Part shown: in pieces, positions 1 through 64,000 of the stretch
How the letters are laid out: each line of letters starts with the position of its first letter
Position numbering within the stretch: position 1 is the first letter of the stretch
Virus record (IMG/VR): IMGVR_UViG_3300044996_000325
Span: 1,085 to 65,084 of that record
From: a virus
Taxonomy: Duplodnaviria; Caudoviricetes
DNA: 64,000 nucleotides
Reading direction: 5' to 3' (one strand)
The notes under the pieces: generated by a model
What the model was told of the DNA's origin: nothing
Database searches by the model: none
Seen by the model: only the letters and a program-made list of their open reading frames with translations
Program-made: the position numbers and the translations under genes

Positions 1-180
1 GCGCCTGTAAAGCTCGGCCTTCATCCGATAGCAGTCGAAGTACATCGACAATTCTTCAAGATCTTTGAGGTCGTACTCGGAAACTTTTTCGACGCCGCAC
101 TCGCACTCGAACTCGAAGCACTCCGGGCACATCTCGAGTTCGCCGTGTGTTTCGGTGATGATCTCGCGCATTGTTTCCAT
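1..180 (-). CDS. hypothetical Cys-containing protein, runs off window edge
   Basis: ATG at 180 with open frame METMREIITETHGELEMCPECFEFECECG... to position 1; not in supplied track. Confidence 0.5.
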   Translation of the reverse strand, partial: METMREIITETHGELEMCPECFEFECECGVEKVSEYDLKDLEELSMYFDCYRMKAELYRR

Positions 181-416
181 CAGTCGTTCCCGCGCGTCAT
201 TACAATCCGGGAACCTCTCTAGGAGACATTGGTAAAAGTCACATGAATATTCTTCGTCTTCTTCGATTGCCGCCGAGGGCGAGTAGTGTATTTTCCACCA
301 TTCGACTATGGTACAGGATACTCTGTACACAAATTCTGCCGGCGAAAATTTTGGCTTGAAGTCTTCTTCGCCGAAGGCGAGCTGCTGGATCAGAACGCTA
401 GTAAGCATGGATCCTC

Positions 417-824
417 CTATGCAATGCGCTTGAAGAACGCGCAATCGTTCTCTGCGGTTCGTTTCGTCCTCGCCCTCATGGTCTTTCCGTTCCTGACGAA
501 GGTGAGCGTCTTTACCTTGAACCCGGTCACATTAGCCACTCCAACCAGGTCTCCGTTCCATGTCTTGATGTCGACCCTTTTGTTGGGACGAACGATCTCT
601 CGGCGGTTGAAGTAAAAGTAGCCGCCCTGGTTGACCTCACAGAGCCTGTCCAGGCCGTCGATCTCTGCCCGGGAGAGCAGGCGATTGTGCTCGTCGACGT
701 CCTCTTTTGTGTATCCCTCGACCTTCCCATTCGGCGAAAAGACGGCATTGGTCAGAAAACCGCCCCCTTGAACAGGAAGGCGGTCGAAGAACATCAGGTA
801 ACCTAGAGAAGGATTGAAGTCCAT
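417..824 (-). CDS. hypothetical phage protein
   Basis: 135 aa ORF, GGAGG-type RBS, tightly packed with neighbour. Confidence 0.75.
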   Translation of the reverse strand: MDFNPSLGYLMFFDRLPVQGGGFLTNAVFSPNGKVEGYTKEDVDEHNRLLSRAEIDGLDRLCEVNQGGYFYFNRREIVRPNKRVDIKTWNGDLVGVANVTGFKVKTLTFVRNGKTMRARTKRTAENDCAFFKRIA

Positions 825-825
825 G

Positions 826-1302
826 TCAGCCTCCGCACTGAATGCTGTATGTGGGCCTGCAGGTTTCCCGGCGCCACTTCTTTTCCGGCTCTCTCTTCAC
901 GATCGTGCACCCTTCCGGAAACCACGGAACAAGCAGGTCCAGAATGTATTCGATGCCATCGATCTGTCCGTGAGCTCTGTAGCAGCCGCTATAGGCATGC
1001 GGGGAGGAAAATTTGGTGCAGTACGAGGTAGTAATGTCCTCGAAGATGACCCTGAACACACTCATGATCCTGGCAAGGTCCGTACGAGCATCTTCTTCGC
1101 TCTCGGCTTCGCCGCGATAAATAAGCTCGATCTTATTATTTCTCATTGAGCTCACTATCCATGCAATATCAGGCTCAATGATGTCGAGAAGCACCTCGAT
1201 CTTGCCGTACAGTAATTCGACGAGGTTCCTGTATTCGACTGCATAGTTGAGATACTCCATGTCTGTCTCGAGGAGTTCTTTCCTGGTTTCAATTTTTGAC
1301 AT
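826..1302 (-). CDS. hypothetical phage protein
   Basis: 158 aa ORF, GGAGG RBS at ~1307-1311. Confidence 0.75.
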   Translation of the reverse strand: MSKIETRKELLETDMEYLNYAVEYRNLVELLYGKIEVLLDIIEPDIAWIVSSMRNNKIELIYRGEAESEEDARTDLARIMSVFRVIFEDITTSYCTKFSSPHAYSGCYRAHGQIDGIEYILDLLVPWFPEGCTIVKREPEKKWRRETCRPTYSIQCGG

Positions 1303-1359
1303 ATTTCCTCCGTTTCAGGCGTCTGAAAATCCCCCGACGGCGCTCGGGGGATCTCTAGT

Positions 1360-1915
1360 TTAGGCGTGCGTCCAGCCGGCCACCTGCAGTGCGTCATGGA
1401 TGGCGGTGACGTCATCCAGGGTCGCGATGTTGGCCGCGACATATGCCTGGATGGCGGCAAGGATGCCGGCGTCGACAGCAAGGGTATTGAAATTGGTGGC
1501 AAAGTATGCCTTGGCATCATCGAGGACGTCTTCTGCCTCGATGATGTCGTCGAGATTGGCTTCGACGAGCTCCAGCAGGGCCTCTTCGCCGTTTTCGTCT
1601 GCGTAGACTGTGTCGAGGTTGGCCGCCGCCCACGCAACGAGCTTGGCAGTTCCTTCCTCTTCGACGAAGACTTCTTCGGGGGCCTGCTCCGCCGCATACT
1701 CAATGGCTTCTGCGGCGTTGTAGATACTGGCTTCGTCACCGACGAAATCGGTGATCGCAGCCGAGGTGAACACCTGACCGGGGTTCAGGACAGCCGAGAG
1801 GTTCTTCGCGATGCTCTGGGCGTCACCCGTCGGACAGGTGATTTTCGATGACCGTGGGCGACTGCCCGGTCACCAGGCCAATGACCTGAGCGATGGTGCT
1901 TTTTGAAATTGCCAT
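1360..1915 (-). CDS. acidic Ala/Asp/Glu-rich protein split by a +1 frameshift at ~1826
   Basis: GAGGAG RBS and ATG 1915 give MAISKSTIAQ...NHLSDG-stop (1823); the +1 frame continues GDAQSIAKNLSAVLNPGQVFTSAA... into ORF 1360..1773. Confidence 0.65.
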
Positions 1916-1976
1916 TACTTGCTCCTCGAGGATGATTTATCTTGCGGTGCGCCGCCGCAAAATCTGTCGCTCAAGG

Positions 1977-3146
1977 TCAGTCCTTGTAGGGGTCCTCTTC
2001 GCCTTTCCCGGCCATCATGACGACGATCGGCCACAGGCGGGTGCGGATGCGAAGGTTTTCGTGGTATCCGAGGACGGTGCTGAGCCCCCGGTAGGCATTC
2101 GGTGCTTCGTCGGCGCCGCCGCCGTAGAGGTGAACGCCCATCTTTTCGAGATAGACATTCACGTCCTGCATATTGATCAATTTCTTGGCTTGGCTGCGCG
2201 ACATGGTTCGTCCAGCTCCGTGCGGAGCGGAATTGAGAGATGCGTACATCTCCGTTGTTCCGGGAATGGGCTCGACAATGGCGGATATGTCTCCCATGGA
2301 ACCGCCGATGAAGATCGGCTTGTCCCACAGTGGGGTCGCTCCCTTGCGGATCACCCAGTAGTGCTCGCCCTGGATGATCTCGGACCAGGCGAAGTTATGA
2401 TGGTTCGAGATCATCTCTACCGGCTTGGCGCCGAGAATGTCGAGGATGTATTCCACGACCATCTTGCGTCCCAGGGTGGCGTACATGCCAGCGAAACACA
2501 TTGCCTCAAGGTAGTCATCGAACAGCGGCGTGTTCTCTTCGAGCAGCGCTGGCGGCCCATCCATGGTGTCTTTGAAGCCAAGGATCTCCATCGTCTTCCT
2601 GGCGATTTTGTGTCCGAAACCGCGCGATCCGAAGTGGCAAGCCACCCAGACATTCTGGTCCTTGTCGTTCATGATGTCGACGTAGTGGTTTCCGCCGCCA
2701 ATGGTACCTAGCTGTGAGGCTGCGAGCTGTTTCAGGTCCTTCATCAGCGGGTTCTTCCAGTCGATGCCCAGGATTTCTATCTCTCCTTTGTGGAGCGGAG
2801 ACGTAGTCCCGATGCCGAAGACGATCTTCTCGCGGATCTTGGTGACCAGATTGTCGATATCGCCGAGGTCTCGTGGGCGCAGGCTGGTGCGCACCGCATA
2901 GTTTCCACAGCCAATGTCGTAGCCGACACCAGTCGGGGAGATGTGACGAGGATAGGCCACGACGCCGCCGATAGGCATGCGGTAACCTTTGTGCTTGTCG
3001 GCCATGAGGGCTCCAAATGAGCCATCGACGGCATCAAGGCAGGCCCGGATCTGCTGATATACCGGGCTGTTCTTGTAGAAGTTCCCGTCCTCGATGTCAT
3101 CCATCGGGCCAAAAACTGTTAGGTTGGCTTCCTGCACTCGGATCAT
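1977..3146 (-). CDS. rtcB: RtcB family RNA ligase
   Basis: Motifs MADKHKGYRMPIGGV, GYDIGCG, QLGTIGGGNHY, HFGSRG, HHNFA, RKGAT, GSMG, HGAGR, DEAPNAYR. Confidence 0.95.
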   Translation of the reverse strand: MIRVQEANLTVFGPMDDIEDGNFYKNSPVYQQIRACLDAVDGSFGALMADKHKGYRMPIGGVVAYPRHISPTGVGYDIGCGNYAVRTSLRPRDLGDIDNLVTKIREKIVFGIGTTSPLHKGEIEILGIDWKNPLMKDLKQLAASQLGTIGGGNHYVDIMNDKDQNVWVACHFGSRGFGHKIARKTMEILGFKDTMDGPPALLEENTPLFDDYLEAMCFAGMYATLGRKMVVEYILDILGAKPVEMISNHHNFAWSEIIQGEHYWVIRKGATPLWDKPIFIGGSMGDISAIVEPIPGTTEMYASLNSAPHGAGRTMSRSQAKKLINMQDVNVYLEKMGVHLYGGGADEAPNAYRGLSTVLGYHENLRIRTRLWPIVVMMAGKGEEDPYKD

Positions 3147-3294
3147 GAGAACCCCAATTTCTTGTGATCCACGTCACCGTTGCGCTTGAAGATGGTCTTG
3201 AAGATCACGCTGAAGATGCGGAAGATCTTCAATTTCTTGTACCAGATACGAACTTTCGGGTCATACTCGCAGTAGGTAATACGGTCGATGAGCC

Positions 3295-3519
3295 TCATAG
3301 GTTCTCCAGGTATCCGACGACCAGTCCGGGCACTGATCCGTCCAGGGCGGTGATAATGTCCTGCAGGCGGGCTTCGATGGTATTGGCGAGCTCGACTTCA
3401 TTGAAGCCGGCGTTGCGCAGGAATGGAAGGTTTTTCTCGTCGATCTTGATCGTGACGGTGACCGAACCAACCTGCATGCCGTCGATCTCGAACGGGAATT
3501 TCTTGGATCCGGTAGCCAT
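3295..3519 (-). CDS. hypothetical protein
   Basis: MATGSKKFPFEIDG..., TAATG coupling with upstream gene. Confidence 0.55.
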   Translation of the reverse strand: MATGSKKFPFEIDGMQVGSVTVTIKIDEKNLPFLRNAGFNEVELANTIEARLQDIITALDGSVPGLVVGYLENL

Positions 3520-3941
3520 TAGAAGCATCCTTTTGGGAAGAAGTCGACGCAGCGCTCGATCGCTCCCGGGAGAAGCGGAGCGATGATAAAGTACAGCGCG
3601 ATGAATGGGATAGCCAGTACTACGAGAAGTACAGGGATCCAGAGACATCCGGTTCCGCTGTATGATCGGATGTAGTCCGGCGGATCGGACGGCTTCCATC
3701 CGCTCGCGGCTCTCTCTGCGCGGTAGCGCTCCATGTCTTTTTCTTTCCACTCTTCGACTTTTTCGCCGAGAATGAATGCAGGAAGAGCGGCAGGCGTCAT
3801 AATTGCACCGAATGCGGCTCTTGCGAGATCTTCGCTGACACACTGGCTCTGCTCGCTGAACGTTGCATCGTCTGGCAAATCTGGAGACGACGGCTCGAAC
3901 CACATATCCCACCAGTCATGGACGATATCTTTTGTTGACAT
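3519..3941 (-). CDS. hypothetical membrane protein
   Basis: AAGGAG RBS, C-terminal hydrophobic helix. Confidence 0.65.
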   Translation of the reverse strand: MSTKDIVHDWWDMWFEPSSPDLPDDATFSEQSQCVSEDLARAAFGAIMTPAALPAFILGEKVEEWKEKDMERYRAERAASGWKPSDPPDYIRSYSGTGCLWIPVLLVVLAIPFIALYFIIAPLLPGAIERCVDFFPKGCF

Positions 3942-3983
3942 ATGCAAATCTCCTTTTCTTGTTGAGTTTCATACGTCTGAAAG

Positions 3984-4075
3984 TGACCGCGGCAGGAGTT
4001 GAACCTGCATGCTTTCTTTCAAGCCATCCGGAGTTACAGTCCGGTGTGTCTAAAGCCGATATACACCTCGCGGCC
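3984..4075 (-). tRNA. tRNA-Tyr(GTA), long variable arm, enlarged D loop
   Basis: GGCCGCG/CGCGGTC acceptor, CCGGA-CTGTAAC-TCCGG anticodon arm, GCAGG-TTCAACT-CCTGC T arm, discriminator A. Confidence 0.85.
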
Positions 4076-4202
4076 AGGGGCGGTATACGATCCGCCAACG
4101 GCCTGTGCTATAGCATTTCAGGCTAGGTTTAGTTAGCGTCTTTCCTACGTCGCAGGCCCAGTGGCTCCTTCGTCAAGGATAAATCTGCGCGTTACGGGCT
4201 CC

Positions 4203-4278
4203 TGGCGGAGAAGGCATGGTTCGAACATGCGACCTTCCGGGTAACAGCCGGGCGCTCTTCCAGCTGAGCTACTTCTCC
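4203..4278 (-). tRNA. tRNA with GTT (Asn) anticodon and Asp-like body, CCA encoded
   Basis: GGAGAAG/CTTCTCC acceptor, GCTC/GAGC D stem, loop CTGTTAC, GCATG-TTCGAAC-CATGC T arm, ends GCCA. Confidence 0.9.
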
Positions 4279-4364
4279 GAATGTGCGTCTTGGTCGCCTA
4301 GTCAACGCACGTGGGCCTCTTACCGCACTGGGCTCGGCCTTTGCGGTTACGATCCGCCAACGAG

Positions 4365-4436
4365 TTGCGGGGGACGGGATCGAACCGTCGACCTGCTGGT
4401 TATGAGCCAACCGTGCTACCACTGCACTACCCCGCA
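4365..4436 (-). tRNA. tRNA-Met(CAT), initiator-like
   Basis: TGCGGGG...CCCCGCAA acceptor like tRNA-fMet, loop CTCATAA, GACGG-TTCGATC-CCGTC T arm; CCA not encoded. Confidence 0.9.
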
Positions 4437-4910
4437 AGGGTCCCCGCCGCCGGGTGCGGATCCTTTCTGCACGCTTCGGTTCGTCTGCCTTTACCGTCGT
4501 GCGACCATCCTGCGTTTCGGCGGGGTGTCGTCCGGTTACGTGATACATCTTCCGGCGTCGCATTCTACGACCGATGAGGCTGGCCCCTTCTCACCACTGG
4601 GCAGGTGACGCCTATGGCGTTGTCCGTTCTTCAGTAATGTCGCTAGTACCGAAGTACCGACCTCAAGACCATTGGCCGGGCGTGAACGATGATCGCCATG
4701 TTCTCCCCGCTGCTCGGCCACTTTCCCGCTGGAAGGTTTCTTGCTAGGCCGACTTGCGTCATTTCTCACACGGCGGGGTTTTCTGCGGGCGGAACGTCTT
4801 TGTTTGCCAGTCCGGGGTGCTCTTTTCTTCTCAGTTGGCCCCGTGACATTCCCGACTTGTTCAGAGATGTCAACCCTGGTCCCTGCGGCTTTCGCCGCCG
4901 CCCGCATAGT
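4437..4910 (-). ncRNA. candidate large structured non-coding RNA
   Basis: Nested helices (4784-4792/4898-4906; 4705-4710/4773-4778; 4442-4449/4518-4525) and GAAA, GCAA and cUUCGg tetraloops that are canonical only on the minus strand. Confidence 0.6.
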
Positions 4911-4913
4911 GCT

Positions 4914-5228
4914 TCACTTCGCTCTCCGTTCTTGCTGCGGGATCGGGCGATAGGTATCCAGCGGCGATCCGCGAAGTTCCCTTCCGAAGACGATCGTCAC
5001 GGTCTCGGTAAGCGGTCCTGACCAGGAAGAGCGCCGGTGTATCGTCCAGCTCTTACTCTGAAGCCAGTCCAGTCCCTTGTCCAGGTGCGCTTCTCCGAAG
5101 TCCCCTAGGGGGAACCCTGCTCTCATGAGCGACGGGGAGACGGAGATGATCTTTCTTGACAAAATGTTCCCCCGGCAGTGCGGCTTCCGAGACAGCCTCA
5201 CTTCGAATTTCAGTTCCAGATCGTCCAT
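4914..5228 (-). CDS. hypothetical protein
   Basis: 104 aa, AGGA RBS. Confidence 0.65.
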   Translation of the reverse strand: MDDLELKFEVRLSRKPHCRGNILSRKIISVSPSLMRAGFPLGDFGEAHLDKGLDWLQSKSWTIHRRSSWSGPLTETVTIVFGRELRGSPLDTYRPIPQQERRAK

Positions 5229-5414
5229 TGTCCTGCTCCTTGAGCTCTACGAATGTGTACGAATTCTCGGACAGCCATTCATTGATCCACGAGATTTCTG
5301 GATCTTCCAGGGCCGCCAATGCCCGTCGGCATGCCTGGCATTCAGGTTCGCATTCGTCCACTTCGAAGAAATGACGAAGGTCCTTTTCGAGATCGAGCCG
5401 GATACGCTCCGGTG

Positions 5415-5684
5415 TTACAGCCTGGGGGGTCCAGCCGTGATAGAGATGGGTATCCATGGGATGTTCTCCTGCGGAAGATCGCGATTGTCTGTCTCCCATA
5501 CGACACGCGACCCTTCCGTAATGACGATCCGCGTTGCCGTGTCTTCTGCAATGCGCTGGGCGGTCAATGCTGCGCGTCCCAGGTTGCTGAAGCGCGCTCT
5601 GAGACCACGTGCCCTATCCTGGAACTTGAACGTGCCATCGATCTGATCGAGCTGCTCTTGCGTCAGTCCACTGTACTTTGCCAT
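5415..5684 (-). CDS. hypothetical protein, first gene after the 5840 promoter
   Basis: 89 aa, GGAG RBS. Confidence 0.65.
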   Translation of the reverse strand: MAKYSGLTQEQLDQIDGTFKFQDRARGLRARFSNLGRAALTAQRIAEDTATRIVITEGSRVVWETDNRDLPQENIPWIPISITAGPPRL

Positions 5685-5839
5685 AATGTTCTCCGATAGA
5701 AGGTTTGGTTTGCAAATCCTTTCGGCTGTAAAGGTTCTGGACTACTATGGGGGCCGCCGGGTGATGCTCCCGGTACTCGCTGTTTGCGACGGCCCCAGGA
5801 GGAGAAGAAACGCTGCTGACCAGGCAAGCGTACGTTCCA

Positions 5840-5868
5840 AGTGTAATTCATCTGTGACAGACTGTCAA
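5840..5868 (-). promoter_or_regulatory. sigma70-type promoter TTGACA-N17-TACACT with a 13-bp inverted repeat over -35
   Basis: tgtcaa 5863-5868, agtgta 5840-5845; IR ATCTGTGACAGAC 5850-5862 / GTCTGTCACAGAT 5880-5892. Confidence 0.8.
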
Positions 5869-5904
5869 TATCAAGGAACGTCTGTCACAGATAATGAACG
5901 ATAG

Positions 5905-6012
5905 TTATCCGGGTCCGATCAGGATGCCGAGAAAGCAGGGGACGAAGAAGATCAGGATGACGGCGATGACGCCCAGGACGATTTCACGCCTTTGGTTTCC
6001 AGATGTCGCCAT
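5905..6012 (-). CDS. 35-aa single-pass membrane peptide
   Basis: MATSGNQRREIVLGVIAVILIFFVPCFLGILIGPG; below the ORF-track cutoff. Confidence 0.5.
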   Translation of the reverse strand: MATSGNQRREIVLGVIAVILIFFVPCFLGILIGPG

Positions 6013-6671
6013 CTTGGTGCCATCCTTTTTGGTTTCCAGATGTCGCCATCTTGGTGCCATCCTTTCTTGTACATCATTTTCTCGAGAGAGATGACATCGA
6101 GATTGACCTTCTCGCGTGTGGCAACGACGATCATATCTGCGGGAGCTCCCCGGAGAACCCTGCTGATGAGGTCCCAGAACGGCTTGTCCTTGTTCACAAC
6201 TGCCCAGAAGTCATCGTCCGTGAGCTGGTAGCAGAATGGGCAACACAGCCGTTCATCCATACATCCGCCGTTGTCACGCCAGTCATGCCGCTGGCCGATG
6301 AAGTGCCGGCAGCACTCGCATTTTCGTGCGGTGCGGTTTGCTTCTTCCAGGAAATACTCCTGTACGGGCTCTTCGTCCGGGATCTCTTCCGGCCACTCGT
6401 GCTTGAGCTCGATGATGTTTTCTTCGAGCTGGATAAGGGCGTCTTCAGGAAGGTCGTCCAGGAGCTTGATGATCCGACCAGTGACAGGGTAGGTTTCAGG
6501 CGTCGGAAACTTGAACGACCGCAGATCGTCATAGATGCGATTGAGGAGCCGCTGGCATTCCAGGAGCTGTATGGTCTCGTTCAGCGCCGCTGACCTTTCC
6601 CTTGCTGTCGGAAGAAGGCCTTTATCCAGCTTGTCAATGAGGGCATGAACCTTCGAGATCGGTTTCTTCAT
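5952..6671 (-). CDS. hypothetical protein with Cys clusters; C-terminus altered by tandem duplication
   Basis: CECC and CCPFC motifs; AAGGAG RBS. Confidence 0.7.
   Translation of the reverse strand: MKKPISKVHALIDKLDKGLLPTARERSAALNETIQLLECQRLLNRIYDDLRSFKFPTPETYPVTGRIIKLLDDLPEDALIQLEENIIELKHEWPEEIPDEEPVQEYFLEEANRTARKCECCRHFIGQRHDWRDNGGCMDERLCCPFCYQLTDDDFWAVVNKDKPFWDLISRVLRGAPADMIVVATREKVNLDVISLEKMMYKKGWHQDGDIWKPKRMAPRWRHLETKGVKSSWASSPSS
5991..6064. repeat. perfect 37-bp tandem duplication
   Basis: TTTGGTTTCCAGATGTCGCCATCTTGGTGCCATCCTT at 5991-6027 and 6028-6064. Confidence 0.95.
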
Positions 6672-7060
6672 GGCATCTCGTCTCCTTGTGGATCGATGGT
6701 GATGATTTCGGCGCCGGCATCAATTGCTTTCTTTGCGCAGGAAGCGCAGACCGGGAAGGTCGTCCTTTTCGGAGATCCTTCCGGATCCGTTTTCCTGGCA
6801 AACAGGGTCGCCGGTTTCTTGCACTGTACCCATTTCGGCTCACCAAGATTGAATGCTCCGAGCTCGAGCATGTACCCGCAACACGGGATCAACTCAGGCT
6901 GGATTGTCCTTGCCATGAATGAATTCAGGATCATGCCAATCATCGTGTTCATGCGGTTTTCGTCGTAGATTGGCAGTCCATATTCCACGTCGATATTCCT
7001 GGCATATTCATTGAGGTCAATAATTACTTGCCGGGCAATCTCTCTCTCGGTATCTGCCAT
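6668..7060 (-). CDS. hypothetical protein with Zn-finger-like Cys motifs
   Basis: 130 aa, AGGAG RBS, CC...C...CxxC. Confidence 0.65.
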   Translation of the reverse strand: MADTEREIARQVIIDLNEYARNIDVEYGLPIYDENRMNTMIGMILNSFMARTIQPELIPCCGYMLELGAFNLGEPKWVQCKKPATLFARKTDPEGSPKRTTFPVCASCAKKAIDAGAEIITIDPQGDEMP

Positions 7061-7069
7061 AGTGGTCTC

Positions 7070-7345
7070 CTATTCTTTTCTCGTCATGCGCACGCGAGTG
7101 GGGCGTCCGCCGCAGGCCAGTGCATTCATGTGCGACAGCGCCGCTTCTTTGTGGAAGTGGTCGGCAATGTGTTCCAGCTGGCCCTTCTCGGTTCGTCCGT
7201 AGATGGACCAGCAGATCAGATCGTAGTCATCTTCTTCGCACTTGACAAAGTCTACGCCGAGAGGGCTGAAGTAGTTTTTGACTGGCTCCCCATCCTTGTC
7301 CAGGAGTTTGCAGGGGTGCATTTCGTAGGATTGGTATGTGATCAT
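7070..7345 (-). CDS. hypothetical phage protein
   Basis: 91 aa, overlaps radC stop. Confidence 0.65.
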   Translation of the reverse strand: MITYQSYEMHPCKLLDKDGEPVKNYFSPLGVDFVKCEEDDYDLICWSIYGRTEKGQLEHIADHFHKEAALSHMNALACGGRPTRVRMTRKE

Positions 7346-8004
7346 GAGAACCCCAATCCGCGCTCTTTGAGCGAAACATGTCTTCCGTTACAGATGATCA
7401 GGTGGTCGAGGACGTCGATATCCATCAGTTTTCCAGCTGATACGATGGCCCTTGTTACTGCGACATCGTCCGGGCTTGGAGTTGGGTCTCCGCTTGGGTG
7501 GTTGTGAACGACGATGATCGCTGAAGCGAGATACTGAAGCGCCGGACGGATTACTTCGCCGATCTTGACCTGGGAAGAGTTCACAGTTCCGGTGCAAATC
7601 GTCACAATATCGATGACGACGTTTCTCGTGTTCAAGAGGATCGTTCGGAGCTGTTCTTTTTCCAGTGTGCTCATATCGTATGTCACCAGCGCCGCTGCAT
7701 CAGCCGGGCTATTGATGGTGACGCGTTCAGTTGCCTGGTTGATGCGAGAGCCGAGAGCCATGGACGCCTTGATGCGTGTTGCGGTGGCTATCCCGATGCC
7801 TGGCGTCATGGTGAGTTGGGGAACTGCGGCGTTGCAGATCCTGGCGATGCTGCCGCCAAAGCGTTCGAGAAGATTGTTGGCGATCTCGAGCTGATCGTCG
7901 CCGCCAATCACTGCCGCGAGCAGCTCGGGCGTTGTGCACATGGACGGATCGTGAGATATCCGGGTGTCCGGGCGATCGTGGATTGCGATTGTTTTCAGGC
8001 TCAT
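7342..8004 (-). CDS. radC: RadC (JAB/UPF0758) family protein
   Basis: ELLA...HhH (PGIG)...EQLRTILLNTRN...HNHPSGDPTPSPDD...DVLDHLII; start set at ATG 8004 after AAGGAG. Confidence 0.9.
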   Translation of the reverse strand: MSLKTIAIHDRPDTRISHDPSMCTTPELLAAVIGGDDQLEIANNLLERFGGSIARICNAAVPQLTMTPGIGIATATRIKASMALGSRINQATERVTINSPADAAALVTYDMSTLEKEQLRTILLNTRNVVIDIVTICTGTVNSSQVKIGEVIRPALQYLASAIIVVHNHPSGDPTPSPDDVAVTRAIVSAGKLMDIDVLDHLIICNGRHVSLKERGLGFS

Positions 8005-8351
8005 ACGGTCTCCTTTTTCGATCTCGGATATGAATGATTGCACCCATTACAGATCAGGTATTCCCTGTCACTTGCGTCGATGTACGGGTTGGTGCAACCG
8101 CACTTTGGACACGGCGAGCCATCGATGTCTTGAATATTGTCGTACTCGTTACCGTCAAGGATCCATTGTGTTACTTCGGGCTTGTACTTTCCGCCGCGCC
8201 ACGCTTCTTCGACATCGCCGGCAACTTCGGCGCTCTTACGATCGGACCATGCTCCAAGCACATAGCTATGGCTCTCGCGATTTCCGTGTCTGTACATAGT
8301 GACAACATAAACTTTGATCTTGATCTTTTCCAAGAGATGAATGGTCGTCAT
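8001..8351 (-). CDS. hypothetical protein with C-terminal Zn ribbon
   Basis: CPKC...CNGC; AAGGAG RBS. Confidence 0.65.
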   Translation of the reverse strand: MTTIHLLEKIKIKVYVVTMYRHGNRESHSYVLGAWSDRKSAEVAGDVEEAWRGGKYKPEVTQWILDGNEYDNIQDIDGSPCPKCGCTNPYIDASDREYLICNGCNHSYPRSKKETV

Positions 8352-8378
8352 GGATCTCTCCTTTTCCGGCGTCTGAAA

Positions 8379-8723
8379 CTACTCAACGGATCGTGTTCTC
8401 AATTCGAACAATGACCCGGAATATTTGCATGCCGGGTATGACTTGCACCCCAGGAAGATGGCGCCTGTCTGCCGGTTGGCGCGTTCGACGAGCTCTGATC
8501 CACATTTCGGGCAAACGGCGCCGCCCACCTGCTCACTCTCCCGGGGTTGATCATTCTTGTACAGGGGTTCGACAGGTTCCTGTGGACCACCGAAGTGAGA
8601 GTTCAAGCAGCTCAGTGCCGTCCAGGCTTTATCCTGGTCTCTTGCAAATTCTTCCATGTGCTTGATGAAGATCTCGGTGAGATCGGACACAGCTTCAAGA
8701 GGGGTGATAGCGGTCTTGCTCAT
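8379..8723 (-). CDS. protein with topoisomerase-type C4 zinc ribbon
   Basis: CPKCGSELVERANRQTGAIFLGCKSYPACKY. Confidence 0.75.
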   Translation of the reverse strand: MSKTAITPLEAVSDLTEIFIKHMEEFARDQDKAWTALSCLNSHFGGPQEPVEPLYKNDQPRESEQVGGAVCPKCGSELVERANRQTGAIFLGCKSYPACKYSGSLFELRTRSVE

Positions 8724-8946
8724 TGGCTTCTCCGTTCTTGACTTTGGTGAGATTGGTCATCATGGCCTGCAGTTCTTCGTTGGACGCATGCGCCCAGTTG
8801 TCCAGGACTGTCTGCACAGCTCCTTCCAGGTTTGCGATCTGCTCCTGAAGGGTGTGCAGGCGGTTGCGAAGGAACAGGAGTTCCGTCAAAGCAAGCTTTG
8901 ACTGCGATCCAATCACGACGTCGTCCAGGTCAAGTTGGGAGCCCAT
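8695..8946 (-). CDS. hypothetical coiled-coil protein
   Basis: 83 aa, AGGAG RBS. Confidence 0.6.
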   Translation of the reverse strand: MGSQLDLDDVVIGSQSKLALTELLFLRNRLHTLQEQIANLEGAVQTVLDNWAHASNEELQAMMTNLTKVKNGEANEQDRYHPS

Positions 8947-9118
8947 GTCAGCGTACTCCTATGAGGGCGACCAGGCCGATCAGGGCGATCAGCGCCGCTC
9001 CCCCGAGCTGGCTCAGATCGTTCCCGGCGATGGCGAAGAATGCGTCTGTGGTGGCAAGGAAGATGGCGCACAGGAAGACAATTGTTCCTTTGCTGATCGA
9101 TCGGATGGCTCTCATGGT

Positions 9119-9292
9119 TTATCTCCTGTATCCGTGGATGACATCGGCGACTTCACCGATGACGACGACGGCGAGCGTGATCCTGGCGGTCAGCGCCGCA
9201 CATTCGCTCCCGTTCTGCACGATCAGATAGGTGATCACGGTGACGATGGAGATGATCAGGATATCTCCGATGAGGCAGTAGATGCGCTTCAT
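9119..9292 (-). CDS. small two-TM membrane protein
   Basis: MKRIYCLIGDILIISIVTVITYLIV...ITLAVVVIGEV; a similar small hydrophobic ORF follows at ~8947-9115. Confidence 0.5.
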   Translation of the reverse strand: MKRIYCLIGDILIISIVTVITYLIVQNGSECAALTARITLAVVVIGEVADVIHGYRR

Positions 9293-9474
9293 TCGTTCTC
9301 GCTTTCTGCTGGCTTGGTGAGTTCCACCAATTGTTTTGCGCGTTCGTGTGCTTCCTGTTTGGTGGTGCCGATGACCTTGGCGACGACGTTTCCTTCGGCG
9401 TCGCGCAGGTAGACGTTCCATCCCATTGATCCCTGGGATGCAAGTCCTGCCTTGAGGGGTAGCTTGAGCTTCAT
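9289..9474 (-). CDS. hypothetical protein
   Basis: MKLKLPLKAG... with AAGGAG RBS. Confidence 0.55.
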   Translation of the reverse strand: MKLKLPLKAGLASQGSMGWNVYLRDAEGNVVAKVIGTTKQEAHERAKQLVELTKPAESENE

Positions 9475-9685
9475 AGCTGGTCTCCTTCGATGTTGTCGTC
9501 TCCGTCGTAGAGGTCGACACAAAACCTGCCTTCTTCGGTCCTGGCGGGTCTTTCTGCTCTGATCGGTAGCTTCATGGGTTTCATGGTTCATCTCCAGTTT
9601 CTGGCGTCTGAAACAGCGCCGCCCAAATCAGCGCCGCCTTCCCCCACTCCCATAAGCGAAAACGCCTATATATAGAGAGGGGGGA

Positions 9686-9955
9686 TCATGTGGAGAGGAT
9701 CTCGATCTCCTTGCGCAGTTCCCGCACCTGGTCTTCGAGATCCCGTATCTGGGGGAGCAGATCCTTCTCGGCCCGCTCGTACCCGTCCCGATCTGCAGAG
9801 TTCTCGGCCCTGGCAATACAAGATGGGCACGCTTCCACGGTGACGACATTCCCGTGTCCCATGCGGTTCGAGTGGTCGGTCTCACTGCGATTGCACATGG
9901 GTTCCCCACAGGAACAGAAGACTTCGAATTCAATGTCAACAGCAAATGACGGCAT
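9686..9955 (-). CDS. hypothetical protein, Zn ribbon plus coiled coil
   Basis: CSCG...CPSC; AGGAG RBS. Confidence 0.65.
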   Translation of the reverse strand: MPSFAVDIEFEVFCSCGEPMCNRSETDHSNRMGHGNVVTVEACPSCIARAENSADRDGYERAEKDLLPQIRDLEDQVRELRKEIEILST

Positions 9956-10166
9956 GGGCCTCTCCTATCGTGAGATATCAGGCTTTCCTGATACGGATGT
10001 GGCAGAAGTCGACGTAGGATTGTCCTGCGTACCACTTCAGCTTGTCGTAGACGACGACCTTGAGGCCGAAGATGCGAAATTCCAGCAGTACTCTCGGTGG
10101 TAGGTAGATGCGGGTCATGGTTTTCTCCGGGACATTTCCCCTGCTCTGCGAGACAGAGTGGTCTGC

Positions 10167-10217
10167 GGTGAGGGGAGAGGTGAGAGGTGGAGAGGTGAGA
10201 GGGGGGTGCGGGGAGGT
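10167..10217 (+). repeat. purine-rich GAGAGGTG-type short repeat tract
   Basis: ggtgaggggagaggtgagaggtggagaggtgagaggggggtgcggggagg. Confidence 0.7.
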
Positions 10218-10246
10218 AATGCCCCCGCGCTCTCTCTCGCCGAAAA

Positions 10247-10492
10247 TCACGAAATCCGGCGGAATTTGCGGAAAAAGCGCAGGATCGCCAACCAGGCGTT
10301 TCGCGCCGGGACGCGGAACCAGTAGTAGAACAGGGGCAGGCCCAGGATGTAGTACCCGATGCCTATCGACGGCCAGACTTCGAGGTCGATGAAGTTTTCG
10401 GGCTGATCGGCGCGGTAGAGGTAGATGGTGTTGCTGATGTCGATGAGGTATTTGTCGAGCAGCATGGGGAACATGGTTTGACGCTTAGGCAT
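10247..10492 (-). CDS. hypothetical membrane-associated protein
   Basis: MPKRQTMFPMLLDKY..., AGGAG RBS. Confidence 0.55.
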   Translation of the reverse strand: MPKRQTMFPMLLDKYLIDISNTIYLYRADQPENFIDLEVWPSIGIGYYILGLPLFYYWFRVPARNAWLAILRFFRKFRRIS

Positions 10493-10620
10493 ATTGGTCT
10501 CCTGGCGCGGTATGGAATGGGTCTTGATACGGGGAAGCAAGACTACTCCCCGGGAAGGTTGAAGGATGGGGGGTGCGCCGGCAAAAGGAGGAGGAAAATC
10601 CGGCGCGATCCCCCCGAATG

Positions 10621-10648
10621 GGACGTGCGGCTGTGACACCGCACGTCC
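10621..10648. terminator. hairpin after the 10656 gene
   Basis: GGACGTGCGG-ctgtgaca-CCGCACGTCC; no U tract. Confidence 0.45.
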
Positions 10649-10655
10649 GCAGTGA

Positions 10656-11999
10656 CTAGAGTGCCTGGACGAACTTATTGTTGATGTTGAGTTCGGTCAG
10701 CTTGGCCTTGAGGGCCTGGCGCCGACCTTCGGCGAAGTCGATCTCGTTGTTCTTCACCTTGAGGTAGGCGATCGACCAGTCGATCTTGCGACCGTCGGAC
10801 AGGGTGACGCCGACAGGGATACCCTTCACCTGGCGGATGCCCGAGATCTGAACCTTGCGACCGCGCCATTTCTTCCAGGCGATGTCCTGCGCTTCCTTGA
10901 GGGTGGCGCCGCCTGCGACTGCCATCACATAGGCGGTGTTGAACGCCGCAGTCTCGATCGGATTGCGGGCGTTGCTGGGGCATGTGGCGGCCAGCTCATC
11001 CATGAAGCCGGGGTCGATCATGTTCGGATCGGGTTCTTCCTGCGAGCGAGGCTCGTCGTACTCGACCTGCTCGATCTCGTCGCGTGCGTCCAGTTTGAGG
11101 CCGCGCATGCACTTGGCCAGCATGTCGGTCTGCCACTCTTCGTCGTCGTCGATCAGTTCGAGGCGGCGGAGGATGGGGGATGTGTGCGGCTGGAGGCGCA
11201 ACTTCCACTCGTTGCTCCACTCGCTGGCCGGAACGCCGTCCTTCTTCATGCGGGCGATCAGGCGGGCGCGGAGCTGGTTGTACCAGGTGATGAAGCGGCG
11301 CAGTTCGTACTCGTCGTCATCCATGTAGTCCGTCTTGTCCATGAAGATCGGCGGGGTGTAGCCGCGATCGTCGTCGGTAATGGCGATGTTGTCTGCGTCA
11401 GCGTTGAAGCCCAGCTGTGCGGCGATGAACTGCTTGCGGGTTTCTTCGTTCCACCCGAGGTCGGCGGCGGCGATGTTGGAGGACTGCTCCAGCTCCTTGA
11501 CGCTGTCCAGGAGGTTTCCGACGCCGGAAACTTCGTACTCATCTTCCGGAATTTCTTCGCCGGTGTAGCCGTCGACGTAGTCGGGCGTCTCCAGCTCATT
11601 GCTGGGCAGGGTCTGCTCGAGGTAGAGATCTGCAAGGACCTGGCGTGCGTTGTCCGCATCGGCGCCGCCTTCCGCAACGATCATGCGGAGAACGGGGGCG
11701 TACTTGCGGTAGATCATCGCCGGCTTCTCGGCCTTGCTCTGCAGTGCAGAGTAAGCCTGGTCGACGATGCGGGCGTTGATGTTCTCGATCAGTACCATGG
11801 CGTCGGTCTTATAGACCGTGGTCGCCAGAGCCCGCAGTGCGTCGATGATGCCGTTGGCGTAGAAGCCAACCATCGGGGTGTCGGACGCCAGAAGGCGCCG
11901 CACCTGCTCGCAGGTCTGATGCGAGAGGACGGGGGAGACATCTTCGATTGCTCCCATGAGCGTGCCAGTTTCCTGTAACGTAGCAGTGTCACCGTACAT
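10656..11999 (-). CDS. large acidic hypothetical protein
   Basis: ~447 aa from ATG 11999 (AAGGAG RBS); no family recognised. Confidence 0.8.
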   Translation of the reverse strand: MYGDTATLQETGTLMGAIEDVSPVLSHQTCEQVRRLLASDTPMVGFYANGIIDALRALATTVYKTDAMVLIENINARIVDQAYSALQSKAEKPAMIYRKYAPVLRMIVAEGGADADNARQVLADLYLEQTLPSNELETPDYVDGYTGEEIPEDEYEVSGVGNLLDSVKELEQSSNIAAADLGWNEETRKQFIAAQLGFNADADNIAITDDDRGYTPPIFMDKTDYMDDDEYELRRFITWYNQLRARLIARMKKDGVPASEWSNEWKLRLQPHTSPILRRLELIDDDEEWQTDMLAKCMRGLKLDARDEIEQVEYDEPRSQEEPDPNMIDPGFMDELAATCPSNARNPIETAAFNTAYVMAVAGGATLKEAQDIAWKKWRGRKVQISGIRQVKGIPVGVTLSDGRKIDWSIAYLKVKNNEIDFAEGRRQALKAKLTELNINNKFVQAL

Positions 12000-12035
12000 T
12001 TTCTTCTCCTTTTGTAAGATGGTCACAGGGACATG

Positions 12036-12074
12036 AAAACCCCCACTGACCCAGTATCTCGGCCAGTGGGGGTT
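12036..12074 (-). terminator. rho-independent terminator after ssb
   Basis: aaaaCCCCCACTGacc...ggcCAGTGGGGG; T tract on minus strand. Confidence 0.7.
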
Positions 12075-12086
12075 CGCGTTGCCGTG

Positions 12087-12518
12087 CTAGAAGTTCACGA
12101 TCTCTTCGGCGGGTTCTTCAACCGGAGCGTCTTCGTGGACTTCAGCCGGGGCGTCGCCGTTCTCGGTGTGGCGCGTGCCGCCGAGGAAGCGGACGGTCTG
12201 GGCGGTGACTTCGAAGTTCGCGCGAGCGGAGCCGTCCTGCCCCGTCCAGATGCGCGGTCCACCGGTGGCGGCGTCGGAGGTCAGGCGGCCTTCCACCAGG
12301 ACCTTCGAGCCTTTCTGCAGGTACTTGTTGCAGACTTCCGCCATCTTGCCCCAGACGCTGATGCGGAACCAGGTGGTCTCTTTCACGGTCTCGCCGGCGT
12401 TGTTGGTGTACTGCCGGTTGGTGGCGACCGAGAAGTTGGTCACCGGCTGGCCGCCCGGGGTGTAGCGCATTTCCGGATCACGACCGAGGTTACCAGCGAG
12501 GATCAAGGTTTGAAACAT
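12087..12518 (-). CDS. ssb: single-stranded DNA-binding protein
   Basis: GNLGRDPEMRYTPGG...FSVATNR...TTWFRISVWGK...KGSKVLVEGRL, acidic tail. Confidence 0.95.
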   Translation of the reverse strand: MFQTLILAGNLGRDPEMRYTPGGQPVTNFSVATNRQYTNNAGETVKETTWFRISVWGKMAEVCNKYLQKGSKVLVEGRLTSDAATGGPRIWTGQDGSARANFEVTAQTVRFLGGTRHTENGDAPAEVHEDAPVEEPAEEIVNF

Positions 12519-12622
12519 GTTGTTCTCCTTTGGGCTCTGCGCCCTGAATGTGGGTTTACTCACGGCTTTGAACTCCGTGAGCTCTCTTATCACCAGACGT
12601 CAGTCATCTGGTGGGCGTACCA

Positions 12623-12651
12623 ATTGTAGCACAAGTGTCACAGATGCGCAA
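12623..12651 (-). promoter_or_regulatory. promoter TTGCGC-N17-(TGc)TACAAT for ssb
   Basis: gcgcaa 12646-12651, attgta 12623-12628; TGTCACAGAT lies in the spacer. Confidence 0.7.
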
Positions 12652-12654
12652 CAC

Positions 12655-12939
12655 TCACTGTCCTTTGATGCTGTGGGCGCAGTGTGTCTGGTTGATCAGG
12701 AACTCTGCGGCCATGTCCGCGTCTGTGCAGTCGACCAGATGCTGGAGTGTGATAGGGCGCTCGATGCCGTGTGTTGTACGGATGCCAAGCGTCTCGAACC
12801 CCATGTCGTCCTGCGTCTTGACCAGGACACCCTTGCGGATCTTGTGACGTACTGACCCGACGGCGCCAGCCATCAGTTCTGACAGCTCCTTATTGTCCCG
12901 GAGCGTCTGCGGATGATCGAAGAGGTCTAAGATTTTCAT
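12655..12939 (-). CDS. hypothetical protein
   Basis: MKILDLFDHPQ..., AAGGAG RBS. Confidence 0.6.
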   Translation of the reverse strand: MKILDLFDHPQTLRDNKELSELMAGAVGSVRHKIRKGVLVKTQDDMGFETLGIRTTHGIERPITLQHLVDCTDADMAAEFLINQTHCAHSIKGQ

Positions 12940-13086
12940 GGTCAACTCCTTGTCTCGTCCATGCCGGGAGGCATGGGGGAATGGGGCGGCCACAACAGGC
13001 AGATGCCTGCGTGGATCGCACAGAAGCGACGCAGCGCACGGCTCCGTGTGGGAGACACGTGCGCTGCGTCGCGGTGCCGGCAGCGG

Positions 13087-13737
13087 CTACCAGGGACCGT
13101 AGAGCATCTGCTCGTTGCGGAGCTCTGCCTTGCGCTCCTGCTCGGCCTGCCACTGCTCGGAGGCTTCCTTGTCTGCGATGCACTGGACGCACTCGGCATG
13201 TGGCTGATGGGTGCTGTCCAGCTGGATCGGGCACTGCGTCTGGCAGATGTAGTGATAGTCGCAGTACACACTGTCGTTGTGTGCCTTGGTGGCTGTGGCG
13301 CCGCACCAGCAGTTGAGCAGGCGAGTTCGCTTGCTCATCAGAATGCAACCAAGGATATTCTTACCAACCCAGGTGTCATTCTCCCAGACTGCGCCCCAGA
13401 ACTTGTCTCCCCACGTATTGCCTTCGATCAACGCGTCCGGGAAGGTGCTCTTGAGCATCTCGCCAAGTTGCGGGTCATCGAACTTGGCCCAGACGAGCTG
13501 GGTCATGATGCCGATGCGCAGCATGTTCCAGCGCGGCCTCATGGTCACGCCGCGACCAAGGCGCTTGGCCTTGCCTGGCGTGGTCGCGAGGCGGATGAGT
13601 TCACGCTCTACTATGTTGAGCGTCTTGGCTGCCTGGTAGGCGTGCTCAACAGATGGGTAGGTGACGCCGTCGTACTTGATCGCGCATGGGTAGAAGTTGG
13701 ACAGGAAGTCATATTGACCTCCGAAGTTGACGATCAT
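13087..13737 (-). CDS. NADAR (YbiA/DUF1768) family protein with Cys/His-rich C-terminal extension
   Basis: FLSNFY...YPSVEHAYQAAK...AKRLGR...AKF...LIEGNTWGDKFWG...GKNILGCILM; start at ATG 13737. Confidence 0.9.
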   Translation of the reverse strand: MIVNFGGQYDFLSNFYPCAIKYDGVTYPSVEHAYQAAKTLNIVERELIRLATTPGKAKRLGRGVTMRPRWNMLRIGIMTQLVWAKFDDPQLGEMLKSTFPDALIEGNTWGDKFWGAVWENDTWVGKNILGCILMSKRTRLLNCWCGATATKAHNDSVYCDYHYICQTQCPIQLDSTHQPHAECVQCIADKEASEQWQAEQERKAELRNEQMLYGPW

Positions 13738-13738
13738 G

Positions 13739-13972
13739 TCAGTTCTCCTTTTTCTCGAATGTGAGGCGAGCGACGCCGCAGGCCTTGGTGCGGCTGACGA
13801 GCTCGAGGTTCTTCTGGCATGCAGCCCAGGCGAGGGCTCGGGTGGGCTCAGTGGGGCAGCCCATTGCGACAAGCTCGGGAGAGATGCTCTCGAGCTTGAT
13901 CGGTTCCTGCCCGTGGAACGGCATTCCACGGACAGCGTACGGACGAGCTTCCTTGATGACGATGGTGTACAT
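13739..13972 (-). CDS. hypothetical protein
   Basis: 77 aa, AAGGAG RBS. Confidence 0.6.
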   Translation of the reverse strand: MYTIVIKEARPYAVRGMPFHGQEPIKLESISPELVAMGCPTEPTRALAWAACQKNLELVSRTKACGVARLTFEKKEN

Positions 13973-13999
13973 GATCTTCTCCTTTTCTGACGTCTGAAA

Positions 14000-14497
14000 C
14001 TAATGGCCGAGGATCTCAACGATCTTCTCTCTCGGCGCATGAGAGAAGGCGATGAATGGATACTCGGTGTCGACATCGTTCAGGCCATTGAAGAGCCCGA
14101 CGTTCTCTTCCACGATGCGCTTGTTTTTCTTTGGCACGTATGCGCCAGTGACAACCCCGATCGCATACTCGCTATCTGACACGATCTCGAAGCGAACGTG
14201 CTCATGGAGCTTTGATTGGGCCAGCTCGTAGCGCCGAACAAGTCCCTTGATGTAGAACAGCGCCGCATGAACAGCAAGCAGCTCAGCGATGTTATTCGTA
14301 TTGTGTCCATCAAGCAGGGTCTTGTCGTCAAAGAAGGACCGATCGAACTTGAATGGATTTGGCAACCTCTTGCCGTCGAATGTGAATTCTTTGACCTCGC
14401 CGCTATTCCGCTTGATACCCAGGGACCAGTACATCTGAGCCCCTTCCTTGCCGTTGGCAAGGCAACCTCCGTCCACGTACAGATAGATCGTTTCCAT
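14000..14497 (-). CDS. RNase HI-like protein
   Basis: LYVDGGC...TNNIAELLAV...IVSDSEY catalytic D/E/D pattern. Confidence 0.8.
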   Translation of the reverse strand: METIYLYVDGGCLANGKEGAQMYWSLGIKRNSGEVKEFTFDGKRLPNPFKFDRSFFDDKTLLDGHNTNNIAELLAVHAALFYIKGLVRRYELAQSKLHEHVRFEIVSDSEYAIGVVTGAYVPKKNKRIVEENVGLFNGLNDVDTEYPFIAFSHAPREKIVEILGH

Positions 14498-14586
14498 GAC
14501 AATTCTCCTTTTGTGCGGACGTGAATTTGACTGGGCTTAGGACCAGTCCGCCGCATTACGGCGCCCCCTGCGCCGCCTTCTGCGAT

Positions 14587-14901
14587 CTACTTGATGATGG
14601 CCCAGTCGTTGGGGTTGAAGCTGCCCAGGAAGACAGCCAGGCCGATGTAGATGATCAGGCCCATGAAGATCAGGCCAACGAGCATGCCTTGCCCAGCCTC
14701 CTGGTTGCGCACTGGGTACTGCTTGAAGATCATGCGCAGCTCGTCATCCGCATCGCGCAGTTCCTTCTGCGAAGGACCGGTGGGGGTGAGGCTGTTGACC
14801 CCGGCCATGAGCGTCATCTCAAGGGCATGCGAGATGTTGGCCAAGCCGTGAGCCAGGACGGCGAGGACGTACAGAACAGCGGCGATCAAAGTCTTGAACA
14901 T
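14587..14901 (-). CDS. membrane protein
   Basis: two hydrophobic segments, AAGGAG RBS before MFKTLIAAV. Confidence 0.65.
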   Translation of the reverse strand: MFKTLIAAVLYVLAVLAHGLANISHALEMTLMAGVNSLTPTGPSQKELRDADDELRMIFKQYPVRNQEAGQGMLVGLIFMGLIIYIGLAVFLGSFNPNDWAIIK

Positions 14902-15065
14902 GGTGCTCTCCTTTTGCCCCGGTTGGGTGAGGGATTTTGACAAGTACCGGGGTGTTCACTTGCCAAAATACTAAGAAAGAACATAGTGTCCCTCACACAA
15001 CCGCAAACAAAAACCAATCCGGACAAAACCAGTCCACTTCACCGCCTCAGGCAGTACACGGGAAC

Positions 15066-15090
15066 AAAAAGGCCACCATCTCTGGTGGCC
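15066..15090 (-). terminator. rho-independent terminator
   Basis: aaaaa-GGCCACCA-tctc-TGGTGGCC. Confidence 0.75.
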
Positions 15091-15110
15091 TCTGTTTCCT
15101 ACGCCTGAAA

Positions 15111-15395
15111 CTACACGGGCGCTTCCCCCTCTGGCATATCGGCTTCAGTGATCAGGTGCTCGGGATGCCTCATCCGCACCATCGCGATGTGAGCGTTGCC
15201 AATCACCTTCGCCCACGGGATCGGTGTCCCGTTCTCGCGGAAGTCCGCCAGGTACTCATTGAAACGCTCGAAGATGCGCTCCTCCTGTCCCTCGATGGGA
15301 AGTTTCCGCCAGGTGTCGCCGTATCGTTCGTCGTCCTCTTTCAGCTGGACTTCAACGGCCTGCACGGTGTCTTGGAGTTCGTCTACGAGGATCAT
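15111..15395 (-). CDS. hypothetical protein, weakly like DUF5664 dNTP diphosphohydrolases
   Basis: RYGDTWRK...WAKVIGNAHIAM helical pattern; family call tentative. Confidence 0.55.
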   Translation of the reverse strand: MILVDELQDTVQAVEVQLKEDDERYGDTWRKLPIEGQEERIFERFNEYLADFRENGTPIPWAKVIGNAHIAMVRMRHPEHLITEADMPEGEAPV

Positions 15396-15565
15396 ATTGT
15401 CCTTTCCGGGTCATTGCCCGACGATAAAATTTGAGATCGTGTGGATCGCGCCAGTTGATACGAGGATCCTCTCGAGGCACAATCCAACGCACAAGATGAT
15501 GAAGCAGATCACGACGAAGTCGAATGCCATCGACAGGCATCCTTGCGCGTCATCGCCCCATCCGT

Positions 15566-15982
15566 TCATTCGCCACCTTCGTCCGGATCGCACGATAGAA
15601 CGCGATCGTATTTCACAACCTGTTTTTCCGGATCGTCGCCAGGGGAGCTGGTCAGGAAGCGTCCGTCGCTCGGAACAATAACGGACAGCATGTTCCCTGT
15701 ATCTGGCACGCTGCTATCAACGGCCCAGTCGGGTATCGGTCCATCCAGAACGAGCGTCATCCCCTTCATCTCGCCGACCTCGTACTTCATGACCGGCTTT
15801 ACCCATCCCTTGCCCCCGCATTCGGGGCACATGCTCACGAGGGACGGGTGGATACCGAGGCCCATACAGGTTTTGCACTCCCGGTACCCACGGAACCTGC
15901 GGATGATGCCGGGAAGGACGACGGCGATCGCGCCGATGGACAGGATGATGGCGACAACGCCAAGAGCGGTCACCTGGTTCAT
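15566..15982 (-). CDS. membrane-anchored protein with DnaJ-like CxxCxGxG repeats
   Basis: N-terminal TM, CKTCMGLG and CPECGGKG. Confidence 0.65.
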   Translation of the reverse strand: MNQVTALGVVAIILSIGAIAVVLPGIIRRFRGYRECKTCMGLGIHPSLVSMCPECGGKGWVKPVMKYEVGEMKGMTLVLDGPIPDWAVDSSVPDTGNMLSVIVPSDGRFLTSSPGDDPEKQVVKYDRVLSCDPDEGGE

Positions 15983-16467
15983 CGAACACCTGCCACGAGC
16001 TGCTCGACCAGGATGCGCGTTCTGGTGTGAAGCCGCATCTTGACCGCGTTCTCGCCGTACCAGCGCCGGACGTTGCTGTGCCCTTGAGCCTTCCCGGCCC
16101 CGATCCAGTCCGCGATCATCTCGCGAACGTACTTCTCCGGCATCAGTGTGGAGACGGATCCAGAGCTTACCGATACGTTGGTCCAGTACTGCCAGTGGTG
16201 CTTGTTGCGCCTGGTGTGAAGGAACCAGGCGTACTCGAACTGCTGATCGCCGGTGTCGTCGGGCTTGTAGTAGCCGTGGCGGGTCTTCTCGTACGGTTTG
16301 CCATTCTTGTCGTAGAAATGGCGCGCATAAGGGACGAGCTCATCCAAACGATATTTGGAAATGTCGTGGAGGAGCAGGAGCGTGATGGGTACACGCATTT
16401 TTAAGCCAGCGAGGAAGACGAACCAGCGGTGTCTGGTAACGTACCAGAGGTAGGCGATGTATCTCAC
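15979..16467 (-). CDS. DUF5662-like HD-fold phage protein
   Basis: HRWFV...HDISK...AWFLH...NKHHWQYW...EMIADWIGA. Confidence 0.75.
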   Translation of the reverse strand: MRYIAYLWYVTRHRWFVFLAGLKMRVPITLLLLHDISKYRLDELVPYARHFYDKNGKPYEKTRHGYYKPDDTGDQQFEYAWFLHTRRNKHHWQYWTNVSVSSGSVSTLMPEKYVREMIADWIGAGKAQGHSNVRRWYGENAVKMRLHTRTRILVEQLVAGVR

Positions 16468-16811
16468 TTGACCTCCAGCAGCTTCTTGAGATATTCTTCG
16501 GGATGCCTTTCCGCGATCGCCGCCCTCAGGATGATGGCGTAGTTGATCATGTCGAGGATGGTGTCGTCGACGGTCTCGTCCTTGACGGAGGGACCGCCGG
16601 GAGTTGTGACCAGCTTCCCGATCCTGGCCAGCTTGTCAGCCATTCGCGTGAGAATGCCGACCTCCATGGGGACATTCATCTGCTCGACCAGGCGGAAGTT
16701 CCGCAAGGCGTCTTCGCTGGCGCCGTAGTCGGCGTTCTTCGCCTTGATGATCTCGTACGCCTGGGCGCACGACAGCTGATGAATGCGACTGAGCTGTTCC
16801 CGCTTGATCAT
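16464..16811 (-). CDS. DUF1599 / nucleotide-modification-associated domain protein
   Basis: KNADYG...NF...RMADKLARI...DETVDDTILDMINYA. Confidence 0.75.
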   Translation of the reverse strand: MIKREQLSRIHQLSCAQAYEIIKAKNADYGASEDALRNFRLVEQMNVPMEVGILTRMADKLARIGKLVTTPGGPSVKDETVDDTILDMINYAIILRAAIAERHPEEYLKKLLEVK

Positions 16812-17275
16812 TTCATCTGCTCCGCCAGGAACATGTTGATGCCCATATGAGAGATCTGGTCGAGGCTTTCCTCGAGGTCGTTGACATGCCGCTCTTCATC
16901 GTGGAGGATGGTCTCCATGATCTCCCTGGTGCCGTTGTCGCGCTCGGAGACGCAGATGGCGATGGCAGCGTTGTAGTCGATGACTGCCTTGACCTCGGAA
17001 GCCCTGTCGTTCGTGAGCATACCCTCGACCTGAAAGCCGATATTGATCGGGTCGAGACTGGAAACGATGGGCTGTCCCTCGAGAAACAGGATGCGGTCGA
17101 TCTCCGTTTCGGCGTGCCCCATCTCCTCGATGGCGCGCTTCTCGAAGTACTCCATCAGCCGCTTGTATCCCCAGTTCTCGCACATCTTGGCGTGCACCAT
17201 GTACTGGTTGACGGCTGCAAGCTCTCCAGCGAGGAGAGTGTTCAAAACTGTGATTACTTTCGGTGATCCCTTCAT
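16808..17275 (-). CDS. bfr: bacterioferritin
   Basis: ELAAVNQYMVH...WGY...EEMGHA (heme Met)...RILFLEG...DEERH. Confidence 0.95.
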   Translation of the reverse strand: MKGSPKVITVLNTLLAGELAAVNQYMVHAKMCENWGYKRLMEYFEKRAIEEMGHAETEIDRILFLEGQPIVSSLDPINIGFQVEGMLTNDRASEVKAVIDYNAAIAICVSERDNGTREIMETILHDEERHVNDLEESLDQISHMGINMFLAEQMK

Positions 17276-17436
17276 GACTATCCTTTCACTTCTGAATATT
17301 CGACTTGTCTATTGCCTCACCCCAACAAAGATGCCGAACGCTTTCGCAACACTGGCGATCGCCCAGATGACCCCTCCGACCATGCCGAGAACGATGACCA
17401 GGCCGAGCATGCTGTACAGGTAGTCGACGAATTTCT

Positions 17437-17784
17437 TCATGATGCCTCCAGGAATAGCTTGAGGGTGTCCATGTCGTAGAAGACCCTCATGCCGGTGTCG
17501 ATTGCCATCTGGCGCTCCTTACGGGCTCCTCCACTTCGTTCCCATCCCTCAATCATCAGAATAGCGTCGCAGCGCTGCAGGAGCTCGAGATCTCCTTCGA
17601 GCCATACTTCATCCGGGGCCGCTCCACCGAGACCAGATGTGTTCTTGTGGGGGCACAGGGCAACCCCTCCGTTCTGCCACACGAACAGCGCCGCATCCTC
17701 TGCTGAGCGAATATTCTGCCTGACGAAGTACTCTCCTTTGTCACTGCGATATGGTCCTGCGATGTAGACGACCTTTTTGCCCAT
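17437..17784 (-). CDS. DUF4406/DUF1937-like nucleoside deoxyribosyltransferase-fold protein
   Basis: VYIAGPY...CPH...LLQRCDAILMIEGWERSGGARKE. Confidence 0.75.
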   Translation of the reverse strand: MGKKVVYIAGPYRSDKGEYFVRQNIRSAEDAALFVWQNGGVALCPHKNTSGLGGAAPDEVWLEGDLELLQRCDAILMIEGWERSGGARKERQMAIDTGMRVFYDMDTLKLFLEAS

Positions 17785-17822
17785 AGTCCTCCAAAGATCA
17801 AGTAAAGTGCCTTCGAACAAAA

Positions 17823-17851
17823 ATTCTAACACCCTTGACAGATTGTGTCAA
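17823..17851 (-). promoter_or_regulatory. leftward promoter TTGACA-N17-TAGAAT
   Basis: tgtcaa 17846-17851, attcta 17823-17828. Confidence 0.8.
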
Positions 17852-17863
17852 TACCGATACAAT
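17835..17863 (+). promoter_or_regulatory. rightward (late operon) promoter TTGACA-N17-TACAAT
   Basis: TTGACA 17835-17840, TACAAT 17858-17863. Confidence 0.8.
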
Positions 17864-17939
17864 CGGAATGTTCGTGCAACGGGAGGATAGATAGTCTTAT
17901 ATCCTCTAGTAGATATATATATCCTCTAAGGAGAAAAAA

Positions 17940-18359
17940 ATGTTCGAAAATCAGCTGGTCCAGATCGCAATTGTCACAGTCGCAATGATGGTGCTCGTGG
18001 GCATGGCCGGTTACGGCCTGAAGGTGTTCGATAGCTATATCAAGTCGACCTCCCTCGCCCCGAAGTACACCATCCTGAAGGATAAGGCCCGCTCAGTCGT
18101 CCGTTTCCTGGAACAGGCTCCCGGCTTTCAGGGTGAGCCCGGCGCTCTCAAGAAAGAGTACGCCATGGGATACCTGATCCAGGCGGCACGCAATGCCGGC
18201 ATCGAGGTCCTCGAGAATGCCGCCGCTGGTGTGCTCGACAAGATGGGCTTCTCCATCTCCCGGGACGAGATCGATCATATGGTCGAAGAGGCCGTGCTCG
18301 ACATGAATGCCGAATTCGGCAAGTTCCTCAACGACTACGCAACTCCCGCCGAGGGCTGA
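17940..18359 (+). CDS. LL-H family holin-like protein
   Basis: N-terminal TM then VRFLEQ...GALKKEYA...EIDHMVEEAVLDMN. Confidence 0.7.
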   Translation: MFENQLVQIAIVTVAMMVLVGMAGYGLKVFDSYIKSTSLAPKYTILKDKARSVVRFLEQAPGFQGEPGALKKEYAMGYLIQAARNAGIEVLENAAAGVLDKMGFSISRDEIDHMVEEAVLDMNAEFGKFLNDYATPAEG

Positions 18360-19105
18360 TGATCTACCTTTCCCGCGAATGGCCCTACATCGAGGGCGTC
18401 GCCAAGGAGAGGCTGAAGAACAACATCACCTCGCGTCACGTATCGGTATACGGAGAGAGCATTGAAACACTCGGGGCCGCCGGAGAGCTGGCGGCCCGAA
18501 GATTTTTCGGGATACCGACCGAACTTGGCACGCACTTCGATGGGGGTACGGATATTATCTACTGCGGTGTGCGGATCGACGTCAAGGCGACCGTCTGGAC
18601 AAGGAAGCTGCAGTTTCGCTCCCTCCAGTGGCCCTTGTGGAAGCCGATCAAGGCGGATTGCATCCTGCTTGTCGCCGTCGACACCGACCGCCGGGCTGCC
18701 ATCTTGCTCGGATACGCGACCAGGAACGAGGTCGCAATGGCTCCTGTGAACAGGGAGCGCTACGATCCGTGCCACGAGATCCCCATTCAAAACCTTCACT
18801 CGGTTTCGGAGCTTATGCCATCAGCACCCAAAAGCAAGCGCATACAGGACCCAGGGTTCCGCAATAAGATCATTGGTCGGGACGGCGTCTGTCTGTACGG
18901 TCTCCATGAGCGCGCAGAATGCTCTGGAGGATTGGACCCCCATCACATCAAGACGCGTGGATCGGGTGGCGACGACACTTACGACAATGGCATCACCCTC
19001 TGTCGTAAGCACCACAGCCAGGCCCATTCAGGGCATATATCCGCCGATTATCTGAGGCTCATCCTGAATAACTACTACAAGTACGAATACCCGGAGGTCA
19101 TGTGA
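18359..19105 (+). CDS. PD-(D/E)XK-like domain fused to HNH endonuclease
   Basis: GAAGELA...DGGTD...IDVKAT; C-terminal RDGVC...HHIKTRGSGG...NGITLCRKHHSQAH. Confidence 0.75.
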   Translation: MIYLSREWPYIEGVAKERLKNNITSRHVSVYGESIETLGAAGELAARRFFGIPTELGTHFDGGTDIIYCGVRIDVKATVWTRKLQFRSLQWPLWKPIKADCILLVAVDTDRRAAILLGYATRNEVAMAPVNRERYDPCHEIPIQNLHSVSELMPSAPKSKRIQDPGFRNKIIGRDGVCLYGLHERAECSGGLDPHHIKTRGSGGDDTYDNGITLCRKHHSQAHSGHISADYLRLILNNYYKYEYPEVM

Positions 19106-20073
19106 ACGAGACGGAGTTACTGCATCAGTCTACCCAGGCAGAGATCGATGCCTGGGAAGATTTTCGGAAGAAATATGAGCGTATGTTTCCGGCGCCTGAA
19201 AAGCCATCCATTACGCTCAGGGATGTGATCGGCTGGCAGTTCTGGATGGCAATCCTGCAGGGCATCTTCGCAATTGCCCTCGCCGCTTTCCGTACTGCCG
19301 ATATGTTCTACAAGATCGCCCTGTCATCGAGCCAGATGTTGGCCGTGCTCGAGGCGTTCTTTGCCGTCGGAGCTGTCGAGGGCGGCATTGTTGTATTCGC
19401 CGCTCTGCGGGCGGAAATGCAGAACCGCAGAACTACTGGAGACGAAAACAGTGACCTCAAACTTGAAGTGCGCGCATCCGTTTGGCGCCTGGCTGCCGGT
19501 GAAATCCTCGGTCTCGCCATCTCGATCGTCGCCGGCCTTGGTCTCTCCTTTGCCGGTCTCGGCATCGATGCAGCCCAGTTCTCTTTCTGGCTGGCTGTTA
19601 TCGTCGGCGCAGGAGCATCGATCATCGCCGCCATCTCCGGAGATGTCATCGGGGCAACCCTCGCCCGCCTTTCCAATGCTCGTGATCGCGTTGGCATACA
19701 ATATCGAGCCGCGATGAAAGACTGGGAAGCGACGCTGTACTCTCGCTGGGCGAAGTCCGACGAACGAGCGATCGCACGCGGAGAGCTGAAGGCAGCTGTT
19801 CGTTCGGGTCGTTCGATACCGAACAGTCGACCGAACAAATACGGCCAAAATCCTGCCGCCGAACGAACCGCCGAACGGCCACCGAACGAACAGAGGGAGC
19901 GTATTATCGCTTATCTTGAGCAATACATGGCTGAACATCCAGAGGCCGAAAGTATTCCTGGGCCATCACAGGTCTCTCGTGATCTTGGAGTGAGCAAGAG
20001 CTACTCTCACCAGGTCCTGAACGACTGGATGGAAGAAAAAGGTTTCGTCGGACAGGAAGGAACCGCTCAGTAG
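19102..20073 (+). CDS. multi-TM protein with C-terminal HTH
   Basis: four hydrophobic helices; GPSQVSRDLGVSKSYSHQVL HTH. Confidence 0.75.
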   Translation: MNETELLHQSTQAEIDAWEDFRKKYERMFPAPEKPSITLRDVIGWQFWMAILQGIFAIALAAFRTADMFYKIALSSSQMLAVLEAFFAVGAVEGGIVVFAALRAEMQNRRTTGDENSDLKLEVRASVWRLAAGEILGLAISIVAGLGLSFAGLGIDAAQFSFWLAVIVGAGASIIAAISGDVIGATLARLSNARDRVGIQYRAAMKDWEATLYSRWAKSDERAIARGELKAAVRSGRSIPNSRPNKYGQNPAAERTAERPPNEQRERIIAYLEQYMAEHPEAESIPGPSQVSRDLGVSKSYSHQVLNDWMEEKGFVGQEGTAQ

Positions 20074-21579
20074 ATGGCTAAACTTTCCTACGCGGACGAG
20101 CAAATGCTTACCCTGGCCAGGCGGGAGAATGGGGGCTTCCACCTGGCTGCCAAATGGTATCTTCGTGGATGGGAGCCGCTTTCGTACCAATACGTCTGGC
20201 ATATGGCTCCCTTCTACAACACGACCGCTGTCTGGGGCATTGGCTCTGGAAAGACGTCCATCGTGACAGCGTCGAATATCATAGATTGCATTACTCTTCC
20301 TGGCTTCAAGGCTCTCAATGCTTCGATAACCGCAAAGCAGGCAGAGCTCGCTTTCGAGATGCTCGATAGCTGGCGCGAGGGCAATTCGCGCCTCGACCGC
20401 TTGATCACGAATATTACACTTCGACCGTGGCCTATTGTCGACTTCTACAATGGCTCCCAGTATGAATTTCGTACTGCTGGACAGGGAGCAAAATTCATCC
20501 GTGGCCATGAATACGATCGAGCAAACTACGACGAGGCCGGTCTCGACATGGATGGAGAGGCGATCAAGGTTATTCGCGGTCGTCTCCGCGGGCGCCGCCC
20601 TGATGGCTCCCCGCGCATGGCTCGCCTTGATTGCACAGGAACGCCGTCCCCGTCCGTGTGGTTCAAGCACCGCTTCGATATCGGCTTTCGTGGAACTCCA
20701 GAAGCAACAGAGGAGACGCTCAAGGACTATTTCTCGATGCGCGTCTCCACGTACGACAATACGATGCTGACAGCCGATCAGATCCGGATGATGGAGAAAG
20801 AATATCCTCCGGAAATGATCGACATCGAGCTCGGCGGCATATTCCCCGATTACGGCATGGGGTTCTTCCCCCTGAACCATATCAATGCCTGCGCCGACAG
20901 TTCGATCCTGGACGAGATCTACACCGCACTTCGCCCGGATCACGGTTCTCCGAAGCCCGGGTACACCATTGTCGAATGGCCAAGGATCGGCATCGTTGAG
21001 TTCGAGCTCCCGGCATCCCCGTCCGGTCTGTATATCATCGCCGGCGATCCTGGCACAGGAGCTCCTCCTTCGCGGAATGCGCCGGTTGTCATGGTCTACG
21101 ATCTCTCCGTTCATCCGAAGAAGATGGTCGCCTTCTGGTGGGGATCCGCGAAGGGGTCGTACCGTCCATTCCTCGAGAAGTACCAGTACTTCTGCCAGAA
21201 GTATTTCCCAGTGGCGCGCGGCGTCGACACAACATCGACACAGAAGGCGATCGATGAGCTGGGTTTCGAAGAGATGGGTATCAATATCGACCCGATCTCG
21301 TTCCAGAACCTCAAGGACGCCATGCTGAACGCCCTGTCCCTTGATATCACTGGCCACAACATCTGCTATCCCCCGATCCACGGGCTGATCAATCAACTCG
21401 CGATCTATCGGAAGGAAGACGACAAGAAGCTCGACCAGGACCTCGTCATGACCATGGCGCAGATCTCGCACCTATCCAGGTTTGTTCGAGAAGGCTACAA
21501 GACACCAGCTGGAGGTCATATCGCCAAGCCGAGAAGTAGATCTGCTCGAACGCGCCACGTCCCATCGAGGGCAAGATGA
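20074..21579 (+). CDS. terL: terminase large subunit
   Basis: Walker A GIGSGKT, Walker B ANYDEA, coupling TGTP, nuclease IAGDPG...DQD. Confidence 0.9.
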   Translation: MAKLSYADEQMLTLARRENGGFHLAAKWYLRGWEPLSYQYVWHMAPFYNTTAVWGIGSGKTSIVTASNIIDCITLPGFKALNASITAKQAELAFEMLDSWREGNSRLDRLITNITLRPWPIVDFYNGSQYEFRTAGQGAKFIRGHEYDRANYDEAGLDMDGEAIKVIRGRLRGRRPDGSPRMARLDCTGTPSPSVWFKHRFDIGFRGTPEATEETLKDYFSMRVSTYDNTMLTADQIRMMEKEYPPEMIDIELGGIFPDYGMGFFPLNHINACADSSILDEIYTALRPDHGSPKPGYTIVEWPRIGIVEFELPASPSGLYIIAGDPGTGAPPSRNAPVVMVYDLSVHPKKMVAFWWGSAKGSYRPFLEKYQYFCQKYFPVARGVDTTSTQKAIDELGFEEMGINIDPISFQNLKDAMLNALSLDITGHNICYPPIHGLINQLAIYRKEDDKKLDQDLVMTMAQISHLSRFVREGYKTPAGGHIAKPRSRSARTRHVPSRAR

Positions 21580-22034
21580 ACGGAGTAGCGCACGCATCCA
21601 TCACAGCTGGAGCAACTGGAGCGATCATTGCCGCCGGATACTTCTCCGGTCTTCCAGCCGGAGACATCGTTGCCGCCGCCGGAGGATGCGCCGCCGGGAT
21701 CATCCTGACGCCAGATCTCGACGGGACCGGAACATATCATGGGCGCAAACTGCTCAAGGAGTATGGCGGATCCGTTCTTGCTTTGGCCTGGAGGATCCTC
21801 TGGTTTCCGTACACCGAGGTGATCAAGCACAGATCTCCAGTCTCTCACTGGCCCATTTTTGGTACACTTGTCCGTATCCTGTACCTTTATGGTATCTATG
21901 GTCTGATCTGTTTCGTGATCGGCCTGAGACCAACCACAGTACCATTGCCCGTGTTCATTCCGTTCTTCGCGGGCCTCGCAATCAGCGATCTTCTCCACTT
22001 TCTCGCAGATCTCGTTCCCGGGAGGACCAGATGA
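21576..22034 (+). CDS. DUF2227-like metal-binding membrane protein
   Basis: H...TPDLD...HRSPVSHWPIFGT...LLHFLAD. Confidence 0.75.
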   Translation: MNGVAHASITAGATGAIIAAGYFSGLPAGDIVAAAGGCAAGIILTPDLDGTGTYHGRKLLKEYGGSVLALAWRILWFPYTEVIKHRSPVSHWPIFGTLVRILYLYGIYGLICFVIGLRPTTVPLPVFIPFFAGLAISDLLHFLADLVPGRTR

Positions 22035-22252
22035 AGTACACTTTCAGATGCCTGAAATGCTCAGAGAGGATTGAGGTCGAGCATCGTGTCGATGAGCCTC
22101 ATCCGATAAATCATTCGTGCGGCGGGCGCCTGATCCGCACGTTCGAGCCAGTTGGCATCGTGTTCAGCGGCCCAGGCTTTTATACAACCGATAAACGGGA
22201 GCCGCCGCATGAGATCAATCTACCCCCCATTCCCGCAGACGAAATGGAGTAA
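22031..22252 (+). CDS. FmdB-type zinc ribbon protein
   Basis: MKYTFRCLKC...CGGRLIR...FSGPGFYTTD; GGAGG RBS. Confidence 0.8.
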   Translation: MKYTFRCLKCSERIEVEHRVDEPHPINHSCGGRLIRTFEPVGIVFSGPGFYTTDKREPPHEINLPPIPADEME

Positions 22253-22319
22253 TTTCTGAAACTCTAATACAAGTCCCGCCTGCGTCGCTTGTCACAGATA
22301 AAAAACAGTAGTAACGCTA

Positions 22320-22349
22320 TTGACACACTGGAGGTATTGATGCTAAAAT
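22320..22349 (+). promoter_or_regulatory. possible promoter TTGACA-N18-(TGc)TAAAAT
   Basis: TTGACA 22320-22325, TAAAAT 22344-22349; overlaps the start of the next small ORF. Confidence 0.45.
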
Positions 22350-22624
22350 CTAAATCGCCATGCTTGACATCGCACACTGAAGCAGAACTGATAGGCGCGA
22401 TCAGCGACCTGATGTATGGCGAGATTACTGGTGTGCATGTCCCTGATGACGAAAGGATCTCCACGGAGGTCCTGGTCACCGAAAAGCAGAAGGCTTTGAT
22501 CGATGCCATCCGGGATGGCATAAGTACGATCGAGAAGATCGTTGTCCATGAAGGGGAGCCGATGCAGATCGAGTACATACAATCGATCAACGGCTTCCGC
22601 TGTATCCGGAAATTCAGGCTGTAG
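22340..22624 (+). CDS. hypothetical protein
   Basis: GGAGG RBS; internal similarity YGEITGVHV / ISTIEKIVV. Confidence 0.6.
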   Translation: MLKSKSPCLTSHTEAELIGAISDLMYGEITGVHVPDDERISTEVLVTEKQKALIDAIRDGISTIEKIVVHEGEPMQIEYIQSINGFRCIRKFRL

Positions 22625-22634
22625 CCGACCGCAT

Positions 22635-22670
22635 GAGCGGAGGACAGTAAATGTCCTCCGCTCTTTTTTT
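22635..22670 (+). terminator. strong rho-independent terminator directly before portal
   Basis: GAGCGGAGGACA-gtaaa-TGTCCTCCGCTC-TTTTTTT. Confidence 0.85.
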
Positions 22671-22681
22671 ATAAGGTGACG

Positions 22682-24202
22682 ATGCTTCCTTATCCAGAAG
22701 TTCCCAACATTGCGAACTCCTTTACCGATCTCGGCTTCGTTGGCGTCAGCCCGAATGTGATCGAGACCTGGTCTGCCCTCCGTATGCAGCACCAGAAGTC
22801 CACTGATTACTTCAACGGCTCGATTTTCGAAAAGCGAGTTGATGGTGAGATTGGTGATGCTCCCCAGGTTCCGCTGCTTTATCCGTTGTCTCTGAACCTG
22901 GTCAAAATGATGACCCTGGCTTTGACTGACAGCTTCGTTGGAGAAGTGGATGACAACGACGCTGCTGTTGTGTTTACTCCGGCATCCTATATCGAGGTGA
23001 CGGAAAAGGCCAAGAAGGTGACCGAGTTCTGCAACGGCATCCTTCGTCAGAGCAAGAACGCTTCCCTGGTCTGGGAGCTCGATTTCGACCGCAACCTGTA
23101 CGGCGGAACTGTCCTGCGCGTAATGCCGGACTTCTCGTCCCCGTACTTCATCACGTGGCGCAAGGTTGTTATGGATGCCTTCTATCCGATCTTCGATCCC
23201 GAGGATCCGGATGTCATTCTTGAGTGCTGGCTTGCGAACTATCTCTATCCCGAGCAGGCTCGTGAGAAATACGGATACGATGAGCACGTTGCCATGGGAT
23301 ACGTCCTTCGTACGGAGCACTGGACCAGAACGAAGCACGAGATCCGCATCAACGGCACTCTTGTTGTCGACGAGCGCAATCCGTGGGGCATTGTCCCATT
23401 CGTTTACATTCCGCGTATCCGCACGACCACTCCATTTGGAGACAGCCTCGTCAAGGACATCTTTGGCACCCAGGACGAGATCAACATGCGCCTCGCCGAT
23501 GCCGGGGAGGCCCTCAACTACAATCTGCACCCGACACGCTGGGGGCTGAACCTGCCATCGACGTTCTCCGATAAGAACTATCCCGTCGCAGCCGATGCGA
23601 TGTGGGATCTCGGGCGCGCGATGAACAAGGACATGAAGCCCGAAGTTGGCATTCTCTCTGTTGATAACCCCATTCCCGAGGGGCTCTTCAAGTACGTTCA
23701 GTTCGTGTACGACTGGGCAAGGACATCTGTCGCCGCCCCTCCGATTGCATTTGGAGAAGACAATGGCGGCGGTCAGCGCTCGGGCATCACACTCGAGATC
23801 CGTCTGTGGCCGATGCTGAAGGCCATGCGCACCTCCCGGTCATTCATGGCCACTGGCCTTGCTCGCGCCCTGAAGATCTCCGGAATGATCCTGAAGCAGA
23901 AGAAGCTCACTGACGTTCCGGCGTATATCTACGACGCCATGATCAATGGTGAGATATCTGCACGCTTCCATCGTGTCATGCCGAGAGACCAGGCCGCAGC
24001 CGTCGACGAAGTTGTCAAGTTGCTTTCGACCAAGACTGGTCCTGCCATCTCTCTCGAGACGGCTCAGGAAGTCCTTGGACGCGGCCCAGCCGAACTGAAG
24101 CGCATCCTGTCCTTTATGGGAGATCTTGAAAGCCAGGAACTCTGGCCATTCACCCCCGAGCCCGAGACGCCGTTTGGAAACTCGAGTACCCCGGAGGCGT
24201 AA
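22682..24202 (+). CDS. portal protein (SPP1 gp6-like)
   Basis: ~506 aa after TerL; NPWGIVPFVYIP...FGDSLVKDIFGTQDEIN, SGITLEIRLWPM. Confidence 0.85.
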   Translation: MLPYPEVPNIANSFTDLGFVGVSPNVIETWSALRMQHQKSTDYFNGSIFEKRVDGEIGDAPQVPLLYPLSLNLVKMMTLALTDSFVGEVDDNDAAVVFTPASYIEVTEKAKKVTEFCNGILRQSKNASLVWELDFDRNLYGGTVLRVMPDFSSPYFITWRKVVMDAFYPIFDPEDPDVILECWLANYLYPEQAREKYGYDEHVAMGYVLRTEHWTRTKHEIRINGTLVVDERNPWGIVPFVYIPRIRTTTPFGDSLVKDIFGTQDEINMRLADAGEALNYNLHPTRWGLNLPSTFSDKNYPVAADAMWDLGRAMNKDMKPEVGILSVDNPIPEGLFKYVQFVYDWARTSVAAPPIAFGEDNGGGQRSGITLEIRLWPMLKAMRTSRSFMATGLARALKISGMILKQKKLTDVPAYIYDAMINGEISARFHRVMPRDQAAAVDEVVKLLSTKTGPAISLETAQEVLGRGPAELKRILSFMGDLESQELWPFTPEPETPFGNSSTPEA

Positions 24203-24964
24203 TTGGACTTTCCAACACTGAAGATTGCGTTCCCGACAGATCAGCATGTACCTTACGAAGATAGAGAAGCAGTAGAGCTCGCAATGAAGGTGATCGCCGA
24301 CTTCGATCCGGACGAGATCATCGTTGGATCTGACGGCCTGGACTTCTATGCGGTTTCGAAGTTTGACAAGGACCCTCTTCGTGGAGACACGACCAAGATC
24401 CAGTACGAGATCGATCGATGGGAAGAGAACCAGAGGGCGTGGATGTCAGCTGCGCCAAGAGCACGCCGGCGCTTCCTGATCGGAAACCACGAAGAGCGAT
24501 TGCAGCGATATCTATGGAGAAATCCAGAGATCGCAGATCTCCGCAGCCTGAAGTTGAGCAAGGTGCTCGAATTCTCCGATCTCGAGATCGACGGAGAGCC
24601 AGAGCAGGAGATCGTGTACTTTGACAAGGTGATGTTCCGACACGGGTCGGTTGTTCGCAAGGGTTCGGCAATGTCCGCGAAAGCGGAACTTGAGCAGGCG
24701 AAATTTGCCATGAGCGTGAACACTGGGCACACGCACAGAGGCGGAACGCACTACTCGCGAACCAGGGCTGGGATCATTCAGGCGAACGAATGCTTTTGTC
24801 TGTGTGGCCTGCAGCCGCACTATGATCCAGGTTTTGTCGATTGGCAGCAGGGCACTGTGCTGACCACGGTCGGGTACAACTTCCTCTTCATTGAACCCAT
24901 CCCGTTCACCCGTCGTTTTGGGAAACTGGAGGCAGTCTGGAGAGGAAAACTATACCAGGCGTAA
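24203..24964 (+). CDS. calcineurin-like metallophosphoesterase
   Basis: DQH, SDGLD, GNHE, HG, GHTH motifs; TTG start. Confidence 0.85.
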   Translation: MDFPTLKIAFPTDQHVPYEDREAVELAMKVIADFDPDEIIVGSDGLDFYAVSKFDKDPLRGDTTKIQYEIDRWEENQRAWMSAAPRARRRFLIGNHEERLQRYLWRNPEIADLRSLKLSKVLEFSDLEIDGEPEQEIVYFDKVMFRHGSVVRKGSAMSAKAELEQAKFAMSVNTGHTHRGGTHYSRTRAGIIQANECFCLCGLQPHYDPGFVDWQQGTVLTTVGYNFLFIEPIPFTRRFGKLEAVWRGKLYQA

Positions 24965-24994
24965 TTTCAGACGCCGGAAAGAAGGAAATCAGAA

Positions 24995-25666
24995 ATGGCA
25001 GGAACCAAAGAAACGACTGATCAGTCGCGCTTTGACAATCAGCCGTCCTCGCAGGTCCCACCCCAGTCAGTCGAAGGGGAAGAAAGTGCGGAGCTCGTCG
25101 AAAAGAAACGTCTTGACGGCGCTCTCCAGAAAATTCAGGAACTTACGCTGGCCAACAAGGCCCTCGCTGAGCAGCTCGCGACCAAGGATGTAGCTCTTGG
25201 TCAGACGAGCGCCCAGATTGCTCAGAAGGAAGCCGAGTTCCAGCAGAAGACTGGTGAGTTCCAATCAACGCTCCAGAACCTTCAAAGGGAACGCGAAGAG
25301 CTCGCCCGCAAAGCAGCTGAAGCCGAGGCAGTGAACCGTAAGCTGACCGCCATCAAGGCGGCTGGCCGCCCGGAGCTTGTTGCGATCATCGATACGATCC
25401 CCGTTGCCCAGAGCGACGAGGAGCAGATCCAGGTCGTGAACAAGCTCGCTGGCTTTGCCGACGATATCGTCAAACGGCGTGAAAAGGAACTGATCGCCGG
25501 CCTTGGCGATGGGTCTCACTCGATCGCTGCTGGCGGAGCAGCTCCCGCGAAGCCGACCACGCACGATGGTTGGATGAACTACATCAATTCCTTGAAGCCA
25601 GGTTCCCTGGAGCATCAGAAGGCGTGGGACGAATATTTCGTCGCCGCCCAAAAACTTCAAAACTAA
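24995..25666 (+). CDS. capsid scaffolding protein
   Basis: coiled-coil protein directly upstream of capsid gene. Confidence 0.7.
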   Translation: MAGTKETTDQSRFDNQPSSQVPPQSVEGEESAELVEKKRLDGALQKIQELTLANKALAEQLATKDVALGQTSAQIAQKEAEFQQKTGEFQSTLQNLQREREELARKAAEAEAVNRKLTAIKAAGRPELVAIIDTIPVAQSDEEQIQVVNKLAGFADDIVKRREKELIAGLGDGSHSIAAGGAAPAKPTTHDGWMNYINSLKPGSLEHQKAWDEYFVAAQKLQN

Positions 25667-25678
25667 GAGGAACCAACC

Positions 25679-26959
25679 ATGACTGACGCTTATGAAACCG
25701 GCGCCCTTTTCAGTGGTGCCCTTCCCGCTGGGCAGCGTACGTTCTACGAGCAGCTCCTGCTCCAGAACCTGCGCGTCAAGTCCCTGCTCCTGCCCTATTT
25801 GGCCGTGAAGGAAGACTTCCGCGGTCGTGATACCGGGCGCATCACCTATACCGAAGTCCTGGATACCGAACCGAACTGGAACGGTTACTCCGAGGACACC
25901 ATCTGGCTCCCGGGTGCCCACCTGGACAGCCGCTCGGTGACGATCGACCTCGAGATCCACGGCGACGTCATCAAGGTCTCGGATTACTCCGAGCTGGTGA
26001 ACTTCTGGAACAACGGTGATCTGCGCGGCCTGGTCAATGGCAAGCTCGGCCAGAACATGGTCGACTACATCGACATCATGGCCCGCAATGCCTTCCTGAA
26101 CGCCGCGTACAAGTCCTACGGCGGCGATGCCTCGTCCCGCGCCACCCTGGCCGACGGCGACGTCTTCGATGTCGACATTGTCGAAGATGTCCGCACCGAG
26201 CTGGAAGAACGGAATGTCCCCGGCGTGGTCGCTCCGACCGATGCCGACGTGCAGACCATCGTCTGCGTCACCTCTCCGCGCGTGATCAATCAGCTGCGCA
26301 CCGCTGCCAACAGCAAGTGGGTGGAAGTCAACCAGTACCGTCACGCCGAGAAGATCTTCCGCGGCGAAATCGGCACCTGGAACGGCGTCCGCTTCGTCAA
26401 GACCAACCGCATGTGGATGCGCAACTACGGCACGCCCGTCGCCCAGATCGCCATCGACGGCGCGACCGTTGCCGGTCAGGGCGCCTACTCGACCGTGGAC
26501 AAGGTCTACACTCCCGGCCAGAGCACCTCGACCCGCTACATCACCCTGGCCACCGATCCGACCGCGAAGTTCAAGGTCGGCGAATGGGTGACCATCCATG
26601 ACAGCGCCCAGGCTGGTGTCGCTCCCGTTGAAAGCGACGGCACGCAGGAAACCCGCCGGATCGCCTGGATGGACGCTGGTACCAAGCGCATCGCCTTCGA
26701 CAAGCCACTGATGAAGCCGCATGCCTCTGGCGACCTGGTGACCTACGGCCTGGATGTCCATGCCTCGATCTTCATGGGCGGCCCCGGCGTCGTCTACGGT
26801 GTCGGTGAGCGTCCGCACGTGCTCAACCTGCCCACCATCGACGACATGGCCATGATCCGCCGCTTCGGCTGGCGGGCCTTCATCAAGATGCAGCTGTTCC
26901 GCCCGGAGATGTTCCAGGTCGTCGAGACCGCCGGCGTCACTCCGCAGGCGCTGCCCTAG
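25679..26959 (+). CDS. major capsid protein (N4-gp56-like, HK97 fold)
   Basis: GEIGTWNGVRFVKT, D-MAMIRRFGWRA; position; strongly biased codon usage. Confidence 0.85.
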   Translation: MTDAYETGALFSGALPAGQRTFYEQLLLQNLRVKSLLLPYLAVKEDFRGRDTGRITYTEVLDTEPNWNGYSEDTIWLPGAHLDSRSVTIDLEIHGDVIKVSDYSELVNFWNNGDLRGLVNGKLGQNMVDYIDIMARNAFLNAAYKSYGGDASSRATLADGDVFDVDIVEDVRTELEERNVPGVVAPTDADVQTIVCVTSPRVINQLRTAANSKWVEVNQYRHAEKIFRGEIGTWNGVRFVKTNRMWMRNYGTPVAQIAIDGATVAGQGAYSTVDKVYTPGQSTSTRYITLATDPTAKFKVGEWVTIHDSAQAGVAPVESDGTQETRRIAWMDAGTKRIAFDKPLMKPHASGDLVTYGLDVHASIFMGGPGVVYGVGERPHVLNLPTIDDMAMIRRFGWRAFIKMQLFRPEMFQVVETAGVTPQALP

Positions 26960-26975
26960 TAGCTAGGAATACGCA

Positions 26976-27704
26976 ATGACCACCTGGGCGCAATTTCTTT
27001 CCGAAATCCGAGCAGAGCTTGACGATACGGGGACAACCCCCCGCTATTCTGACGCTCTCCTACTCATCTATGCAAAGGACGCGGTACGGGATTACTCCCA
27101 ATACTTTCCGCTCCATGTCGTGGATGAGGAGCTGGAGACCGTAGACGGCGAAACCCGTCAGTTCTCACTCCCTACCGATATGATGGCCATTGACGACGTT
27201 CAATGCCCGGAGGGTTCTCGGCTTCAGGAACGGACTGAGCGCCCAGGTGCTTTGCGGACATCAACAACCAAGCCGATGTTTTACTGGATCGACGGAAGTT
27301 CGTTGGTCCTGAACGCTGACCCTGGAGAGGGCGAGGCAGTGCTGCTTTCCTACTTCGCCCTTCATCCGCTTCCGTTCGCCACCGAAGAAGTAGATGGCGG
27401 TGGCGTTGTTCCCGAGGAGGAACCAGAGGTATACACCTTCACGATCCCCGAAGGTGACATGGAGCTCATCAAGAACTACGTTCTTGGCAAGGTCCAAATG
27501 CGTGTCCGCAACAACCAGTCCCGTCTCGACCGCTTCAAGGTAACCTCCGGCGCTCGTGACGACAATCCGATGATCGTCGAGGTCGAGGACTATATGGACC
27601 GCTACCTGAAGGGTATCGCTCTCCGTCTCCGCGGCGGTGTTGTTCAACTTTATCGCCCACGCAGGTTCCTGCGCTCCACGATGATCCGAAGGTATCCGAA
27701 CTAA
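26976..27704 (+). CDS. head-tail adaptor/neck protein
   Basis: TWAQFLSEIRAELDD...RYSDALLLIY; position after capsid gene. Confidence 0.65.
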   Translation: MTTWAQFLSEIRAELDDTGTTPRYSDALLLIYAKDAVRDYSQYFPLHVVDEELETVDGETRQFSLPTDMMAIDDVQCPEGSRLQERTERPGALRTSTTKPMFYWIDGSSLVLNADPGEGEAVLLSYFALHPLPFATEEVDGGGVVPEEEPEVYTFTIPEGDMELIKNYVLGKVQMRVRNNQSRLDRFKVTSGARDDNPMIVEVEDYMDRYLKGIALRLRGGVVQLYRPRRFLRSTMIRRYPN

Positions 27705-28300
27705 TGGGCATTCATTCCGAAATCCTGTCCTATATCCTCGAAGAGATGCAAAACGCAATGATCGACGAGGTGCTGGACATCCAGCCCGAGGACGAAAATG
27801 GCGATCCGGTCGGAGATCCGATCACCGATCCGACGAAAGCCGGGATAGTCCTTATCGGAAACCTCCAGGGCGAACCTGGCCCAGACGGCGCCCGCATTTC
27901 CGTCATGCTGTACGCCAACGATCCTGACGTTATTGTCGCTGGCTCCCCTTCGGGAATGGAGCGTGGTTGGTCCGACGAGATCTATCACATCGAAAGCAAT
28001 GGGACCGCCACGTACGTTCGAAGGTTTTCCTGCAAGATCCGCTGTCTGTTCGCAGACAGCCGCGAGGATCACCCCACATCTCTTGAGTATGCCAGCACGG
28101 TGCGCGACCGTGCAGAGACTTTGCTGCTTTCCCTACCGTTTACCGGCGTGGTGTCTGGAAACGAACGCGTATCCCGCCCGATCTTCGCAGAGGATCTGAA
28201 GAGCGAGATGCTCCAGGCTGGAGGCCCCCCGGATCAGTACGACTATCTGATCAAAATCCGTTTTAGCGTTCTCACAACGAGAACAGGAGCTCTCACATGA
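27704..28300 (+). CDS. putative tail terminator/neck protein
   Basis: position before tail tube gene. Confidence 0.55.
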   Translation: MGIHSEILSYILEEMQNAMIDEVLDIQPEDENGDPVGDPITDPTKAGIVLIGNLQGEPGPDGARISVMLYANDPDVIVAGSPSGMERGWSDEIYHIESNGTATYVRRFSCKIRCLFADSREDHPTSLEYASTVRDRAETLLLSLPFTGVVSGNERVSRPIFAEDLKSEMLQAGGPPDQYDYLIKIRFSVLTTRTGALT

Positions 28301-29361
28301 CTGCTGCAGAAAAGACCGTAATTGGTCTCGCTCTCCAGACCGAGAAGGATACCCCGAACACCACCGACGCGGACTTCAGCTACGTCCTCTTCCGTGATGG
28401 AGGCCTCGCCCCGACCCCTATCAACCTGCCCCTCGACCCCGAAGTTGGTGGCGGCCCGTTGCTTCGCAACGTGGTCAAGGCCGGTGTGATGACCGGTGGT
28501 TCCTTGTCTATCATCCCGCGTCCGCATACCCTTGGATGGTTCCTGTATGGCATCCTCGGAAAGGATGCCGTTACCGCCGGCGGCTTGGGCAAGGACGACT
28601 ACACCCACAAGTTCACGCACAACACCGATCCCTATGAACTGCCGTGGTTCACGGGACGTCAGGCCCCGGGCCGTTTGTGGGGCGAAGTCTATCCCAATCT
28701 CCGTGTCGCATCCCTGGTCCTGTCCTGGCGCGCCGCCCGCTTCCTCGAAGGCGAAGTCTCCTTTATGGGCGCCGCCGCCCCGGGCGACATCGTCGACGCC
28801 GCAGATGTCGAAGCGAACTGGGATTATGACACCCAGGTCGACAATGGCCCGCAGTTCCTCGCCCCTCTCGGCGATATCGAACTTCCGACCGCCACGGATA
28901 TCCAGGTTCTCTCTGGCGCTTTCGCGGCTCAGCTGGCATATCCGGTCGATGAGCAGATGATCGTTGGGTCCTACGCCCCGTACGACCTGAGTGTTGTTCA
29001 GCGTTCGTACTCGATCTCCATGGCCGTGCGCGTCGAAGACGATGTCTTCTACAACAAGATGATGATCGATCCCGCTGGCGGAGCGACCTGGCTTGCTGAC
29101 CTGATGAAGGAAGGCAGTTTCAAGCTGGCATTCAACTCCAACGTCGAGGCCGAGGATGGCAAGCCATACTCCCTGACCATCGCCGCGAATGGCGGTTCTG
29201 GATCTTCCGGGAACGTGATCTGGACTGCCCGCCCCCTGAACTTCCGCGCTGGTCGCCAGATCATCATGGCTCTTACCGGTACGTTCCTCGCCGACGCCAC
29301 CAAGCCGATCGAGGTCACCTTGGTCAATCAGACCGCCGCTTACGCTCCGGTCGGCCCGTAA
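28297..29361 (+). CDS. major tail tube protein
   Basis: IGLALQTEKDTP...YTHKFT; position before chaperone and tape measure. Confidence 0.75.
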   Translation: MTAAEKTVIGLALQTEKDTPNTTDADFSYVLFRDGGLAPTPINLPLDPEVGGGPLLRNVVKAGVMTGGSLSIIPRPHTLGWFLYGILGKDAVTAGGLGKDDYTHKFTHNTDPYELPWFTGRQAPGRLWGEVYPNLRVASLVLSWRAARFLEGEVSFMGAAAPGDIVDAADVEANWDYDTQVDNGPQFLAPLGDIELPTATDIQVLSGAFAAQLAYPVDEQMIVGSYAPYDLSVVQRSYSISMAVRVEDDVFYNKMMIDPAGGATWLADLMKEGSFKLAFNSNVEAEDGKPYSLTIAANGGSGSSGNVIWTARPLNFRAGRQIIMALTGTFLADATKPIEVTLVNQTAAYAPVGP

Positions 29362-29425
29362 CCTTTCAACCAGTTTCCGGCGTCTGAAAGGACGCCGGAA
29401 ACACCTTGAATTCTGGAGGATAAAC

Positions 29426-29821
29426 ATGTTCGAAAAGTACGCCATCGTTTCTCCCGTCACTCACACCTTTGAGAAAGACCCTGACTACTGGTGGAAGATC
29501 CGGCCCGCTCTGCTCGCTGACGAGATCGAGCTGGCGCGCTTCCTGCAGGAAGGGCGCGTCGTTATCGACGAGAAGGGCGAAAAGATCACGTTCCCGTGGT
29601 CGATCGTTGAGAGTGCCGTCTTCCAGCTGTCGACGCTCTTCGCTGGCACCAACCTGGTCGACGAAAAAGGAAAAGAGCTCCTGCCTGAGAATGCCAAGCG
29701 TGAAAAAGTCGCCGATGTCCTCAAGACATTCCCGACCGCTGTCGTTCTCGAGCTGTGGAGTGCCCTTGGCGAAGCGGTCCCGGGCTGGGGGAACGCCTCC
29801 AACAGGTCCTCAAAAAACTAA
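29426..29821 (+). CDS. tail assembly chaperone (gpG-like)
   Basis: position; ends A AAA AAC TAA. Confidence 0.75.
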   Translation: MFEKYAIVSPVTHTFEKDPDYWWKIRPALLADEIELARFLQEGRVVIDEKGEKITFPWSIVESAVFQLSTLFAGTNLVDEKGKELLPENAKREKVADVLKTFPTAVVLELWSALGEAVPGWGNASNRSSKN

Positions 29822-30090
29822 AGAAGTTCTTCGACGCCGCGGGAACGAGACCTTCTGATCTCGAGGAGGTCGTCAGAGATGCAGTTGCGAATGATACAAA
29901 CGATCTTGCTCTAGCGCAACTCATCGAGGCGACGGTGGCCTCCATAATCGGGCAAAGACCGATGTTTCCATCGGTGATCGAAGAACCAATCTTCTACCGC
30001 CGGTATTTCGAGAAATGGGTGCGTGAGGCTGCCCTGGAGCAGAAGGCGATCAACAAGTTCATCCACGACGCCACCCATCCACAGGAATAG
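29812..30090 (+). CDS. -1 frameshift extension of chaperone (gpGT-like)
   Basis: slippery AAAAAAC at 29812-29818; -1 frame open to 30090. Confidence 0.75.
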   Translation, partial: KKLKKFFDAAGTRPSDLEEVVRDAVANDTNDLALAQLIEATVASIIGQRPMFPSVIEEPIFYRRYFEKWVREAALEQKAINKFIHDATHPQE

Positions 30091-30152
30091 AAAACAGCCG
30101 GCTGAAGGGATAGCCTCCGTCCCTGAAGCCGGCTGTTGAACAACGGGATCTC

Positions 30153-33100
30153 ATGGACTTCATTGACGAAGTAGAACACCAGCGAGATTACATGAAAGAC
30201 CTCGCGGCCAGCTCTGTCAGGCTGCCGAAAGAGGTCTCTGAATTCCTCTTCGATAAGCTGCAGGGTCGTGCAGCAGATGGCCTTCTCCATCTCGAAGAGG
30301 CTTTGCCGCGTCACCCGGGAATGAATATTCCCGAGAGTGTCAAGACATACGGCGACGCTCGCGACATTCTGCTTCGTTCTGCGATCCCGCAGATCCACGA
30401 TTTTGCCCTCAAAGAGATCTCCAGGGCTGATGATCCGCGCATCTATGGCGACGCGTTCAATACGGCATTTCAGCATCTGACGGAGATTGTATCCTCGAGG
30501 AACGAGGAAGGGCTTACGTTTTCTGGTGCCCTTGATCGGTCGTTCAATCAGTCGTCCATTGAGAACCGCAAGAGTTCTAGGCTTGCTTCGCGCGAACGCC
30601 CTCTCACCGAGGATATGTCGTACTTCCCGCCGAGCATGTTCTCCGATCCTCGCGTTCAGGACATTGCCGCTCGAAACCGCGAAACCGTAGGCATTGTCGC
30701 CTCCAATATGTGGATGGGGACTGGTGAGGGTAAGACGCACGTTCGCGACATGTCATTCCCGGAGCTTGTCGAGAGCTATCTCACGACCGAGAACGGGTCT
30801 ACCAGGCCGACGAACATCTACACTCCCACTGGCGATCTGTACGTGAATGGTGAGCGCCAGCCATATGTGCTCGGTCCCCGTGATGGTTGGAAGCAGGTGT
30901 CGATCGGCGCCGAGAACGTCACTGACGTTATCAATTATTGGAGCGCATCCAGAGGAAAGCCTCGCGCCGTTTTCCAGGAAGAGATATTCCAGCAGTACTC
31001 CAACGAGAAATTTGGTGGTCGCCTCGGTGTCATGTCGCGATCTCTCGAAGGAGTGAATGCTGCCGAGCTCGAGGTTCAGTACGATCAGAAGCGCGATCTG
31101 TTCATGGAGCGCGCTGGCATGGCTACTCCTGGGAAAGTAGGTCCCCGCCCGCAGGTTGGATGGGGTGCCAGCCCGTACTCCAACAACGACCCGGAGCGCT
31201 TCTGGGGACGCAAAGCAGGGGACAGCGACAGCGCCTTCTCTCCCGGCATTGAGCTTGAGTGGGGCGAGCGTGACATCAAGGCGACGATCAACTCCATCCG
31301 CAGCGGGAAATACTCGGACTGGATCATTGGTCGTACTGACAAGGGAAAGCTACGCGCCGAGCCTGGCTCTCTCAACTCTTCTGAGTTGCTGACCGATGAC
31401 CAGGTCGACGCCTTCGAGCGCTTCCTCTACCACAAGCTCGAAACGACCGGTGGCTCCGGTAGCATGCCGCGCTTGTTCTATGGCGCGTACGGCGACATCG
31501 CGAATATGTCCGATGCTGGAGACGAAGTCACTGTCAATGCTTCCGTCCTTGGCAAAGGCAAGGTAAAGGTTGCCTACGGGGCATTCACGGGTGCCGGCGT
31601 CCAGAGCGAAGTATTTGCACAAGCTCAGGCGATCGAGGAATTTCGCCGCGACACCAAGACGATCACTCAGGCCATGAACGCATCTGAGCCTGATCCTCTT
31701 GCCGCATTTGATCAGCCATCTCCTGCCGGCAAAGTTGCTGCGCTGAAAGCGAGGATGGCCGCCGATCAGGTGAAGGCCGCCGAGGCGTTTGACAAGGCTC
31801 CAGAAGCAGGAGACCCTGCTACTGCGCAGGAACTCGCCGAGACCGATGGGCGCGTAATGCACCTATTCACAGCCGAGGGCAATATGGCAAAAAAGAAGCT
31901 GTCGATAAATATCGATAACGAGAAGGCTGCCGCTGACGCGTCTGCCATCACGAACTCTGACGCATTTGCTCAGCTGCGCGCCCAGGCTGCCGCTATTCGC
32001 GAGGATAAAAGTCGCGGTATTTTTGACGACAGTATTCCTTCTGCTTCGAAAGTTATCGAGGCCAGTGGATCAAGTGCCTCTACCGGAGATGCTGTTTCTG
32101 GTATCAGTCGCGATGCCGTTGACAACAACGTCAAGCAATGGGTTGATGCCGGAAAACGCCAGGGGCCCCCGTCTACTGGGCAGGCCGCTGGTCCTGTTGC
32201 CGACGCTGTTGCCAATTCTCGCGAACAGTACCGCAGAGGGATGTCTGGCTGGGACAGCACCTCGATCGAGAGCATGGGCCGCGATATGGCCCACGACATC
32301 GGTCCTCACGACTTCTTTGAGGAAAACCCCCTTGGGTCGCGGCGGTTTGTCCGCGGCAAGAACGGGGCTCTTGGCGTTCAGTACGCCGACAAGGATGGTA
32401 ACGTCACCATCTCGGAAGGCGTTACAAAGCAGGCTCTCGAGGGCGCGAAGACCGCAATCCAGTATGCCTTCGACAAGGGCGCCGCAAATCTCAGCGCCGA
32501 AGAGCTCCCGGCGACGCTGATCAAGTATGCCGGTGAATATCTCCGGAAGGTATTCAGCTCGACCTCTCATGAAGGCGCTCAGATGCAGTCGCTGGCGACT
32601 GGTCTTGTGCGCGAGTATAGCGCCAAGCTCTCCGATAAACTTGGCAACGGAGACAGTTCCGCCGGGTCGAGATCTTCCCTGTATGCGAGTGGCGTCGCTC
32701 GCGATCTCAAATCCCCGGAGGATGTCGCTTCGGCGATGTCCGAGGATCCTGGTCTGGCTGCGCGTGCCGAAGCTCTCGGCATGACGCCCGAGGCTATGTT
32801 CCAGTCTGGCGCCGTCTTCCGTGGCGATGGCGGCTATTACGACATGGGTGGTGGCGGGTTCGGCTCAGGCGGAATGAGTGGCCGTGGTGTCGGTGGTTAC
32901 CGTGGTGGCCAGCGTGGTCGCGATGGCCTTCGTTCTCCGTACCAGGAAGATATCGGTCGTGTCATGCAGTCGCTCTTCATGGCCGGCCTTGTTTGGAATT
33001 CAACTGGCGGACAGTACGTCGAGGCAGCCAATGCGTACGCTGGCGGCCAGGCAGATGCCATGTCCGCATATACGTTTGGCGGCGGCGGCCCTGGTGGTTC

Positions 33101-35561
33101 CGCTGCGGCTTATCCGTCGATGGCGTCTTTCTCTGCCGATCGGCTCGGACGCGTTGCCTGGGATCAGTGGGGCAGCATTCTTCAGGCCGGAACGAGGCTG
33201 ACAAATAACGAAGGCCTCCTGAATGCTGGTATGGCCGGAGTTTCGGGTATTGGCGCCGGATTGATCGCTGGCTTTGGAACCTCTCAGCTTGGAGGGTGGA
33301 TCACCGGGATCGGTGCGTCCGGAATATTTGGAAGTTCGTCGATTGGCATCGCTGGCGCTGGTGCAACAATTGCTGGTGCCGCCCTTCCAGTTGGCCTTGG
33401 CGTTGGTGTCGTAACTGCCGGCTATCTTGGATACCAGGGCAATCGCAGCGCGGCTCTTGAACACGCCGCCATGGGCGAGGACGTCAGTCCTCTGTCTTAT
33501 ACGATGGCGAGCCTTTTCAACGGCGGAGTAAACGACTTTGTTTCCGGGACGCCGACGCAAGAGCAGATGCGAGCCTCTCTCCTTGCTGGGAAGAGCGAAG
33601 TCGAAATTGCAGCCCTGAGGACGCAGGGACTGATCGACAGGACTGCCGACAGTGTAAGTGACCTCGGATATAACGCCAACGAAGCAAAGGCAATGATCGG
33701 ACAGCTTTCGCAGTTCATCGGCGGCGATAGTTCCGACACTACAGCGTATGCCGGCTTGATCATGCGCGGTGCCGCAAAACAGGGCCAGGGCGTAATGCAG
33801 CTCGCCCAGGACATTTCCGGCGTTGCTTCCGGTCGTGGTTACCTGCGCGGCACGTCTGAGTGGCGATATCTCGCCGCACAGATGTCCGACCTCTCCCTGA
33901 CCGATCTGCAGGAGTTCAGTGTCGCCGAGGGCCAGCAGGCTCAACTGAACAGCTCTTGGGCGCGCAATCTGAACACCGAGAACTGGACCCGCACTGCGTA
34001 CGATATCAACCAGACCGTCTTCGGCGGCCATATGACTGCGGGTCAGTCGTCAGCAATGAGCTCTCTCCTCGGGAGAGCAAGCGTGGCTGGCGTCAACGTC
34101 GACGGAAACATGGGCATGTCATATGCCGGCATGGTCGCCTCTCTCGGAAGTATTGGGGCGATGGGTGCTGGCGATGCAGGCATGGCTCTCGCTGGATACG
34201 GAACGACATCTGCTCAGCAGGGATCGTTCTTCAACCAGGGCGCAAGTTTCTACAACTCCGCCCAGCTCGCTGGACTTCCCCCGGCGATGCTCAATCAGAT
34301 GCTTGGCGGAAACCAGATGGCACTGTCGAACCTGTCCGCATTTACCGGGACCGGTTATCAATTCTTTGACCAGAGTGGCGTCCGGGCTGGCGTCCTAACC
34401 GGTGGCAATGCGATCATGAACTACGCTCAGGCCATTGGCATGCCATCCAATTCAAACTACAACCAGGTCCTCGACCAGGCTGGCTTTTCTGCCAATCCCG
34501 AAGCGAGAAAGGCCTATATCGAAGGTGGCTCGATGGGCCTGAGCCAGTACTATTCTGATAAGTTGTACCAGAACCAGCTTGCTTCCATTGGCATCGGCTT
34601 CGCTCGCATCAATCAGCAGCAAAACTACCTGTGGGGCGCCGACCAGGGCGGGACGTGGGAAAACCCGACTGCCGGGTCGTCCTGGGGCATCCAGAACAGG
34701 CAGATTGCTGTTCAGTGGGAAGGTACGCAGGCACAGCAGCAGCACTCGCTTGCTTCCGAGGCCGCCCAGATCTCGTATACCCGGCAAAGCCAGGGTATTC
34801 AGTATCAGCAGTACCAGACGAACCTCTCTCAGCAGTACTGGAGCGCAGGCTTTGGCTACCAGACCAGCCTGATGCAGCGCGAGCAGTCTCGCGAAAATTA
34901 CGCATTTGGAATGCAGATGGACCAGATGCAGTTCGGCTGGGGCATCCAGGATATCGATGAGCAGATCCGCCGCTCGTCCGGTTATCAGCGCGCTCTGCTT
35001 GAGCGCCAGCGTGGCCGCATGACTACCGCTCAGAACCTGGAAGTGCAGCACAAGGAAGAGGTGCAAGACACTCAGGAGAAGCTCTGGTCGCGCCAGGACG
35101 AGGAATATCGCAAGCAGATCTCTCACATGCAGGAGATCCAGAAACTTGAGGAAAAGAACTACACCCTCATGCGTTCTCACACCGAGGAGATGTATGACCT
35201 CGGCCACAAGGAGCTTCTGCGTCAGATCGCCGAGACCAAGGAGCTTCATGAGCTTCAGATGGAGCAGCTTCGCCTCGACAGGGAGAACCAGCAGAAAAAC
35301 ATCGAGTTCCAGAAGGCCAGCCTTGGTATTCAGGCTGAGAGTGCACGTATCCAGAAGGAACAGTCGGATAACCAGCGCGCCACCCAGAAGATGCAGGAAA
35401 CGAGCCAGGGAGCGTGGAGCAAGATTGTCAGCGACGCCGGCGCCACTGCGAAATACGTTCAGACAATGGTCAACGCGCTGAATGGTCTTCGCGTCAGTGT
35501 CTCCGTCGGCCCAAAAGGCATCACGATCAGCGGCTCTGGAACCAACAATACGATCAAGTAG
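30153..35561 (+). CDS. tape measure protein (atypical, 1802 aa)
   Basis: longest ORF, follows G/GT pair; Gly-rich hydrophobic middle, Gln-rich coiled-coil C-terminus. Confidence 0.75.
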   Translation: MDFIDEVEHQRDYMKDLAASSVRLPKEVSEFLFDKLQGRAADGLLHLEEALPRHPGMNIPESVKTYGDARDILLRSAIPQIHDFALKEISRADDPRIYGDAFNTAFQHLTEIVSSRNEEGLTFSGALDRSFNQSSIENRKSSRLASRERPLTEDMSYFPPSMFSDPRVQDIAARNRETVGIVASNMWMGTGEGKTHVRDMSFPELVESYLTTENGSTRPTNIYTPTGDLYVNGERQPYVLGPRDGWKQVSIGAENVTDVINYWSASRGKPRAVFQEEIFQQYSNEKFGGRLGVMSRSLEGVNAAELEVQYDQKRDLFMERAGMATPGKVGPRPQVGWGASPYSNNDPERFWGRKAGDSDSAFSPGIELEWGERDIKATINSIRSGKYSDWIIGRTDKGKLRAEPGSLNSSELLTDDQVDAFERFLYHKLETTGGSGSMPRLFYGAYGDIANMSDAGDEVTVNASVLGKGKVKVAYGAFTGAGVQSEVFAQAQAIEEFRRDTKTITQAMNASEPDPLAAFDQPSPAGKVAALKARMAADQVKAAEAFDKAPEAGDPATAQELAETDGRVMHLFTAEGNMAKKKLSINIDNEKAAADASAITNSDAFAQLRAQAAAIREDKSRGIFDDSIPSASKVIEASGSSASTGDAVSGISRDAVDNNVKQWVDAGKRQGPPSTGQAAGPVADAVANSREQYRRGMSGWDSTSIESMGRDMAHDIGPHDFFEENPLGSRRFVRGKNGALGVQYADKDGNVTISEGVTKQALEGAKTAIQYAFDKGAANLSAEELPATLIKYAGEYLRKVFSSTSHEGAQMQSLATGLVREYSAKLSDKLGNGDSSAGSRSSLYASGVARDLKSPEDVASAMSEDPGLAARAEALGMTPEAMFQSGAVFRGDGGYYDMGGGGFGSGGMSGRGVGGYRGGQRGRDGLRSPYQEDIGRVMQSLFMAGLVWNSTGGQYVEAANAYAGGQADAMSAYTFGGGGPGGSAAAYPSMASFSADRLGRVAWDQWGSILQAGTRLTNNEGLLNAGMAGVSGIGAGLIAGFGTSQLGGWITGIGASGIFGSSSIGIAGAGATIAGAALPVGLGVGVVTAGYLGYQGNRSAALEHAAMGEDVSPLSYTMASLFNGGVNDFVSGTPTQEQMRASLLAGKSEVEIAALRTQGLIDRTADSVSDLGYNANEAKAMIGQLSQFIGGDSSDTTAYAGLIMRGAAKQGQGVMQLAQDISGVASGRGYLRGTSEWRYLAAQMSDLSLTDLQEFSVAEGQQAQLNSSWARNLNTENWTRTAYDINQTVFGGHMTAGQSSAMSSLLGRASVAGVNVDGNMGMSYAGMVASLGSIGAMGAGDAGMALAGYGTTSAQQGSFFNQGASFYNSAQLAGLPPAMLNQMLGGNQMALSNLSAFTGTGYQFFDQSGVRAGVLTGGNAIMNYAQAIGMPSNSNYNQVLDQAGFSANPEARKAYIEGGSMGLSQYYSDKLYQNQLASIGIGFARINQQQNYLWGADQGGTWENPTAGSSWGIQNRQIAVQWEGTQAQQQHSLASEAAQISYTRQSQGIQYQQYQTNLSQQYWSAGFGYQTSLMQREQSRENYAFGMQMDQMQFGWGIQDIDEQIRRSSGYQRALLERQRGRMTTAQNLEVQHKEEVQDTQEKLWSRQDEEYRKQISHMQEIQKLEEKNYTLMRSHTEEMYDLGHKELLRQIAETKELHELQMEQLRLDRENQQKNIEFQKASLGIQAESARIQKEQSDNQRATQKMQETSQGAWSKIVSDAGATAKYVQTMVNALNGLRVSVSVGPKGITISGSGTNNTIK

Positions 35562-35567
35562 GCAGAC

Positions 35568-35948
35568 ATGACAATGAACAATTATGTCTCGATCAATAGC
35601 AAAAATTACGCCGCACTCAGCGCGGATTGGACCCCGCGCAGTATGGTCGCGGCGCAGATCAAACCGACGATCGGCGGGCGCCTGGATGTGATCCATGGTC
35701 CTGTTGCCCTGCGCTGCTTCGTCGGCACATTGATCGTTCCAGCGGTTGCCCCAGACACCGGCTGGGGGATCATCGATGACTTCCGGGAAACGTATGGAGC
35801 CAACCAGTCCTTCACATTCGTCGATCACTACGGCACCGAGTTCACGGCGATCTTCAGTGGAAACATCGATGAAAAAAGCCTGACAAGCCAGTGGGACGCG
35901 AACAGCAATGAGTTCTATGTCCCAGTCACCATCTATCTCGTATCCTAG
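35568..35948 (+). CDS. putative distal tail protein
   Basis: 126 aa beta-rich protein after tape measure. Confidence 0.55.
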   Translation: MTMNNYVSINSKNYAALSADWTPRSMVAAQIKPTIGGRLDVIHGPVALRCFVGTLIVPAVAPDTGWGIIDDFRETYGANQSFTFVDHYGTEFTAIFSGNIDEKSLTSQWDANSNEFYVPVTIYLVS

Positions 35949-35968
35949 AACGAAGAGCCCGAAGCATA

Positions 35969-38900
35969 ATGCGCACGCTCAGCGAAGCTCTCACCAGCTC
36001 TCTCACCCTTCCGAAGAAGGTCAATGCCCGGCTCACTTTCAGACGCCGGAAACTTACCTATTCTCACCAGACAGTCTACGACAGCCTGGGTCTTTCTGAC
36101 CCGGCTGCCGTGGATGTGTCCGCATACGATGGCGGCGCCCTGCGTGTTGTCAACTCTGGGAATAAGCTGTACACGCAGTTTATCTCAGACCTGTCTGATG
36201 CCGATCTCTATCCCGCCTGGACTGACACGAGCATCACGCTCTACGCCGGATCTCGCCCGGGCGTCCATGGGGAGCGCGTCTGGTATCAGAAGGTAAACGG
36301 AAAGGTGTACTACCGTGACTACTCCGCGTGGTCGACCGAAGTTGAGGTCACTCCAGCGATCGGCTACGCCGCCACCGTCGCACCTGTCGACGCCGGCGCC
36401 TATGTCTATTACCTGTCCCCAAACTGGGGAACGATCGACTTCTACACTCCCGGCGGGGTTGCCACTTCCTGGCCCGGGCGGATCTACGGCGACATTCAGA
36501 CCGCACGCTACATCGATGCCGTCACCCTGAACGGCACGGATTACATCTACGTCATGGACCGCAACGCTGGTCGCGTTGTGGAGCTGCGCCGCATCGGGTC
36601 CTCGTGGTCCTATACCAGGTATGTTGTCCCGATCGATGCGATCGACAACATCACGGGTATCACGCTTGCGTATGCCACCGTACTCGATGGGAAGGTCTTC
36701 CTGACCTGCCGGCTCTCGCATAACAGCGACAACAACGTCCCGGTCGTCATGGATGTGTTCATCAAGGGCCCGTCGAACTACACCCTCGGGCGCTGGTCGT
36801 TCATCACGACCGAGAGCGTTGGTGGCAAACTGCTCGTTCCGGGCGATGGCTCCGTGTACTATCTCGGGGTCAACTCTGTTCTCGTCTCTGACGCCACCAT
36901 CGAAGTCGGCGTCGACAACGAGGATCTCAAGTTTCAGACGTCTGATATCATCTCCCTGTCGTTTTCCGAGCGCGAGGGTGGCGGAGATGAATTTGGCGGT
37001 GAGATCGCCCATGATTACTCGCACATGAGCCTTCTTGATGAGGTCGAGTTCGAGTTCGGCTACAACGGTGAATACGTCTCGTATGGCGTGTATACGATTG
37101 AACACACCGAGGTGACCGGAACCTACGGCGATGCGACGCTGTCGTTTACCGCTTCCTCGCGTGGCGCTGAGGCCCTTGCAAGCCACACGCCGCACCAGAG
37201 CTACTACCTTGCCTCTCAAAGCAAGGTGAACGACCGTCCTTCCGCTCTCTCGAATGTCATTATCGCGAGTGGGCACTTTGATGGCAACCCTCTCTACAAT
37301 ACAAAACTGAACGAGCATGCCGTCTTCTACACCGCCGCAGATGCGTCTCGCTCTACTGTGATCTCCGCGAAATTCAAGATCCCGGCCAGTCCGATCGTCT
37401 CTGGGAAATACGGCCTGATCGTCAACTACTATCGCGAGAGTGCGTATGACGTGGCCACGCGCCTCGGTGTCTCACAATCCACTGTCACGACGGACATGGC
37501 CCAGGATCACGGGATCGTCGCCTTGTACAGCGACGTTGAGGCCGGCGGCGTTCCTGGCTTCGGTATCTATCATTGGCACGAGAACACCTTCGACCTCCTT
37601 GGGACCGTCGAGATCGCCATTCCGGACGATACCTGGCACTGGCTGAAGCTCTCATTCATCGATGGCGTCATCGAGCTTTCTTATCGCCTGGACGCAGACG
37701 CCGAATGGGATCTTCTGCTCTCCGCCACCTACAACAATGCCGACATGCCGTGGAAGAATGACAGCTTTGGGCGTGGCGCCGTCTACCTCGAAAACGTGTC
37801 AGCACACCAGGCTTCCTGGCCGTTCTATTCTGGCGATGTCGTCGTTCCCGTCCAGGATATCTCCGCTTTCTCTGGTGCATCCACTGTCATCGTTGACGAC
37901 GAGCAGATCTCCATTACTGGCACCTCGCCTGATATCGTTGCCACCGACGAGCTCACTGTCGTCGAGGCTGCTTTTCGCAACGACAGCTTTGTCTCTTCTG
38001 GTTACGCTGTCGTATTGGACACAGATGACGACGTTCGGTCTGACGGTTACTACAACAACTGTGCCCTTGTCGTCAACTCTGGCTCCGGAACGGGCAAGGC
38101 CTTCAAGATCGTCGGGTACGATGCTGTGGCGCCGCAGAACTGGGTTCCAAGTGGTTCCTACACCGATCCCGATAAGTGGCAAGATCATGTCGGCGATCCT
38201 CTTCACGGATCCTGGCAGGCATCGAACAAGAGAAGGGCCTACGTCAGTACAGATCCCTCTGGCGTACTTGCTCCCGGCGCCAAGGTCCAGATCGTCCCGG
38301 CGTTGCTGGTTGACGAGCGAGGTGCGAACAGTACGGCGGATACCACGCACAGTGGTTCCGTTGCCTCTGTCTATTCAGCCGACCACGTGCTCTGCGACTG
38401 GGTCAATGGCTTCACCGGAGATCCGGACTACGATCTCGAAGAGCTGATCCGCTATGTCCTCGAAGTCGCCGGCTCCGATGTTTCCTTCGCTGCTTATCTC
38501 AACGGCAATGTAAGCACGACTGGAACATGGGGCACGTCCAATTGGTACTCTGGGTCCCGCTCCTTCATCTCTCGGCTGACCCTTCCGTCCTTCTCTGATG
38601 GTGACGAGGTCGGGTGGGTGTTCCGCGCTCCTGCCGCCGGGAGTGGTTCCACCGCCGATGGGCCGACGATCGCCAGCGGATACATGGTGACCATCCAGCG
38701 CGACGGAAGCGACTATTACGCCGTCGCACGCATCAATGTTGCCGGTGTTTGGTCGATCCTCGAGAAGGCCATGATCAACTTTGTGCCGCAAGGTACATTG
38801 CGGTGCTCTGTTCAGGACCAGGTCTTCTCTCTCTGGGTGAACAACTACCTGGTGGCCAGTTTCTATGATGGAACCGACACAGATGGCGAATACATGGCGC

Positions 38901-39493
38901 TCACATCAAAGACTGCAAAGACCTTCTCTGCCTACTACGGAGAGCTGACGGACTTCATCTCCATGTGGGCGATCGACGCCGCTTCACAGTCTGTGAATAT
39001 CCTCTCTGAGGTGATCTCGGATCGGCGTGTCTTCTTCCGAACAGAGCCTGACGGATCGATCTACTTCTATCGCCGTCGCGCCTCTGCTGGAGAGATCCCT
39101 GACATCGTCTTCGGCTTCCAGCATGGCCAGCTTACGGACGTGATAACCTGGTCGCGCGCTGAGGGCGCGAAGTTTATCGAGACTTCTGACGAGGCTCTTC
39201 TGCAGGAATTCGGCATTCGCTACTCCGTCGTAAATACGCGCTGGGCGAAGAATGTCGACGACACCGTTCGCTGGGCGAGGTGGATGCGTGCGGATCAGTA
39301 TGCGCGTTCGCGCGTGACCATCCTTGATATTGTCCCCCACCCTGGTATTCAGGTTGGCGACTGCCTGACGGTAGATCTGCCGATCGGTACGCAGACCCTC
39401 GACGTGATGGCGCTCTCCACGTCGCTGTCTGTCACCCAGGATGGCCTCACCTTCACTCAGAACCTTCAGGGTATTGCTCATGCAAGCCTATAG
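35969..39493 (+). CDS. large tail tip/hub protein
   Basis: 1174 aa beta-rich; C-terminal HPGIQVGD hub-type motif. Confidence 0.7.
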   Translation: MRTLSEALTSSLTLPKKVNARLTFRRRKLTYSHQTVYDSLGLSDPAAVDVSAYDGGALRVVNSGNKLYTQFISDLSDADLYPAWTDTSITLYAGSRPGVHGERVWYQKVNGKVYYRDYSAWSTEVEVTPAIGYAATVAPVDAGAYVYYLSPNWGTIDFYTPGGVATSWPGRIYGDIQTARYIDAVTLNGTDYIYVMDRNAGRVVELRRIGSSWSYTRYVVPIDAIDNITGITLAYATVLDGKVFLTCRLSHNSDNNVPVVMDVFIKGPSNYTLGRWSFITTESVGGKLLVPGDGSVYYLGVNSVLVSDATIEVGVDNEDLKFQTSDIISLSFSEREGGGDEFGGEIAHDYSHMSLLDEVEFEFGYNGEYVSYGVYTIEHTEVTGTYGDATLSFTASSRGAEALASHTPHQSYYLASQSKVNDRPSALSNVIIASGHFDGNPLYNTKLNEHAVFYTAADASRSTVISAKFKIPASPIVSGKYGLIVNYYRESAYDVATRLGVSQSTVTTDMAQDHGIVALYSDVEAGGVPGFGIYHWHENTFDLLGTVEIAIPDDTWHWLKLSFIDGVIELSYRLDADAEWDLLLSATYNNADMPWKNDSFGRGAVYLENVSAHQASWPFYSGDVVVPVQDISAFSGASTVIVDDEQISITGTSPDIVATDELTVVEAAFRNDSFVSSGYAVVLDTDDDVRSDGYYNNCALVVNSGSGTGKAFKIVGYDAVAPQNWVPSGSYTDPDKWQDHVGDPLHGSWQASNKRRAYVSTDPSGVLAPGAKVQIVPALLVDERGANSTADTTHSGSVASVYSADHVLCDWVNGFTGDPDYDLEELIRYVLEVAGSDVSFAAYLNGNVSTTGTWGTSNWYSGSRSFISRLTLPSFSDGDEVGWVFRAPAAGSGSTADGPTIASGYMVTIQRDGSDYYAVARINVAGVWSILEKAMINFVPQGTLRCSVQDQVFSLWVNNYLVASFYDGTDTDGEYMALTSKTAKTFSAYYGELTDFISMWAIDAASQSVNILSEVISDRRVFFRTEPDGSIYFYRRRASAGEIPDIVFGFQHGQLTDVITWSRAEGAKFIETSDEALLQEFGIRYSVVNTRWAKNVDDTVRWARWMRADQYARSRVTILDIVPHPGIQVGDCLTVDLPIGTQTLDVMALSTSLSVTQDGLTFTQNLQGIAHASL

Positions 39494-41531
39494 CATCATC
39501 GACACCATCCGCTACGTCGTCGGACAGTCGACCGGGAACCAACCCCAGTCCGGCACCATCTACGCGATCAACGGCAACACGATCGACGTCTCTGTGCGCG
39601 GCTCTGCGGTCATTATTCGGAACCTGCCTGTTGTCGGGGATGTCAATTCCCTGTACGTGGGCCAGTATGTCGACCTTCGCTGGCAGGGAACCCAGGTCGT
39701 TGCCATCGCGGTCCCGACAACAGGAACCGTTCCGATCTCAGTATCGATCAATCCAGACGGAAGCACTCTCGAGAACAGCCCGGTTGGCCTGCGCGTCAAG
39801 GCGAATGGTCTTCAGCTGTGGCACCTTGCCTTCACGCCCGCCCTTGCTGGTCACACGCATATGGACAGCATGCAGCGTGCCGGCTGGCACACCGACGATG
39901 ACGGCGCCGTTTTCCAGAACAACGTCCATATCCATCCGTCCGGACAGATCTCTCTTGGCTCTGACCCAGACATCATCAAGCTGGATGCGTCGCACGCGAC
40001 CTATCGCATGTGGGCCGGGAGTGTCGACCCCGATCAGGCTGGTTTTGCTGTCGAGAAGGACGGCTCGGTGCACATTCGCCGTGGCGACATCACTCTCGGT
40101 ACTGGAGATGATGTTCTCGTCGCCAGCTCGAGCGATGATGATTGGCGCCTGTGGATCGGTGATGACGATCCCGAGGCTGCGCCTTTCCGTGTGAATAAGT
40201 ATGGTCAGGCCTGGCTCGACAGCGCCAATGTGTCCGTTGAGCTGCAGAGCACCAACTATGTCGAGGGTCTCACGGGCTGGAAGCTCGACCAGACTGGTCG
40301 CCTGGAAGCGAATGATGCCGTCATTCGCGGCAAGATCACCTCGACCGTTTTTGAGCGCGAGACGATCTCTGCTATCTCTGGCCGCCTTGTTGTCACGGAG
40401 GCTGGTGTTCTTGTTTCAGACGTCGGAAACACAGACGAGACCATCGTTGTTGATCACCAGGCGTTTGGGGCCGGCGACGTCGTTCACCTGAAGTCCACGA
40501 CCCGCCAGGAGTGGATGGCGATCCTCGACGACGGAACGCCAGTCGATGGTGGTATCGAGTACTCTGTTGAGCGCGATGTTGACGGTGACGGTGCCGAAGT
40601 CTGGTACACCGGCGAAGCTGTATTCCGCGAGGGCAACGCCGTTCTTTCTGAGCAGGATGCCAAGTTTGGAGCTCCGTCTCCGTTCGGTACGACCCGTTTT
40701 GGTGGTAGTGCCTACAAGTCCTCTGGCGGCTTCCTCAAACTCGAGGGTGCTGCTGAAGAGGGCCCTTATTTCGGCGTTTCCCGCCGCATTGGCCCGGAGT
40801 ACAACCAGGTCTTCGATGCGGTTCGTATTGGTAACCTTGCTGAATTCCTGGACGTTCAGGATGATCACTATGGGATTGGCGTTGGTGATCTGTCCAGGTT
40901 CTTTCGTTACACCTACGAGGACGGGCTCTTGATCCGCACCTCGTCCGGCGGAACGCAGATCGACGACAATGGTATCACCACGGACAGCTTGATCGTCCTT
41001 CCATCCGACGTTCCGGAATTCCAGGATGGTCAGGCTCAGCTGTACGTGAACGGTGACGAGATCCGCGTGCACTACAAAAATGGCGCATACGAGACCGATA
41101 CCCTGTTGAATAAGCTGGATGGTCAGGCCCCTGTTCTGAAATCGGACAGCTCCTCTGACCGTATCGTTCAAGTCGTCCTGAATGGCTCCGTGGCTCTGAC
41201 AACTTCTGACAGCGCCACTGTTCCTGTCCCGTCCTCGATGAATGGGATGATCCTAAAGTCCGTCAGTGCCCGGTGCGGCACCGATCAGACTTCTGGAGCG
41301 TCCACAAGCGGAACTATCGAGATCTCCGTTCAGAATGGCACGACCAACATGCTTACGACCAACTTGACCATCGATGTTGGCGAGTATTCGAGTGCCAATG
41401 CGGCAACGCCAGCAGTCATTGACGAGAACAACGATGGCGTCATTACCGGTGACGAGATAAACGTGGAAGTTGTTCAGTCTGGAACTGGAGCCAAGAAGGT
41501 TGTCGTGACGCTTGTCTTTGGGAACCCGTAA
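39480..41531 (+). CDS. tail fibre/baseplate-associated protein
   Basis: APFRVNKYG, STNYVEGLTGWKLDQTG, AVIRGKITSTVFE segments typical of phage tail proteins. Confidence 0.7.
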   Translation: MQAYSIIDTIRYVVGQSTGNQPQSGTIYAINGNTIDVSVRGSAVIIRNLPVVGDVNSLYVGQYVDLRWQGTQVVAIAVPTTGTVPISVSINPDGSTLENSPVGLRVKANGLQLWHLAFTPALAGHTHMDSMQRAGWHTDDDGAVFQNNVHIHPSGQISLGSDPDIIKLDASHATYRMWAGSVDPDQAGFAVEKDGSVHIRRGDITLGTGDDVLVASSSDDDWRLWIGDDDPEAAPFRVNKYGQAWLDSANVSVELQSTNYVEGLTGWKLDQTGRLEANDAVIRGKITSTVFERETISAISGRLVVTEAGVLVSDVGNTDETIVVDHQAFGAGDVVHLKSTTRQEWMAILDDGTPVDGGIEYSVERDVDGDGAEVWYTGEAVFREGNAVLSEQDAKFGAPSPFGTTRFGGSAYKSSGGFLKLEGAAEEGPYFGVSRRIGPEYNQVFDAVRIGNLAEFLDVQDDHYGIGVGDLSRFFRYTYEDGLLIRTSSGGTQIDDNGITTDSLIVLPSDVPEFQDGQAQLYVNGDEIRVHYKNGAYETDTLLNKLDGQAPVLKSDSSSDRIVQVVLNGSVALTTSDSATVPVPSSMNGMILKSVSARCGTDQTSGASTSGTIEISVQNGTTNMLTTNLTIDVGEYSSANAATPAVIDENNDGVITGDEINVEVVQSGTGAKKVVVTLVFGNP

Positions 41532-42440
41532 ATGGCTCTTCCTTACTTGACTGTCTATAACGGCTCTGGCAGTGGATACAAGTATCCCAATGCCTACTAC
41601 CCGATCGTGGCCAATACGATCGAGGGATATACCTTTACCAGGTGGGCCGGAACGCTCTCCGTTCTTTCTCCAACCTCAAGAAGTACGAGTGTCTGGATTG
41701 GATCAGTCTCTGGATATGTGCAGGCGTACTTTGCAATCAACTACTACTCCTACACTTATTCTGCTGGTCCGGGTGGCCAGATTGTGGGCCCTTCCAGCCA
41801 GTCTGTCGCCTATCATCACGATGGCGAGTTGGTCGAGGCGGTTCCCAATGCAGGGTATCACTTCACGGCCTGGTCAGACGGTGATACCAATCCGCATAAG
41901 CAGCCAATCAACGTCGAAAGCAGCAAAAGTTACACGGCCTACTTTGAAGCCGACGAAGATCCTGGAGACCCGCATTACACCCTGACCGTAAACAGCGGCT
42001 CTGGTGATGGTTCGTATGTTGCCGGCATCGCCGTCGAGATTGTTGCTGATGCGCCGGCTGTTGGGTATCACTTCACTCACTGGTCTGGTGATATTGCTGG
42101 CATCTCTGATGTCTACGCTTCCTCGACCACGATCTTCACGCAGGCAGCCAATGCGGCAATCACGGCGAATTATGCCGAGGATAATCCAGGACCGTTTACT
42201 CTAACTTACACTGCCGGTTCTCATGGATCTATTTCTGGTGATACGCCGCAAACTGTTGCCAAGAATAATAACGGGTCCATTGTGACCGCTGTTCCAGATG
42301 ATAGTTATGCCTTCCAGGCATGGTCCGATGGAGTACTCACTGCTTCCCGGCAGGAACTTGATGTGATTGCTGACATATCCGTTACTGCCAACTTTGTAAT
42401 GCTTGAAAATACGAACTTTCCTCAGATAAGGATATTTTAG
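41532..42440 (+). CDS. virion protein with InlB B-repeat-like domains
   Basis: four repeats of YTLT...A-P--GY-F--WS. Confidence 0.75.
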   Translation: MALPYLTVYNGSGSGYKYPNAYYPIVANTIEGYTFTRWAGTLSVLSPTSRSTSVWIGSVSGYVQAYFAINYYSYTYSAGPGGQIVGPSSQSVAYHHDGELVEAVPNAGYHFTAWSDGDTNPHKQPINVESSKSYTAYFEADEDPGDPHYTLTVNSGSGDGSYVAGIAVEIVADAPAVGYHFTHWSGDIAGISDVYASSTTIFTQAANAAITANYAEDNPGPFTLTYTAGSHGSISGDTPQTVAKNNNGSIVTAVPDDSYAFQAWSDGVLTASRQELDVIADISVTANFVMLENTNFPQIRIF

Positions 42441-42448
42441 GAGGTGCC

Positions 42449-43585
42449 ATGGCCATTCCAACAGCTGTAAACTACCCGACATCCTTGGACGATGCTACTA
42501 CTCTGTTTGGCGATCCCGTCAATCAGATTGAGCTCACGCTCGCCACTGGCATTGATGCTGATGATACCTCGATGGTTGTCTCCGAGGACATATCGTCAGT
42601 CAATGTACCGACGTTTCTGGCGTTTGAAACTGGCGAAATCGTTTATGCTGCGGCGATGAACTCGCTCTCAAAAACCTTCAGCTCCCTGACCCGCGGTGAC
42701 ATTCCTGCTCCGCACAACGCGGGCGAGAAGGTAAGCCTGATCATGGTTGGGCAGTACATCTCCCAGCTCAAGAAGGCGATCATCGCCATCGAGACTATTC
42801 TGGCCATAAACCCGAATGGTGCATCTGCCAGCGTGTCTGCCCGTATCAAAGCGATCGAGGACCAGAAGGCCGCCGCATCTGGTCTGGCCAGCCTGAATAG
42901 TTCAAGTAAAGTTGTTCAGGAGCCTGCCTCCAAGGCCACTGCAAATGGCATCGCATCACTGAACGCATCCTCGAAGGTCGTCCAGGACCCCGAGAATGCC
43001 ACCGCCACTCCAACCGCATCCAAGATCCCGATCGCAGATGGAAGCGGAAAGCTGGATGGGTGGGTGACGCAAAGCAAGGCCGTCGCAGCGCAGCTCTTCC
43101 TCTCGGCTGCTGGCGCAACCCCTGCTACAACATCTGGCTGTGCCAATCCGAACACGAACGAAATGTCGACCAACAAGCAGACGATCAAGACTGCTGACTT
43201 CGACGCCTCCACTGAAGAGTACGCCGACTTCGTTGTATTGATGCCGTCCGACTGGGATGGTGGAACATTGACGGCGAAATTCGCCTGGATGCACGCAGCG
43301 ACCACGACGAACTTTGGCGTTGTCTGGGGTATCAAAGCCAGGTCTTACGCCGATGATGAAGCGCTCGACCAGGCCTTTGGGACTGCCGTCACTGTCTCGG
43401 ATACGGGTGGCACAACGAACGATCTCTATGTGACTTCCGCGACCGGAGCAATGACCATTGGTGGAACTCCGGCTGCCGGAGGGCTTGTCGTGTTCCGTGT
43501 CTATCGAAAGGCTGCCGATGCTTCCGATACGATGACTATCGACGCCAAGCTGATCGGCGTTCAGCTTACCTACACGAGGTCATAA
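42449..43585 (+). CDS. tail fibre-like protein
   Basis: NYPTSLDD start; tandem ASLN-SSKVVQ-P repeat; MPSDWDGGT C-terminal domain. Confidence 0.65.
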   Translation: MAIPTAVNYPTSLDDATTLFGDPVNQIELTLATGIDADDTSMVVSEDISSVNVPTFLAFETGEIVYAAAMNSLSKTFSSLTRGDIPAPHNAGEKVSLIMVGQYISQLKKAIIAIETILAINPNGASASVSARIKAIEDQKAAASGLASLNSSSKVVQEPASKATANGIASLNASSKVVQDPENATATPTASKIPIADGSGKLDGWVTQSKAVAAQLFLSAAGATPATTSGCANPNTNEMSTNKQTIKTADFDASTEEYADFVVLMPSDWDGGTLTAKFAWMHAATTTNFGVVWGIKARSYADDEALDQAFGTAVTVSDTGGTTNDLYVTSATGAMTIGGTPAAGGLVVFRVYRKAADASDTMTIDAKLIGVQLTYTRS

Positions 43586-44922
43586 TGGCCGTCATTGCTC
43601 CTGAATGTTACTCAACCGGAAGTACATACGGCACTTCCCTGACGTACAACAGCGGCGTTTTGGCCAGTGGCGTCAATCGGTTCATGTTGATCGGCTTTAC
43701 TCTCGACAGTGTTGCGTCGGAGGGGCGCATCACTGTCACTGTTGGCGGCAAGAATGCTTTTTATATCAACGGTGGCACCAATAGCGGCGGTTCCTGCTAC
43801 AACTTCCTCTTCGGCTTTTGGGTTCCAAACGGATGGAGCGGAGCAAAGTCGATCGTCATCACTCCAAGAACGTCGAACGCGACTATTCAGTCTGCCAATG
43901 CAACTTTCCCGGGCGTGAAAAGGCTTCGCTACTCTGGGGATGGCGGAAACACAAACAGCTTGTCTGTAACGTGGTGCCGGAATGGTGACACAGTGGTCGA
44001 CTTCCTGGCCGGAAGTGGGGGTGGGTCATATACATCCCTCACTCCAGGAGCAAGCCAGACAAAGATCTGTGAAGATAAGGCTCGCCCTGGCATTGCAATG
44101 TCCTATGCTCTTTCGAGCGGAACGAGCATTACGATGTCGTGGACGCTGAACCCGTCGACAATTTCTACGATCAACGCCGTTGCCCTGGAGCCAGACGATC
44201 TTTTGCACCCAACGGCTCCCGTTCTTCGGTCTACCGCCTTTCCACAGGCAGTAGCAAATGGTGGTCGCGATATTACCGGGACCTCCTACACCGTGAATAG
44301 TGTATCGACACTTGGGTGCCGATCTTCGAAAAGCAAACTTGTTGCGTGCATTGGTATTCATGGATCGTCTGGCGACTTCTCTGGTTTTGCGTGCACTGCG
44401 ACCATCGAGGGTGTCGGATACTCCATGACAAAGGTTGTTGAGGCAATCAAGTCTTCGTCCTCTCGGACTGCCGTTGTTATGTTCACTCTCAACAATCCTC
44501 CTGCTGGCGACGCAACGCTTGCATTTTCGTGGACTGGATCTGCGGATGACGGCATCATTGAATGGTCGCTGTGGGACTATGCCGACACCCTTATTCGAGA
44601 CAACGACAACTCTTCCGGAGACACGAGCAATGCTATTGCCTTGACGTCGACCACCATTGCATCCGATGTCTGCATTGACTTCTTCCACGGTTACGGTGCT
44701 TTACGAAACCCCGCAAGCGGGCAAACGCAGGTCGATAGTGGGGCCGCGGCCTGGTCGGAATACCATCGTCATACGTGGAAAGTAGCCACCACAACAAGCA
44801 CAACGATGCAGATGGACGCCGGAAGTTCAACTGCGTACGCATACACGTCGCTGGTTCTAACGCTGGCTCCACCCGACATCGGTGCCAACCCCGTTTCGAT
44901 CAGCCCATACATGATGGTGTAA
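43585..44922 (+). CDS. putative receptor-binding/structural protein, two similar Ser/Thr/Gly-rich domains
   Basis: composition and position at end of tail module. Confidence 0.55.
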   Translation: MAVIAPECYSTGSTYGTSLTYNSGVLASGVNRFMLIGFTLDSVASEGRITVTVGGKNAFYINGGTNSGGSCYNFLFGFWVPNGWSGAKSIVITPRTSNATIQSANATFPGVKRLRYSGDGGNTNSLSVTWCRNGDTVVDFLAGSGGGSYTSLTPGASQTKICEDKARPGIAMSYALSSGTSITMSWTLNPSTISTINAVALEPDDLLHPTAPVLRSTAFPQAVANGGRDITGTSYTVNSVSTLGCRSSKSKLVACIGIHGSSGDFSGFACTATIEGVGYSMTKVVEAIKSSSSRTAVVMFTLNNPPAGDATLAFSWTGSADDGIIEWSLWDYADTLIRDNDNSSGDTSNAIALTSTTIASDVCIDFFHGYGALRNPASGQTQVDSGAAAWSEYHRHTWKVATTTSTTMQMDAGSSTAYAYTSLVLTLAPPDIGANPVSISPYMMV

Positions 44923-44934
44923 AGGAGACAAAAG

Positions 44935-46047
44935 ATGACAGGTATTGGTCTATACCCGAAACCCAACGGGGTGTGGGGAGCAGACATCAGCAAGTGGCAA
45001 GACGCTGACGACACCCCACAAATGGTCGACTTCGACAAGATGGTCGCTGCCGGGATGAAGTTCATTATCATCAAAGCATCCCAGCAAACCGCTGACCCGG
45101 ACTTCGTTGAGAACTGGAAGCGCTCAAGGGCTGCCGGCCTGATCCGTGGCGCCTATCACTACCTCGACTGGCGCAAGAGCGAGATGGAGCAGGCAAAACT
45201 GTTCGTGGATCTTCTACGGGCAGATCCTGGCGAGCTTCCGCCGTCCTGCGACTTCGAGATGGACCTGAACAATCCAGGCAGGGCTGTTGCGTCGGGAAAG
45301 CTGCACAACTTCCTAACCTATGTCGAGCAGGAGCTCGGGGTCGTCCCGATGATCTACTGCGGCCCGTACTTCTGGATGGACTACGGCGGCTCAAATAAAG
45401 AATGGGCTCGATACGCGCTGTGGCTCGCTCACTACCGCCCGATTGCGTACGGAAAGCCGGCTGGTCCGATCGTCCCGCTGCCGTGGAAGACATACACTTT
45501 CTGGCAGTACGACGATCTTGGGGACGGACTGAGGCTCGGCGCCGAGAGCAAAGAGCTCGATGTCAACGTCTTCAATGGCGACGAAGCTGCCTTCGAGGCG
45601 TTCGTCAAATCGGTTCGCTCCGGGTCTGGCTATCAGACGCCTGAAACTCCGGCGGAGCCGAAGCCGGAGGAGCCGAAGGGATTGGCCTACGTGGTTGACA
45701 TTCCCGGCCTGAATGTCCGCAGCGGTCCCTCCACCAACTCTTCGGTCGTGAAGGTTATTCGCTACGGCGCTCCAGTTTCTGTCCTGGAGACGAAGGGCGA
45801 CTGGGCTCGCATCGGCGCCGGCATGTGGGTGTACAAGCCCTACCTGAAGGCGGCGCTGCCTTCGTACGCCCCGATCTACGAGGTCAACGTCGGTGGCCTC
45901 AATGTGCGCAAGGGGCCAGGGACGAACTACGCAATCGTGAAGGTGATCTACAAGGGGACGCGGGTCGAGATCCTTGAGATCAATGGCGAGTGGGCCTGCA
46001 TCTCTCCCGGCCAGTGGGTCTACATGCCTTATTTGAGGCAGGTGTAA
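44935..46047 (+). CDS. endolysin, GH25 muramidase plus two SH3b domains
   Basis: GADISKWQ, KASQ, GAYHY, DFE, FWQY, LDVNVF; LNVRSGP and LNVRKGP repeats. Confidence 0.92.
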   Translation: MTGIGLYPKPNGVWGADISKWQDADDTPQMVDFDKMVAAGMKFIIIKASQQTADPDFVENWKRSRAAGLIRGAYHYLDWRKSEMEQAKLFVDLLRADPGELPPSCDFEMDLNNPGRAVASGKLHNFLTYVEQELGVVPMIYCGPYFWMDYGGSNKEWARYALWLAHYRPIAYGKPAGPIVPLPWKTYTFWQYDDLGDGLRLGAESKELDVNVFNGDEAAFEAFVKSVRSGSGYQTPETPAEPKPEEPKGLAYVVDIPGLNVRSGPSTNSSVVKVIRYGAPVSVLETKGDWARIGAGMWVYKPYLKAALPSYAPIYEVNVGGLNVRKGPGTNYAIVKVIYKGTRVEILEINGEWACISPGQWVYMPYLRQV

Positions 46048-46048
46048 C

Positions 46049-46369
46049 ATGATCCTTCGTACCCCCCAGCTCATTGCGTTTGTCTTCTCGATCATTACCT
46101 GTGTCATGCTCGGGATCTTTTCGTGGATGTTCCCACGGCACAGAAGGTTCACGCTTCCTTTGATGTCCTGGGTCCTTCACATGGTTATCGCGTATGCGGC
46201 CCTGGCGATCTGCAGAACGAGGCCCGACTTCGATGCCGCTTTCTTCAACAACTGGTTTACCGCGATCACTCTCCACGCTCTCCTATTGATCGGAGTGATC
46301 GGTTCCGTGGAAATGTTCGACCATATCATCGAGACAAGAAAGGCACTCCGCTATGGACGTAACCGCTAA
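46049..46369 (+). CDS. three-TM holin candidate
   Basis: three hydrophobic helices, basic tail, next to endolysin. Confidence 0.6.
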   Translation: MILRTPQLIAFVFSIITCVMLGIFSWMFPRHRRFTLPLMSWVLHMVIAYAALAICRTRPDFDAAFFNNWFTAITLHALLLIGVIGSVEMFDHIIETRKALRYGRNR

Positions 46370-46766
46370 AGACATCATCATCCCGCTGTCCGTGGCGTTG
46401 GTTCCTTCGGTCCTGACCTACTTCGCGTCCAGGAACAAGACGAAGGCCGAAGCGCAGAAGACAATCGGGGAAGCCTGGGAGAAATACTGCGATCAAGTCG
46501 AGGAGCAGAACGCAAAGCTCAATGCTCGCATTTCCGCCCTCGAAGGCATGGTCTCTTCTTTGCAGTCTACGATCGCTACGCAGAACGACACCATTGCAAA
46601 GCAGAACCAGCGCATTGCAGATCAAGACAAGATCATCGCGGAGCAGGCTAGTAAGATCGCAGAGCAGGACAAGATCATCGCCGACCTCACCGCGCAGAAC
46701 GAAGCCATGACGGCTCAGTTGGATCAGCTGGGGCATCCCCAGAGAAAGACGAAGAAGAATGAGTAA
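46353..46766 (+). CDS. membrane-anchored coiled-coil protein (lysis module)
   Basis: N-terminal hydrophobic segment, IAxQ heptad repeats. Confidence 0.7.
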   Translation: MDVTAKDIIIPLSVALVPSVLTYFASRNKTKAEAQKTIGEAWEKYCDQVEEQNAKLNARISALEGMVSSLQSTIATQNDTIAKQNQRIADQDKIIAEQASKIAEQDKIIADLTAQNEAMTAQLDQLGHPQRKTKKNE

Positions 46767-47004
46767 CCTGATCGAGATGCTCGGATGCAAAACCGAGGAG
46801 GAGGCCATCTTGAAGGTGCAGCAGCTGGCTGCCGTGCCTGTATCGGTCACCCTGGTTGGTACTGCTGATGGAAGCCTGTTTATTTCCACTACGGGCGATC
46901 CTCCGGTTGCTCTTGTTGAACAACTCCTTCTGAGAGGGCTTCAGCACTGTATTGAGCAAAAGGTCCATGCAAGTCTTCAGAAAACAAAAACAGCCCCCAA
47001 TTAG
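46759..47004 (+). CDS. hypothetical protein
   Basis: 81 aa, last gene of late operon. Confidence 0.55.
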   Translation: MSNLIEMLGCKTEEEAILKVQQLAAVPVSVTLVGTADGSLFISTTGDPPVALVEQLLLRGLQHCIEQKVHASLQKTKTAPN

Positions 47005-47018
47005 GGGGCTGTTTTTTT
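46986..47018. terminator. bidirectional terminator between convergent arms
   Basis: AAAAACAGCCCCC-aatta-GGGGGCTGTTTTTTT. Confidence 0.85.
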
Positions 47019-47019
47019 C

Positions 47020-47499
47020 TTATGATACCCTGATTGCCGTGAAATCATGGATCACGACACTGTTGATGGTGTGGTCCAGGGGGAGGACGCCGCTGAACTT
47101 GTACTTGTCTCTCTCGGGTTCGACCAGGGCGACGAAGACAGCGGCGGTTCTTACCTGGTCTTTCGACGCCGTGAGCTGGGATGCGATCTTCATGATCGGA
47201 TCGATGGCCGGCCCCAGGACGTCGAAGATGGTGCGGGTGGTGAGCTGGAAATCCAGGTCGCCGTCGAAGATCCCGTCGTACTCGACGCCGATCGGCTTGA
47301 CCCGCAGGAAGTAGGCCAGGTCCATGAAGTGGATCTTGTCCGGGAAGATGGCCAGGGTCTCGTTCAGTGGTTTCTCGTGGACCCAGCCGCACCGCGCCGC
47401 AGGATCTGCAGCGTTGTGAGTGGCAACGAGGCCGCGCCCCGAAATGGCGGCGCCGGCCTCGAAGCGTTCGACTTCAATGCGTAAAAGTTGATAAGACAT
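47020..47499 (-). CDS. hypothetical protein
   Basis: 159 aa, GGAGG RBS. Confidence 0.7.
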   Translation of the reverse strand: MSYQLLRIEVERFEAGAAISGRGLVATHNAADPAARCGWVHEKPLNETLAIFPDKIHFMDLAYFLRVKPIGVEYDGIFDGDLDFQLTTRTIFDVLGPAIDPIMKIASQLTASKDQVRTAAVFVALVEPERDKYKFSGVLPLDHTINSVVIHDFTAIRVS

Positions 47500-47525
47500 G
47501 AGCCTCCAGTTTCAGACGTTGGAAA

Positions 47526-47810
47526 CTACTCAGACTTGCGCCGGCGGATCTTGATCTGCGGAGGATAGTCTTCCGAGACATCGACGAACTTTTTGTCCGG
47601 ATCTAGCACTTCGACAGCCGCTTCTTCTACCGGGCTCTCGAACTCAGCCATCTCTTCGAGCAGCTTGTTGCTCCCGCTGTCTGGGGTGATTACGGCCACG
47701 ACGCCGCCCATCTTCTCGACCGAGCAGATCAGCTTCTCGTCGTCGTAAACCTCGATGGCCGTGTAGTGCTTTCCGGCGCGCTGCCCGCTAACCATTTGAG
47801 ATCTCAGCAT
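47526..47810 (-). CDS. hypothetical protein
   Basis: MLRSQMVSG..., GAGGAG RBS. Confidence 0.65.
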   Translation of the reverse strand: MLRSQMVSGQRAGKHYTAIEVYDDEKLICSVEKMGGVVAVITPDSGSNKLLEEMAEFESPVEEAAVEVLDPDKKFVDVSEDYPPQIKIRRRKSE

Positions 47811-47971
47811 TATACACTCTCCTCTACGATTTGATTGCCCTCCCAGTGGACCGTTTTGCCCACGAAGGGTTCGTACTTTTCTCGGAGATCTTCTGGAAGT
47901 TTTTCGATGTTCACCGGGATCCGAGATATGCCTCCGTTTTCCCATACCACTACGTTTACGATTTGTGCCAT
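47810..47971 (-). CDS. small hypothetical protein (53 aa)
   Basis: MAQIVNVVVWENGGISRIPVNIEKLPEDLREKYEPFVGKTVHWEGNQIVEESV; TAATG coupling. Confidence 0.55.
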   Translation of the reverse strand: MAQIVNVVVWENGGISRIPVNIEKLPEDLREKYEPFVGKTVHWEGNQIVEESV

Positions 47972-47997
47972 ATGCGTCCTATAATATGAAGAATTGC

Positions 47998-48025
47998 AAG
48001 AGGGCGGATCGCTCCGCCCTCTTTT
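47998..48025. terminator. hairpin terminator after AAA ATPase gene
   Basis: AAGAGGGCGGA-tcgc-TCCGCCCTCTT. Confidence 0.7.
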
Positions 48026-48026
48026 C

Positions 48027-48995
48027 TTACTGGGGCTGTTCGGCCTGGGGCTGCTCGGAGATCTTGGGCTCTGCCTGGAAGGCCGCGACGTATTTGTCGT
48101 AGTCCTCCGAGTTGAACTGGGAGAAGCCCTTCTTCTTCAAGAAGCCGAAGACCTCGTTCTGATCTTCGTAACCGTATTGGGAGGCTTCCTTGACGAGCAT
48201 GGCGACGGTCTTCTGCGCCACCGGGGCCTTCTTCTCCGCCGGCTTGTCGTCGATCGTCTTTTCAAAGACGACCTTCGGCATCAGATCTTCGGCCTTTACG
48301 CCGGCGAGCCACTTGACGAACGGCTCGAAGAACGCGGCGCCGGGCTCGATCATGCGCTTGTCCGACATCGAGGTGCAGCGGGACTTGGTGACACGGGCCT
48401 GGTGATCGGTGTCCATGTCGATCCAGAGGGTGAACTCGTACTCGCCACCCTCCCGAGTGATCGCCTGCAGGCCGATGCGGTCGTAGCCGCCCTTATCGTT
48501 CTTCTCATACTCCATCTTGGAGCGGAAGGTGGCGATGACGTGCGACTTGGAGCGGATGATTTTCTCCATGAAGCGACGATGTTCAGGCGTGACCTTGTTC
48601 CAGGCGTTGTACTTGTTGTTCGCCTTCGTCGCAGCCGCGGCGTTGTCGACCATTTCCAGGGCGCCTTTTTCGCCCATCCATTCGTGCGACGCGCTGTCGA
48701 TGATGATCGCGTCGGCGCCGGCTTCTTCGGCTGCCTCGATGGCGGCGATGTAGTTCTTCGGGGCGTACCCGAATTCCGGCGTCATGTTGAAGGTGACAAA
48801 CGGGGGGAACTCGTCAGCGTAGAGGGAAGCCGAGTTGTTCTCGGTGTCGATGACAAACACCTTGCCCTTCGGGCCAACGAGAGCGAATGCGGCGATCAGG
48901 GCGGTCTTCGTCTTCCCTGATCCAGCAGGTCCCGCAATGCCCACTCGGGCCTTCGCTTCGGTTCGGGTTGCTTGCTGGAATACGATCTGGGACAT
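48027..48995 (-). CDS. AAA_24 / Sak4-like ATPase (recombination)
   Basis: GPAGSGKT, VIDTE, IIIDSASHEW, HVIATFRSK. Confidence 0.85.
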   Translation of the reverse strand: MSQIVFQQATRTEAKARVGIAGPAGSGKTKTALIAAFALVGPKGKVFVIDTENNSASLYADEFPPFVTFNMTPEFGYAPKNYIAAIEAAEEAGADAIIIDSASHEWMGEKGALEMVDNAAAATKANNKYNAWNKVTPEHRRFMEKIIRSKSHVIATFRSKMEYEKNDKGGYDRIGLQAITREGGEYEFTLWIDMDTDHQARVTKSRCTSMSDKRMIEPGAAFFEPFVKWLAGVKAEDLMPKVVFEKTIDDKPAEKKAPVAQKTVAMLVKEASQYGYEDQNEVFGFLKKKGFSQFNSEDYDKYVAAFQAEPKISEQPQAEQPQ

Positions 48996-49778
48996 TTATT
49001 TCTCCTGTGAACAGATTTCGGTGAACGGACAGTAATTGCAGAGGAAACCTTCCTCTGCGAGCGGGGTGTTGCCACTCTCCAGAGCTGTACTAAGTGCGTC
49101 CCTCCTTTCGATGATCTTATTGACGACTTCATCATGCGGGTAGAGCTGGATTTCGAAGATCACCGCACCAAGGTGAGCTTCGCCGGATGAGGCGCCGCAC
49201 TTCGGGCATGCAAGGATGCCGTCCACCGGCATGTAGGCCCGGTTGCAGCGCTTGCACTTGGTCGGGCCGGACAGATCGATGTACTGAATGGCCGCAGAAG
49301 TGACCGGCATCCCCATCTCGCGCAGGAGTGCCGCATAGATATTGACCTGTTCGATATGGCTGCCGTATGGCAATTTCGACGGCGTCAGCCATCTGGTTGT
49401 CTTGTAGTCCAGGATCCGCCCGTTGTCATAGTAGACGTCAGCACGACCGACGATGCCGAGAGCATCAAGCTCCAGCTCGGCGACGAAGTTCGGGTCCTGG
49501 CGCTCAAGCTTGGAATGAACGGCGGTTCCGAGTTTTCGGACCAGCATCTCGTGGATGAACTCAACCTGCTCCCGGGTGCGGTGGTAGAACGCCTTTCGGA
49601 TGCACCCCGTCAGATCGGTGACGTGAATGCCGGTGCGTTCCGGATCATTCAGGAGGTAGACGAGGAGCGAGTAGTCGTAGCCACACGTGTTGGCTCCCGC
49701 AAGAGCGCAGTTGAGACAGTCGGTTTTTGGCATTACGCCGCGTCCGGCAGAGCAGTTGATCTGTACTATTTCAGGCAT
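48996..49778 (-). CDS. Cas4-like PD-(D/E)XK nuclease
   Basis: DLTGCIRK, GTAVH, GRAD, LDYKT, QVNIY, CNYCPFTEIC; extra CxxC...CxxC insertion. Confidence 0.85.
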   Translation of the reverse strand: MPEIVQINCSAGRGVMPKTDCLNCALAGANTCGYDYSLLVYLLNDPERTGIHVTDLTGCIRKAFYHRTREQVEFIHEMLVRKLGTAVHSKLERQDPNFVAELELDALGIVGRADVYYDNGRILDYKTTRWLTPSKLPYGSHIEQVNIYAALLREMGMPVTSAAIQYIDLSGPTKCKRCNRAYMPVDGILACPKCGASSGEAHLGAVIFEIQLYPHDEVVNKIIERRDALSTALESGNTPLAEEGFLCNYCPFTEICSQEK

Positions 49779-49996
49779 CTGAAACTCCAATCTTTAGGGG
49801 GCGCAAGGTAACCGTGATCACCTTGCGCCTCCCGAATATGATCAGGCCGCGTGGTTTCTTCGTGACCTGGACGAGTGATCGGTAGAACGGCGTCACACGG
49901 TAGTTGTTGATATTGATCTCTTCCAGCACCAGTAAAAGCGCGCCGTTCTCCTCGAGCTTGAGTACCGGTAAGCTACAGAGCCTGAAGGAGCCCTGG

Positions 49997-51370
49997 CTAA
50001 TCGTCAGCGAGAGGAGTGTACGTATTGGTCGCTTTGTCCCACTTGATCGGCTTGCTTTCTCCGACGGGTCCATTGCGGTTTTTGAGGACATAGAGAAGCA
50101 CTCCTACTGCGCGGATATCCCAGTCCTGGGCAAGCACGCGTCGTCCGTTCCGTTCAACCAGGTTCTCGGGGAACTGTGCCAATTGGTTCTGCTCCATCTC
50201 AATGAGGCGGAGAGCCATGGCCACAGTTGCGTCCTGCTCGAGCGACCCCGATCCCTTGAAGTCGGACAGCGTCGGCTTCGAGTTGTTCCCACGCTGGGTG
50301 ATGTCGCGATTGAATTGGGACGCCACCAGTACCGGCACCTTCCACTTCATGTTGAAACCGCGCAGCTGAGACGATGTGTAGCTGATGTTTTGTACCGGAT
50401 CGGTCGACAGGCCCGGGTTCTGGATTTGCTGGACGTAGTCGACGAAGAAAGTCTTGGCTCCGTCGTTGTACGCCTTTTTCATCGCCGCAACGACCTGCTC
50501 GACAGACGGATTACCCATCGTGACAACGCGGATCGGAAGCGACTTGAGGTCCTTGATCGCGTCCTTGGCCTGTACTCTTTCTTCTTCGGTCATCATCGTC
50601 GGCATGCGAAGTTTCTTCGAGTTGATGCCAGTCATAAAGGCGACCAGGTAACGCGGGTAATCGATGTCGCCGTTATCCATATTGATGATCGTGACCGGGG
50701 TTCTTCCACGTGCCGTGAGGAACGCCTCAGCCCGCAGGAACGAGCTCTTACCTTCTCCCGGCCTGGCTCCCAGGATCAGATAGTCCTGATCTTCAAGGTG
50801 GCCAACGATGCGCCGGAAGTCCGGGTTCTTGGGGATGTAGGCTGGCTTGCGTTTTCCAGAGACATAATCGTCGATCGTTGTGTCCAGGATCTCAAGCAGC
50901 TCGGCCATTTCGACGCCCTTGTTGGACTTGGCGCGCCGCATCTCCCACAGGCGCTCTTCTGCCTTATCGAGAACTTCGTCTGCGGGGAGATCTTCCTCGA
51001 GGTCCTTGCTCGTGAGCGCGATGGACATTCGCATGCTTCTGCGGATAGAGGCGTCCACGACCTGGTTGGCATAGTACGACACAGACGACGGGCTTGCTTT
51101 CGAGCACACCATCTCGATGTAGTCGACGCCGACGATCGATCCCAGGTCCTGCCCGAGCGAACTCAGCAGGCCGACGGAGCGGAGCGTTTCCGTCACGGCG
51201 ACCTGGCTGAGTTGCCCGGAAGCTGATAAGGAGGCAACCTTATCCCAGAGGACTTGATTGGAGATGGCACTGAAGTCGGACGGCATCAGGGTTACGTCGA
51301 TATCGCCGATACTTTCAGGCGTCTGAATTACCGACCCGATCAATGCCTGCTCAAAACCAATGGTATCCAT
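49997..51370 (-). CDS. dnaB: DnaB-like replicative helicase
   Basis: FEQALIGS, GARPGEGKS, VDYVQ, SQFNR, SDFKGSGSLEQDA, KNRNGP. Confidence 0.92.
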   Translation of the reverse strand: MDTIGFEQALIGSVIQTPESIGDIDVTLMPSDFSAISNQVLWDKVASLSASGQLSQVAVTETLRSVGLLSSLGQDLGSIVGVDYIEMVCSKASPSSVSYYANQVVDASIRRSMRMSIALTSKDLEEDLPADEVLDKAEERLWEMRRAKSNKGVEMAELLEILDTTIDDYVSGKRKPAYIPKNPDFRRIVGHLEDQDYLILGARPGEGKSSFLRAEAFLTARGRTPVTIINMDNGDIDYPRYLVAFMTGINSKKLRMPTMMTEEERVQAKDAIKDLKSLPIRVVTMGNPSVEQVVAAMKKAYNDGAKTFFVDYVQQIQNPGLSTDPVQNISYTSSQLRGFNMKWKVPVLVASQFNRDITQRGNNSKPTLSDFKGSGSLEQDATVAMALRLIEMEQNQLAQFPENLVERNGRRVLAQDWDIRAVGVLLYVLKNRNGPVGESKPIKWDKATNTYTPLADD

Positions 51371-52228
51371 CTAGGCCCCCAGGAGGCGGCGGATCGACCC
51401 AACGTGCGGCTCGATCTCCGGACGGATATCGGAGATGGTGATATTGGTGTGGCGGTTCGTCAGGCGCTCGAACATCAGGCGCTGGTCTTCGTCCATGCGG
51501 AGGACGGCGAAATACTGATCTCCCTGGCGGATCATGACGCCTTCGAGGTCGGGGGTGTGCGAGGGACGCACCTGGCGCCGCATCTCGCGAACGGGCAATG
51601 TCGTGCCGATCTCGATGAGCCGATCGACGGCATGCTCGACGATCTGATCGCTCGTCGGGCTTTCGATCCCGTCCGCCCGCAGGGCGTTTGTCGACCCCTC
51701 GAGGATTGCCTGGACAGCATCCAGTGTGCTTCCGCGTCCCGGCATCTGTCCAGTGATGATAGCGCTCATGATCGGGACAAGTTCGAACAGTTTGGCCTTG
51801 CCGACGCTGGAGAAGATCTCGGCGACGCTCATGCCGTGCGTTTCAAGATACGGGAAGATGACCGTGCAGAGCGTCTCGATATTGGACAGTTCCGCTGCAG
51901 AGATACCCTGCTCCTGCGCCATCTGGGCAAGCGTCTGGTATCCGCCCGGGTGGACATTCAGGAGGTTCTGGTTGCGGATCTTGGCCAGGATGCGACCGCG
52001 CAAAAGAATGGCAGTCAGGTCGAGAGAGCCGACCAGCTTCAGGGCCTCGACTTCGATGAGTGCGGTGCGCTCAAGCTGCGTCAGGCTGGCGCCGGCAGTC
52101 GGATCTCCTGCGAGACTTGCGTTCAAGTTGCGCTCTGCCGCAGCGTAAATGCTGTTCTGCAGGCCGTTCAGTTCAACCGATAACCCCGCTTCGTAACTCG
52201 GCTGGATCGTGATCTGGTTGTTTGTCAT
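51371..52228 (-). CDS. hypothetical protein in replication module
   Basis: ~285 aa from ATG 52228, GGAGG RBS. Confidence 0.75.
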   Translation of the reverse strand: MTNNQITIQPSYEAGLSVELNGLQNSIYAAAERNLNASLAGDPTAGASLTQLERTALIEVEALKLVGSLDLTAILLRGRILAKIRNQNLLNVHPGGYQTLAQMAQEQGISAAELSNIETLCTVIFPYLETHGMSVAEIFSSVGKAKLFELVPIMSAIITGQMPGRGSTLDAVQAILEGSTNALRADGIESPTSDQIVEHAVDRLIEIGTTLPVREMRRQVRPSHTPDLEGVMIRQGDQYFAVLRMDEDQRLMFERLTNRHTNITISDIRPEIEPHVGSIRRLLGA

Positions 52229-52242
52229 GGTTTGCCTCCGTG

Positions 52243-52707
52243 TCAAAATGGGAATTGGATAACGAACGCCGAGTGGCCGATAGGCATCCGGGGTTTGTGC
52301 AGGATGAGTGACGTCGTTCCGTCTGGCCTGTTCTCTTTTGTCCACTCGTCCATGTGAAAGAAGTAATCTGCCACCATGTCCGAGCCTTCTTCTAGCTCCC
52401 GGTATCGGAATTCTTCTCCGAAGCCGAACTCACTCAGGTGGTCTTTCAGATGGCATAGGCGAAACGCCACCAATCTTATGTCTCTTGCCGGGAGAATGAG
52501 GAGCTCGTACTGCTGCGGAAAAGCCATCTTCGGAACCTGCTTTCTCGACTTGACATCGATGACGTATCCGAGCTCGTTGATCTCGATGTCTGGTCCCGTT
52601 CTGCCGAGCACCGGGATGCGCTTGACGGGGGAGTATCCGGCGTCTGAAAATGTATTGCTGAGGAATTCTGCTACTGATCTCTCTACGGACCTGGGTCGTG
52701 CTTTCAT
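52243..52707 (-). CDS. PD-(D/E)XK Holliday-junction-resolvase-like protein
   Basis: ERSVAEFL...GPDI...IDVKSRK. Confidence 0.65.
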   Translation of the reverse strand: MKARPRSVERSVAEFLSNTFSDAGYSPVKRIPVLGRTGPDIEINELGYVIDVKSRKQVPKMAFPQQYELLILPARDIRLVAFRLCHLKDHLSEFGFGEEFRYRELEEGSDMVADYFFHMDEWTKENRPDGTTSLILHKPRMPIGHSAFVIQFPF

Positions 52708-53042
52708 AGGGTCTCCCCCAGGGCGTCCCAGATGTCGCCAGCTACTGGCGTGCTCTTTTCCTTCTCGGCAGCCGCCTCTACTGTTCTGCTCAATTGCTGG
52801 CGAAGGCGGTAGATGTATACGGCCTCAACGCTCTTGACGGTCTGCGGATTGACATCCTTCATGGATGCGAGGATGGCTGCCTGGCAGTTTTCGCACTTCT
52901 TCGTGCATAGACCCCTGTTGGTCATCGGTTTGCACCATGTATGTCCGGTGATCCTGATGGCGTCCGTCTTGTAGATGAAACCAACCTTCTTCAATTCGTC
53001 GTCGGGAACGATCTTTGCGAAGCGGTACTTATTGATCTTCAT
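52704..53042 (-). CDS. hypothetical Cys-containing protein, first gene of leftward replication operon
   Basis: HTWC...CTKKCENC. Confidence 0.65.
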   Translation of the reverse strand: MKINKYRFAKIVPDDELKKVGFIYKTDAIRITGHTWCKPMTNRGLCTKKCENCQAAILASMKDVNPQTVKSVEAVYIYRLRQQLSRTVEAAAEKEKSTPVAGDIWDALGETL

Positions 53043-53086
53043 GGTTCCATTCCTATCGGTTGTAGTTGTTTGACGGGTGGAACGCA

Positions 53087-53115
53087 AGTGTAACACGGCC
53101 CAACAAAAAGGTCAA
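53087..53115 (-). promoter_or_regulatory. leftward promoter TTGACC-N17-TACACT
   Basis: ggtcaa 53110-53115, agtgta 53087-53092. Confidence 0.7.
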
Positions 53116-53137
53116 GCGCCAGATATGGCGTTTTTTC

Positions 53138-53165
53138 TTGACAACTGGTCAATATGTGGTACACT
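53138..53165 (+). promoter_or_regulatory. repressor promoter TTGACA-N16-(TGg)TACACT
   Basis: TTGACA 53138-53143, TACACT 53160-53165. Confidence 0.7.
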
Positions 53166-53205
53166 GTCGCTGTTGACAAATCCGACCCGTTCTACGGGAG
53201 GGTAT

Positions 53206-53616
53206 ATGCTAAAGGATGTTTTGCAAGGAGCAATGCGCTCACGTGGGATGAGCACGCGTGAAGCTGCCCGAGAAATCGGTATCTCTCATACCACTGTTTT
53301 CAGAGTGATAAAGGGAGACCCGTTTGATGTCGATACGCTTATTGCAATAGCGAACTGGCTCAAGGTGCGTCCGTCAACTCTCCTTGACAGCCTGGCGCGT
53401 TCTGATACAATAGGCGACCTATCACTTCTGATCGAGAGATATCCGGGTATTTTGGATGTGCTAAAACAGGCGTCGGTGGCTGTCAACCAGGGAGCCGCTT
53501 CTCAGGAGATCCTGGTCGACATTCTCTCCTATGCCCTGTACAAACTCTCTCTTAGAGGTGATAAAGATGGACCGTCCACTAAGTCAGGAGGAAAAGAGAC
53601 TTCTGAAGCTCGTTGA
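53206..53616 (+). CDS. XRE-family HTH repressor
   Basis: MSTREAAREIGISHTTVFRVIKG...TLIAIANWL; divergent from replication operon. Confidence 0.8.
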   Translation: MLKDVLQGAMRSRGMSTREAAREIGISHTTVFRVIKGDPFDVDTLIAIANWLKVRPSTLLDSLARSDTIGDLSLLIERYPGILDVLKQASVAVNQGAASQEILVDILSYALYKLSLRGDKDGPSTKSGGKETSEAR

Positions 53617-53716
53617 AGCACTTATCTCGTTAGGAGATGCAACATCGAGCGATACGGAAACCACCACCACTGGTGGTGGATCAGACAGCGAAGCCCCCCA
53701 GATGTAGTGGCAAAAA

Positions 53717-53770
<54 letters not shown>

Positions 53771-53802
53771 ACCCCCCACCCCTGGCCAAAAGCCCCGAAA
53801 TA

Positions 53803-53838
53803 ACGAAAACACCCCCCAGAGATGGGGGGTGTTTTCGT
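53803..53838. terminator. bidirectional terminator
   Basis: ACGAAAACACCCCCCA-gaga-TGGGGGGTGTTTTCGT perfect 16-bp IR. Confidence 0.85.
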
Positions 53839-53839
53839 C

Positions 53840-54097
53840 TCAGGAATTCTCTTGAACGTCTCCGGCTACACCTTGTATTCCTCCAAGTTTCTCGTATTCA
53901 AGGGCCGCATTGGCCTGGTCGTCGTCGGTCGGGAAGGTGACCTCGTTGGTCGAATAGATCGGCTCGTCATTCCCGGGAGCGTTGATGAATGCTTCCCATC
54001 CATTCCGGTGCAGAGACCAGATAATGCCAACGCCGGAAAATCCCGCCTTGTCCGTGAATGCAACGTAGCCGTCATCGTCGATAAAAAGTTCAGGCAT
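53840..54097 (-). CDS. small acidic hypothetical protein
   Basis: 85 aa, AAGGAG RBS. Confidence 0.6.
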   Translation of the reverse strand: MPELFIDDDGYVAFTDKAGFSGVGIIWSLHRNGWEAFINAPGNDEPIYSTNEVTFPTDDDQANAALEYEKLGGIQGVAGDVQENS

Positions 54098-54100
54098 GGC

Positions 54101-54394
54101 TTACTCCTTCTCAATTCGAACAATGACCCGGCACATAACCTCGCCTCTTTCGCTGGTGAATTGCCCAGACGGGATTGTCTTGAAGATTTCCCATCTACCA
54201 ACTTTGCCGGTTACGCCACCGCTGTACCCAATGCTGGAGACGGCACGGCGATACTTATTGTAAATGGGCAGGAATTCGTTGAACATGAGGCTCTCGAGAG
54301 CTTTGCGCTCCTTGTGTTTTACTTTCATCCCGGCATATGTCTTTGGGACATTTTTTGCGAAGTGAAATTTCACAAACCTCTCATAGATAGTCAT
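54101..54394 (-). CDS. basic hypothetical protein
   Basis: MTIYERFVKF..., AAGGAG RBS. Confidence 0.6.
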   Translation of the reverse strand: MTIYERFVKFHFAKNVPKTYAGMKVKHKERKALESLMFNEFLPIYNKYRRAVSSIGYSGGVTGKVGRWEIFKTIPSGQFTSERGEVMCRVIVRIEKE

Positions 54395-54501
54395 TGTGGC
54401 ATCTCTCCTTTCAATGCGACCAGGACCGAGAGGTATCTGGTCCTGGTCGTGCCCTTCCTCCGTCGAGCATCCCCGGATCCCGGGTAGCAAGGGGCGGAAT
54501 T

Positions 54502-54750
54502 TTACAGCTTGGCCATCTTGATTTCAGACGCCGGAAAGTAGATCGGGTCTACTGCGCCGACGGCAACGATCTTGACACCAGTCCTCTTGCTCATCCTGAC
54601 CAGCTTTCTCTTCGCGGTGTCTGGTATGACACCGAGGATCCTGGCGAGTTCACTTCTCGATCTCGGTAGGAGGGACCTGATCAGCTGGTCTTCGAAGGTT
54701 CCGGAGGCCATCGGGTTGAAGGTGAAGCTCACTTCTACCTTGTAGCTCAT
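54502..54750 (-). CDS. small HTH-like protein
   Basis: RSELARILGVIPDTAKRKL. Confidence 0.6.
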   Translation of the reverse strand: MSYKVEVSFTFNPMASGTFEDQLIRSLLPRSRSELARILGVIPDTAKRKLVRMSKRTGVKIVAVGAVDPIYFPASEIKMAKL

Positions 54751-55424
54751 TCTTCCTCCAACTCGGCGCGCTCCTCTTCGCTGAGTTCCGAGTTGTCTCC
54801 CCAGGTGTCTTCGTCGACGATGTAGAACTTATCCGGGGCTGCAGGGAGTTCTGTGACAAAATAGCCCATCCGGTTGACCAGGTGCATGCCGTCTTGGATC
54901 GCAGAGTACTCGCCTTCGCAGTAGAGTGTCCAGACGCATCCCTGTTTCTCGGCGCATACAGACCGTACGTATTCGAGTTCTTTTCCGTAGGTCTCGAACA
55001 TGTATCCATCGTAGGATGCGTTCTCGTCGATGTGGTTCTTGATCGGCTTGAAGGCAGCCTCGAATTCCTCCCAGGTGAGCCTGATCACATTGTTGTCGCG
55101 ATCTATTTCCTTGCAATGCAAGACCCAGTCGGAGTAGCCGAGAACAGTGTCGCCGTTTTGGACCTCGTGACGCCAGTTCTCCATCGGGTAGCTTGGATCT
55201 TCAATGCCGGCATAGACCGGGGTGATCGTGAAGCCCATCTCATCCAGGAACGCGGAGATGCGATCAAAAAAGTGATCGCGGTTGACGCGCATGCCGGCGT
55301 TCAGGAGCTTTCCGCTTTTTCCCGAGCATTCGATCTGAACGTCTTGCTGATCGTTTCTGAGATGGAAGTCGTAGATATCAAAGTAGCCATTGCGCCCTGT
55401 TGCGCTTCCGATGCAAGTGTTCAT
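54747..55424 (-). CDS. acidic multi-module hypothetical phage protein
   Basis: YPMENWRHEVQNGDTVLGYSDWV and FETYGKELEYV...GMHLVNRMGYFVTE modules. Confidence 0.7.
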   Translation of the reverse strand: MNTCIGSATGRNGYFDIYDFHLRNDQQDVQIECSGKSGKLLNAGMRVNRDHFFDRISAFLDEMGFTITPVYAGIEDPSYPMENWRHEVQNGDTVLGYSDWVLHCKEIDRDNNVIRLTWEEFEAAFKPIKNHIDENASYDGYMFETYGKELEYVRSVCAEKQGCVWTLYCEGEYSAIQDGMHLVNRMGYFVTELPAAPDKFYIVDEDTWGDNSELSEEERAELEEE

Positions 55425-55723
55425 GATTGCGCCTTCCCGGAAATTGACCCGCGTACCTTTTCCAGCATCTCCGGAGATGTGCGCTGCGAAGCGTTGTTCT
55501 CGATGCTTTGGAGTACCCACGCGGGCGCATAGCAGCGGGCACCACCGAGGTGGACGACTTCTCTGTCGGCGACGAGCTGACGCACATGGTAGGCGATCCC
55601 GAATTGCGACATTCCAAAGATGTTCTTCAGCTCACTGAGCGTGGCTGGCCTATGGTTAGCCAGGAGGAACGCGTTCATTGCAGAGAGAACTTCGTCATTT
55701 TCGACCATTGATTGTCTTGACAT
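55421..55723 (-). CDS. LexA-type winged-HTH protein without peptidase domain
   Basis: HRPATLSELKNIFGMSQFGIAYHVRQL. Confidence 0.6.
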   Translation of the reverse strand: MSRQSMVENDEVLSAMNAFLLANHRPATLSELKNIFGMSQFGIAYHVRQLVADREVVHLGGARCYAPAWVLQSIENNASQRTSPEMLEKVRGSISGKAQS

Positions 55724-56122
55724 ATGATCTCCTTATTTTTTCTTCTTGCGCCCGTAGCGGCGGATAAAACCGGCGAAATCCCTCACCTGCCGAGAGGCAT
55801 CAGGGTAATTGTTCTGCTCGAGAAGCTCGAGTGCCTTTTGTTCTTTTCCGTTCTCGATCAACCGAGCAACCTGGTTGGCCAGCGGAAGCTCCGGGAAGTC
55901 TGACGGGCTTGGATCTTTGGTCATTTTGCCTCCCATTCGATATGCCACGGATTTTGATCCGCCGGCGGCTCGCTGGAATAGTCCCTCACATACAAACGGC
56001 CTTTCTGCCAGTAGGCTGGAAGGCCGTTGTGAGTTGTGGCCACCGTTCCGTTGGAGCAGCCCGGAATAGGACACGGGGCTGGACCAGCGTCTCGATAAAT
56101 GTGGCCGTTGAACCACAGCGGT

Positions 56123-56356
56123 TTACGTTTCATCCTGGATCTCCGCCTGGACGCTTGGGCCGCAGGTGATCTCGATGTCGACCAGCTTGAAGACGTCAAG
56201 CCATTCGGTGCCGCATGAATTGCATTTGACCGCGCTGTATGCACTTGCTCCATCTGCACTTACCCATCCGGCATCGATGTCTTCGCTGTCACAAAAAGGA
56301 CAGGTGTCTGGACTTTCAAGATATTTCTTGACCTGATCCGCACTCAGCTGTTCCAT
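56123..56356 (-). CDS. Zn-ribbon protein
   Basis: CPFCDS...CNSCGTEW. Confidence 0.65.
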   Translation of the reverse strand: MEQLSADQVKKYLESPDTCPFCDSEDIDAGWVSADGASAYSAVKCNSCGTEWLDVFKLVDIEITCGPSVQAEIQDET

Positions 56357-56639
56357 GCGACCTTCCTTTCACTCTATCGATGATCTCCTGGGCCGTACGC
56401 ATGAGTACGTCCGGGTCCATGTTTCCCATGGCGACGATCTCCGCAAGGTCGAGAAGCCGCGGAGCTTCGACGATGAGCCTGGCATTTGCTACGTATTCCT
56501 CTGCGTCCGCGGACACTTCGCAAATATCGACTGCGCCATCCTTCCCGGGAGCGCAGATCACCGGCGCCCCGCTCGATGTCTCCGGGTCGAGTTCAAGCTC
56601 CTCGCTCCAGATGAACCATTGTCCTGGTGTATGATCCAT
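56316..56639 (-). CDS. phage HTPGxW...ANARLI family hypothetical protein
   Basis: HTPGQW and ANARLIVEAPRLL motifs. Confidence 0.7.
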   Translation of the reverse strand: MDHTPGQWFIWSEELELDPETSSGAPVICAPGKDGAVDICEVSADAEEYVANARLIVEAPRLLDLAEIVAMGNMDPDVLMRTAQEIIDRVKGRSHGTAECGSGQEIS

Positions 56640-56666
56640 ATCGGTTTCCTTTCCGGCGTCTAAAAG

Positions 56667-56849
56667 TCAGTCCCAGTCGTACTTGTCTTCCCAACGCTGG
56701 CGCTCTTCCTCTTCCCGCAGATGCTCGAGTTCCTCTTCGAGTTCGCGGTTGCGCCGCTCAAGACGTTCGCGTTCCCGGTCTCCGAGGAACCAGTTGAGGA
56801 TCAGGAAGTTGGCGAACAGATCGCCTATTCCAAAGCGCTTGTTACCCAT
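56667..56849 (-). CDS. small coiled-coil protein
   Basis: 60 aa, E/R-rich. Confidence 0.55.
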   Translation of the reverse strand: MGNKRFGIGDLFANFLILNWFLGDRERERLERRNRELEEELEHLREEEERQRWEDKYDWD

Positions 56850-57114
56850 TCTTCACCTTCTTCCTAAAGGCGGCGCCCTTTTTGGATTGCTCTTTGGCCT
56901 CAAAGTTCACGATCTCATTGCACTTCTTTGCCACCATGAAGCCATCCTCGGTTACGCTTGCGCCCGTCGGGTCTCCCTTCAGGATCCCCTTGACGCTCAG
57001 GTGCCTGAAGATGTGGTCCGGAACAGTGAATGTTGAGCGCTGCTTCAGGAGAGCTCCTTTGTACAGCGCCGCCAGCCACTTCTTTTCATCTCTGGAAAGT
57101 TTGACGCTACCCAT
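56842..57114 (-). CDS. basic hypothetical protein
   Basis: MGSVKLSRDE... Confidence 0.55.
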   Translation of the reverse strand: MGSVKLSRDEKKWLAALYKGALLKQRSTFTVPDHIFRHLSVKGILKGDPTGASVTEDGFMVAKKCNEIVNFEAKEQSKKGAAFRKKVKNG

Positions 57115-57364
57115 CTGGATCTTCGATCTCCCTTCTGAAGGCATGGATCGCGTACATATCGATCCACGACATTTCGCGGATCGGTGGGTAGGCGACGTAT
57201 CTTGGGCGCCGCCCCCACTTCTTCGTTCGAGCGATCTCTGCGATGTACCTTTTCATCTCTTCGATCTGGATGACCGGGTCGAGGCCTCTCTCCATCAGAA
57301 CCTGAGAGGCTTCCAGGTCCTTGCCCTGGTAGACCAGGTTCACAATGTCTCTGACTGCGTCCAT
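57107..57364 (-). CDS. hypothetical protein
   Basis: MDAVRDIVNL... Confidence 0.55.
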   Translation of the reverse strand: MDAVRDIVNLVYQGKDLEASQVLMERGLDPVIQIEEMKRYIAEIARTKKWGRRPRYVAYPPIREMSWIDMYAIHAFRREIEDPDG

Positions 57365-57633
57365 GCTGGTAGCTTCTCGTAGGTGACGATGAACTGGTCG
57401 TTTTCCCATTTCACGGTTGCGGCCATTCCATCGTCAGATATCTGGGCGTAGATCTCGGGGGATTTGATCCCGACGATCTGGCGTACCATCGCCTCGACCA
57501 TGTTCCCGAATGAAAAACCCGTCAGCGTAGGCTGGCCATCCTTCCCGGGAAGAGAAGCGGGCTGTGTCAGAAGATGCCAGGGATCAATGGTGACAACGAC
57601 CTTGCCGTTTTTGCGGGAGATCGAATTACCCAT
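57340..57633 (-). CDS. hypothetical protein
   Basis: MGNSISRKNG... Confidence 0.55.
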   Translation of the reverse strand: MGNSISRKNGKVVVTIDPWHLLTQPASLPGKDGQPTLTGFSFGNMVEAMVRQIVGIKSPEIYAQISDDGMAATVKWENDQFIVTYEKLPAWTQSETL

Positions 57634-58036
57634 AATCCACCCACGCGACATATCGCAGGTTCTTCTTGTGCTTCTTGGCAGCCGGCGTAAACTGCTCTAC
57701 GTTGTCGACGAGGAAGAAAGAGCTGTGCTCCTTCAGGACATCGTCGTCGTACCGGGATAGGCAATCATCGGATCGCCAGGTCGGCGCCAGCTTGAGGACA
57801 GACTTCCCGACCTTCGTTTCTTTCTGGAACTTCTCGTGGAAGATCCTCCAGGTTTCCGTGGCGGTCTCCGATTTCTCGAAGCTCTCGAAGTTGTCCATGT
57901 ACCACTCGTAGCAGAAAGTGTCGACCGTGATGCGGCCAAGCTCCTGCTCGAACCATGCGGCGGCCTTCGGGGCCGCCTTCTTGATGTCGTCCCAGGTCAT
58001 GATCCATGCTGAGACTGCATAATAATCACTGGACAT
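57626..58036 (-). CDS. hypothetical protein
   Basis: MSSDYYAVS..., AAGGAG RBS. Confidence 0.7.
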   Translation of the reverse strand: MSSDYYAVSAWIMTWDDIKKAAPKAAAWFEQELGRITVDTFCYEWYMDNFESFEKSETATETWRIFHEKFQKETKVGKSVLKLAPTWRSDDCLSRYDDDVLKEHSSFFLVDNVEQFTPAAKKHKKNLRYVAWVDYG

Positions 58037-58111
58037 TTTGTTCTCCTTTCTGTCACAGTAGTCCTCAATGTTGAGGTGAACTGTTACGCACATGCGTGCT
58101 ATGATTGGCGC

Positions 58112-59002
58112 ATGAAGATCGTCGGCGCTGTCGAAAGCTATCTTTCAGCCTGCCATGCGGAAAACCACAGTCCCAGGACCGAGCGGTCCTACAAGGATGT
58201 CCTGAACGACTTTGTTTCAGGCGTCGGAAACATCAACATCGAGGACCTGACGCCGGAGACGATCAACGCTTACATGGGTGGGCTCTCTGCTCGACCAGGA
58301 AAGCGTGGCCAGTTCTCCAGCCATTCAATGGCCAAGTACTACGCCGTCATCCGTTCCTTCGTGCGCTGGCTGTACGACCGGCGGTTCATCAGGGAGCGGA
58401 TCACGGACTTCACCAGTGCGCCGCGTGTCTCCGGAGATCTGCCAAAGGCGCTCACCGATGAAGAGGTGAAGAGATTGCTTGACCATGTATCGGGAGATTT
58501 CAGGGATCTCGTTATCATGGAGCTTTTCCTGGACACGGGCCTCCGGTTGAACGAGGTCTGTGCTCTCGATCTGAAGGATGTCCATGTTCAGGGAGCGTGG
58601 TGCCGCGTGTACGGGAAAGGCCGCAAGGAAGCGATCGTTCCTCTCGGCAGGAAGCTCTGCAGGGACTTGTCGATCTACATTCATGCACATCGCAAGCCCA
58701 CCTACCAGGATGAGCCGGCGCTCTTTATCAACCGGTTTGGTCACCGGCTAGAGAGAGAGGGCCTGGCCATCCTGGTCAGGCGAGCGCTTGCGAACATCGG
58801 GATCGAGGGAAAACACGGCGCCCATACGCTGCGCCACACCTTTGCGACAAATTTCCTTCGCAACGGCGGGTCACTTGAGGCGCTGCGCCGTATCCTGCGC
58901 CACAACGATATCAAGGTGACACAGAGATACATTCACCTGGTCATGGATGATGTTATTGGGCAGCATCACCAGGCGTCCCCGTTGGATCATATGAGAAAAT
59001 GA
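58112..59002 (+). CDS. int: tyrosine recombinase/integrase (XerC/D-like)
   Basis: DTGLRLNE (R), GKGRK (K), HTLRHTFAT (HxxR), LRH, TQRY (Y); probably leaderless after TGcTATGAT at 58097-58105. Confidence 0.92.
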   Translation: MKIVGAVESYLSACHAENHSPRTERSYKDVLNDFVSGVGNINIEDLTPETINAYMGGLSARPGKRGQFSSHSMAKYYAVIRSFVRWLYDRRFIRERITDFTSAPRVSGDLPKALTDEEVKRLLDHVSGDFRDLVIMELFLDTGLRLNEVCALDLKDVHVQGAWCRVYGKGRKEAIVPLGRKLCRDLSIYIHAHRKPTYQDEPALFINRFGHRLEREGLAILVRRALANIGIEGKHGAHTLRHTFATNFLRNGGSLEALRRILRHNDIKVTQRYIHLVMDDVIGQHHQASPLDHMRK

Positions 59003-59806
59003 TCAGTAGGGGATCCAGATGCCGGGCTCTTCAACGTTTTTCACGTCGTAGCCTGGCAGCGTGTCCAGATACTCCATAAAGTTGCTGAAGTCTTCAGGAT
59101 CGTCGTTCTCGTGGGCCTCGATATGCATATAGCGGGTGTACAGATGGTCGAGAACCTCGTTGGTAAGCATCTTGGGGTCCGGCGCTGTCACAACCCACGG
59201 GGCATACTCGCCGTCACGGTTGTCGAAGTGAGAACGGTGAACGTAGTCCGGAACCAGGACGCGGGCGTATTCGTTGGGAAGGCCTCCCTTGAAGCCCTTC
59301 TTTTTGAACTTTTCAAGCATCGCCCGAATGGGATCGACGCCGGCCCTCTCGGCGAACTTTGTGAGCATCATCAGCACGTCGCCGATCTCGCCGGCAACGT
59401 CGTCGCTCTTATTCTCCGGGTTGTTGCGAACCCACTTGGACTGTGTATGAACGAACCTGTCAGCAAGCTCCCCAATTTCAGACGTCAGAAACAGCAGTGC
59501 CTGCGTGGCATCTGGGTCAGCATACCCCCGGAACTGAAAGTATTCATTCACTACCACTCGGAGGTCGAGGCTGGCGACTTCGCCACGGCCTGCGGGCTGT
59601 GCCATGTCCTCACGGACGGGGACCATGAAGCTCCCTGTACTTTTGATGTGGGCTTGTAGAGCGCTCAGGATACCGCCGATGATGCGATAAGCGGCGCGAT
59701 CGCCGTCGTTTTCGTTGTCGACGGTATCGTCGAGCCAGTTGAATACCTCTTCAAGATCCTTGTACGTCAGCCGCTCCGGGGGAAAGAAGGTGTTTGCGTT
59801 GCTCAT
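59003..59806 (-). CDS. MazG-like NTP pyrophosphohydrolase domain protein
   Basis: LTSEIGELAD...VAGEIGDVL (ExxE...ExxD). Confidence 0.75.
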   Translation of the reverse strand: MSNANTFFPPERLTYKDLEEVFNWLDDTVDNENDGDRAAYRIIGGILSALQAHIKSTGSFMVPVREDMAQPAGRGEVASLDLRVVVNEYFQFRGYADPDATQALLFLTSEIGELADRFVHTQSKWVRNNPENKSDDVAGEIGDVLMMLTKFAERAGVDPIRAMLEKFKKKGFKGGLPNEYARVLVPDYVHRSHFDNRDGEYAPWVVTAPDPKMLTNEVLDHLYTRYMHIEAHENDDPEDFSNFMEYLDTLPGYDVKNVEEPGIWIPY

Positions 59807-60069
59807 TTTGCCTCTGTGTTATCCATGTATGTACGCCAGGCAGCGTAGATCTTCTGATAGTTTTTGTACGTGTCCTCAAACAAGAGAAGGTCGACGCCGC
59901 AATTTGGGCAGATATCACCTTCGCCGGTATCGCAAAGACATATAGGGCACTCGCCAGACCTGACGCTGTTTGCATAGATCTTGACCAGGTCTTCATCTTC
60001 GACCCGTTTGCCGTTCACATTGACGGCTTCTGGAAAGTCTCCGGTGTTCACGATTACGACAGTTGTCAT
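59803..60069 (-). CDS. Zn-ribbon hypothetical protein
   Basis: CPIC...CPNC. Confidence 0.6.
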   Translation of the reverse strand: MTTVVIVNTGDFPEAVNVNGKRVEDEDLVKIYANSVRSGECPICLCDTGEGDICPNCGVDLLLFEDTYKNYQKIYAAWRTYMDNTEAK

Positions 60070-60524
60070 TTTATCTGCTCCGCTTCTCCGTGATTGGCCC
60101 ATCCATCGACGATATAGATGAATTCTGTCAGCGAGGTCGATACCAGCTCGTAGACCTCGTTCTCGAGATCGACGATCTCTTCCGCGGTGCAGCTCTTGAG
60201 CCTCTTCGCTCCGTACCACGGAGACCACTCAATGTCCATTTCTTCACGGGTGTATTGGCCACGGGGAGCGCCGGGCTCGTGCGTTCCAGGGAGTTCCTGG
60301 CCATGATAGAAGACGACGTGCCATGGAGGTCGGCAAATTGGGCAGCATCCTTCGTGGCACTCGTTCTCACAATCACATTCGACCTGGTAGTCCTCTCCGT
60401 GTACGTCGCTCTTGTAATTTGGGCAGCTTTTGTCGTGCAGGCTGTGCCGCCGCTCCCACTCCTCGTCTGAATATGGTCCATTGCACACAAAGCAAAGCGC
60501 CCCCTGCGAGAGGTTTCCTGTCAT
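60066..60524 (-). CDS. Cys/His-rich hypothetical protein
   Basis: CFVC...HEGCCPIC. Confidence 0.6.
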   Translation of the reverse strand: MTGNLSQGALCFVCNGPYSDEEWERRHSLHDKSCPNYKSDVHGEDYQVECDCENECHEGCCPICRPPWHVVFYHGQELPGTHEPGAPRGQYTREEMDIEWSPWYGAKRLKSCTAEEIVDLENEVYELVSTSLTEFIYIVDGWANHGEAEQIK

Positions 60525-60775
60525 GGAAGCTCCTTTCTCGTCAACGCTATGGAGTTGATGGCGATATTCAGCGTAAGCCACGAGACACCAATCTCGGCAT
60601 CGTGATTGTGCTGAATGTCCTCGAGGATCTGGATCGCTTCCTCGTCGGTGATCTCCACGCCCGATCTTTCAGCCTCTAACTTGACATCTTCCGGAAGCCA
60701 TACGATCACACAGGCATGCGTGTCCTTCCCGTGATAGTTGAAAAGCCTCTTGGCATGTTCTTCTAGTGTTGTCAT
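60521..60775 (-). CDS. hypothetical phage protein
   Basis: WLPEDV...ITDEEAIQIL...HDAEIGVSW pattern common in phage early genes. Confidence 0.65.
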   Translation of the reverse strand: MTTLEEHAKRLFNYHGKDTHACVIVWLPEDVKLEAERSGVEITDEEAIQILEDIQHNHDAEIGVSWLTLNIAINSIALTRKELP

Positions 60776-61755
60776 TTCATCCACTCCTTGATTGTGGGTA
60801 TGGCTGTATCGGGCTCTGCCCGCACCCAGTCATCGATGTCTTTGAACTGCTCCGGTGGAGTTCTCAGCTCAGCATGAAGCAGGTCGGCGCGGAGCTTGGC
60901 GTACTTCATGATCTTGGCACGGACATCCTCAGATGGATCGTTGTCTGCGACCAGGATGCGCTTTGGAGAAAGCGAGAGCTGCACATACCAGGTGCCGGCA
61001 TCGGCCCAGATATTCTCCGAGACTGTCGGTGCGCACACCTTGATACCGTACTGATGCAGGAGCATGCAGGGGATCTCGCTCTTTACAACCAGGACCGGTT
61101 CGGTAATGTCGCGGATCGAGTTGAGATTGAACAGCGACCCAACGGAGCCTTTCTCGTTGATAAAGCGGTGGCGGTGCGCGGCGCCGGGATCCATGTTGCG
61201 CATCTTGATCCCCATCAGCCTCTCCCGGTCAAAGGATGGCATCGTCATCCACCGGGAGTGCTCGGTCTGCTTCTCGCCGAGGCGGAAGAAGTCGACTGTC
61301 TCGCGCAACAAGCCCCTGGTGGCTGCGTATTGGTAGACGGTTTCAGACGTCTGATACTGTTTCCAGAGGTCGTTCGGGAGACCGAATGGATTGGGCTTCT
61401 CGATCTGGATGGGCGAGATCTTGTATCCGCCATTCAGGATCGACAGTGCACGTCGAATGTGGTCCGGGTCCTTGTCGTTGTATCCTGGGATCTTCATGTA
61501 CCCAACCAGGTCGATGACATCTCCCTGCTTTCCACATGCGCCGTGGCATTTCCACTCCTGCCCATCCCTTCCCTGAAAAATGGAAAAGGACGGAGTTTGG
61601 TGCTGGTGCGGGTGGAAAGGGAGGGGGCAGACGATCACCTTCTTGTTGCTTGACACCTGCAGGACGTCGCGGACATCGTAGAGCCTACGAGCATCCCTGA
61701 TCGAGCCACCTGCGGTATTTTTCGGCCATCGTCTTGATGTCGTCGTCCTCGTCAT
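60772..61755 (-). CDS. DNA primase (CHC2 Zn finger plus Toprim-like)
   Basis: CPLPFH...TPSF...CHGAC...GDVIDLV, ATRGL, ADND, FKDIDDW; GAGGAG RBS before ATG 61755. Confidence 0.85.
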   Translation of the reverse strand: MTRTTTSRRWPKNTAGGSIRDARRLYDVRDVLQVSSNKKVIVCPLPFHPHQHQTPSFSIFQGRDGQEWKCHGACGKQGDVIDLVGYMKIPGYNDKDPDHIRRALSILNGGYKISPIQIEKPNPFGLPNDLWKQYQTSETVYQYAATRGLLRETVDFFRLGEKQTEHSRWMTMPSFDRERLMGIKMRNMDPGAAHRHRFINEKGSVGSLFNLNSIRDITEPVLVVKSEIPCMLLHQYGIKVCAPTVSENIWADAGTWYVQLSLSPKRILVADNDPSEDVRAKIMKYAKLRADLLHAELRTPPEQFKDIDDWVRAEPDTAIPTIKEWMK

Positions 61756-61933
61756 AGTCGCACTCCTCGCAGCTTCTTGAGCGAATTGAATGGGATGAGT
61801 TGCATACCGGGCACTCTTCAGGCCAGTTGTCCATGTCAAAAACCTTGTGGTCCAGGACGATTTCGTCAGACATGTCGGCGGCGACCAGGCCTCCGTGGAC
61901 GAGGGCGTAGGTCATGACTTTATGCTTTGCCAT
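61685..61933 (-). CDS. Zn-ribbon hypothetical protein
   Basis: CPVC...CEEC, GGAGG RBS. Confidence 0.6.
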   Translation of the reverse strand: MAKHKVMTYALVHGGLVAADMSDEIVLDHKVFDMDNWPEECPVCNSSHSIRSRSCEECDYDEDDDIKTMAEKYRRWLDQGCS

Positions 61934-61941
61934 CTTGCCTC

Positions 61942-62169
61942 CTAAAACATTTGAGCTTGCTTATTGAACTGGTTCAAGGCACGCTTGATGTACGGAACAT
62001 CCAGCTCATGGGCACGCACGACCATCGTGTGATTGAAGGCGGCGTAGTATTTTCGGTGCTTGCTCGGAACATCGTTGCGGAAGCGTTCCCAGTCTGCCTT
62101 CTGCTCTGCATGGCTCCCGCTGATGATCACCTTGACTTTGTGCGGTGATACAGCAATTGCGTCGATCAT
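61942..62169 (-). CDS. hypothetical protein (HARP-like pattern)
   Basis: FRNDVPSKHRKYYAAFNHTMVV; coupled to ThiF stop. Confidence 0.55.
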   Translation of the reverse strand: MIDAIAVSPHKVKVIISGSHAEQKADWERFRNDVPSKHRKYYAAFNHTMVVRAHELDVPYIKRALNQFNKQAQMF

Positions 62170-62828
62170 AGGTTGTAGACCTCCAGGCGGTCCATCTTGA
62201 TGTTGTGGTACACAAACTTGGAGTGCTGCTCGCCGCGCAGGATATCGCGTACTGCCTTGCCGATGTGGCCGGCAGCGATGCAGGCGGTGTAGATGGTTGC
62301 CTTCTCGGTGCAGACGACGTCGGGAACATTTTTCTCGTCTTCCTCGGAGATCATGCGGTCGTAGCCATGAAAGCCGGTATCTTCCAGGTCCATGTTCACG
62401 ATGTAGAGGTGGAAGATCTCGGCGGACATGCGGGCATCCAGGTACCAGCCGCGGCATGTCTTCTTCACAGCTTCCCAGATCTGTTTGCGCGCCGTGATAC
62501 TGTCCACTGCAGAGATGACAATGTCATCATCGAGCAGCGTATTCTCGTCGACGCGCTCCTGAACGATCTGCGGCAGCGCTTCGTCAGAAAAGAGCATCGT
62601 CTGTCCGGCAAGCGCTTCCGCCTTGTTGGTGTGCACACTGCCGACCGTATGGAACTGGGTTGGGAGGTTGACGTTGTCGACCCTGTCATCATCGAAAATC
62701 GTCAGGAAACGAACACCCATCTTTGCCAGGGTGATCCCGGTGATGGCGCCGATCCCACCAGCCCCAATCAACCCGATCCGCATGGTCGGTGGTACGGTAA
62801 AGATCCCCATATGTCGAGTGTGGTCCAT
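62166..62828 (-). CDS. ThiF/E1-like adenylyltransferase
   Basis: IGAGGIG, DDDRVDNVNLPTQ, SAVDSITAR, DARM, candidate catalytic Cys in VCTEKATIY. Confidence 0.88.
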   Translation of the reverse strand: MDHTRHMGIFTVPPTMRIGLIGAGGIGAITGITLAKMGVRFLTIFDDDRVDNVNLPTQFHTVGSVHTNKAEALAGQTMLFSDEALPQIVQERVDENTLLDDDIVISAVDSITARKQIWEAVKKTCRGWYLDARMSAEIFHLYIVNMDLEDTGFHGYDRMISEEDEKNVPDVVCTEKATIYTACIAAGHIGKAVRDILRGEQHSKFVYHNIKMDRLEVYNL

Positions 62829-63307
62829 TATTCCTCCTGTCCTTGTCTTGTCTGGATCGCCCGTTGAAGAACTTCGGCAAGCGAGTGATGGTTTATTTGT
62901 TCGAGATCCTCGAATACGTCATCGATATCCTCTGCAGTTGCGTGGCGTCCGTTCATCTTGTGCCAGGAATGGCTGAACCGAAGCATTTCGGGAGGATCGT
63001 CTGGATACGCTTGCTGCATGAGCTCCATGTAATCCAAGTCGTAGATCATGCAGAGATCGTGAACGTGAGCAAGGATGCCATTTTCGCTTGTCTCATACTT
63101 TGGGGTCCATGTCTCTCGCTCATTCTCTTCGATGCTGAAAACCAACACGAAGTCAGACCGAACGGGGTGAAGACCGCTACCTGGCATATGAATGTGTGCG
63201 CGCCTCTTGATCCTTTTGGCCTCGCGCCTCCATGCCCTCATTGCGTACTCGTCTAGATGTCTATTAGTCTTGACGTACTTCCCATCAATGAGCTCGACGA
63301 TTTTCAT
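62828..63307 (-). CDS. hypothetical protein
   Basis: 159 aa between JAB and ThiF genes; LEQINHHS motif. Confidence 0.65.
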   Translation of the reverse strand: MKIVELIDGKYVKTNRHLDEYAMRAWRREAKRIKRRAHIHMPGSGLHPVRSDFVLVFSIEENERETWTPKYETSENGILAHVHDLCMIYDLDYMELMQQAYPDDPPEMLRFSHSWHKMNGRHATAEDIDDVFEDLEQINHHSLAEVLQRAIQTRQGQEE

Positions 63308-63309
63308 AG

Positions 63310-63972
63310 CTACTCCCTGGAGAGTTCCATCTGCCGGGAGGAAGGTAGATCGTATTCGGGATCATCCCAGCCATCGAGTTCTTCCTCATCTTCATCGAAA
63401 TACGAGGCCATCTCCCTGTGGCGCTGCTCGTACATGCGCTTCTCGAAGTCGGCGTACATGATCCTGGTCAGGCTGTCGAGATTGTTTTCCTTCTTGTACA
63501 CGCGCGCCAGCTTGACGATCTCATTGGATGGAGTGCGGTGCTCCACGGGTACATCGAACTGCACCAACTTCGGGACAAAGAACGACAACTTTCCGATCCA
63601 TCCCATCGGCGTATGAACGATCGCGAGTGCCCACTGCATGATCTCTGGAATTCCGCCACACGGAGTATGGGTCATGGTGAACATATCGGTTCCAGACCAT
63701 CCGGTGATCGGATGCTTGTGGAACCAGCAGCGCCGGCTTCCAGTTTCAGACGCCGGAAGCTGAATGATCTTGTCTGGATCGAATTCCGTGTATCCAACGC
63801 TTCCGACATCCATAACGTGAGGAGCGGATACCAGGAAGTTGCCGTTGCTTCGGACGACGTCGGCCAGTCCAGAGAATTCATGAGAGAAATCCCTGGTCCT
63901 TGTTGCCATGACCCATGCGGTCAGAATGACTTCTGTCTGGGGTTCAAAGATGATCTTCATTTTTTCTCCCAT
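63310..63972 (-). CDS. JAB/MPN metalloprotease-like protein
   Basis: HEFSGL (E)...WFHKHP (HxH)...WSGTD (SxxD). Confidence 0.75.
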   Translation of the reverse strand: MGEKMKIIFEPQTEVILTAWVMATRTRDFSHEFSGLADVVRSNGNFLVSAPHVMDVGSVGYTEFDPDKIIQLPASETGSRRCWFHKHPITGWSGTDMFTMTHTPCGGIPEIMQWALAIVHTPMGWIGKLSFFVPKLVQFDVPVEHRTPSNEIVKLARVYKKENNLDSLTRIMYADFEKRMYEQRHREMASYFDEDEEELDGWDDPEYDLPSSRQMELSRE

Positions 63973-64000
63973 GGAAAGTCGAGAAGTCCCATTGTGATAG

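What the first reader, a model, noticed from the sequence alone, without database searches (positions are those of the whole stretch)
1313..63759. Genome-wide array of 26 copies of a 16-bp palindrome (TTTCnGRCGYCnGAAA): candidate undescribed protein-binding grid
Seen: 14 exact and 12 one-mismatch copies. A uniform-base estimate for the exact consensus is about 0.001 per 64 kb. Spacing is fairly even, about 1.1-2.7 kb across both early/replication arms, and sparser (up to 6.7 kb) in structural genes. Ten copies are intergenic, and five abut a stop codon directly (8363, 13984, 15095, 24965, 47510), often filling the gap to the next RBS. The rest are written into coding sequence, including integrase, DnaB, primase and tail genes. 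None overlaps the sigma70 promoters I found. Positions 5 and 12 vary independently (e.g. TTTCAGACGCCGGAAA), so RNA pairing is not preserved, which favours recognition of dsDNA by a dimer. Known analogues: mycobacteriophage stoperators (dispersed repressor roadblocks, but asymmetric 13-mers) and parS/NBS/matS/SBS chromosome sites. Inference: a symmetric stoperator-like silencing system, or a self-marking/compaction/segregation grid. Candidate binders are the XRE (53206), LexA-type wHTH (55421), small HTH (54502, contains a site), the TM-HTH (19102) or a host protein.
Basis: partly seen in the sequence, partly recalled or inferred. Interest (0 to 1): 0.92.

Follow-up and report, generated by a model that had tools for sequence, protein, structure and literature searches.

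The report
Evenly spaced palindrome grid in phage
An uncultured temperate phage, probably of Chloroflexota bacteria, repeats one 16-letter near-palindrome about every 2.4 kb through its genome; its relatives do the same, and the copies are most likely docking sites for a paired phage DNA-binding protein whose role is still unknown.

Summary
There are 14 exact and 13 one-mismatch copies (27, not 26), against 0.07 expected from shuffles, and nothing scores in between.

The motif belongs to the phage, not the host. In a 5.2-Mb Chloroflexia MAG, 26 of 30 hits lie in the 52-kb related prophage.

The trait is family-wide. Relatives with only about 50-58% terminase identity carry 18-29 copies of their own variant (TTTCCG.., CTTTCG.., TTTTCG.., STTCAG..). 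Some copies sit at the same gene junctions.

- Spacing is more even than random (CV 0.51, P=5e-5).
- Copies favour gene boundaries.
- They occur in all three reading frames.
- The two half-sites vary independently.

This points to a dimer on double-stranded DNA.

No copy lies at the early promoter in 8 of 8 genomes. My best candidate is a conserved 285-aa protein next to DnaB. It is a predicted homodimer with a weak ParB-DNA-binding-domain likeness and no CTPase domain. XRE is not excluded, and the function is unknown.

The closest published analogue is the unexplained 17-bp dyad repeat of Cluster O mycobacteriophages. This scan has noted similar grids in many other phages.

The parts
1313..1328 (.). 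grid site, exact; intergenic, 10 nt upstream of the start of gene 826-1302 (minus)
3967..3982 (.). grid site, 1 mismatch; intergenic
6494..6509 (.). grid site, exact; inside CDS 5952-6671
8363..8378 (.). grid site, exact; layout is stop codon | site | RBS | ATG
9598..9613 (.). grid site, exact; intergenic
11515..11530 (.). grid site, exact; inside CDS 10656-11999
13984..13999 (.). grid site, exact; layout is stop codon | site | RBS | ATG
15095..15110 (.). grid site, 1 mismatch; abuts the stop of 15111-15395; a GC hairpin lies beside it at 15070-15091
19186..19201 (.). grid site, exact; inside CDS 19102-20073
22042..22057 (.). grid site, 1 mismatch; just after the gene downstream of terminase; a site lies near this position in 4 of 4 whole genomes
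24965..24980 (.). grid site, exact; stop | site | RBS | ATG between the 253-aa and 223-aa head genes; same junction in 3 of 4 genomes and 39 nt inside the next gene's called start in the fourth
29374..29389 (.). grid site, exact; 12 nt after the 354-aa gene; same junction in 3 of 4 genomes; my reading of the printed flanks is that half of the site is repeated downstream, giving an 11-bp-stem hairpin
36037..36052 (.). grid site, exact; inside the 1174-aa tail gene
36932..36947 (.). grid site, 1 mismatch; inside the 1174-aa tail gene
40414..40429 (.). grid site, exact; inside CDS 39480-41531
42614..42629 (.). grid site, 1 mismatch; inside CDS 42449-43585
45631..45646 (.). grid site, 1 mismatch; inside CDS 44935-46047
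47510..47525 (.). grid site, 1 mismatch; layout is stop | site | RBS | ATG on the minus strand
49769..49784 (.). grid site, 1 mismatch; at the start of the Cas4-like nuclease gene; a site lies at or just upstream of this gene's start in 4 of 4 genomes
51313..51328 (.). grid site, 1 mismatch; 42 nt into dnaB, 43 nt downstream of the p285 stop
52634..52649 (.). grid site, 1 mismatch; 58 nt into the p154 gene, the same offset as in the G001 prophage
54522..54537 (.). grid site, exact; near the 3' end of CDS 54502-54750
56650..56665 (.). grid site, 1 mismatch; 1 nt from the end of gene 56667-56849
58215..58230 (.). grid site, exact; 103 nt into the integrase gene
59476..59491 (.). grid site, exact; inside CDS 59003-59806
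61341..61356 (.). grid site, 1 mismatch; inside the primase-like gene 60772-61755
63744..63759 (.). grid site, 1 mismatch; inside CDS 63310-63960
51371..52228 (-). p285, the best candidate binder: a conserved helical protein with HTH-like motifs, a weak likeness to the ParB DNA-binding domain and a predicted homodimer; it lies directly upstream of dnaB
53206..53616 (+). XRE-family HTH protein, the probable immunity repressor and second candidate binder; it has its own sigma70-like promoter at 53138-53165
52704..53042 (-). p112, a conserved Cys4 protein and first gene of the early operon (Cro position)
52243..52707 (-). p154, a small PD-(D/E)XK nuclease-like protein (GPD...DVK motif)
49997..51370 (-). 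DnaB-type helicase gene downstream of p285

Best explanation
The 27 copies are selected docking sites on double-stranded DNA for a homodimeric DNA-binding protein that the phage itself encodes. Each half of the dimer reads one half-site (A-G-TTTC-[A/C]-G-R-C). The array is kept at roughly one site per 2-2.5 kb over the whole genome. Sites sit in the short gaps between genes where possible and are written into long genes where no gap is available.

The most likely binder is the conserved 285-aa protein at 51374-52228 (p285). It is encoded between a small PD-(D/E)XK nuclease and the DnaB helicase in the early/replication operon. It is all-helical apart from a C-terminal beta hairpin, and it has HTH-like motifs. 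It weakly resembles the DNA-binding domain of ParB/KorB but lacks their CTPase domain. It is predicted to form a symmetric dimer.

Because p285 lies downstream of the repressor-controlled early promoter, I infer that the grid works during lytic growth. Possible roles are marking or organising replicating phage DNA, or recruiting the replication and recombination machinery at many places. I do not think it silences the prophage.

Shown: the sites exist, are specific to the phage, are conserved across the family and are evenly spaced. Inferred: that a protein binds them, that this protein is p285, and what the binding achieves.
For: Real and selected:
- 27 copies against 0.07 expected.
- A gap in matrix scores between 21.6 and 8.2 bits.
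- 16 in-CDS copies against a mean of 0.9 in synonymous shuffles, spread over all three frames as 10, 4 and 2.

Phage-specific:
- In G001, 12 of 12 exact and 26 of 30 one-mismatch hits lie in C11:145-197.5 kb of a 5.2-Mb genome.
- In G003, 20 of 26 hits to its own variant lie in the C6 prophage.

Family-wide:
- In 62 terminase-anchored loci (884 kb), the family pattern has 208 matches against 5 for the reversed control, and 41 loci have at least 2.
- Whole relatives hold 26, 22, 29, 22, 18 and 27 copies.
- A site lies at or near the same three gene junctions in 4 of 4 genomes, read from the tables.

Dimer on dsDNA:
- The sites have dyad symmetry, and the halves vary independently: 9 of 27 are complementary at positions 5/12 against 13.2 expected.

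Even spacing:
- CV 0.51, 0.55 and 0.67 in three of four genomes, with P=5e-5, 8e-4 and 0.013.

For p285 as the binder:
- It is present in all 6 relatives whose region is held and in 34 of 70 sources examined; most of the other sources are short contigs (my count from the table).
- The AF2 model has pLDDT 88.
- The best structural matches are ParB-parS complexes: 4umk_C at Z 6.8, rmsd 3.7, 115 aligned; 6t1f_D at Z 6.7, rmsd 2.6, 109 aligned; 6s6h_A at Z 5.7. Others are Spo0J 1vz0 at Z 5.8 and the KorB DNA-binding domain 1r71 at Z 4.5. Foldseek's top rows are P1 ParB-DNA at E 0.08-0.2.
- Homodimer prediction: score 0.66 against a best control of 0.00. That mark was reached by 20 of 30 proteins solved as pairs of one chain and by 1 of 23 solved as single chains. 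The runs agree in at least 75% of contacts and the partner pLDDT is at least 78. The model supports pairing but does not show it.
- The residue after the conserved 'LS' of the first HTH-like motif is N in 4 of 4 genomes whose half-site reads TTTC-A. It is Q in 5 of 5 that read TTT-T-CG, a class with at least 2 origins on the tree. D occurs only with TTTC-C.
- The half-site core TTTC[A/C] is also the core of the parS and NBS sequences printed in the papers listed.

Against lysogenic silencing:
- No site lies at the early promoter in 8 of 8 genomes.
Against: No binding was measured.

The ParB likeness of p285 is weak:
- All Z scores are below 8, a range the tool warns is common for helical proteins. 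A Rubisco-assembly factor (Raf1) scores the same.
- No Pfam ParB, KorB or HTH_ParB hit appears in any of 23 members; only HHH_9 is hit, in 7 of 23.
- The HTH_ParB model finds host ParBs in 4 of 5 host genomes but not the prophage p285 copies.
- hhalign against host ParBs gives probability 2.3% and aligns a different HTH-like motif (IGKS) from the one that covaries. Which helix reads DNA is therefore open.

The covariation does not discriminate between candidates:
- The p285 column ranks 6th of 610 variable columns (permutation p 0.0013).
- Three XRE columns and two other p285 columns score as well or better.
- The class with TTTC-C carries N, Q and D alike.
- Shared ancestry of the whole module can produce such patterns.

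Other points:
- An earlier lead linking an XRE residue to the outer base failed when more genomes were added, which shows how fragile such leads are.
- G007 spacing is not more even than random under my stricter site filter (CV 0.90, P=0.40).
- Lytic timing is inferred only from gene position.
- Gene calls come from my own simple caller.
Confidence: 0.42

Rival explanations
1. Symmetric stoperator-like silencing. The XRE-family repressor (53206-53616) is made in the lysogen. It binds all 27 sites as a dimer and blocks or silences transcription through the prophage.
For: XRE is conserved in 7 of 8 relatives examined. It is an SinR/HipB-like HTH protein of a kind that binds palindromes as dimers. 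Its recognition helix (x-H-T-T-x-x-R) is nearly invariant across the family, as is the motif core. Three XRE columns associate with the motif variant as strongly as any p285 column. The phage is temperate: it has an integrase and relatives sit integrated in MAG contigs. The distribution of sites resembles that described for stoperators in PMC4351075 (passages).
Against: No grid site lies in the divergent XRE/early-promoter region in 8 of 8 genomes, which is where an immunity repressor should act. The nearest site is at -70 to +168 relative to the p154 start, 340 bp or more downstream of the promoter-like sites. The G002 element keeps XRE, p112 and p154 but has only two degenerate sites in about 19 kb. 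The sites are symmetric, and the orientation trend is weak at 13 against 5. The first residue-to-base lead for XRE failed.
Confidence: 0.2
2. The copies are docking sites for a different protein that I have not identified. It could be the Cys4 protein p112, another phage protein, or a host protein conserved in Chloroflexota.
For: The case for p285 is indirect. p112 is conserved in the Cro position across the family. Many small early proteins have no family match.
Against: A host factor would be expected to have sites in host DNA, yet only 4 of 30 one-mismatch hits lie outside the prophage in 5.2 Mb. The lineage-specific variants, including two different variants in two prophages of one host genome (G003), fit a phage-encoded reader better. 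p112 shows no recognisable DNA-binding fold in the searches I ran; it was not folded.
Confidence: 0.2
3. The copies are recognition sites for a phage site-specific nuclease or nickase, namely the dimeric PD-(D/E)XK protein p154. It would make regularly spaced nicks or breaks, for example to start recombination-dependent replication.
For: p154 carries an E...GPD...DVK motif typical of restriction-endonuclease-like enzymes and is invariant at these residues in 7 of 7 sequences. Atlas leads point to PDDEXK_15 and Holliday-junction-resolvase clusters, with score 0.92 and TM 0.62. Such enzymes are dimers that read palindromes. The central GRCGYC has the form of a type II restriction site (recalled). 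p154 sits in the same conserved module.
Against: A phage enriched for its own cleavage sites is unusual. Small PD-(D/E)XK proteins in replication modules are usually structure-specific resolvases (recalled). G002 keeps p154 without a grid. No read data that could show nicks were available, only contigs.
Confidence: 0.06
4. The copies are an RNA-level element: a short hairpin or protein-binding site in the polycistronic mRNA that controls processing, termination or translation of the next gene.
For: Five sites fill the gap between a stop codon and the next ribosome-binding site. At 1313 and 15095 a GC hairpin lies next to the site. There is a weak sense-strand bias of the central hexamer, 13 against 5.
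Against: Pairing is not kept: positions 5/12 are complementary in 9 of 27 sites, fewer than the 13.2 expected by chance, and positions 7/10 in 8 of 27. 16 of 27 copies lie inside genes, some more than 900 nt from any boundary. A single-stranded reader gives no reason for dyad symmetry.
Confidence: 0.04
5. The copies are a host genome signature (an uptake sequence or REP-like repeat), a mobile mini-element, or a chance product of composition.
For: The half-site ending CGTCTGAA resembles the Neisseria uptake sequence (recalled). That resemblance prompted the test.
Against: The host genomes lack the motif outside prophages. Shuffles give 0-2 matches. Copies inside genes keep the reading frame, and some sit at the same junctions in genomes only about 50% identical in protein.
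Confidence: 0.01

Closest known systems
17-bp dyad repeat of Cluster O mycobacteriophages (Corndog and relatives; PMC4351075, passages read; Ryadel, PMC6439249, abstract start seen in the listing)
   Same: One dyad-symmetric word of 16-17 bp appears about 30 times throughout a roughly 65-70-kb siphovirus genome (34 in Corndog). About 40% of copies lie between genes, others lie near gene starts and a third lie inside genes. The copies are not tied to promoters. The authors predicted binding by a dimeric protein, with function unknown.
   Different: The word is different (TGTTCGG-N3-CCGAACA in the paper). The host phylum is different. Cluster O phages are not obviously temperate, and their copies are denser at one genome end, whereas here spacing is even. 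The window's terminase, p154 and p285 have no tblastn match in 50,697 GenBank phage records.
Stoperators of Cluster A mycobacteriophages (as described in PMC4351075; other details recalled)
   Same: Dozens of repressor-type sites are dispersed through a temperate phage genome, many of them in short intergenic gaps.
   Different: Stoperators are asymmetric and oriented with transcription. From recall, they share their sequence with the operator at the early promoter. Here the sites are symmetric and none lies at the early promoter.
ParB-parS, Noc-NBS and KorB-OB (PMC7383237, passages; PMC11790492, abstract and passages)
   Same: All use 13-16-bp palindromes read by an HTH dimer. The half-site core TTTC followed by A or C is shared with the parS and NBS sequences printed in the papers. 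KorB uses several sites on one replicon and acts over about 1.5 kb, which is close to the spacing seen here. The best structural matches of p285 are ParB DNA-binding domains.
   Different: The TTTC blocks lie 4 bp further apart than in parS. p285 has no ParB_N/CTPase domain, and none is found in the 65-kb record. No ParB-family sequence model is matched. No ParA was seen among the roughly 60 proteins scanned.
SPBRE elements bound by MrpR in Bacillus prophage SPbeta (PMC10516654, passages)
   Same: A repeated element in a prophage was predicted in silico decades before its binder, the master repressor, was found by ChAP-seq.
   Different: Only 9 peaks were found, and they lie at intergenic promoter regions. 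The binder has a tyrosine-recombinase fold. That system has no even grid and no in-gene copies.
18-bp inverted repeats of Cluster EG Microbacterium phages (PMC7302621, passages)
   Same: A conserved short inverted repeat lies in short intergenic gaps just upstream of start codons, and it is kept in diverged relatives.
   Different: There are only 8-10 copies, confined to one genome end and associated with gene starts.

Membership tests
Cluster O-type dispersed dyad repeats (a descriptive class; function unknown) | One dyad-symmetric word of about 16-18 bp present tens of times throughout a phage genome | tested here: met
   27 copies in 64 kb; 18-29 copies in six relatives
Cluster O-type dispersed dyad repeats (a descriptive class; function unknown) | A mix of intergenic, start-proximal and in-gene copies, not tied to promoters | tested here: met
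   9-11 of 27 intergenic and 16 inside genes. No overlap with promoter-like sites of at least 10 of 12 matches in the 40 kb scanned
Cluster O-type dispersed dyad repeats (a descriptive class; function unknown) | Shared ancestry with Cluster O phages | tested here: not met
   No tblastn match of terminase, p154 or p285 in GenBank phage records. The likeness is one of kind, not of descent
Mycobacteriophage stoperators | Asymmetric site oriented with transcription | tested here: not met
   The sites are dyad-symmetric, and the sense-strand bias of the central hexamer is only 13 against 5
Mycobacteriophage stoperators | The same sequence serves as the operator at the early lytic promoter (recalled feature) | tested here: not met
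   No site in the XRE/early-promoter region in 8 of 8 genomes
Mycobacteriophage stoperators | Bound by the immunity repressor | not testable with these tools
   Needs EMSA or ChIP
ParB/KorB family with parS-like sites | Binder matches the ParB HTH or ParB_N sequence families | tested here: not met
   No such Pfam hit in 23 p285 members. HTH_ParB finds host ParBs but not the prophage p285. hhalign gives probability 2.3%
ParB/KorB family with parS-like sites | Binder has the fold of the ParB DNA-binding domain | tested here: inconclusive
   Top VIA rows are ParB-parS complexes at Z 6.7-6.8 with 109-115 residues aligned, but Z is below 8 and an unrelated helical protein scores alike
ParB/KorB family with parS-like sites | N-terminal CTPase (ParB_N) domain that makes a sliding clamp | tested here: not met
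   The model is helical in residues 14-220. There is no ParB_N match anywhere in the 65-kb record, which is 82% complete
ParB/KorB family with parS-like sites | A ParA-type partner | not tested
   None was seen among the roughly 60 proteins scanned, but not all ORFs were scanned
Host-wide repeats (uptake sequences, REP) | Similar density across the host chromosome | tested here: not met
   26 of 30 hits lie in 52 kb of a 5.2-Mb genome

The most novel reading that the evidence does not exclude
A large, wholly uncultured family of temperate Chloroflexota phages carries a genome-wide grid of parS-like sites. The sites are read by a ParB-DNA-binding-domain-like dimer that has lost, or never had, the CTPase clamp domain and is wired into the replication module next to DnaB. 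The grid would then be a virus-specific system that marks and organises replicating phage DNA, or loads the helicase at about 27 distributed places, rather than a repressor network. Together with the unexplained dyad arrays of Cluster O phages and the many similar arrays noted by this scan, it would define a widespread and undescribed layer of phage genome organisation.
Probability: 0.2. Interest if true: 0.85.

Novelty: new member of a known kind. Interest (0 to 1): 0.6.

Why it matters
Dispersed dyad-symmetric repeats have been described in phage genomes since at least 2015, for example in Cluster O mycobacteriophages. In the passages I read, no binder or function is given for the Cluster O or Cluster EG arrays.

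This family adds several things:
- The array is conserved across relatives that share only about half of their terminase residues.
- The word drifts from lineage to lineage.
- Spacing is statistically even.
- The array is absent from host DNA.
- There is a short list of conserved candidate readers, led by p285 and followed by XRE.

That makes the question testable with one EMSA or DAP-seq experiment on synthetic proteins, without a cultured host.

Tried and rejected
Uptake-sequence idea. The half-site resembles the Neisseria uptake sequence (recalled). I rejected this because host genomes lack the motif.

Close relatives by DNA or single-protein search. Nothing was found in GenBank phages or by a single-sequence pattern scan of IMG/VR. 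The commonest exact 16-mer occurs once each in 5 unrelated viral contigs.

XRE residue lead. Residue 2 of the recognition helix (H) seemed to track the outer base T in 7 genomes. It failed when L129, which has H with outer base C, was added.

It has 6 matches at up to 1 mismatch against 4.2 expected, and 26 of 100 shuffles reach that number. I did not pursue it.

p285 sequence searches. There was no significant PDB sequence match and no PHROG family.

p154. The PDB profile search gave one weak hit at E 0.007 to a protein of unknown function.

RNA evidence. No RNA holder is listed for the stretch. All 8 runs are DNA contigs from lake-water metagenomes. I did not use read laying, because contigs cannot show ends or nicks and divergence among the runs is too low to test constraint on 432 bp of sites.

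Spacing in G007. It is not significantly even under my strict site filter.

G002 element. It holds HNH/TerS-like, TerL, XRE, p112 and p154 but no p285 and no grid.

Not done:
- Promoter scan of 20001-44000.
- Family scans of about 35 small ORFs.
- Folding of XRE, p112 or p154.
- Supplementary files of papers were not requested. Figure 8 and the supplements of PMC4351075 may hold details on Cluster O site positions that I did not see.

Recalled only, from no call: phiC31 conserved inverted repeats, P1 C1 operators, N15 dispersed centromeres, the 12 OB sites of RK2, the HipB operator layout and T5 nicks.

Full report
**What is there.** The window is 64,000 of the 65,084 bases of an IMG/VR virus record rated 82% complete. 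The pattern TTTCNGRCGYCNGAAA has 14 exact matches, and none of 100 dinucleotide shuffles had any. With up to one mismatch it has 27 matches, against a shuffle mean of 0.07 and a maximum of 2.

The half-site TTTCAGAC occurs 16 times in the window, the same number as the sites hold. A weight matrix built from the sites (so circular) scores all 27 at 21.6 bits or more. The next position scores 8.2, below the best of 20 shuffles at 14.6. There are no decaying or half copies. The flanks extend the dyad weakly to 20 bp (A-G before, C-T after).

**Where the copies sit.** I used a simple self-trained gene caller. By those calls, 9 of 27 copies are fully intergenic where 6% would be expected (P=2e-5), and 48% lie within 60 nt of a gene boundary against 22% for random positions.

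Five copies begin or end exactly at a stop codon: 8363, 13984, 15095, 24965 and 47510. At 8363, 13984, 24965 and 47510 the copy is followed directly by a ribosome-binding site and ATG.

Sixteen copies lie inside genes, in all three frames (10, 4 and 2), and they encode different peptides. Synonymous-codon shuffles give a mean of 0.9 and at most 3.

Gaps between copies have CV 0.51 and a minimum of 895 bp. Only 0.005% of random placements are as even.

The two halves vary independently. Positions 5/12 are complementary in 9 of 27 sites, with 13.2 expected. An RNA hairpin is therefore not preserved.

The central hexamer is more often mixed (GACGCC or GGCGTC) than symmetric. It shows a weak sense-strand bias of 13 against 5.

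**It is a trait of a phage family, not of a host.** The large terminase has 208 relatives in the protein collection but none in 50,697 GenBank phage records. An alignment of terminases brought in 52 viral loci and 10 genome loci. Eight of the ten genome records are titled Chloroflexota, Chloroflexia or Anaerolineae MAGs.

In these 62 loci (884 kb), the window's pattern with up to one mismatch occurs 84 times in 38 loci, against 1 for the reversed control. A looser family pattern (NTTNNGRYRYCNNAAN) occurs 208 times against 5.

The whole relatives carry these arrays:

| Relative | Copies | Half-site |
|---|---|---|
| G001 prophage | 26 | TTTCCG |
| G007 | 22 | TTTCCG |
| G008 | 29 | TTTCCG |
| G003 contig 6 prophage | 22 | CTTTCG |
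| G004 contig | 18 | TTTTCG |
| G011 (50 kb) | 27 | [C/G]TTCAG |

Spacing is also even in G001 (CV 0.55, P=8e-4) and G008 (CV 0.67, P=0.013). It is not in G007 under my strict filter (CV 0.90).

Reading the site and orthologue tables together, a site lies at or near the same three places in 4 of 4 whole genomes: after the gene downstream of terminase, at the 253-aa/223-aa head-gene junction, and at or just upstream of the start of the Cas4-like nuclease gene.

In the 5.2-Mb G001 genome, 12 of 12 exact hits and 26 of 30 one-mismatch hits lie in the 52-kb prophage. In G003, 20 of 26 hits to its variant lie in the contig-6 prophage. G003 also holds part of a second related prophage that uses the TTTCCG variant.

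**What it is not.** It is not a host signature, as shown above. It is not an RNA hairpin.

It is not a promoter. The strong sigma70-like sites (17823-17863 on both strands, 5840-5868, 53087-53115, 53138-53165) do not overlap copies. Only two chance-level 9-of-12 matches do (20001-44000 was not scanned).

It does not behave like the operator of the immunity switch. In 8 of 8 genomes the region between the XRE gene and the early operon holds promoter-like sites but no copy. The nearest copy lies at -70 to +168 relative to the second or third gene of the operon.

**Who might read it.**

One module is conserved everywhere: XRE (divergent), then p112 (a Cys4 protein), then p154 (with a PD-(D/E)XK motif), then p285, DnaB, a Cas4-like nuclease and an AAA_24/Sak4-like protein.

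XRE is SinR/HipB-like and has a nearly invariant recognition helix.

p285 has no family match but folds with confidence (pLDDT 88). Its best structural matches are ParB DNA-binding domains bound to parS:
- 4umk_C: Z 6.8, rmsd 3.7, 115 aligned.
- 6t1f_D: Z 6.7, rmsd 2.6, 109 aligned.
- 6s6h_A: Z 5.7.
- Spo0J 1vz0: Z 5.8; KorB 1r71: Z 4.5.
- P1 ParB-DNA heads the Foldseek list at E 0.08-0.2.

These scores are in the range the tool calls common for helical proteins, and Raf1 scores alike. Sequence tests for ParB membership fail, and the record holds no ParB_N domain.

Two copies of p285 are predicted to pair symmetrically, with score 0.66 against a best control of 0.00. That mark was reached by 20 of 30 proteins solved as pairs of one chain and by 1 of 23 solved as single chains. 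The runs agree in at least 75% of contacts and the partner pLDDT is at least 78. This supports pairing but does not show it.

**Covariation.** I classed 20 distinct genomes by the two bases after TT in the half-site: CA, TC or CC. One p285 residue lies in the helix after the conserved G-I-S turn. It is N in 4 of 4 CA genomes and Q in 5 of 5 TC genomes. In the 11 CC genomes it is D (6), N (3) or Q (2).

The TC class has at least two origins on the p285 tree.

The column's permutation p is 0.0013, which ranks it 6th of 610 variable columns in four proteins. Three XRE columns and two other p285 columns do as well or better. The pattern is suggestive but does not single out p285, and shared ancestry is not removed.

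By my own motif alignment, G-x-S-x5-N in p285 has the same spacing as G170, S172 and N178 of Caulobacter ParB, residues listed as parS contacts in PMC7383237. However, hhalign prefers to align a second motif, IGKS.

**Reading.** The safest statement is that these are docking sites for a phage-encoded dimer on double-stranded DNA, kept at about one per 2-2.5 kb. I rank p285 first because:
- it is conserved in every relative whose region is held;
- it is a predicted dimer;
- it has a ParB-DBD-like shape;
- the half-site core TTTC[A/C] is like those of parS and NBS (papers);
- there is a matching residue switch.

Its place behind the repressor-controlled early promoter and in front of DnaB suggests a role in lytic replication or genome organisation rather than in lysogenic silencing. 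XRE-based silencing, an unidentified reader and a nuclease role for p154 remain open.

**Known relatives of the idea.** The closest published case is the 17-bp dyad repeat of Cluster O mycobacteriophages. It has 34 copies, of which 14 are intergenic, 10 near gene starts and 10 in genes. It is not promoter-linked, a dimeric binder was predicted, and the function is unknown (PMC4351075). Cluster EG Microbacterium phages have 8-10 start-linked 18-bp repeats (PMC7302621). SPbeta's SPBRE was matched to its repressor MrpR only in 2023 (PMC10516654). KorB reaches promoters 1.5 kb from its sites as a CTP clamp (PMC11790492), but no clamp domain exists here.

This scan's own notes list many similar arrays in other uncultured phages; 134 notes hold the search words. 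Some of those notes also point to ParB/KorB-type or replication-module proteins. They are unchecked notes and not independent support.

Noticed in passing
window 52704-53042 (minus) and the same position in about 30 related loci: A conserved protein of about 110 aa is the first gene of the early operon (Cro position). It has a Cys4 pattern (YC-x-P-M...C...C-x2-4-C) and a C-terminal N-P-F motif. No family match was sought beyond Pfam on the window copy.
   Followed up: partly
window 52243-52707 (minus): p154 carries an invariant E...GRTGPD...DVKSR motif of the PD-(D/E)XK type. Atlas leads point to PDDEXK_15 and Holliday-junction-resolvase clusters. It is probably the phage's junction resolvase.
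   Followed up: partly
L083-L087 (G002 contig 12, about 402-421 kb of the contig): An element of about 19 kb keeps the holin-like gene, the HNH/TerS-like gene, TerL, XRE, p112 and p154. It lacks head, tail, p285 and DnaB genes and has only two degenerate grid sites. It could be a decayed prophage or a satellite-like element.
   Followed up: partly
window 29374-29404: By my reading of the flanks printed, the grid site is followed by a copy of its own half. This gives an 11-bp stem with a 6-nt loop just after the 354-aa gene and may act as a terminator or attenuator.
   Followed up: no
window 18359-19105: The first 150 residues are conserved as a separate gene of about 170 aa in relatives (48-55% identity). 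The HNH motif sits in a C-terminal extension, so this looks like a small-terminase-like domain fused to HNH in this phage.
   Followed up: no
window 47020-47499: The minus-strand ORF, with an RBS and ATG directly after grid site 47510, scores as coding and has homologues in two relatives. The overlapping plus-strand ORF 47047-47484 is probably not a gene. A 13-bp-stem bidirectional terminator at 46986-47016 marks the convergence of the arms.
   Followed up: partly
window 17823-17863: Back-to-back promoter-like sites, each matching 11 of 12 positions, lie between the two arms. They are the likely start of the structural operon and of one early operon. There is no grid site here.
   Followed up: no
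L116 3620-3780: Four tandem copies of a unit of about 40-55 bp hold the dyad TCGCA-N9-TGCGA. This looks like an iteron cluster in a relative.
   Followed up: no
window, all 27 sites: The two halves differ at position 7/10 more often than chance: they are alike in 8 of 27 sites, with 14.2 expected. Mixed GACGCC/GGCGTC centres are therefore favoured over the fully symmetric GACGTC or GGCGCC.
   Followed up: no
G003 contig 4, 162-169 kb: Three one-mismatch hits to the CTTTCG variant lie within 6.5 kb. This may be a third related element in the same MAG.
   Followed up: no

What the first reader, a model, noticed from the sequence alone, without database searches (positions are those of the whole stretch)
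4437..4910. Candidate ~470-nt multi-domain structured RNA leading into the tRNA cluster
Seen (minus strand): domain 1 is closed by TGCGGGCGG/CCGCCCGCA (4898-4906 with 4784-4792) and contains CGGC-GAAA-GCCG (4886-4897) and a TGACAT...ATGTCA hairpin (4844-4872). Domain 2 is closed by CCCCGC/GCGGGG (4773-4778 with 4705-4710) and contains GAC-GCAA-GTC and a GGCC helix. Then come GTAC-TTCG-GTAC (4646-4657), ACGCC-ATA-GGCGT, TCACC...GGTGA, and a last domain closed by CCCCGCCG/CGGCGGGG (4518-4525 with 4442-4449) ending just before tRNA-Met. The tetraloops are canonical only on this strand, and the overlapping ORFs look spurious. Known: GOLLD and ROOL are large phage ncRNAs often next to tRNA genes. 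I do not see RNase P, tmRNA or group I hallmarks. Inference: possibly a new large ncRNA class, perhaps extending through the tRNA spacers to ~4076.
Basis: partly seen in the sequence, partly recalled or inferred. Interest (0 to 1): 0.8.

Follow-up and report, generated by a model that had tools for sequence, protein, structure and literature searches.

The report
Orphan non-coding leader before phage tRNAs
A 477-base gene-free stretch just ahead of three tRNA genes in an uncultured lake phage is probably transcribed as a hairpin-rich RNA leader, but it has no relatives anywhere I could search, so its folding and function stay unproven.

Summary
The stretch 4437-4913 (minus strand) lies between a called 104-aa gene and tRNA-Met/Asn/Tyr, upstream of RtcB, in a 65-kb IMG/VR lake-water phage record.

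It looks non-coding:
- ORF 4536-4907 has spurious-type codon usage.
- It has no homolog among 5.8 billion proteins.
- No Pfam or PHROG match in 10 frames.

No Rfam family matches at E<=10.

Evidence for a specific fold is weak to moderate:
- Whole-region z is -1.45.
- Domain 1 z is -2.92, but its borders were chosen afterwards.
- There are three GNRA/UUCG hairpins on the minus strand and none on the plus strand.
- The ensemble is unusually well defined.
- U content is the lowest in the window.

No homolog turned up in phage, IMG/VR, metagenome or related-phage searches, by BLAST, nhmmer or two single-sequence covariance models. Covariation therefore cannot be tested.

Best reading (0.42): a co-transcribed structured leader released by tRNA processing. 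It is not a demonstrated new RNA class.

Unchecked notes from this scan report structured RNAs heading tRNA/RtcB islands in other phages.

The parts
4437..4913 (-). 477-nt gene-free stretch, the candidate leader RNA. It runs from the stop of the 104-aa gene to the base before tRNA-Met.
   Evidence: ORF and codon analysis. Composition is A .273, C .281, G .321, U .126. U content is the lowest of all 477-nt windows. No Rfam match.
4784..4906 (-). Domain 1: a 9-bp closing helix, a GAAA hairpin, the TGACAT/ATGTCA hairpin and a GGGGC/CCCCG hairpin.
   Evidence: Minimum-energy and centroid folds agree. z is -2.92, 0 of 200 shuffles. It also forms in the whole-region fold.
4705..4778 (-). Domain 2: CCCCGC/GCGGGG closure, a GCAA-loop hairpin and a GGCC helix.
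   Evidence: z is -1.73, with 11 of 200 shuffles as good. The closing strand can also pair with 4442-4449.
4526..4704 (-). Middle part with the UUCG hairpin (4646-4657), ACGCC-ATA-GGCGT and TCACC/GGTGA. The folds here compete.
   Evidence: z is -0.17. For 4590-4704 z is -1.16, and the minimum-energy fold uses a rival hairpin.
4442..4525 (-). Domain 4: an 8-bp CCCCGCCG/CGGCGGGG closure that ends 5 nt before tRNA-Met.
   Evidence: z is -2.88. For 4437-4530 z is -1.87.
4364..4436 (-). tRNA-Met (CAT). Its 5' end would define the 3' end of the leader after RNase P cleavage (inference).
   Evidence: ARAGORN. Rfam tRNA 67.4 bits.
4203..4278 (-). tRNA-Asn (GTT)
3983..4075 (-). tRNA-Tyr (GTA)
4348..4362 (-). 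Copy 1 of an exact 15-nt direct repeat, just 3' of tRNA-Met. It forms a small GCGG/CCGC hairpin.
   Evidence: the repeat finder family D3. These are the only two copies in 64 kb.
4086..4100 (-). Copy 2 of the 15-nt repeat, just 5' of tRNA-Tyr.
4914..5228 (-). Upstream 104-aa gene (P0121) with an AAGGAG ribosome-binding site. It sets the 5' border of the gene-free stretch.
   Evidence: It is a called gene in the protein collection. It has a weak repeat-domain relative, P0244, at E 6.5e-16.
1977..3146 (-). RtcB RNA ligase, co-oriented, 837 nt downstream of tRNA-Tyr.
   Evidence: Pfam PF01139 at 7.8e-63. PHROG 1075.

Best explanation
The stretch 4437-4913 is non-coding. It is most likely transcribed on the minus strand together with the genes upstream and the three tRNAs downstream.

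RNase P cleavage at the 5' end of tRNA-Met would then release it as an RNA of about 480 nt. This RNA would be U-poor and rich in hairpins: GC stems, A-rich loops, and GAAA, GCAA and UUCG caps.

In this reading it is a structured leader or by-product RNA of a phage tRNA island. Its compact end domains (1 and 4) would protect it from exonucleases and might guide or time the processing of the tRNA precursor.

Shown: it is non-coding, strand-asymmetric and locally well folded. Inferred: that it is transcribed, that it is released by RNase P, and that it has any role in stability or processing or any function in trans.
For: Non-coding:
- ORF 4536-4907 scores -0.152 per codon with GC1/2/3 of .63/.59/.53. 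This is like the antisense ORFs (-0.10 to -0.30). Three neighbouring genes score +0.12 to +0.20 and the training genes +0.10 to +0.58.
- The ORF is not a called gene and has no homolog (18 candidates, none scored).
- 0 of 10 stop-to-stop frames match PHROGs. The only Pfam row is a plus-strand frame at E 0.037, below the cut-off.
- It has no strong Shine-Dalgarno sequence, unlike the AAGGAG before the neighbouring genes.

Strand-specific signal:
- U is 12.6% against A at 27.3%. This is the lowest U of all 477-nt windows; the mean is .204 with sd .029.
- Three tetraloop hairpins lie on the minus strand and none on the plus strand.
- Ensemble diversity is 54, against 104 +/- 29 in shuffles (2 of 60 as low) and 122 for the plus strand. 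Only 3 of 70 other windows of the phage are as low.
- Domain 1 has z -2.92.

Context:
- The last helix ends 5 nt before tRNA-Met.
- No sigma-70-like promoter and no minus-strand terminator was found in 3400-5800. The layout fits read-through transcription, though the scan is crude.
- It is the longest stretch I found in the window without a plausible gene. Of the two other large gaps from my crude gene caller, 9116-9685 holds small genes with ribosome-binding sites and 53097-53839 holds a plus-strand HTH gene and a short ORF.
- Long leaders before tRNA clusters are uncommon in RtcB phages. The median upstream gap is 15.5 nt, and 13 of 138 clusters have gaps of 400 nt or more.
Against: - Whole-region z is only -1.45 or -1.17. 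The middle 179 nt has z -0.17.
- The region is less stable than its G+C predicts.
- Domain borders were chosen after seeing the helices, so their z-scores are inflated.
- The closing helices are interchangeable and two listed hairpins lose to a rival fold.
- No homolog exists in any collection searched, so there is no conservation or covariation.
- The two nearest RtcB-bearing relatives (TerL 57-58%, RtcB 47%) have no tRNAs and tightly packed genes upstream of RtcB. The block is therefore recent and dispensable in this lineage.
- There is no expression evidence of any kind.
Confidence: 0.42

Rival explanations
1. It is neutral spacer or an insertion scar. The stretch came in with a horizontally acquired tRNA block, or is what remains of decayed genes. 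It is transcribed only by read-through, and its hairpins are what any 60% G+C sequence gives.
For: - Whole-region z is unremarkable and the MFE is not better than G+C predicts.
- It is an orphan sequence.
- The tRNA block is absent from the nearest RtcB-bearing relatives.
- About 1% of minus-strand windows also reach 3 tetraloop hairpins.
Against: - The A-over-U skew is extreme and is the window's minimum U. Neutral sequence should drift toward the genome's mean.
- The ensemble is well defined on one strand only.
- No trace of a decayed protein family appears in 10 frames. No decayed tRNA appears down to 70% ARAGORN thresholds inside 4437-4913.
- Phage genomes rarely keep about 480 nt of useless DNA. 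My crude gene call puts coding coverage at 89%.
Confidence: 0.3
2. It is the founding member of a new family of large, autonomously functioning phage ncRNAs tied to tRNA islands. It would work like GOLLD or ROOL, perhaps as an RNA-only assembly, and would not be just a leader.
For: - It has the same kind of location as GOLLD and ROOL, beside tRNAs in a phage (PMC12286853 passages).
- Its size is in the range I recall for ROOL.
- It has several tetraloop-capped hairpins and a U-poor, A-rich-loop composition.
- Unchecked notes from this scan report conserved unclassified RNAs heading tRNA/RtcB islands in other phages.
Against: - No second member was found anywhere.
- No Rfam similarity.
- Thermodynamic support is weak for the whole molecule and absent for its middle third.
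- No pseudoknots or tertiary motifs were identified.
Confidence: 0.13
3. It is a DNA-level element rather than an RNA, such as a regulatory region, operator, promoter, attachment site or replication origin. One candidate operator is the palindrome TGACAT-N17-ATGTCA.
For: A TTGACA hexamer and a 6-bp palindrome with 17-nt spacing lie at 4844-4873. The region lies between gene blocks.
Against: - No sigma-70-like promoter was called on either strand.
- There are no iterons and no AT-rich tract, and G+C is 60%.
- No integrase or replication gene lies nearby.
- The strand asymmetry points to an RNA-level constraint.
Confidence: 0.07
4. ORF 4536-4907 is a real gene for a 123-aa, very basic, disordered protein.
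For: The frame is open for 125 codons. It starts at an ATG 6 nt after the upstream stop codon. Its neighbours are also orphans.
Against: - The codon score is -0.152 and GC3 is lower than GC1 and GC2, the reverse of the real genes.
- The U-poor strand makes long open frames likely by chance (inference).
- It is not called by gene finders and has no homolog.
- It matches no family.
- It has only a weak GAAG in place of the AAGGAG-type sites of its neighbours.
Confidence: 0.06

Closest known systems
GOLLD and ROOL large ornate RNAs of phages and prophages
   Same: A large non-coding stretch in a phage directly beside tRNA genes. PMC12286853 (passages read) says both are 'often near tRNA islands', and that GOLLD env-38 came from a marine metagenome beside a Met-tRNA. 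Like them it has no partner protein and an unknown function.
   Different: No match to either Rfam model, or to any of the 4227 families, at E<=10. At 477 nt it is far shorter than GOLLD, where many members exceed 800 nt. No conserved family, covariation or pseudoknots are shown. It lies upstream of the tRNAs.
Phage T4 RNAC and RNAD (species 1 and 2 stable RNAs)
   Same: Phage RNAs of unknown function (PMC9697503, passages read). From my own recall, they are encoded within the T4 tRNA gene cluster and are released from the tRNA precursor transcripts. That is the mechanism I propose here.
   Different: From recall, the T4 RNAs are about 120-140 nt, against 477 nt here. No sequence comparison was made. 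Expression is shown for T4 and not for this region.
YrlA/Y RNAs of rsr-rtcB RNA-repair operons
   Same: A non-coding RNA encoded close to RtcB in an RNA-repair context.
   Different: No Rfam Y-RNA match. No Ro60/TROVE gene in the phage record. No tRNA-like unit inside the stretch, even at 70% ARAGORN thresholds.
Ordinary 5' leaders and spacers of bacterial and phage tRNA operons
   Same: It sits directly 5' of the first tRNA and would be removed by RNase P (established tRNA-maturation pathway, inference here).
   Different: It is much longer than usual. The median gap before 138 tRNA clusters in RtcB phage loci was 15.5 nt. It also has strand-specific composition and tetraloop hairpins.

Membership tests
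GOLLD RNA (Rfam) | Scores against the Rfam covariance model (conserved 3' region) | tested here: not met
   cmscan of 3800-5300 at E<=10 lists only 3 tRNAs and one plus-strand chance row. The window-wide gathering scan has no GOLLD either.
GOLLD RNA (Rfam) | Encoded in a phage or prophage near tRNA genes | tested here: met
   The source is an IMG/VR virus record. tRNA-Met starts 1 nt after the stretch.
ROOL RNA (Rfam) | Scores against the Rfam covariance model | tested here: not met
   No match at E<=10.
YrlA / Y RNA with Ro60 (Rsr) | Rfam match, a tRNA-like domain, and a Ro60/TROVE partner gene | tested here: not met
   No Rfam match. PF05731 was found in 0 of 1 record, while the controls did match. 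No tRNA-like unit at relaxed thresholds.
RNase P RNA, tmRNA, group I/II introns, known ribozymes | Rfam covariance model match; ARAGORN for tmRNA | tested here: not met
Structured ncRNA family (any, new) | Homologs with covarying base pairs | tested here: inconclusive
   No homolog was found, so no alignment could be built. The closest phage relatives that can be reached as DNA are only 42-59% identical in TerL.
Structured ncRNA family (any, new) | Folding energy clearly below shuffled controls | tested here: inconclusive
   Whole region z -1.45 or -1.17. Domain 1 z -2.92. Middle part z -0.17.
tRNA-precursor leader released by RNase P | Co-transcription with the tRNAs and a 3' end at tRNA position -1 | not testable with these tools
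   There are no RNA data. The layout fits: same strand, no terminator or promoter call between.
Protein-coding gene | Codon usage, ribosome-binding site, homologs or a family match | tested here: not met

The most novel reading that the evidence does not exclude
The stretch encodes the first seen member of a new family of large, self-contained structured RNAs that head phage tRNA/RtcB islands. It would be functionally akin to GOLLD or ROOL but unrelated to them in sequence and fold. It would be cut free by RNase P and would act in trans, for example on tRNA supply or tRNA repair during infection.
Probability: 0.15. Interest if true: 0.6.

Novelty: new variant of a known kind. Interest (0 to 1): 0.3.

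Why it matters
If real, it would add an unrelated example to the small set of large phage RNAs found beside tRNA genes, whose function is still unknown. It sits in a tRNA-plus-RtcB setting that hints at RNA repair or tRNA supply.

As it stands it is a single orphan sequence. It is useful mainly as a flagged locus to revisit when relatives or lake metatranscriptomes become available.

Tried and rejected
**Known families.** Rfam at gathering threshold on the window, and at E<=10 on 3800-5300, gave only tRNAs. Decayed tRNAs are rejected: ARAGORN at 90, 80 and 70% thresholds finds nothing on the minus strand inside 4437-4913. An internal duplication of domains 2 and 4 is rejected: only the closing strands are alike. 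A Y RNA system is rejected. No archease.

**Homolog hunts, all blank for the leader.**
- blastn against 50,697 phage records: 47 records matched, and in all 20 rows listed the match covers only query 564-640, the tRNA-Met part.
- The search for related loci with the 239-aa neighbour and with RtcB as single proteins: no relatives.
- 80 IMG/VR and 80 metagenome RtcB loci. nhmmer with the 477-nt query gave no hit in 80 loci. With an 885-nt query over 160 loci, every row I saw lies in query positions 502-812, the tRNA part and at most 23 nt of the leader. I printed only the first 5000 characters of that table, and the unseen rows are weaker than E 1.5.
- P0002 (RtcB 57%) as query in IMG/VR: 17 loci at 31-39% identity, and not its own contig.
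- 50 TerL-related IMG/VR loci. I sent 34 of these 50, leaving out 16: three of the strongest on short contigs (L179, L185, L190), four short or partial ones (L203, L208, L220, L228) and the weak ones at 28-33% identity. BLAST of the leader against these 34 whole records matched 4 of 34, all 17-20 nt with E>=0.027, which I read as chance.
- Covariance models from single sequences. R1 (domain 1) and R2 (domain 4) were each searched against 97 and then 92 further loci; R1 alone was also searched against the 34 records. The best non-self hits were 14.4 bits (E 0.74) and 15.3 bits (E 1.7).
- tRNA anchors in IMG/VR. The Asn pattern gave 1 contig and the Met pattern 1 contig, both with unrelated flanks. 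The Tyr pattern gave 0.
- The spacer repeat pattern in GTDB contigs gave 10 hits in unrelated phyla, about the number expected by chance on my estimate, with no leader similarity.
- tblastn of RtcB against phages gave 7 records. I viewed two, and neither has an annotated tRNA or a comparable gap beside RtcB. TerL against phages gave no match.
- Rfam on 16 RtcB loci found tRNAs only, and no known large RNA beside RtcB.

**Sequencing runs.** Eight lake-water DNA runs were listed and no RNA holder. Four were laid. Their contigs are identical to the window where they cover it, so they give no variants for a population-level covariation test. All other pieces are foreign tRNA look-alikes. Parts without cover say nothing.

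**Other blanks.**
- Protein P0121 has only 2 weak relatives. Its similarity to a DUF7507 repeat protein tells nothing about the RNA.
- The long-range 9-bp complement between 4594-4610 and 4148-4164 is at chance level by my estimate.
- Supplementary tables of PMC10690425 (10,006 candidate RNAs from IMG/VR intergenic regions) were not open to me. They could list this locus or a relative.
- I found no paper describing this RNA in searches. Those searches used general terms, so this is weak evidence of absence.

Full report
**Source and layout.** The window is bases 1085-65084 of a 65,084-base IMG/VR virus record with an estimated completeness of 82%. Near-identical contigs occur in lake-water DNA runs. 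On the minus strand the order is:
- a called 104-aa gene at 4914-5228
- a 477-nt stretch at 4437-4913
- tRNA-Met 4364-4436, tRNA-Asn 4203-4278 and tRNA-Tyr 3983-4075
- a roughly 140-aa ORF
- RtcB at 1977-3146

**The observation.** Domain 1, the interior of domain 2 and domain 4 also come out of the minimum-energy folds. Two caveats apply. The two CCCCGCCG strands are interchangeable, so the whole-region fold nests everything from 4778 to 4442 in one long-range helix. In the middle part, a longer hairpin outcompetes both the UUCG hairpin and ACGCC-ATA-GGCGT.

**Is it coding?** No evidence says so.
- ORF 4536-4907 scores -0.152 per codon with GC1/2/3 of .63/.59/.53. This is the pattern of the antisense ORFs. 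Three neighbouring genes score +0.12 to +0.20 and have low GC2 and high GC3. The called upstream gene scores only -0.04, so the test is not sharp.
- The ORF is not in the protein collection.
- It has no homolog among 5.8 billion proteins: 18 word candidates, none scored.
- 0 of 10 stop-to-stop frames match PHROGs. Pfam gives one plus-strand row at E 0.037, under the cut-off.
- It lacks the AAGGAG-type site of its neighbours.
- With only 12.6% U on this strand, long open frames are expected by chance (inference).

**Is it a known RNA?** No. Across 4227 Rfam families, nothing but the three tRNAs matches at E<=10 in 3800-5300. There is no tmRNA. No tRNA-like unit appears at relaxed ARAGORN thresholds. 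The record has no Ro60 gene that would point to a Y RNA.

**Is it structured beyond chance?** The evidence is mixed.

Against:
- Whole-region z is -1.45, or -1.17 in my run.
- The middle 179 nt has z -0.17.
- Relative to its G+C, the region folds less stably than 54 of 70 other windows of the phage.

For:
- Domain 1 has z -2.92 (0 of 200 shuffles) and domain 4 has z -1.87 to -2.88. Their borders were chosen from the helices.
- Three GNRA/UUCG hairpins of at least 4 bp lie on the minus strand and none on the plus strand. The background is 0.46 per window, and 12 of 1271 windows reach three.
- Ensemble diversity is 54, against 104 +/- 29 in shuffles (2 of 60 as low) and 122 for the plus strand. 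Only 3 of 70 other windows are as low.
- U content is the lowest of any 477-nt window in the 64 kb, with A more than twice U. This is the GC-stem, A-loop composition typical of structured RNAs, which is my reading and not a test.

**Conservation.** None could be found, and the reason is the phage's isolation rather than demonstrated absence.
- The nearest TerL proteins that can be reached as DNA are 42-59% identical. Closer ones (76-77%) sit on contigs of 5-9 kb, known only as proteins.
- The closest RtcB (57%, on a 54-kb contig) could not be fetched.
- BLAST, nhmmer and two single-sequence covariance models found nothing. They covered 160 RtcB loci, 34 whole related records, 12 anchor loci and the phage collection.
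- Anchoring on the three tRNAs gave two unrelated contigs.
- The four laid runs carry no variants.

**Context.**
- The two relatives that share both TerL (57-58%) and RtcB (47%) have no tRNAs and tightly packed genes upstream of RtcB. The leader-plus-tRNA block is therefore an addition in this lineage.
- tRNAs beside RtcB recur in other phages, and 71 of 177 RtcB loci carry tRNAs.
- Long leaders are uncommon. The median upstream gap is 15.5 nt, and 13 of 138 clusters have gaps of 400 nt or more, several of those being neighbouring tRNA arrays.
- No promoter or minus-strand terminator was called around the stretch. It is probably read through from upstream and cut at the tRNAs.
- The two tRNA spacers share an exact 15-nt repeat that forms a small hairpin. 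I estimate the chance of such a repeat within 1.1 kb at under 0.001.

**Mechanism.** I commit to the following at 0.42: a co-transcribed, structured leader freed by RNase P at tRNA-Met, stabilised by its two compact end domains.

This is the same logic by which, from recall, T4's RNAC and RNAD arise in its tRNA cluster. Their function is still unknown (PMC9697503, passages read). GOLLD and ROOL share the location (PMC12286853, passages read), but the Rfam membership test fails.

Rival readings:
- neutral spacer, 0.30
- a genuinely new autonomous RNA family, 0.13
- a DNA-level element, 0.07
- a basic protein, 0.06

**Verdict.** The sequence observation is accurate and the locus is a fair candidate.

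Unchecked notes from this scan describe conserved, unclassified RNAs heading tRNA/RtcB islands in other phages. That raises the prior a little but is not evidence about this sequence.

Noticed in passing
window 14531-14584 (-): A type-P5 twister self-cleaving ribozyme. It scores 46.0 bits against a gathering score of 37.6, covers the full model, and the conserved core letters are in place.
   Followed up: partly
window 4348-4362 and 4086-4100 (-): An exact 15-nt direct repeat, one copy just after tRNA-Met and one just before tRNA-Tyr. Each forms a small GC hairpin with an AUCGUA-type loop. These are the only two copies in 64 kb. It may be a processing or binding signal of the tRNA precursor.
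   Followed up: partly
window 5053-5499 (-) versus 4914-5228 (-): A 148-aa ORF overlaps the called 104-aa gene by about 175 nt. Its first two thirds read like a real protein and its tail like junk. No gene was called for 5229-5414. This could be a frameshift, a mis-called stop or a small unannotated gene.
   Followed up: no
window 9116-9685 (-): This looks like a 570-nt gap to a crude gene caller, but it holds at least two or three small genes with good ribosome-binding sites (one about 61 aa, one membrane-like). A TATATA-containing promoter-like tract lies at about 9660-9680.
   Followed up: partly
window 53207-53787 (+): A plus-strand HTH (Cro/CI-like) gene, a short acidic ORF and tRNA-Gly, followed by a terminator-like hairpin. 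The block is embedded among minus-strand genes.
   Followed up: no
window 4784-4789, 4901-4906 and 4431-4436 (-): The 3' strand of the domain-1 closing helix (CCCGCA) is complementary to the 5' strand of domain 1 and also to the first six bases of tRNA-Met (UGCGGG). A leader-tRNA alternative pairing is therefore possible, though it may be chance.
   Followed up: no
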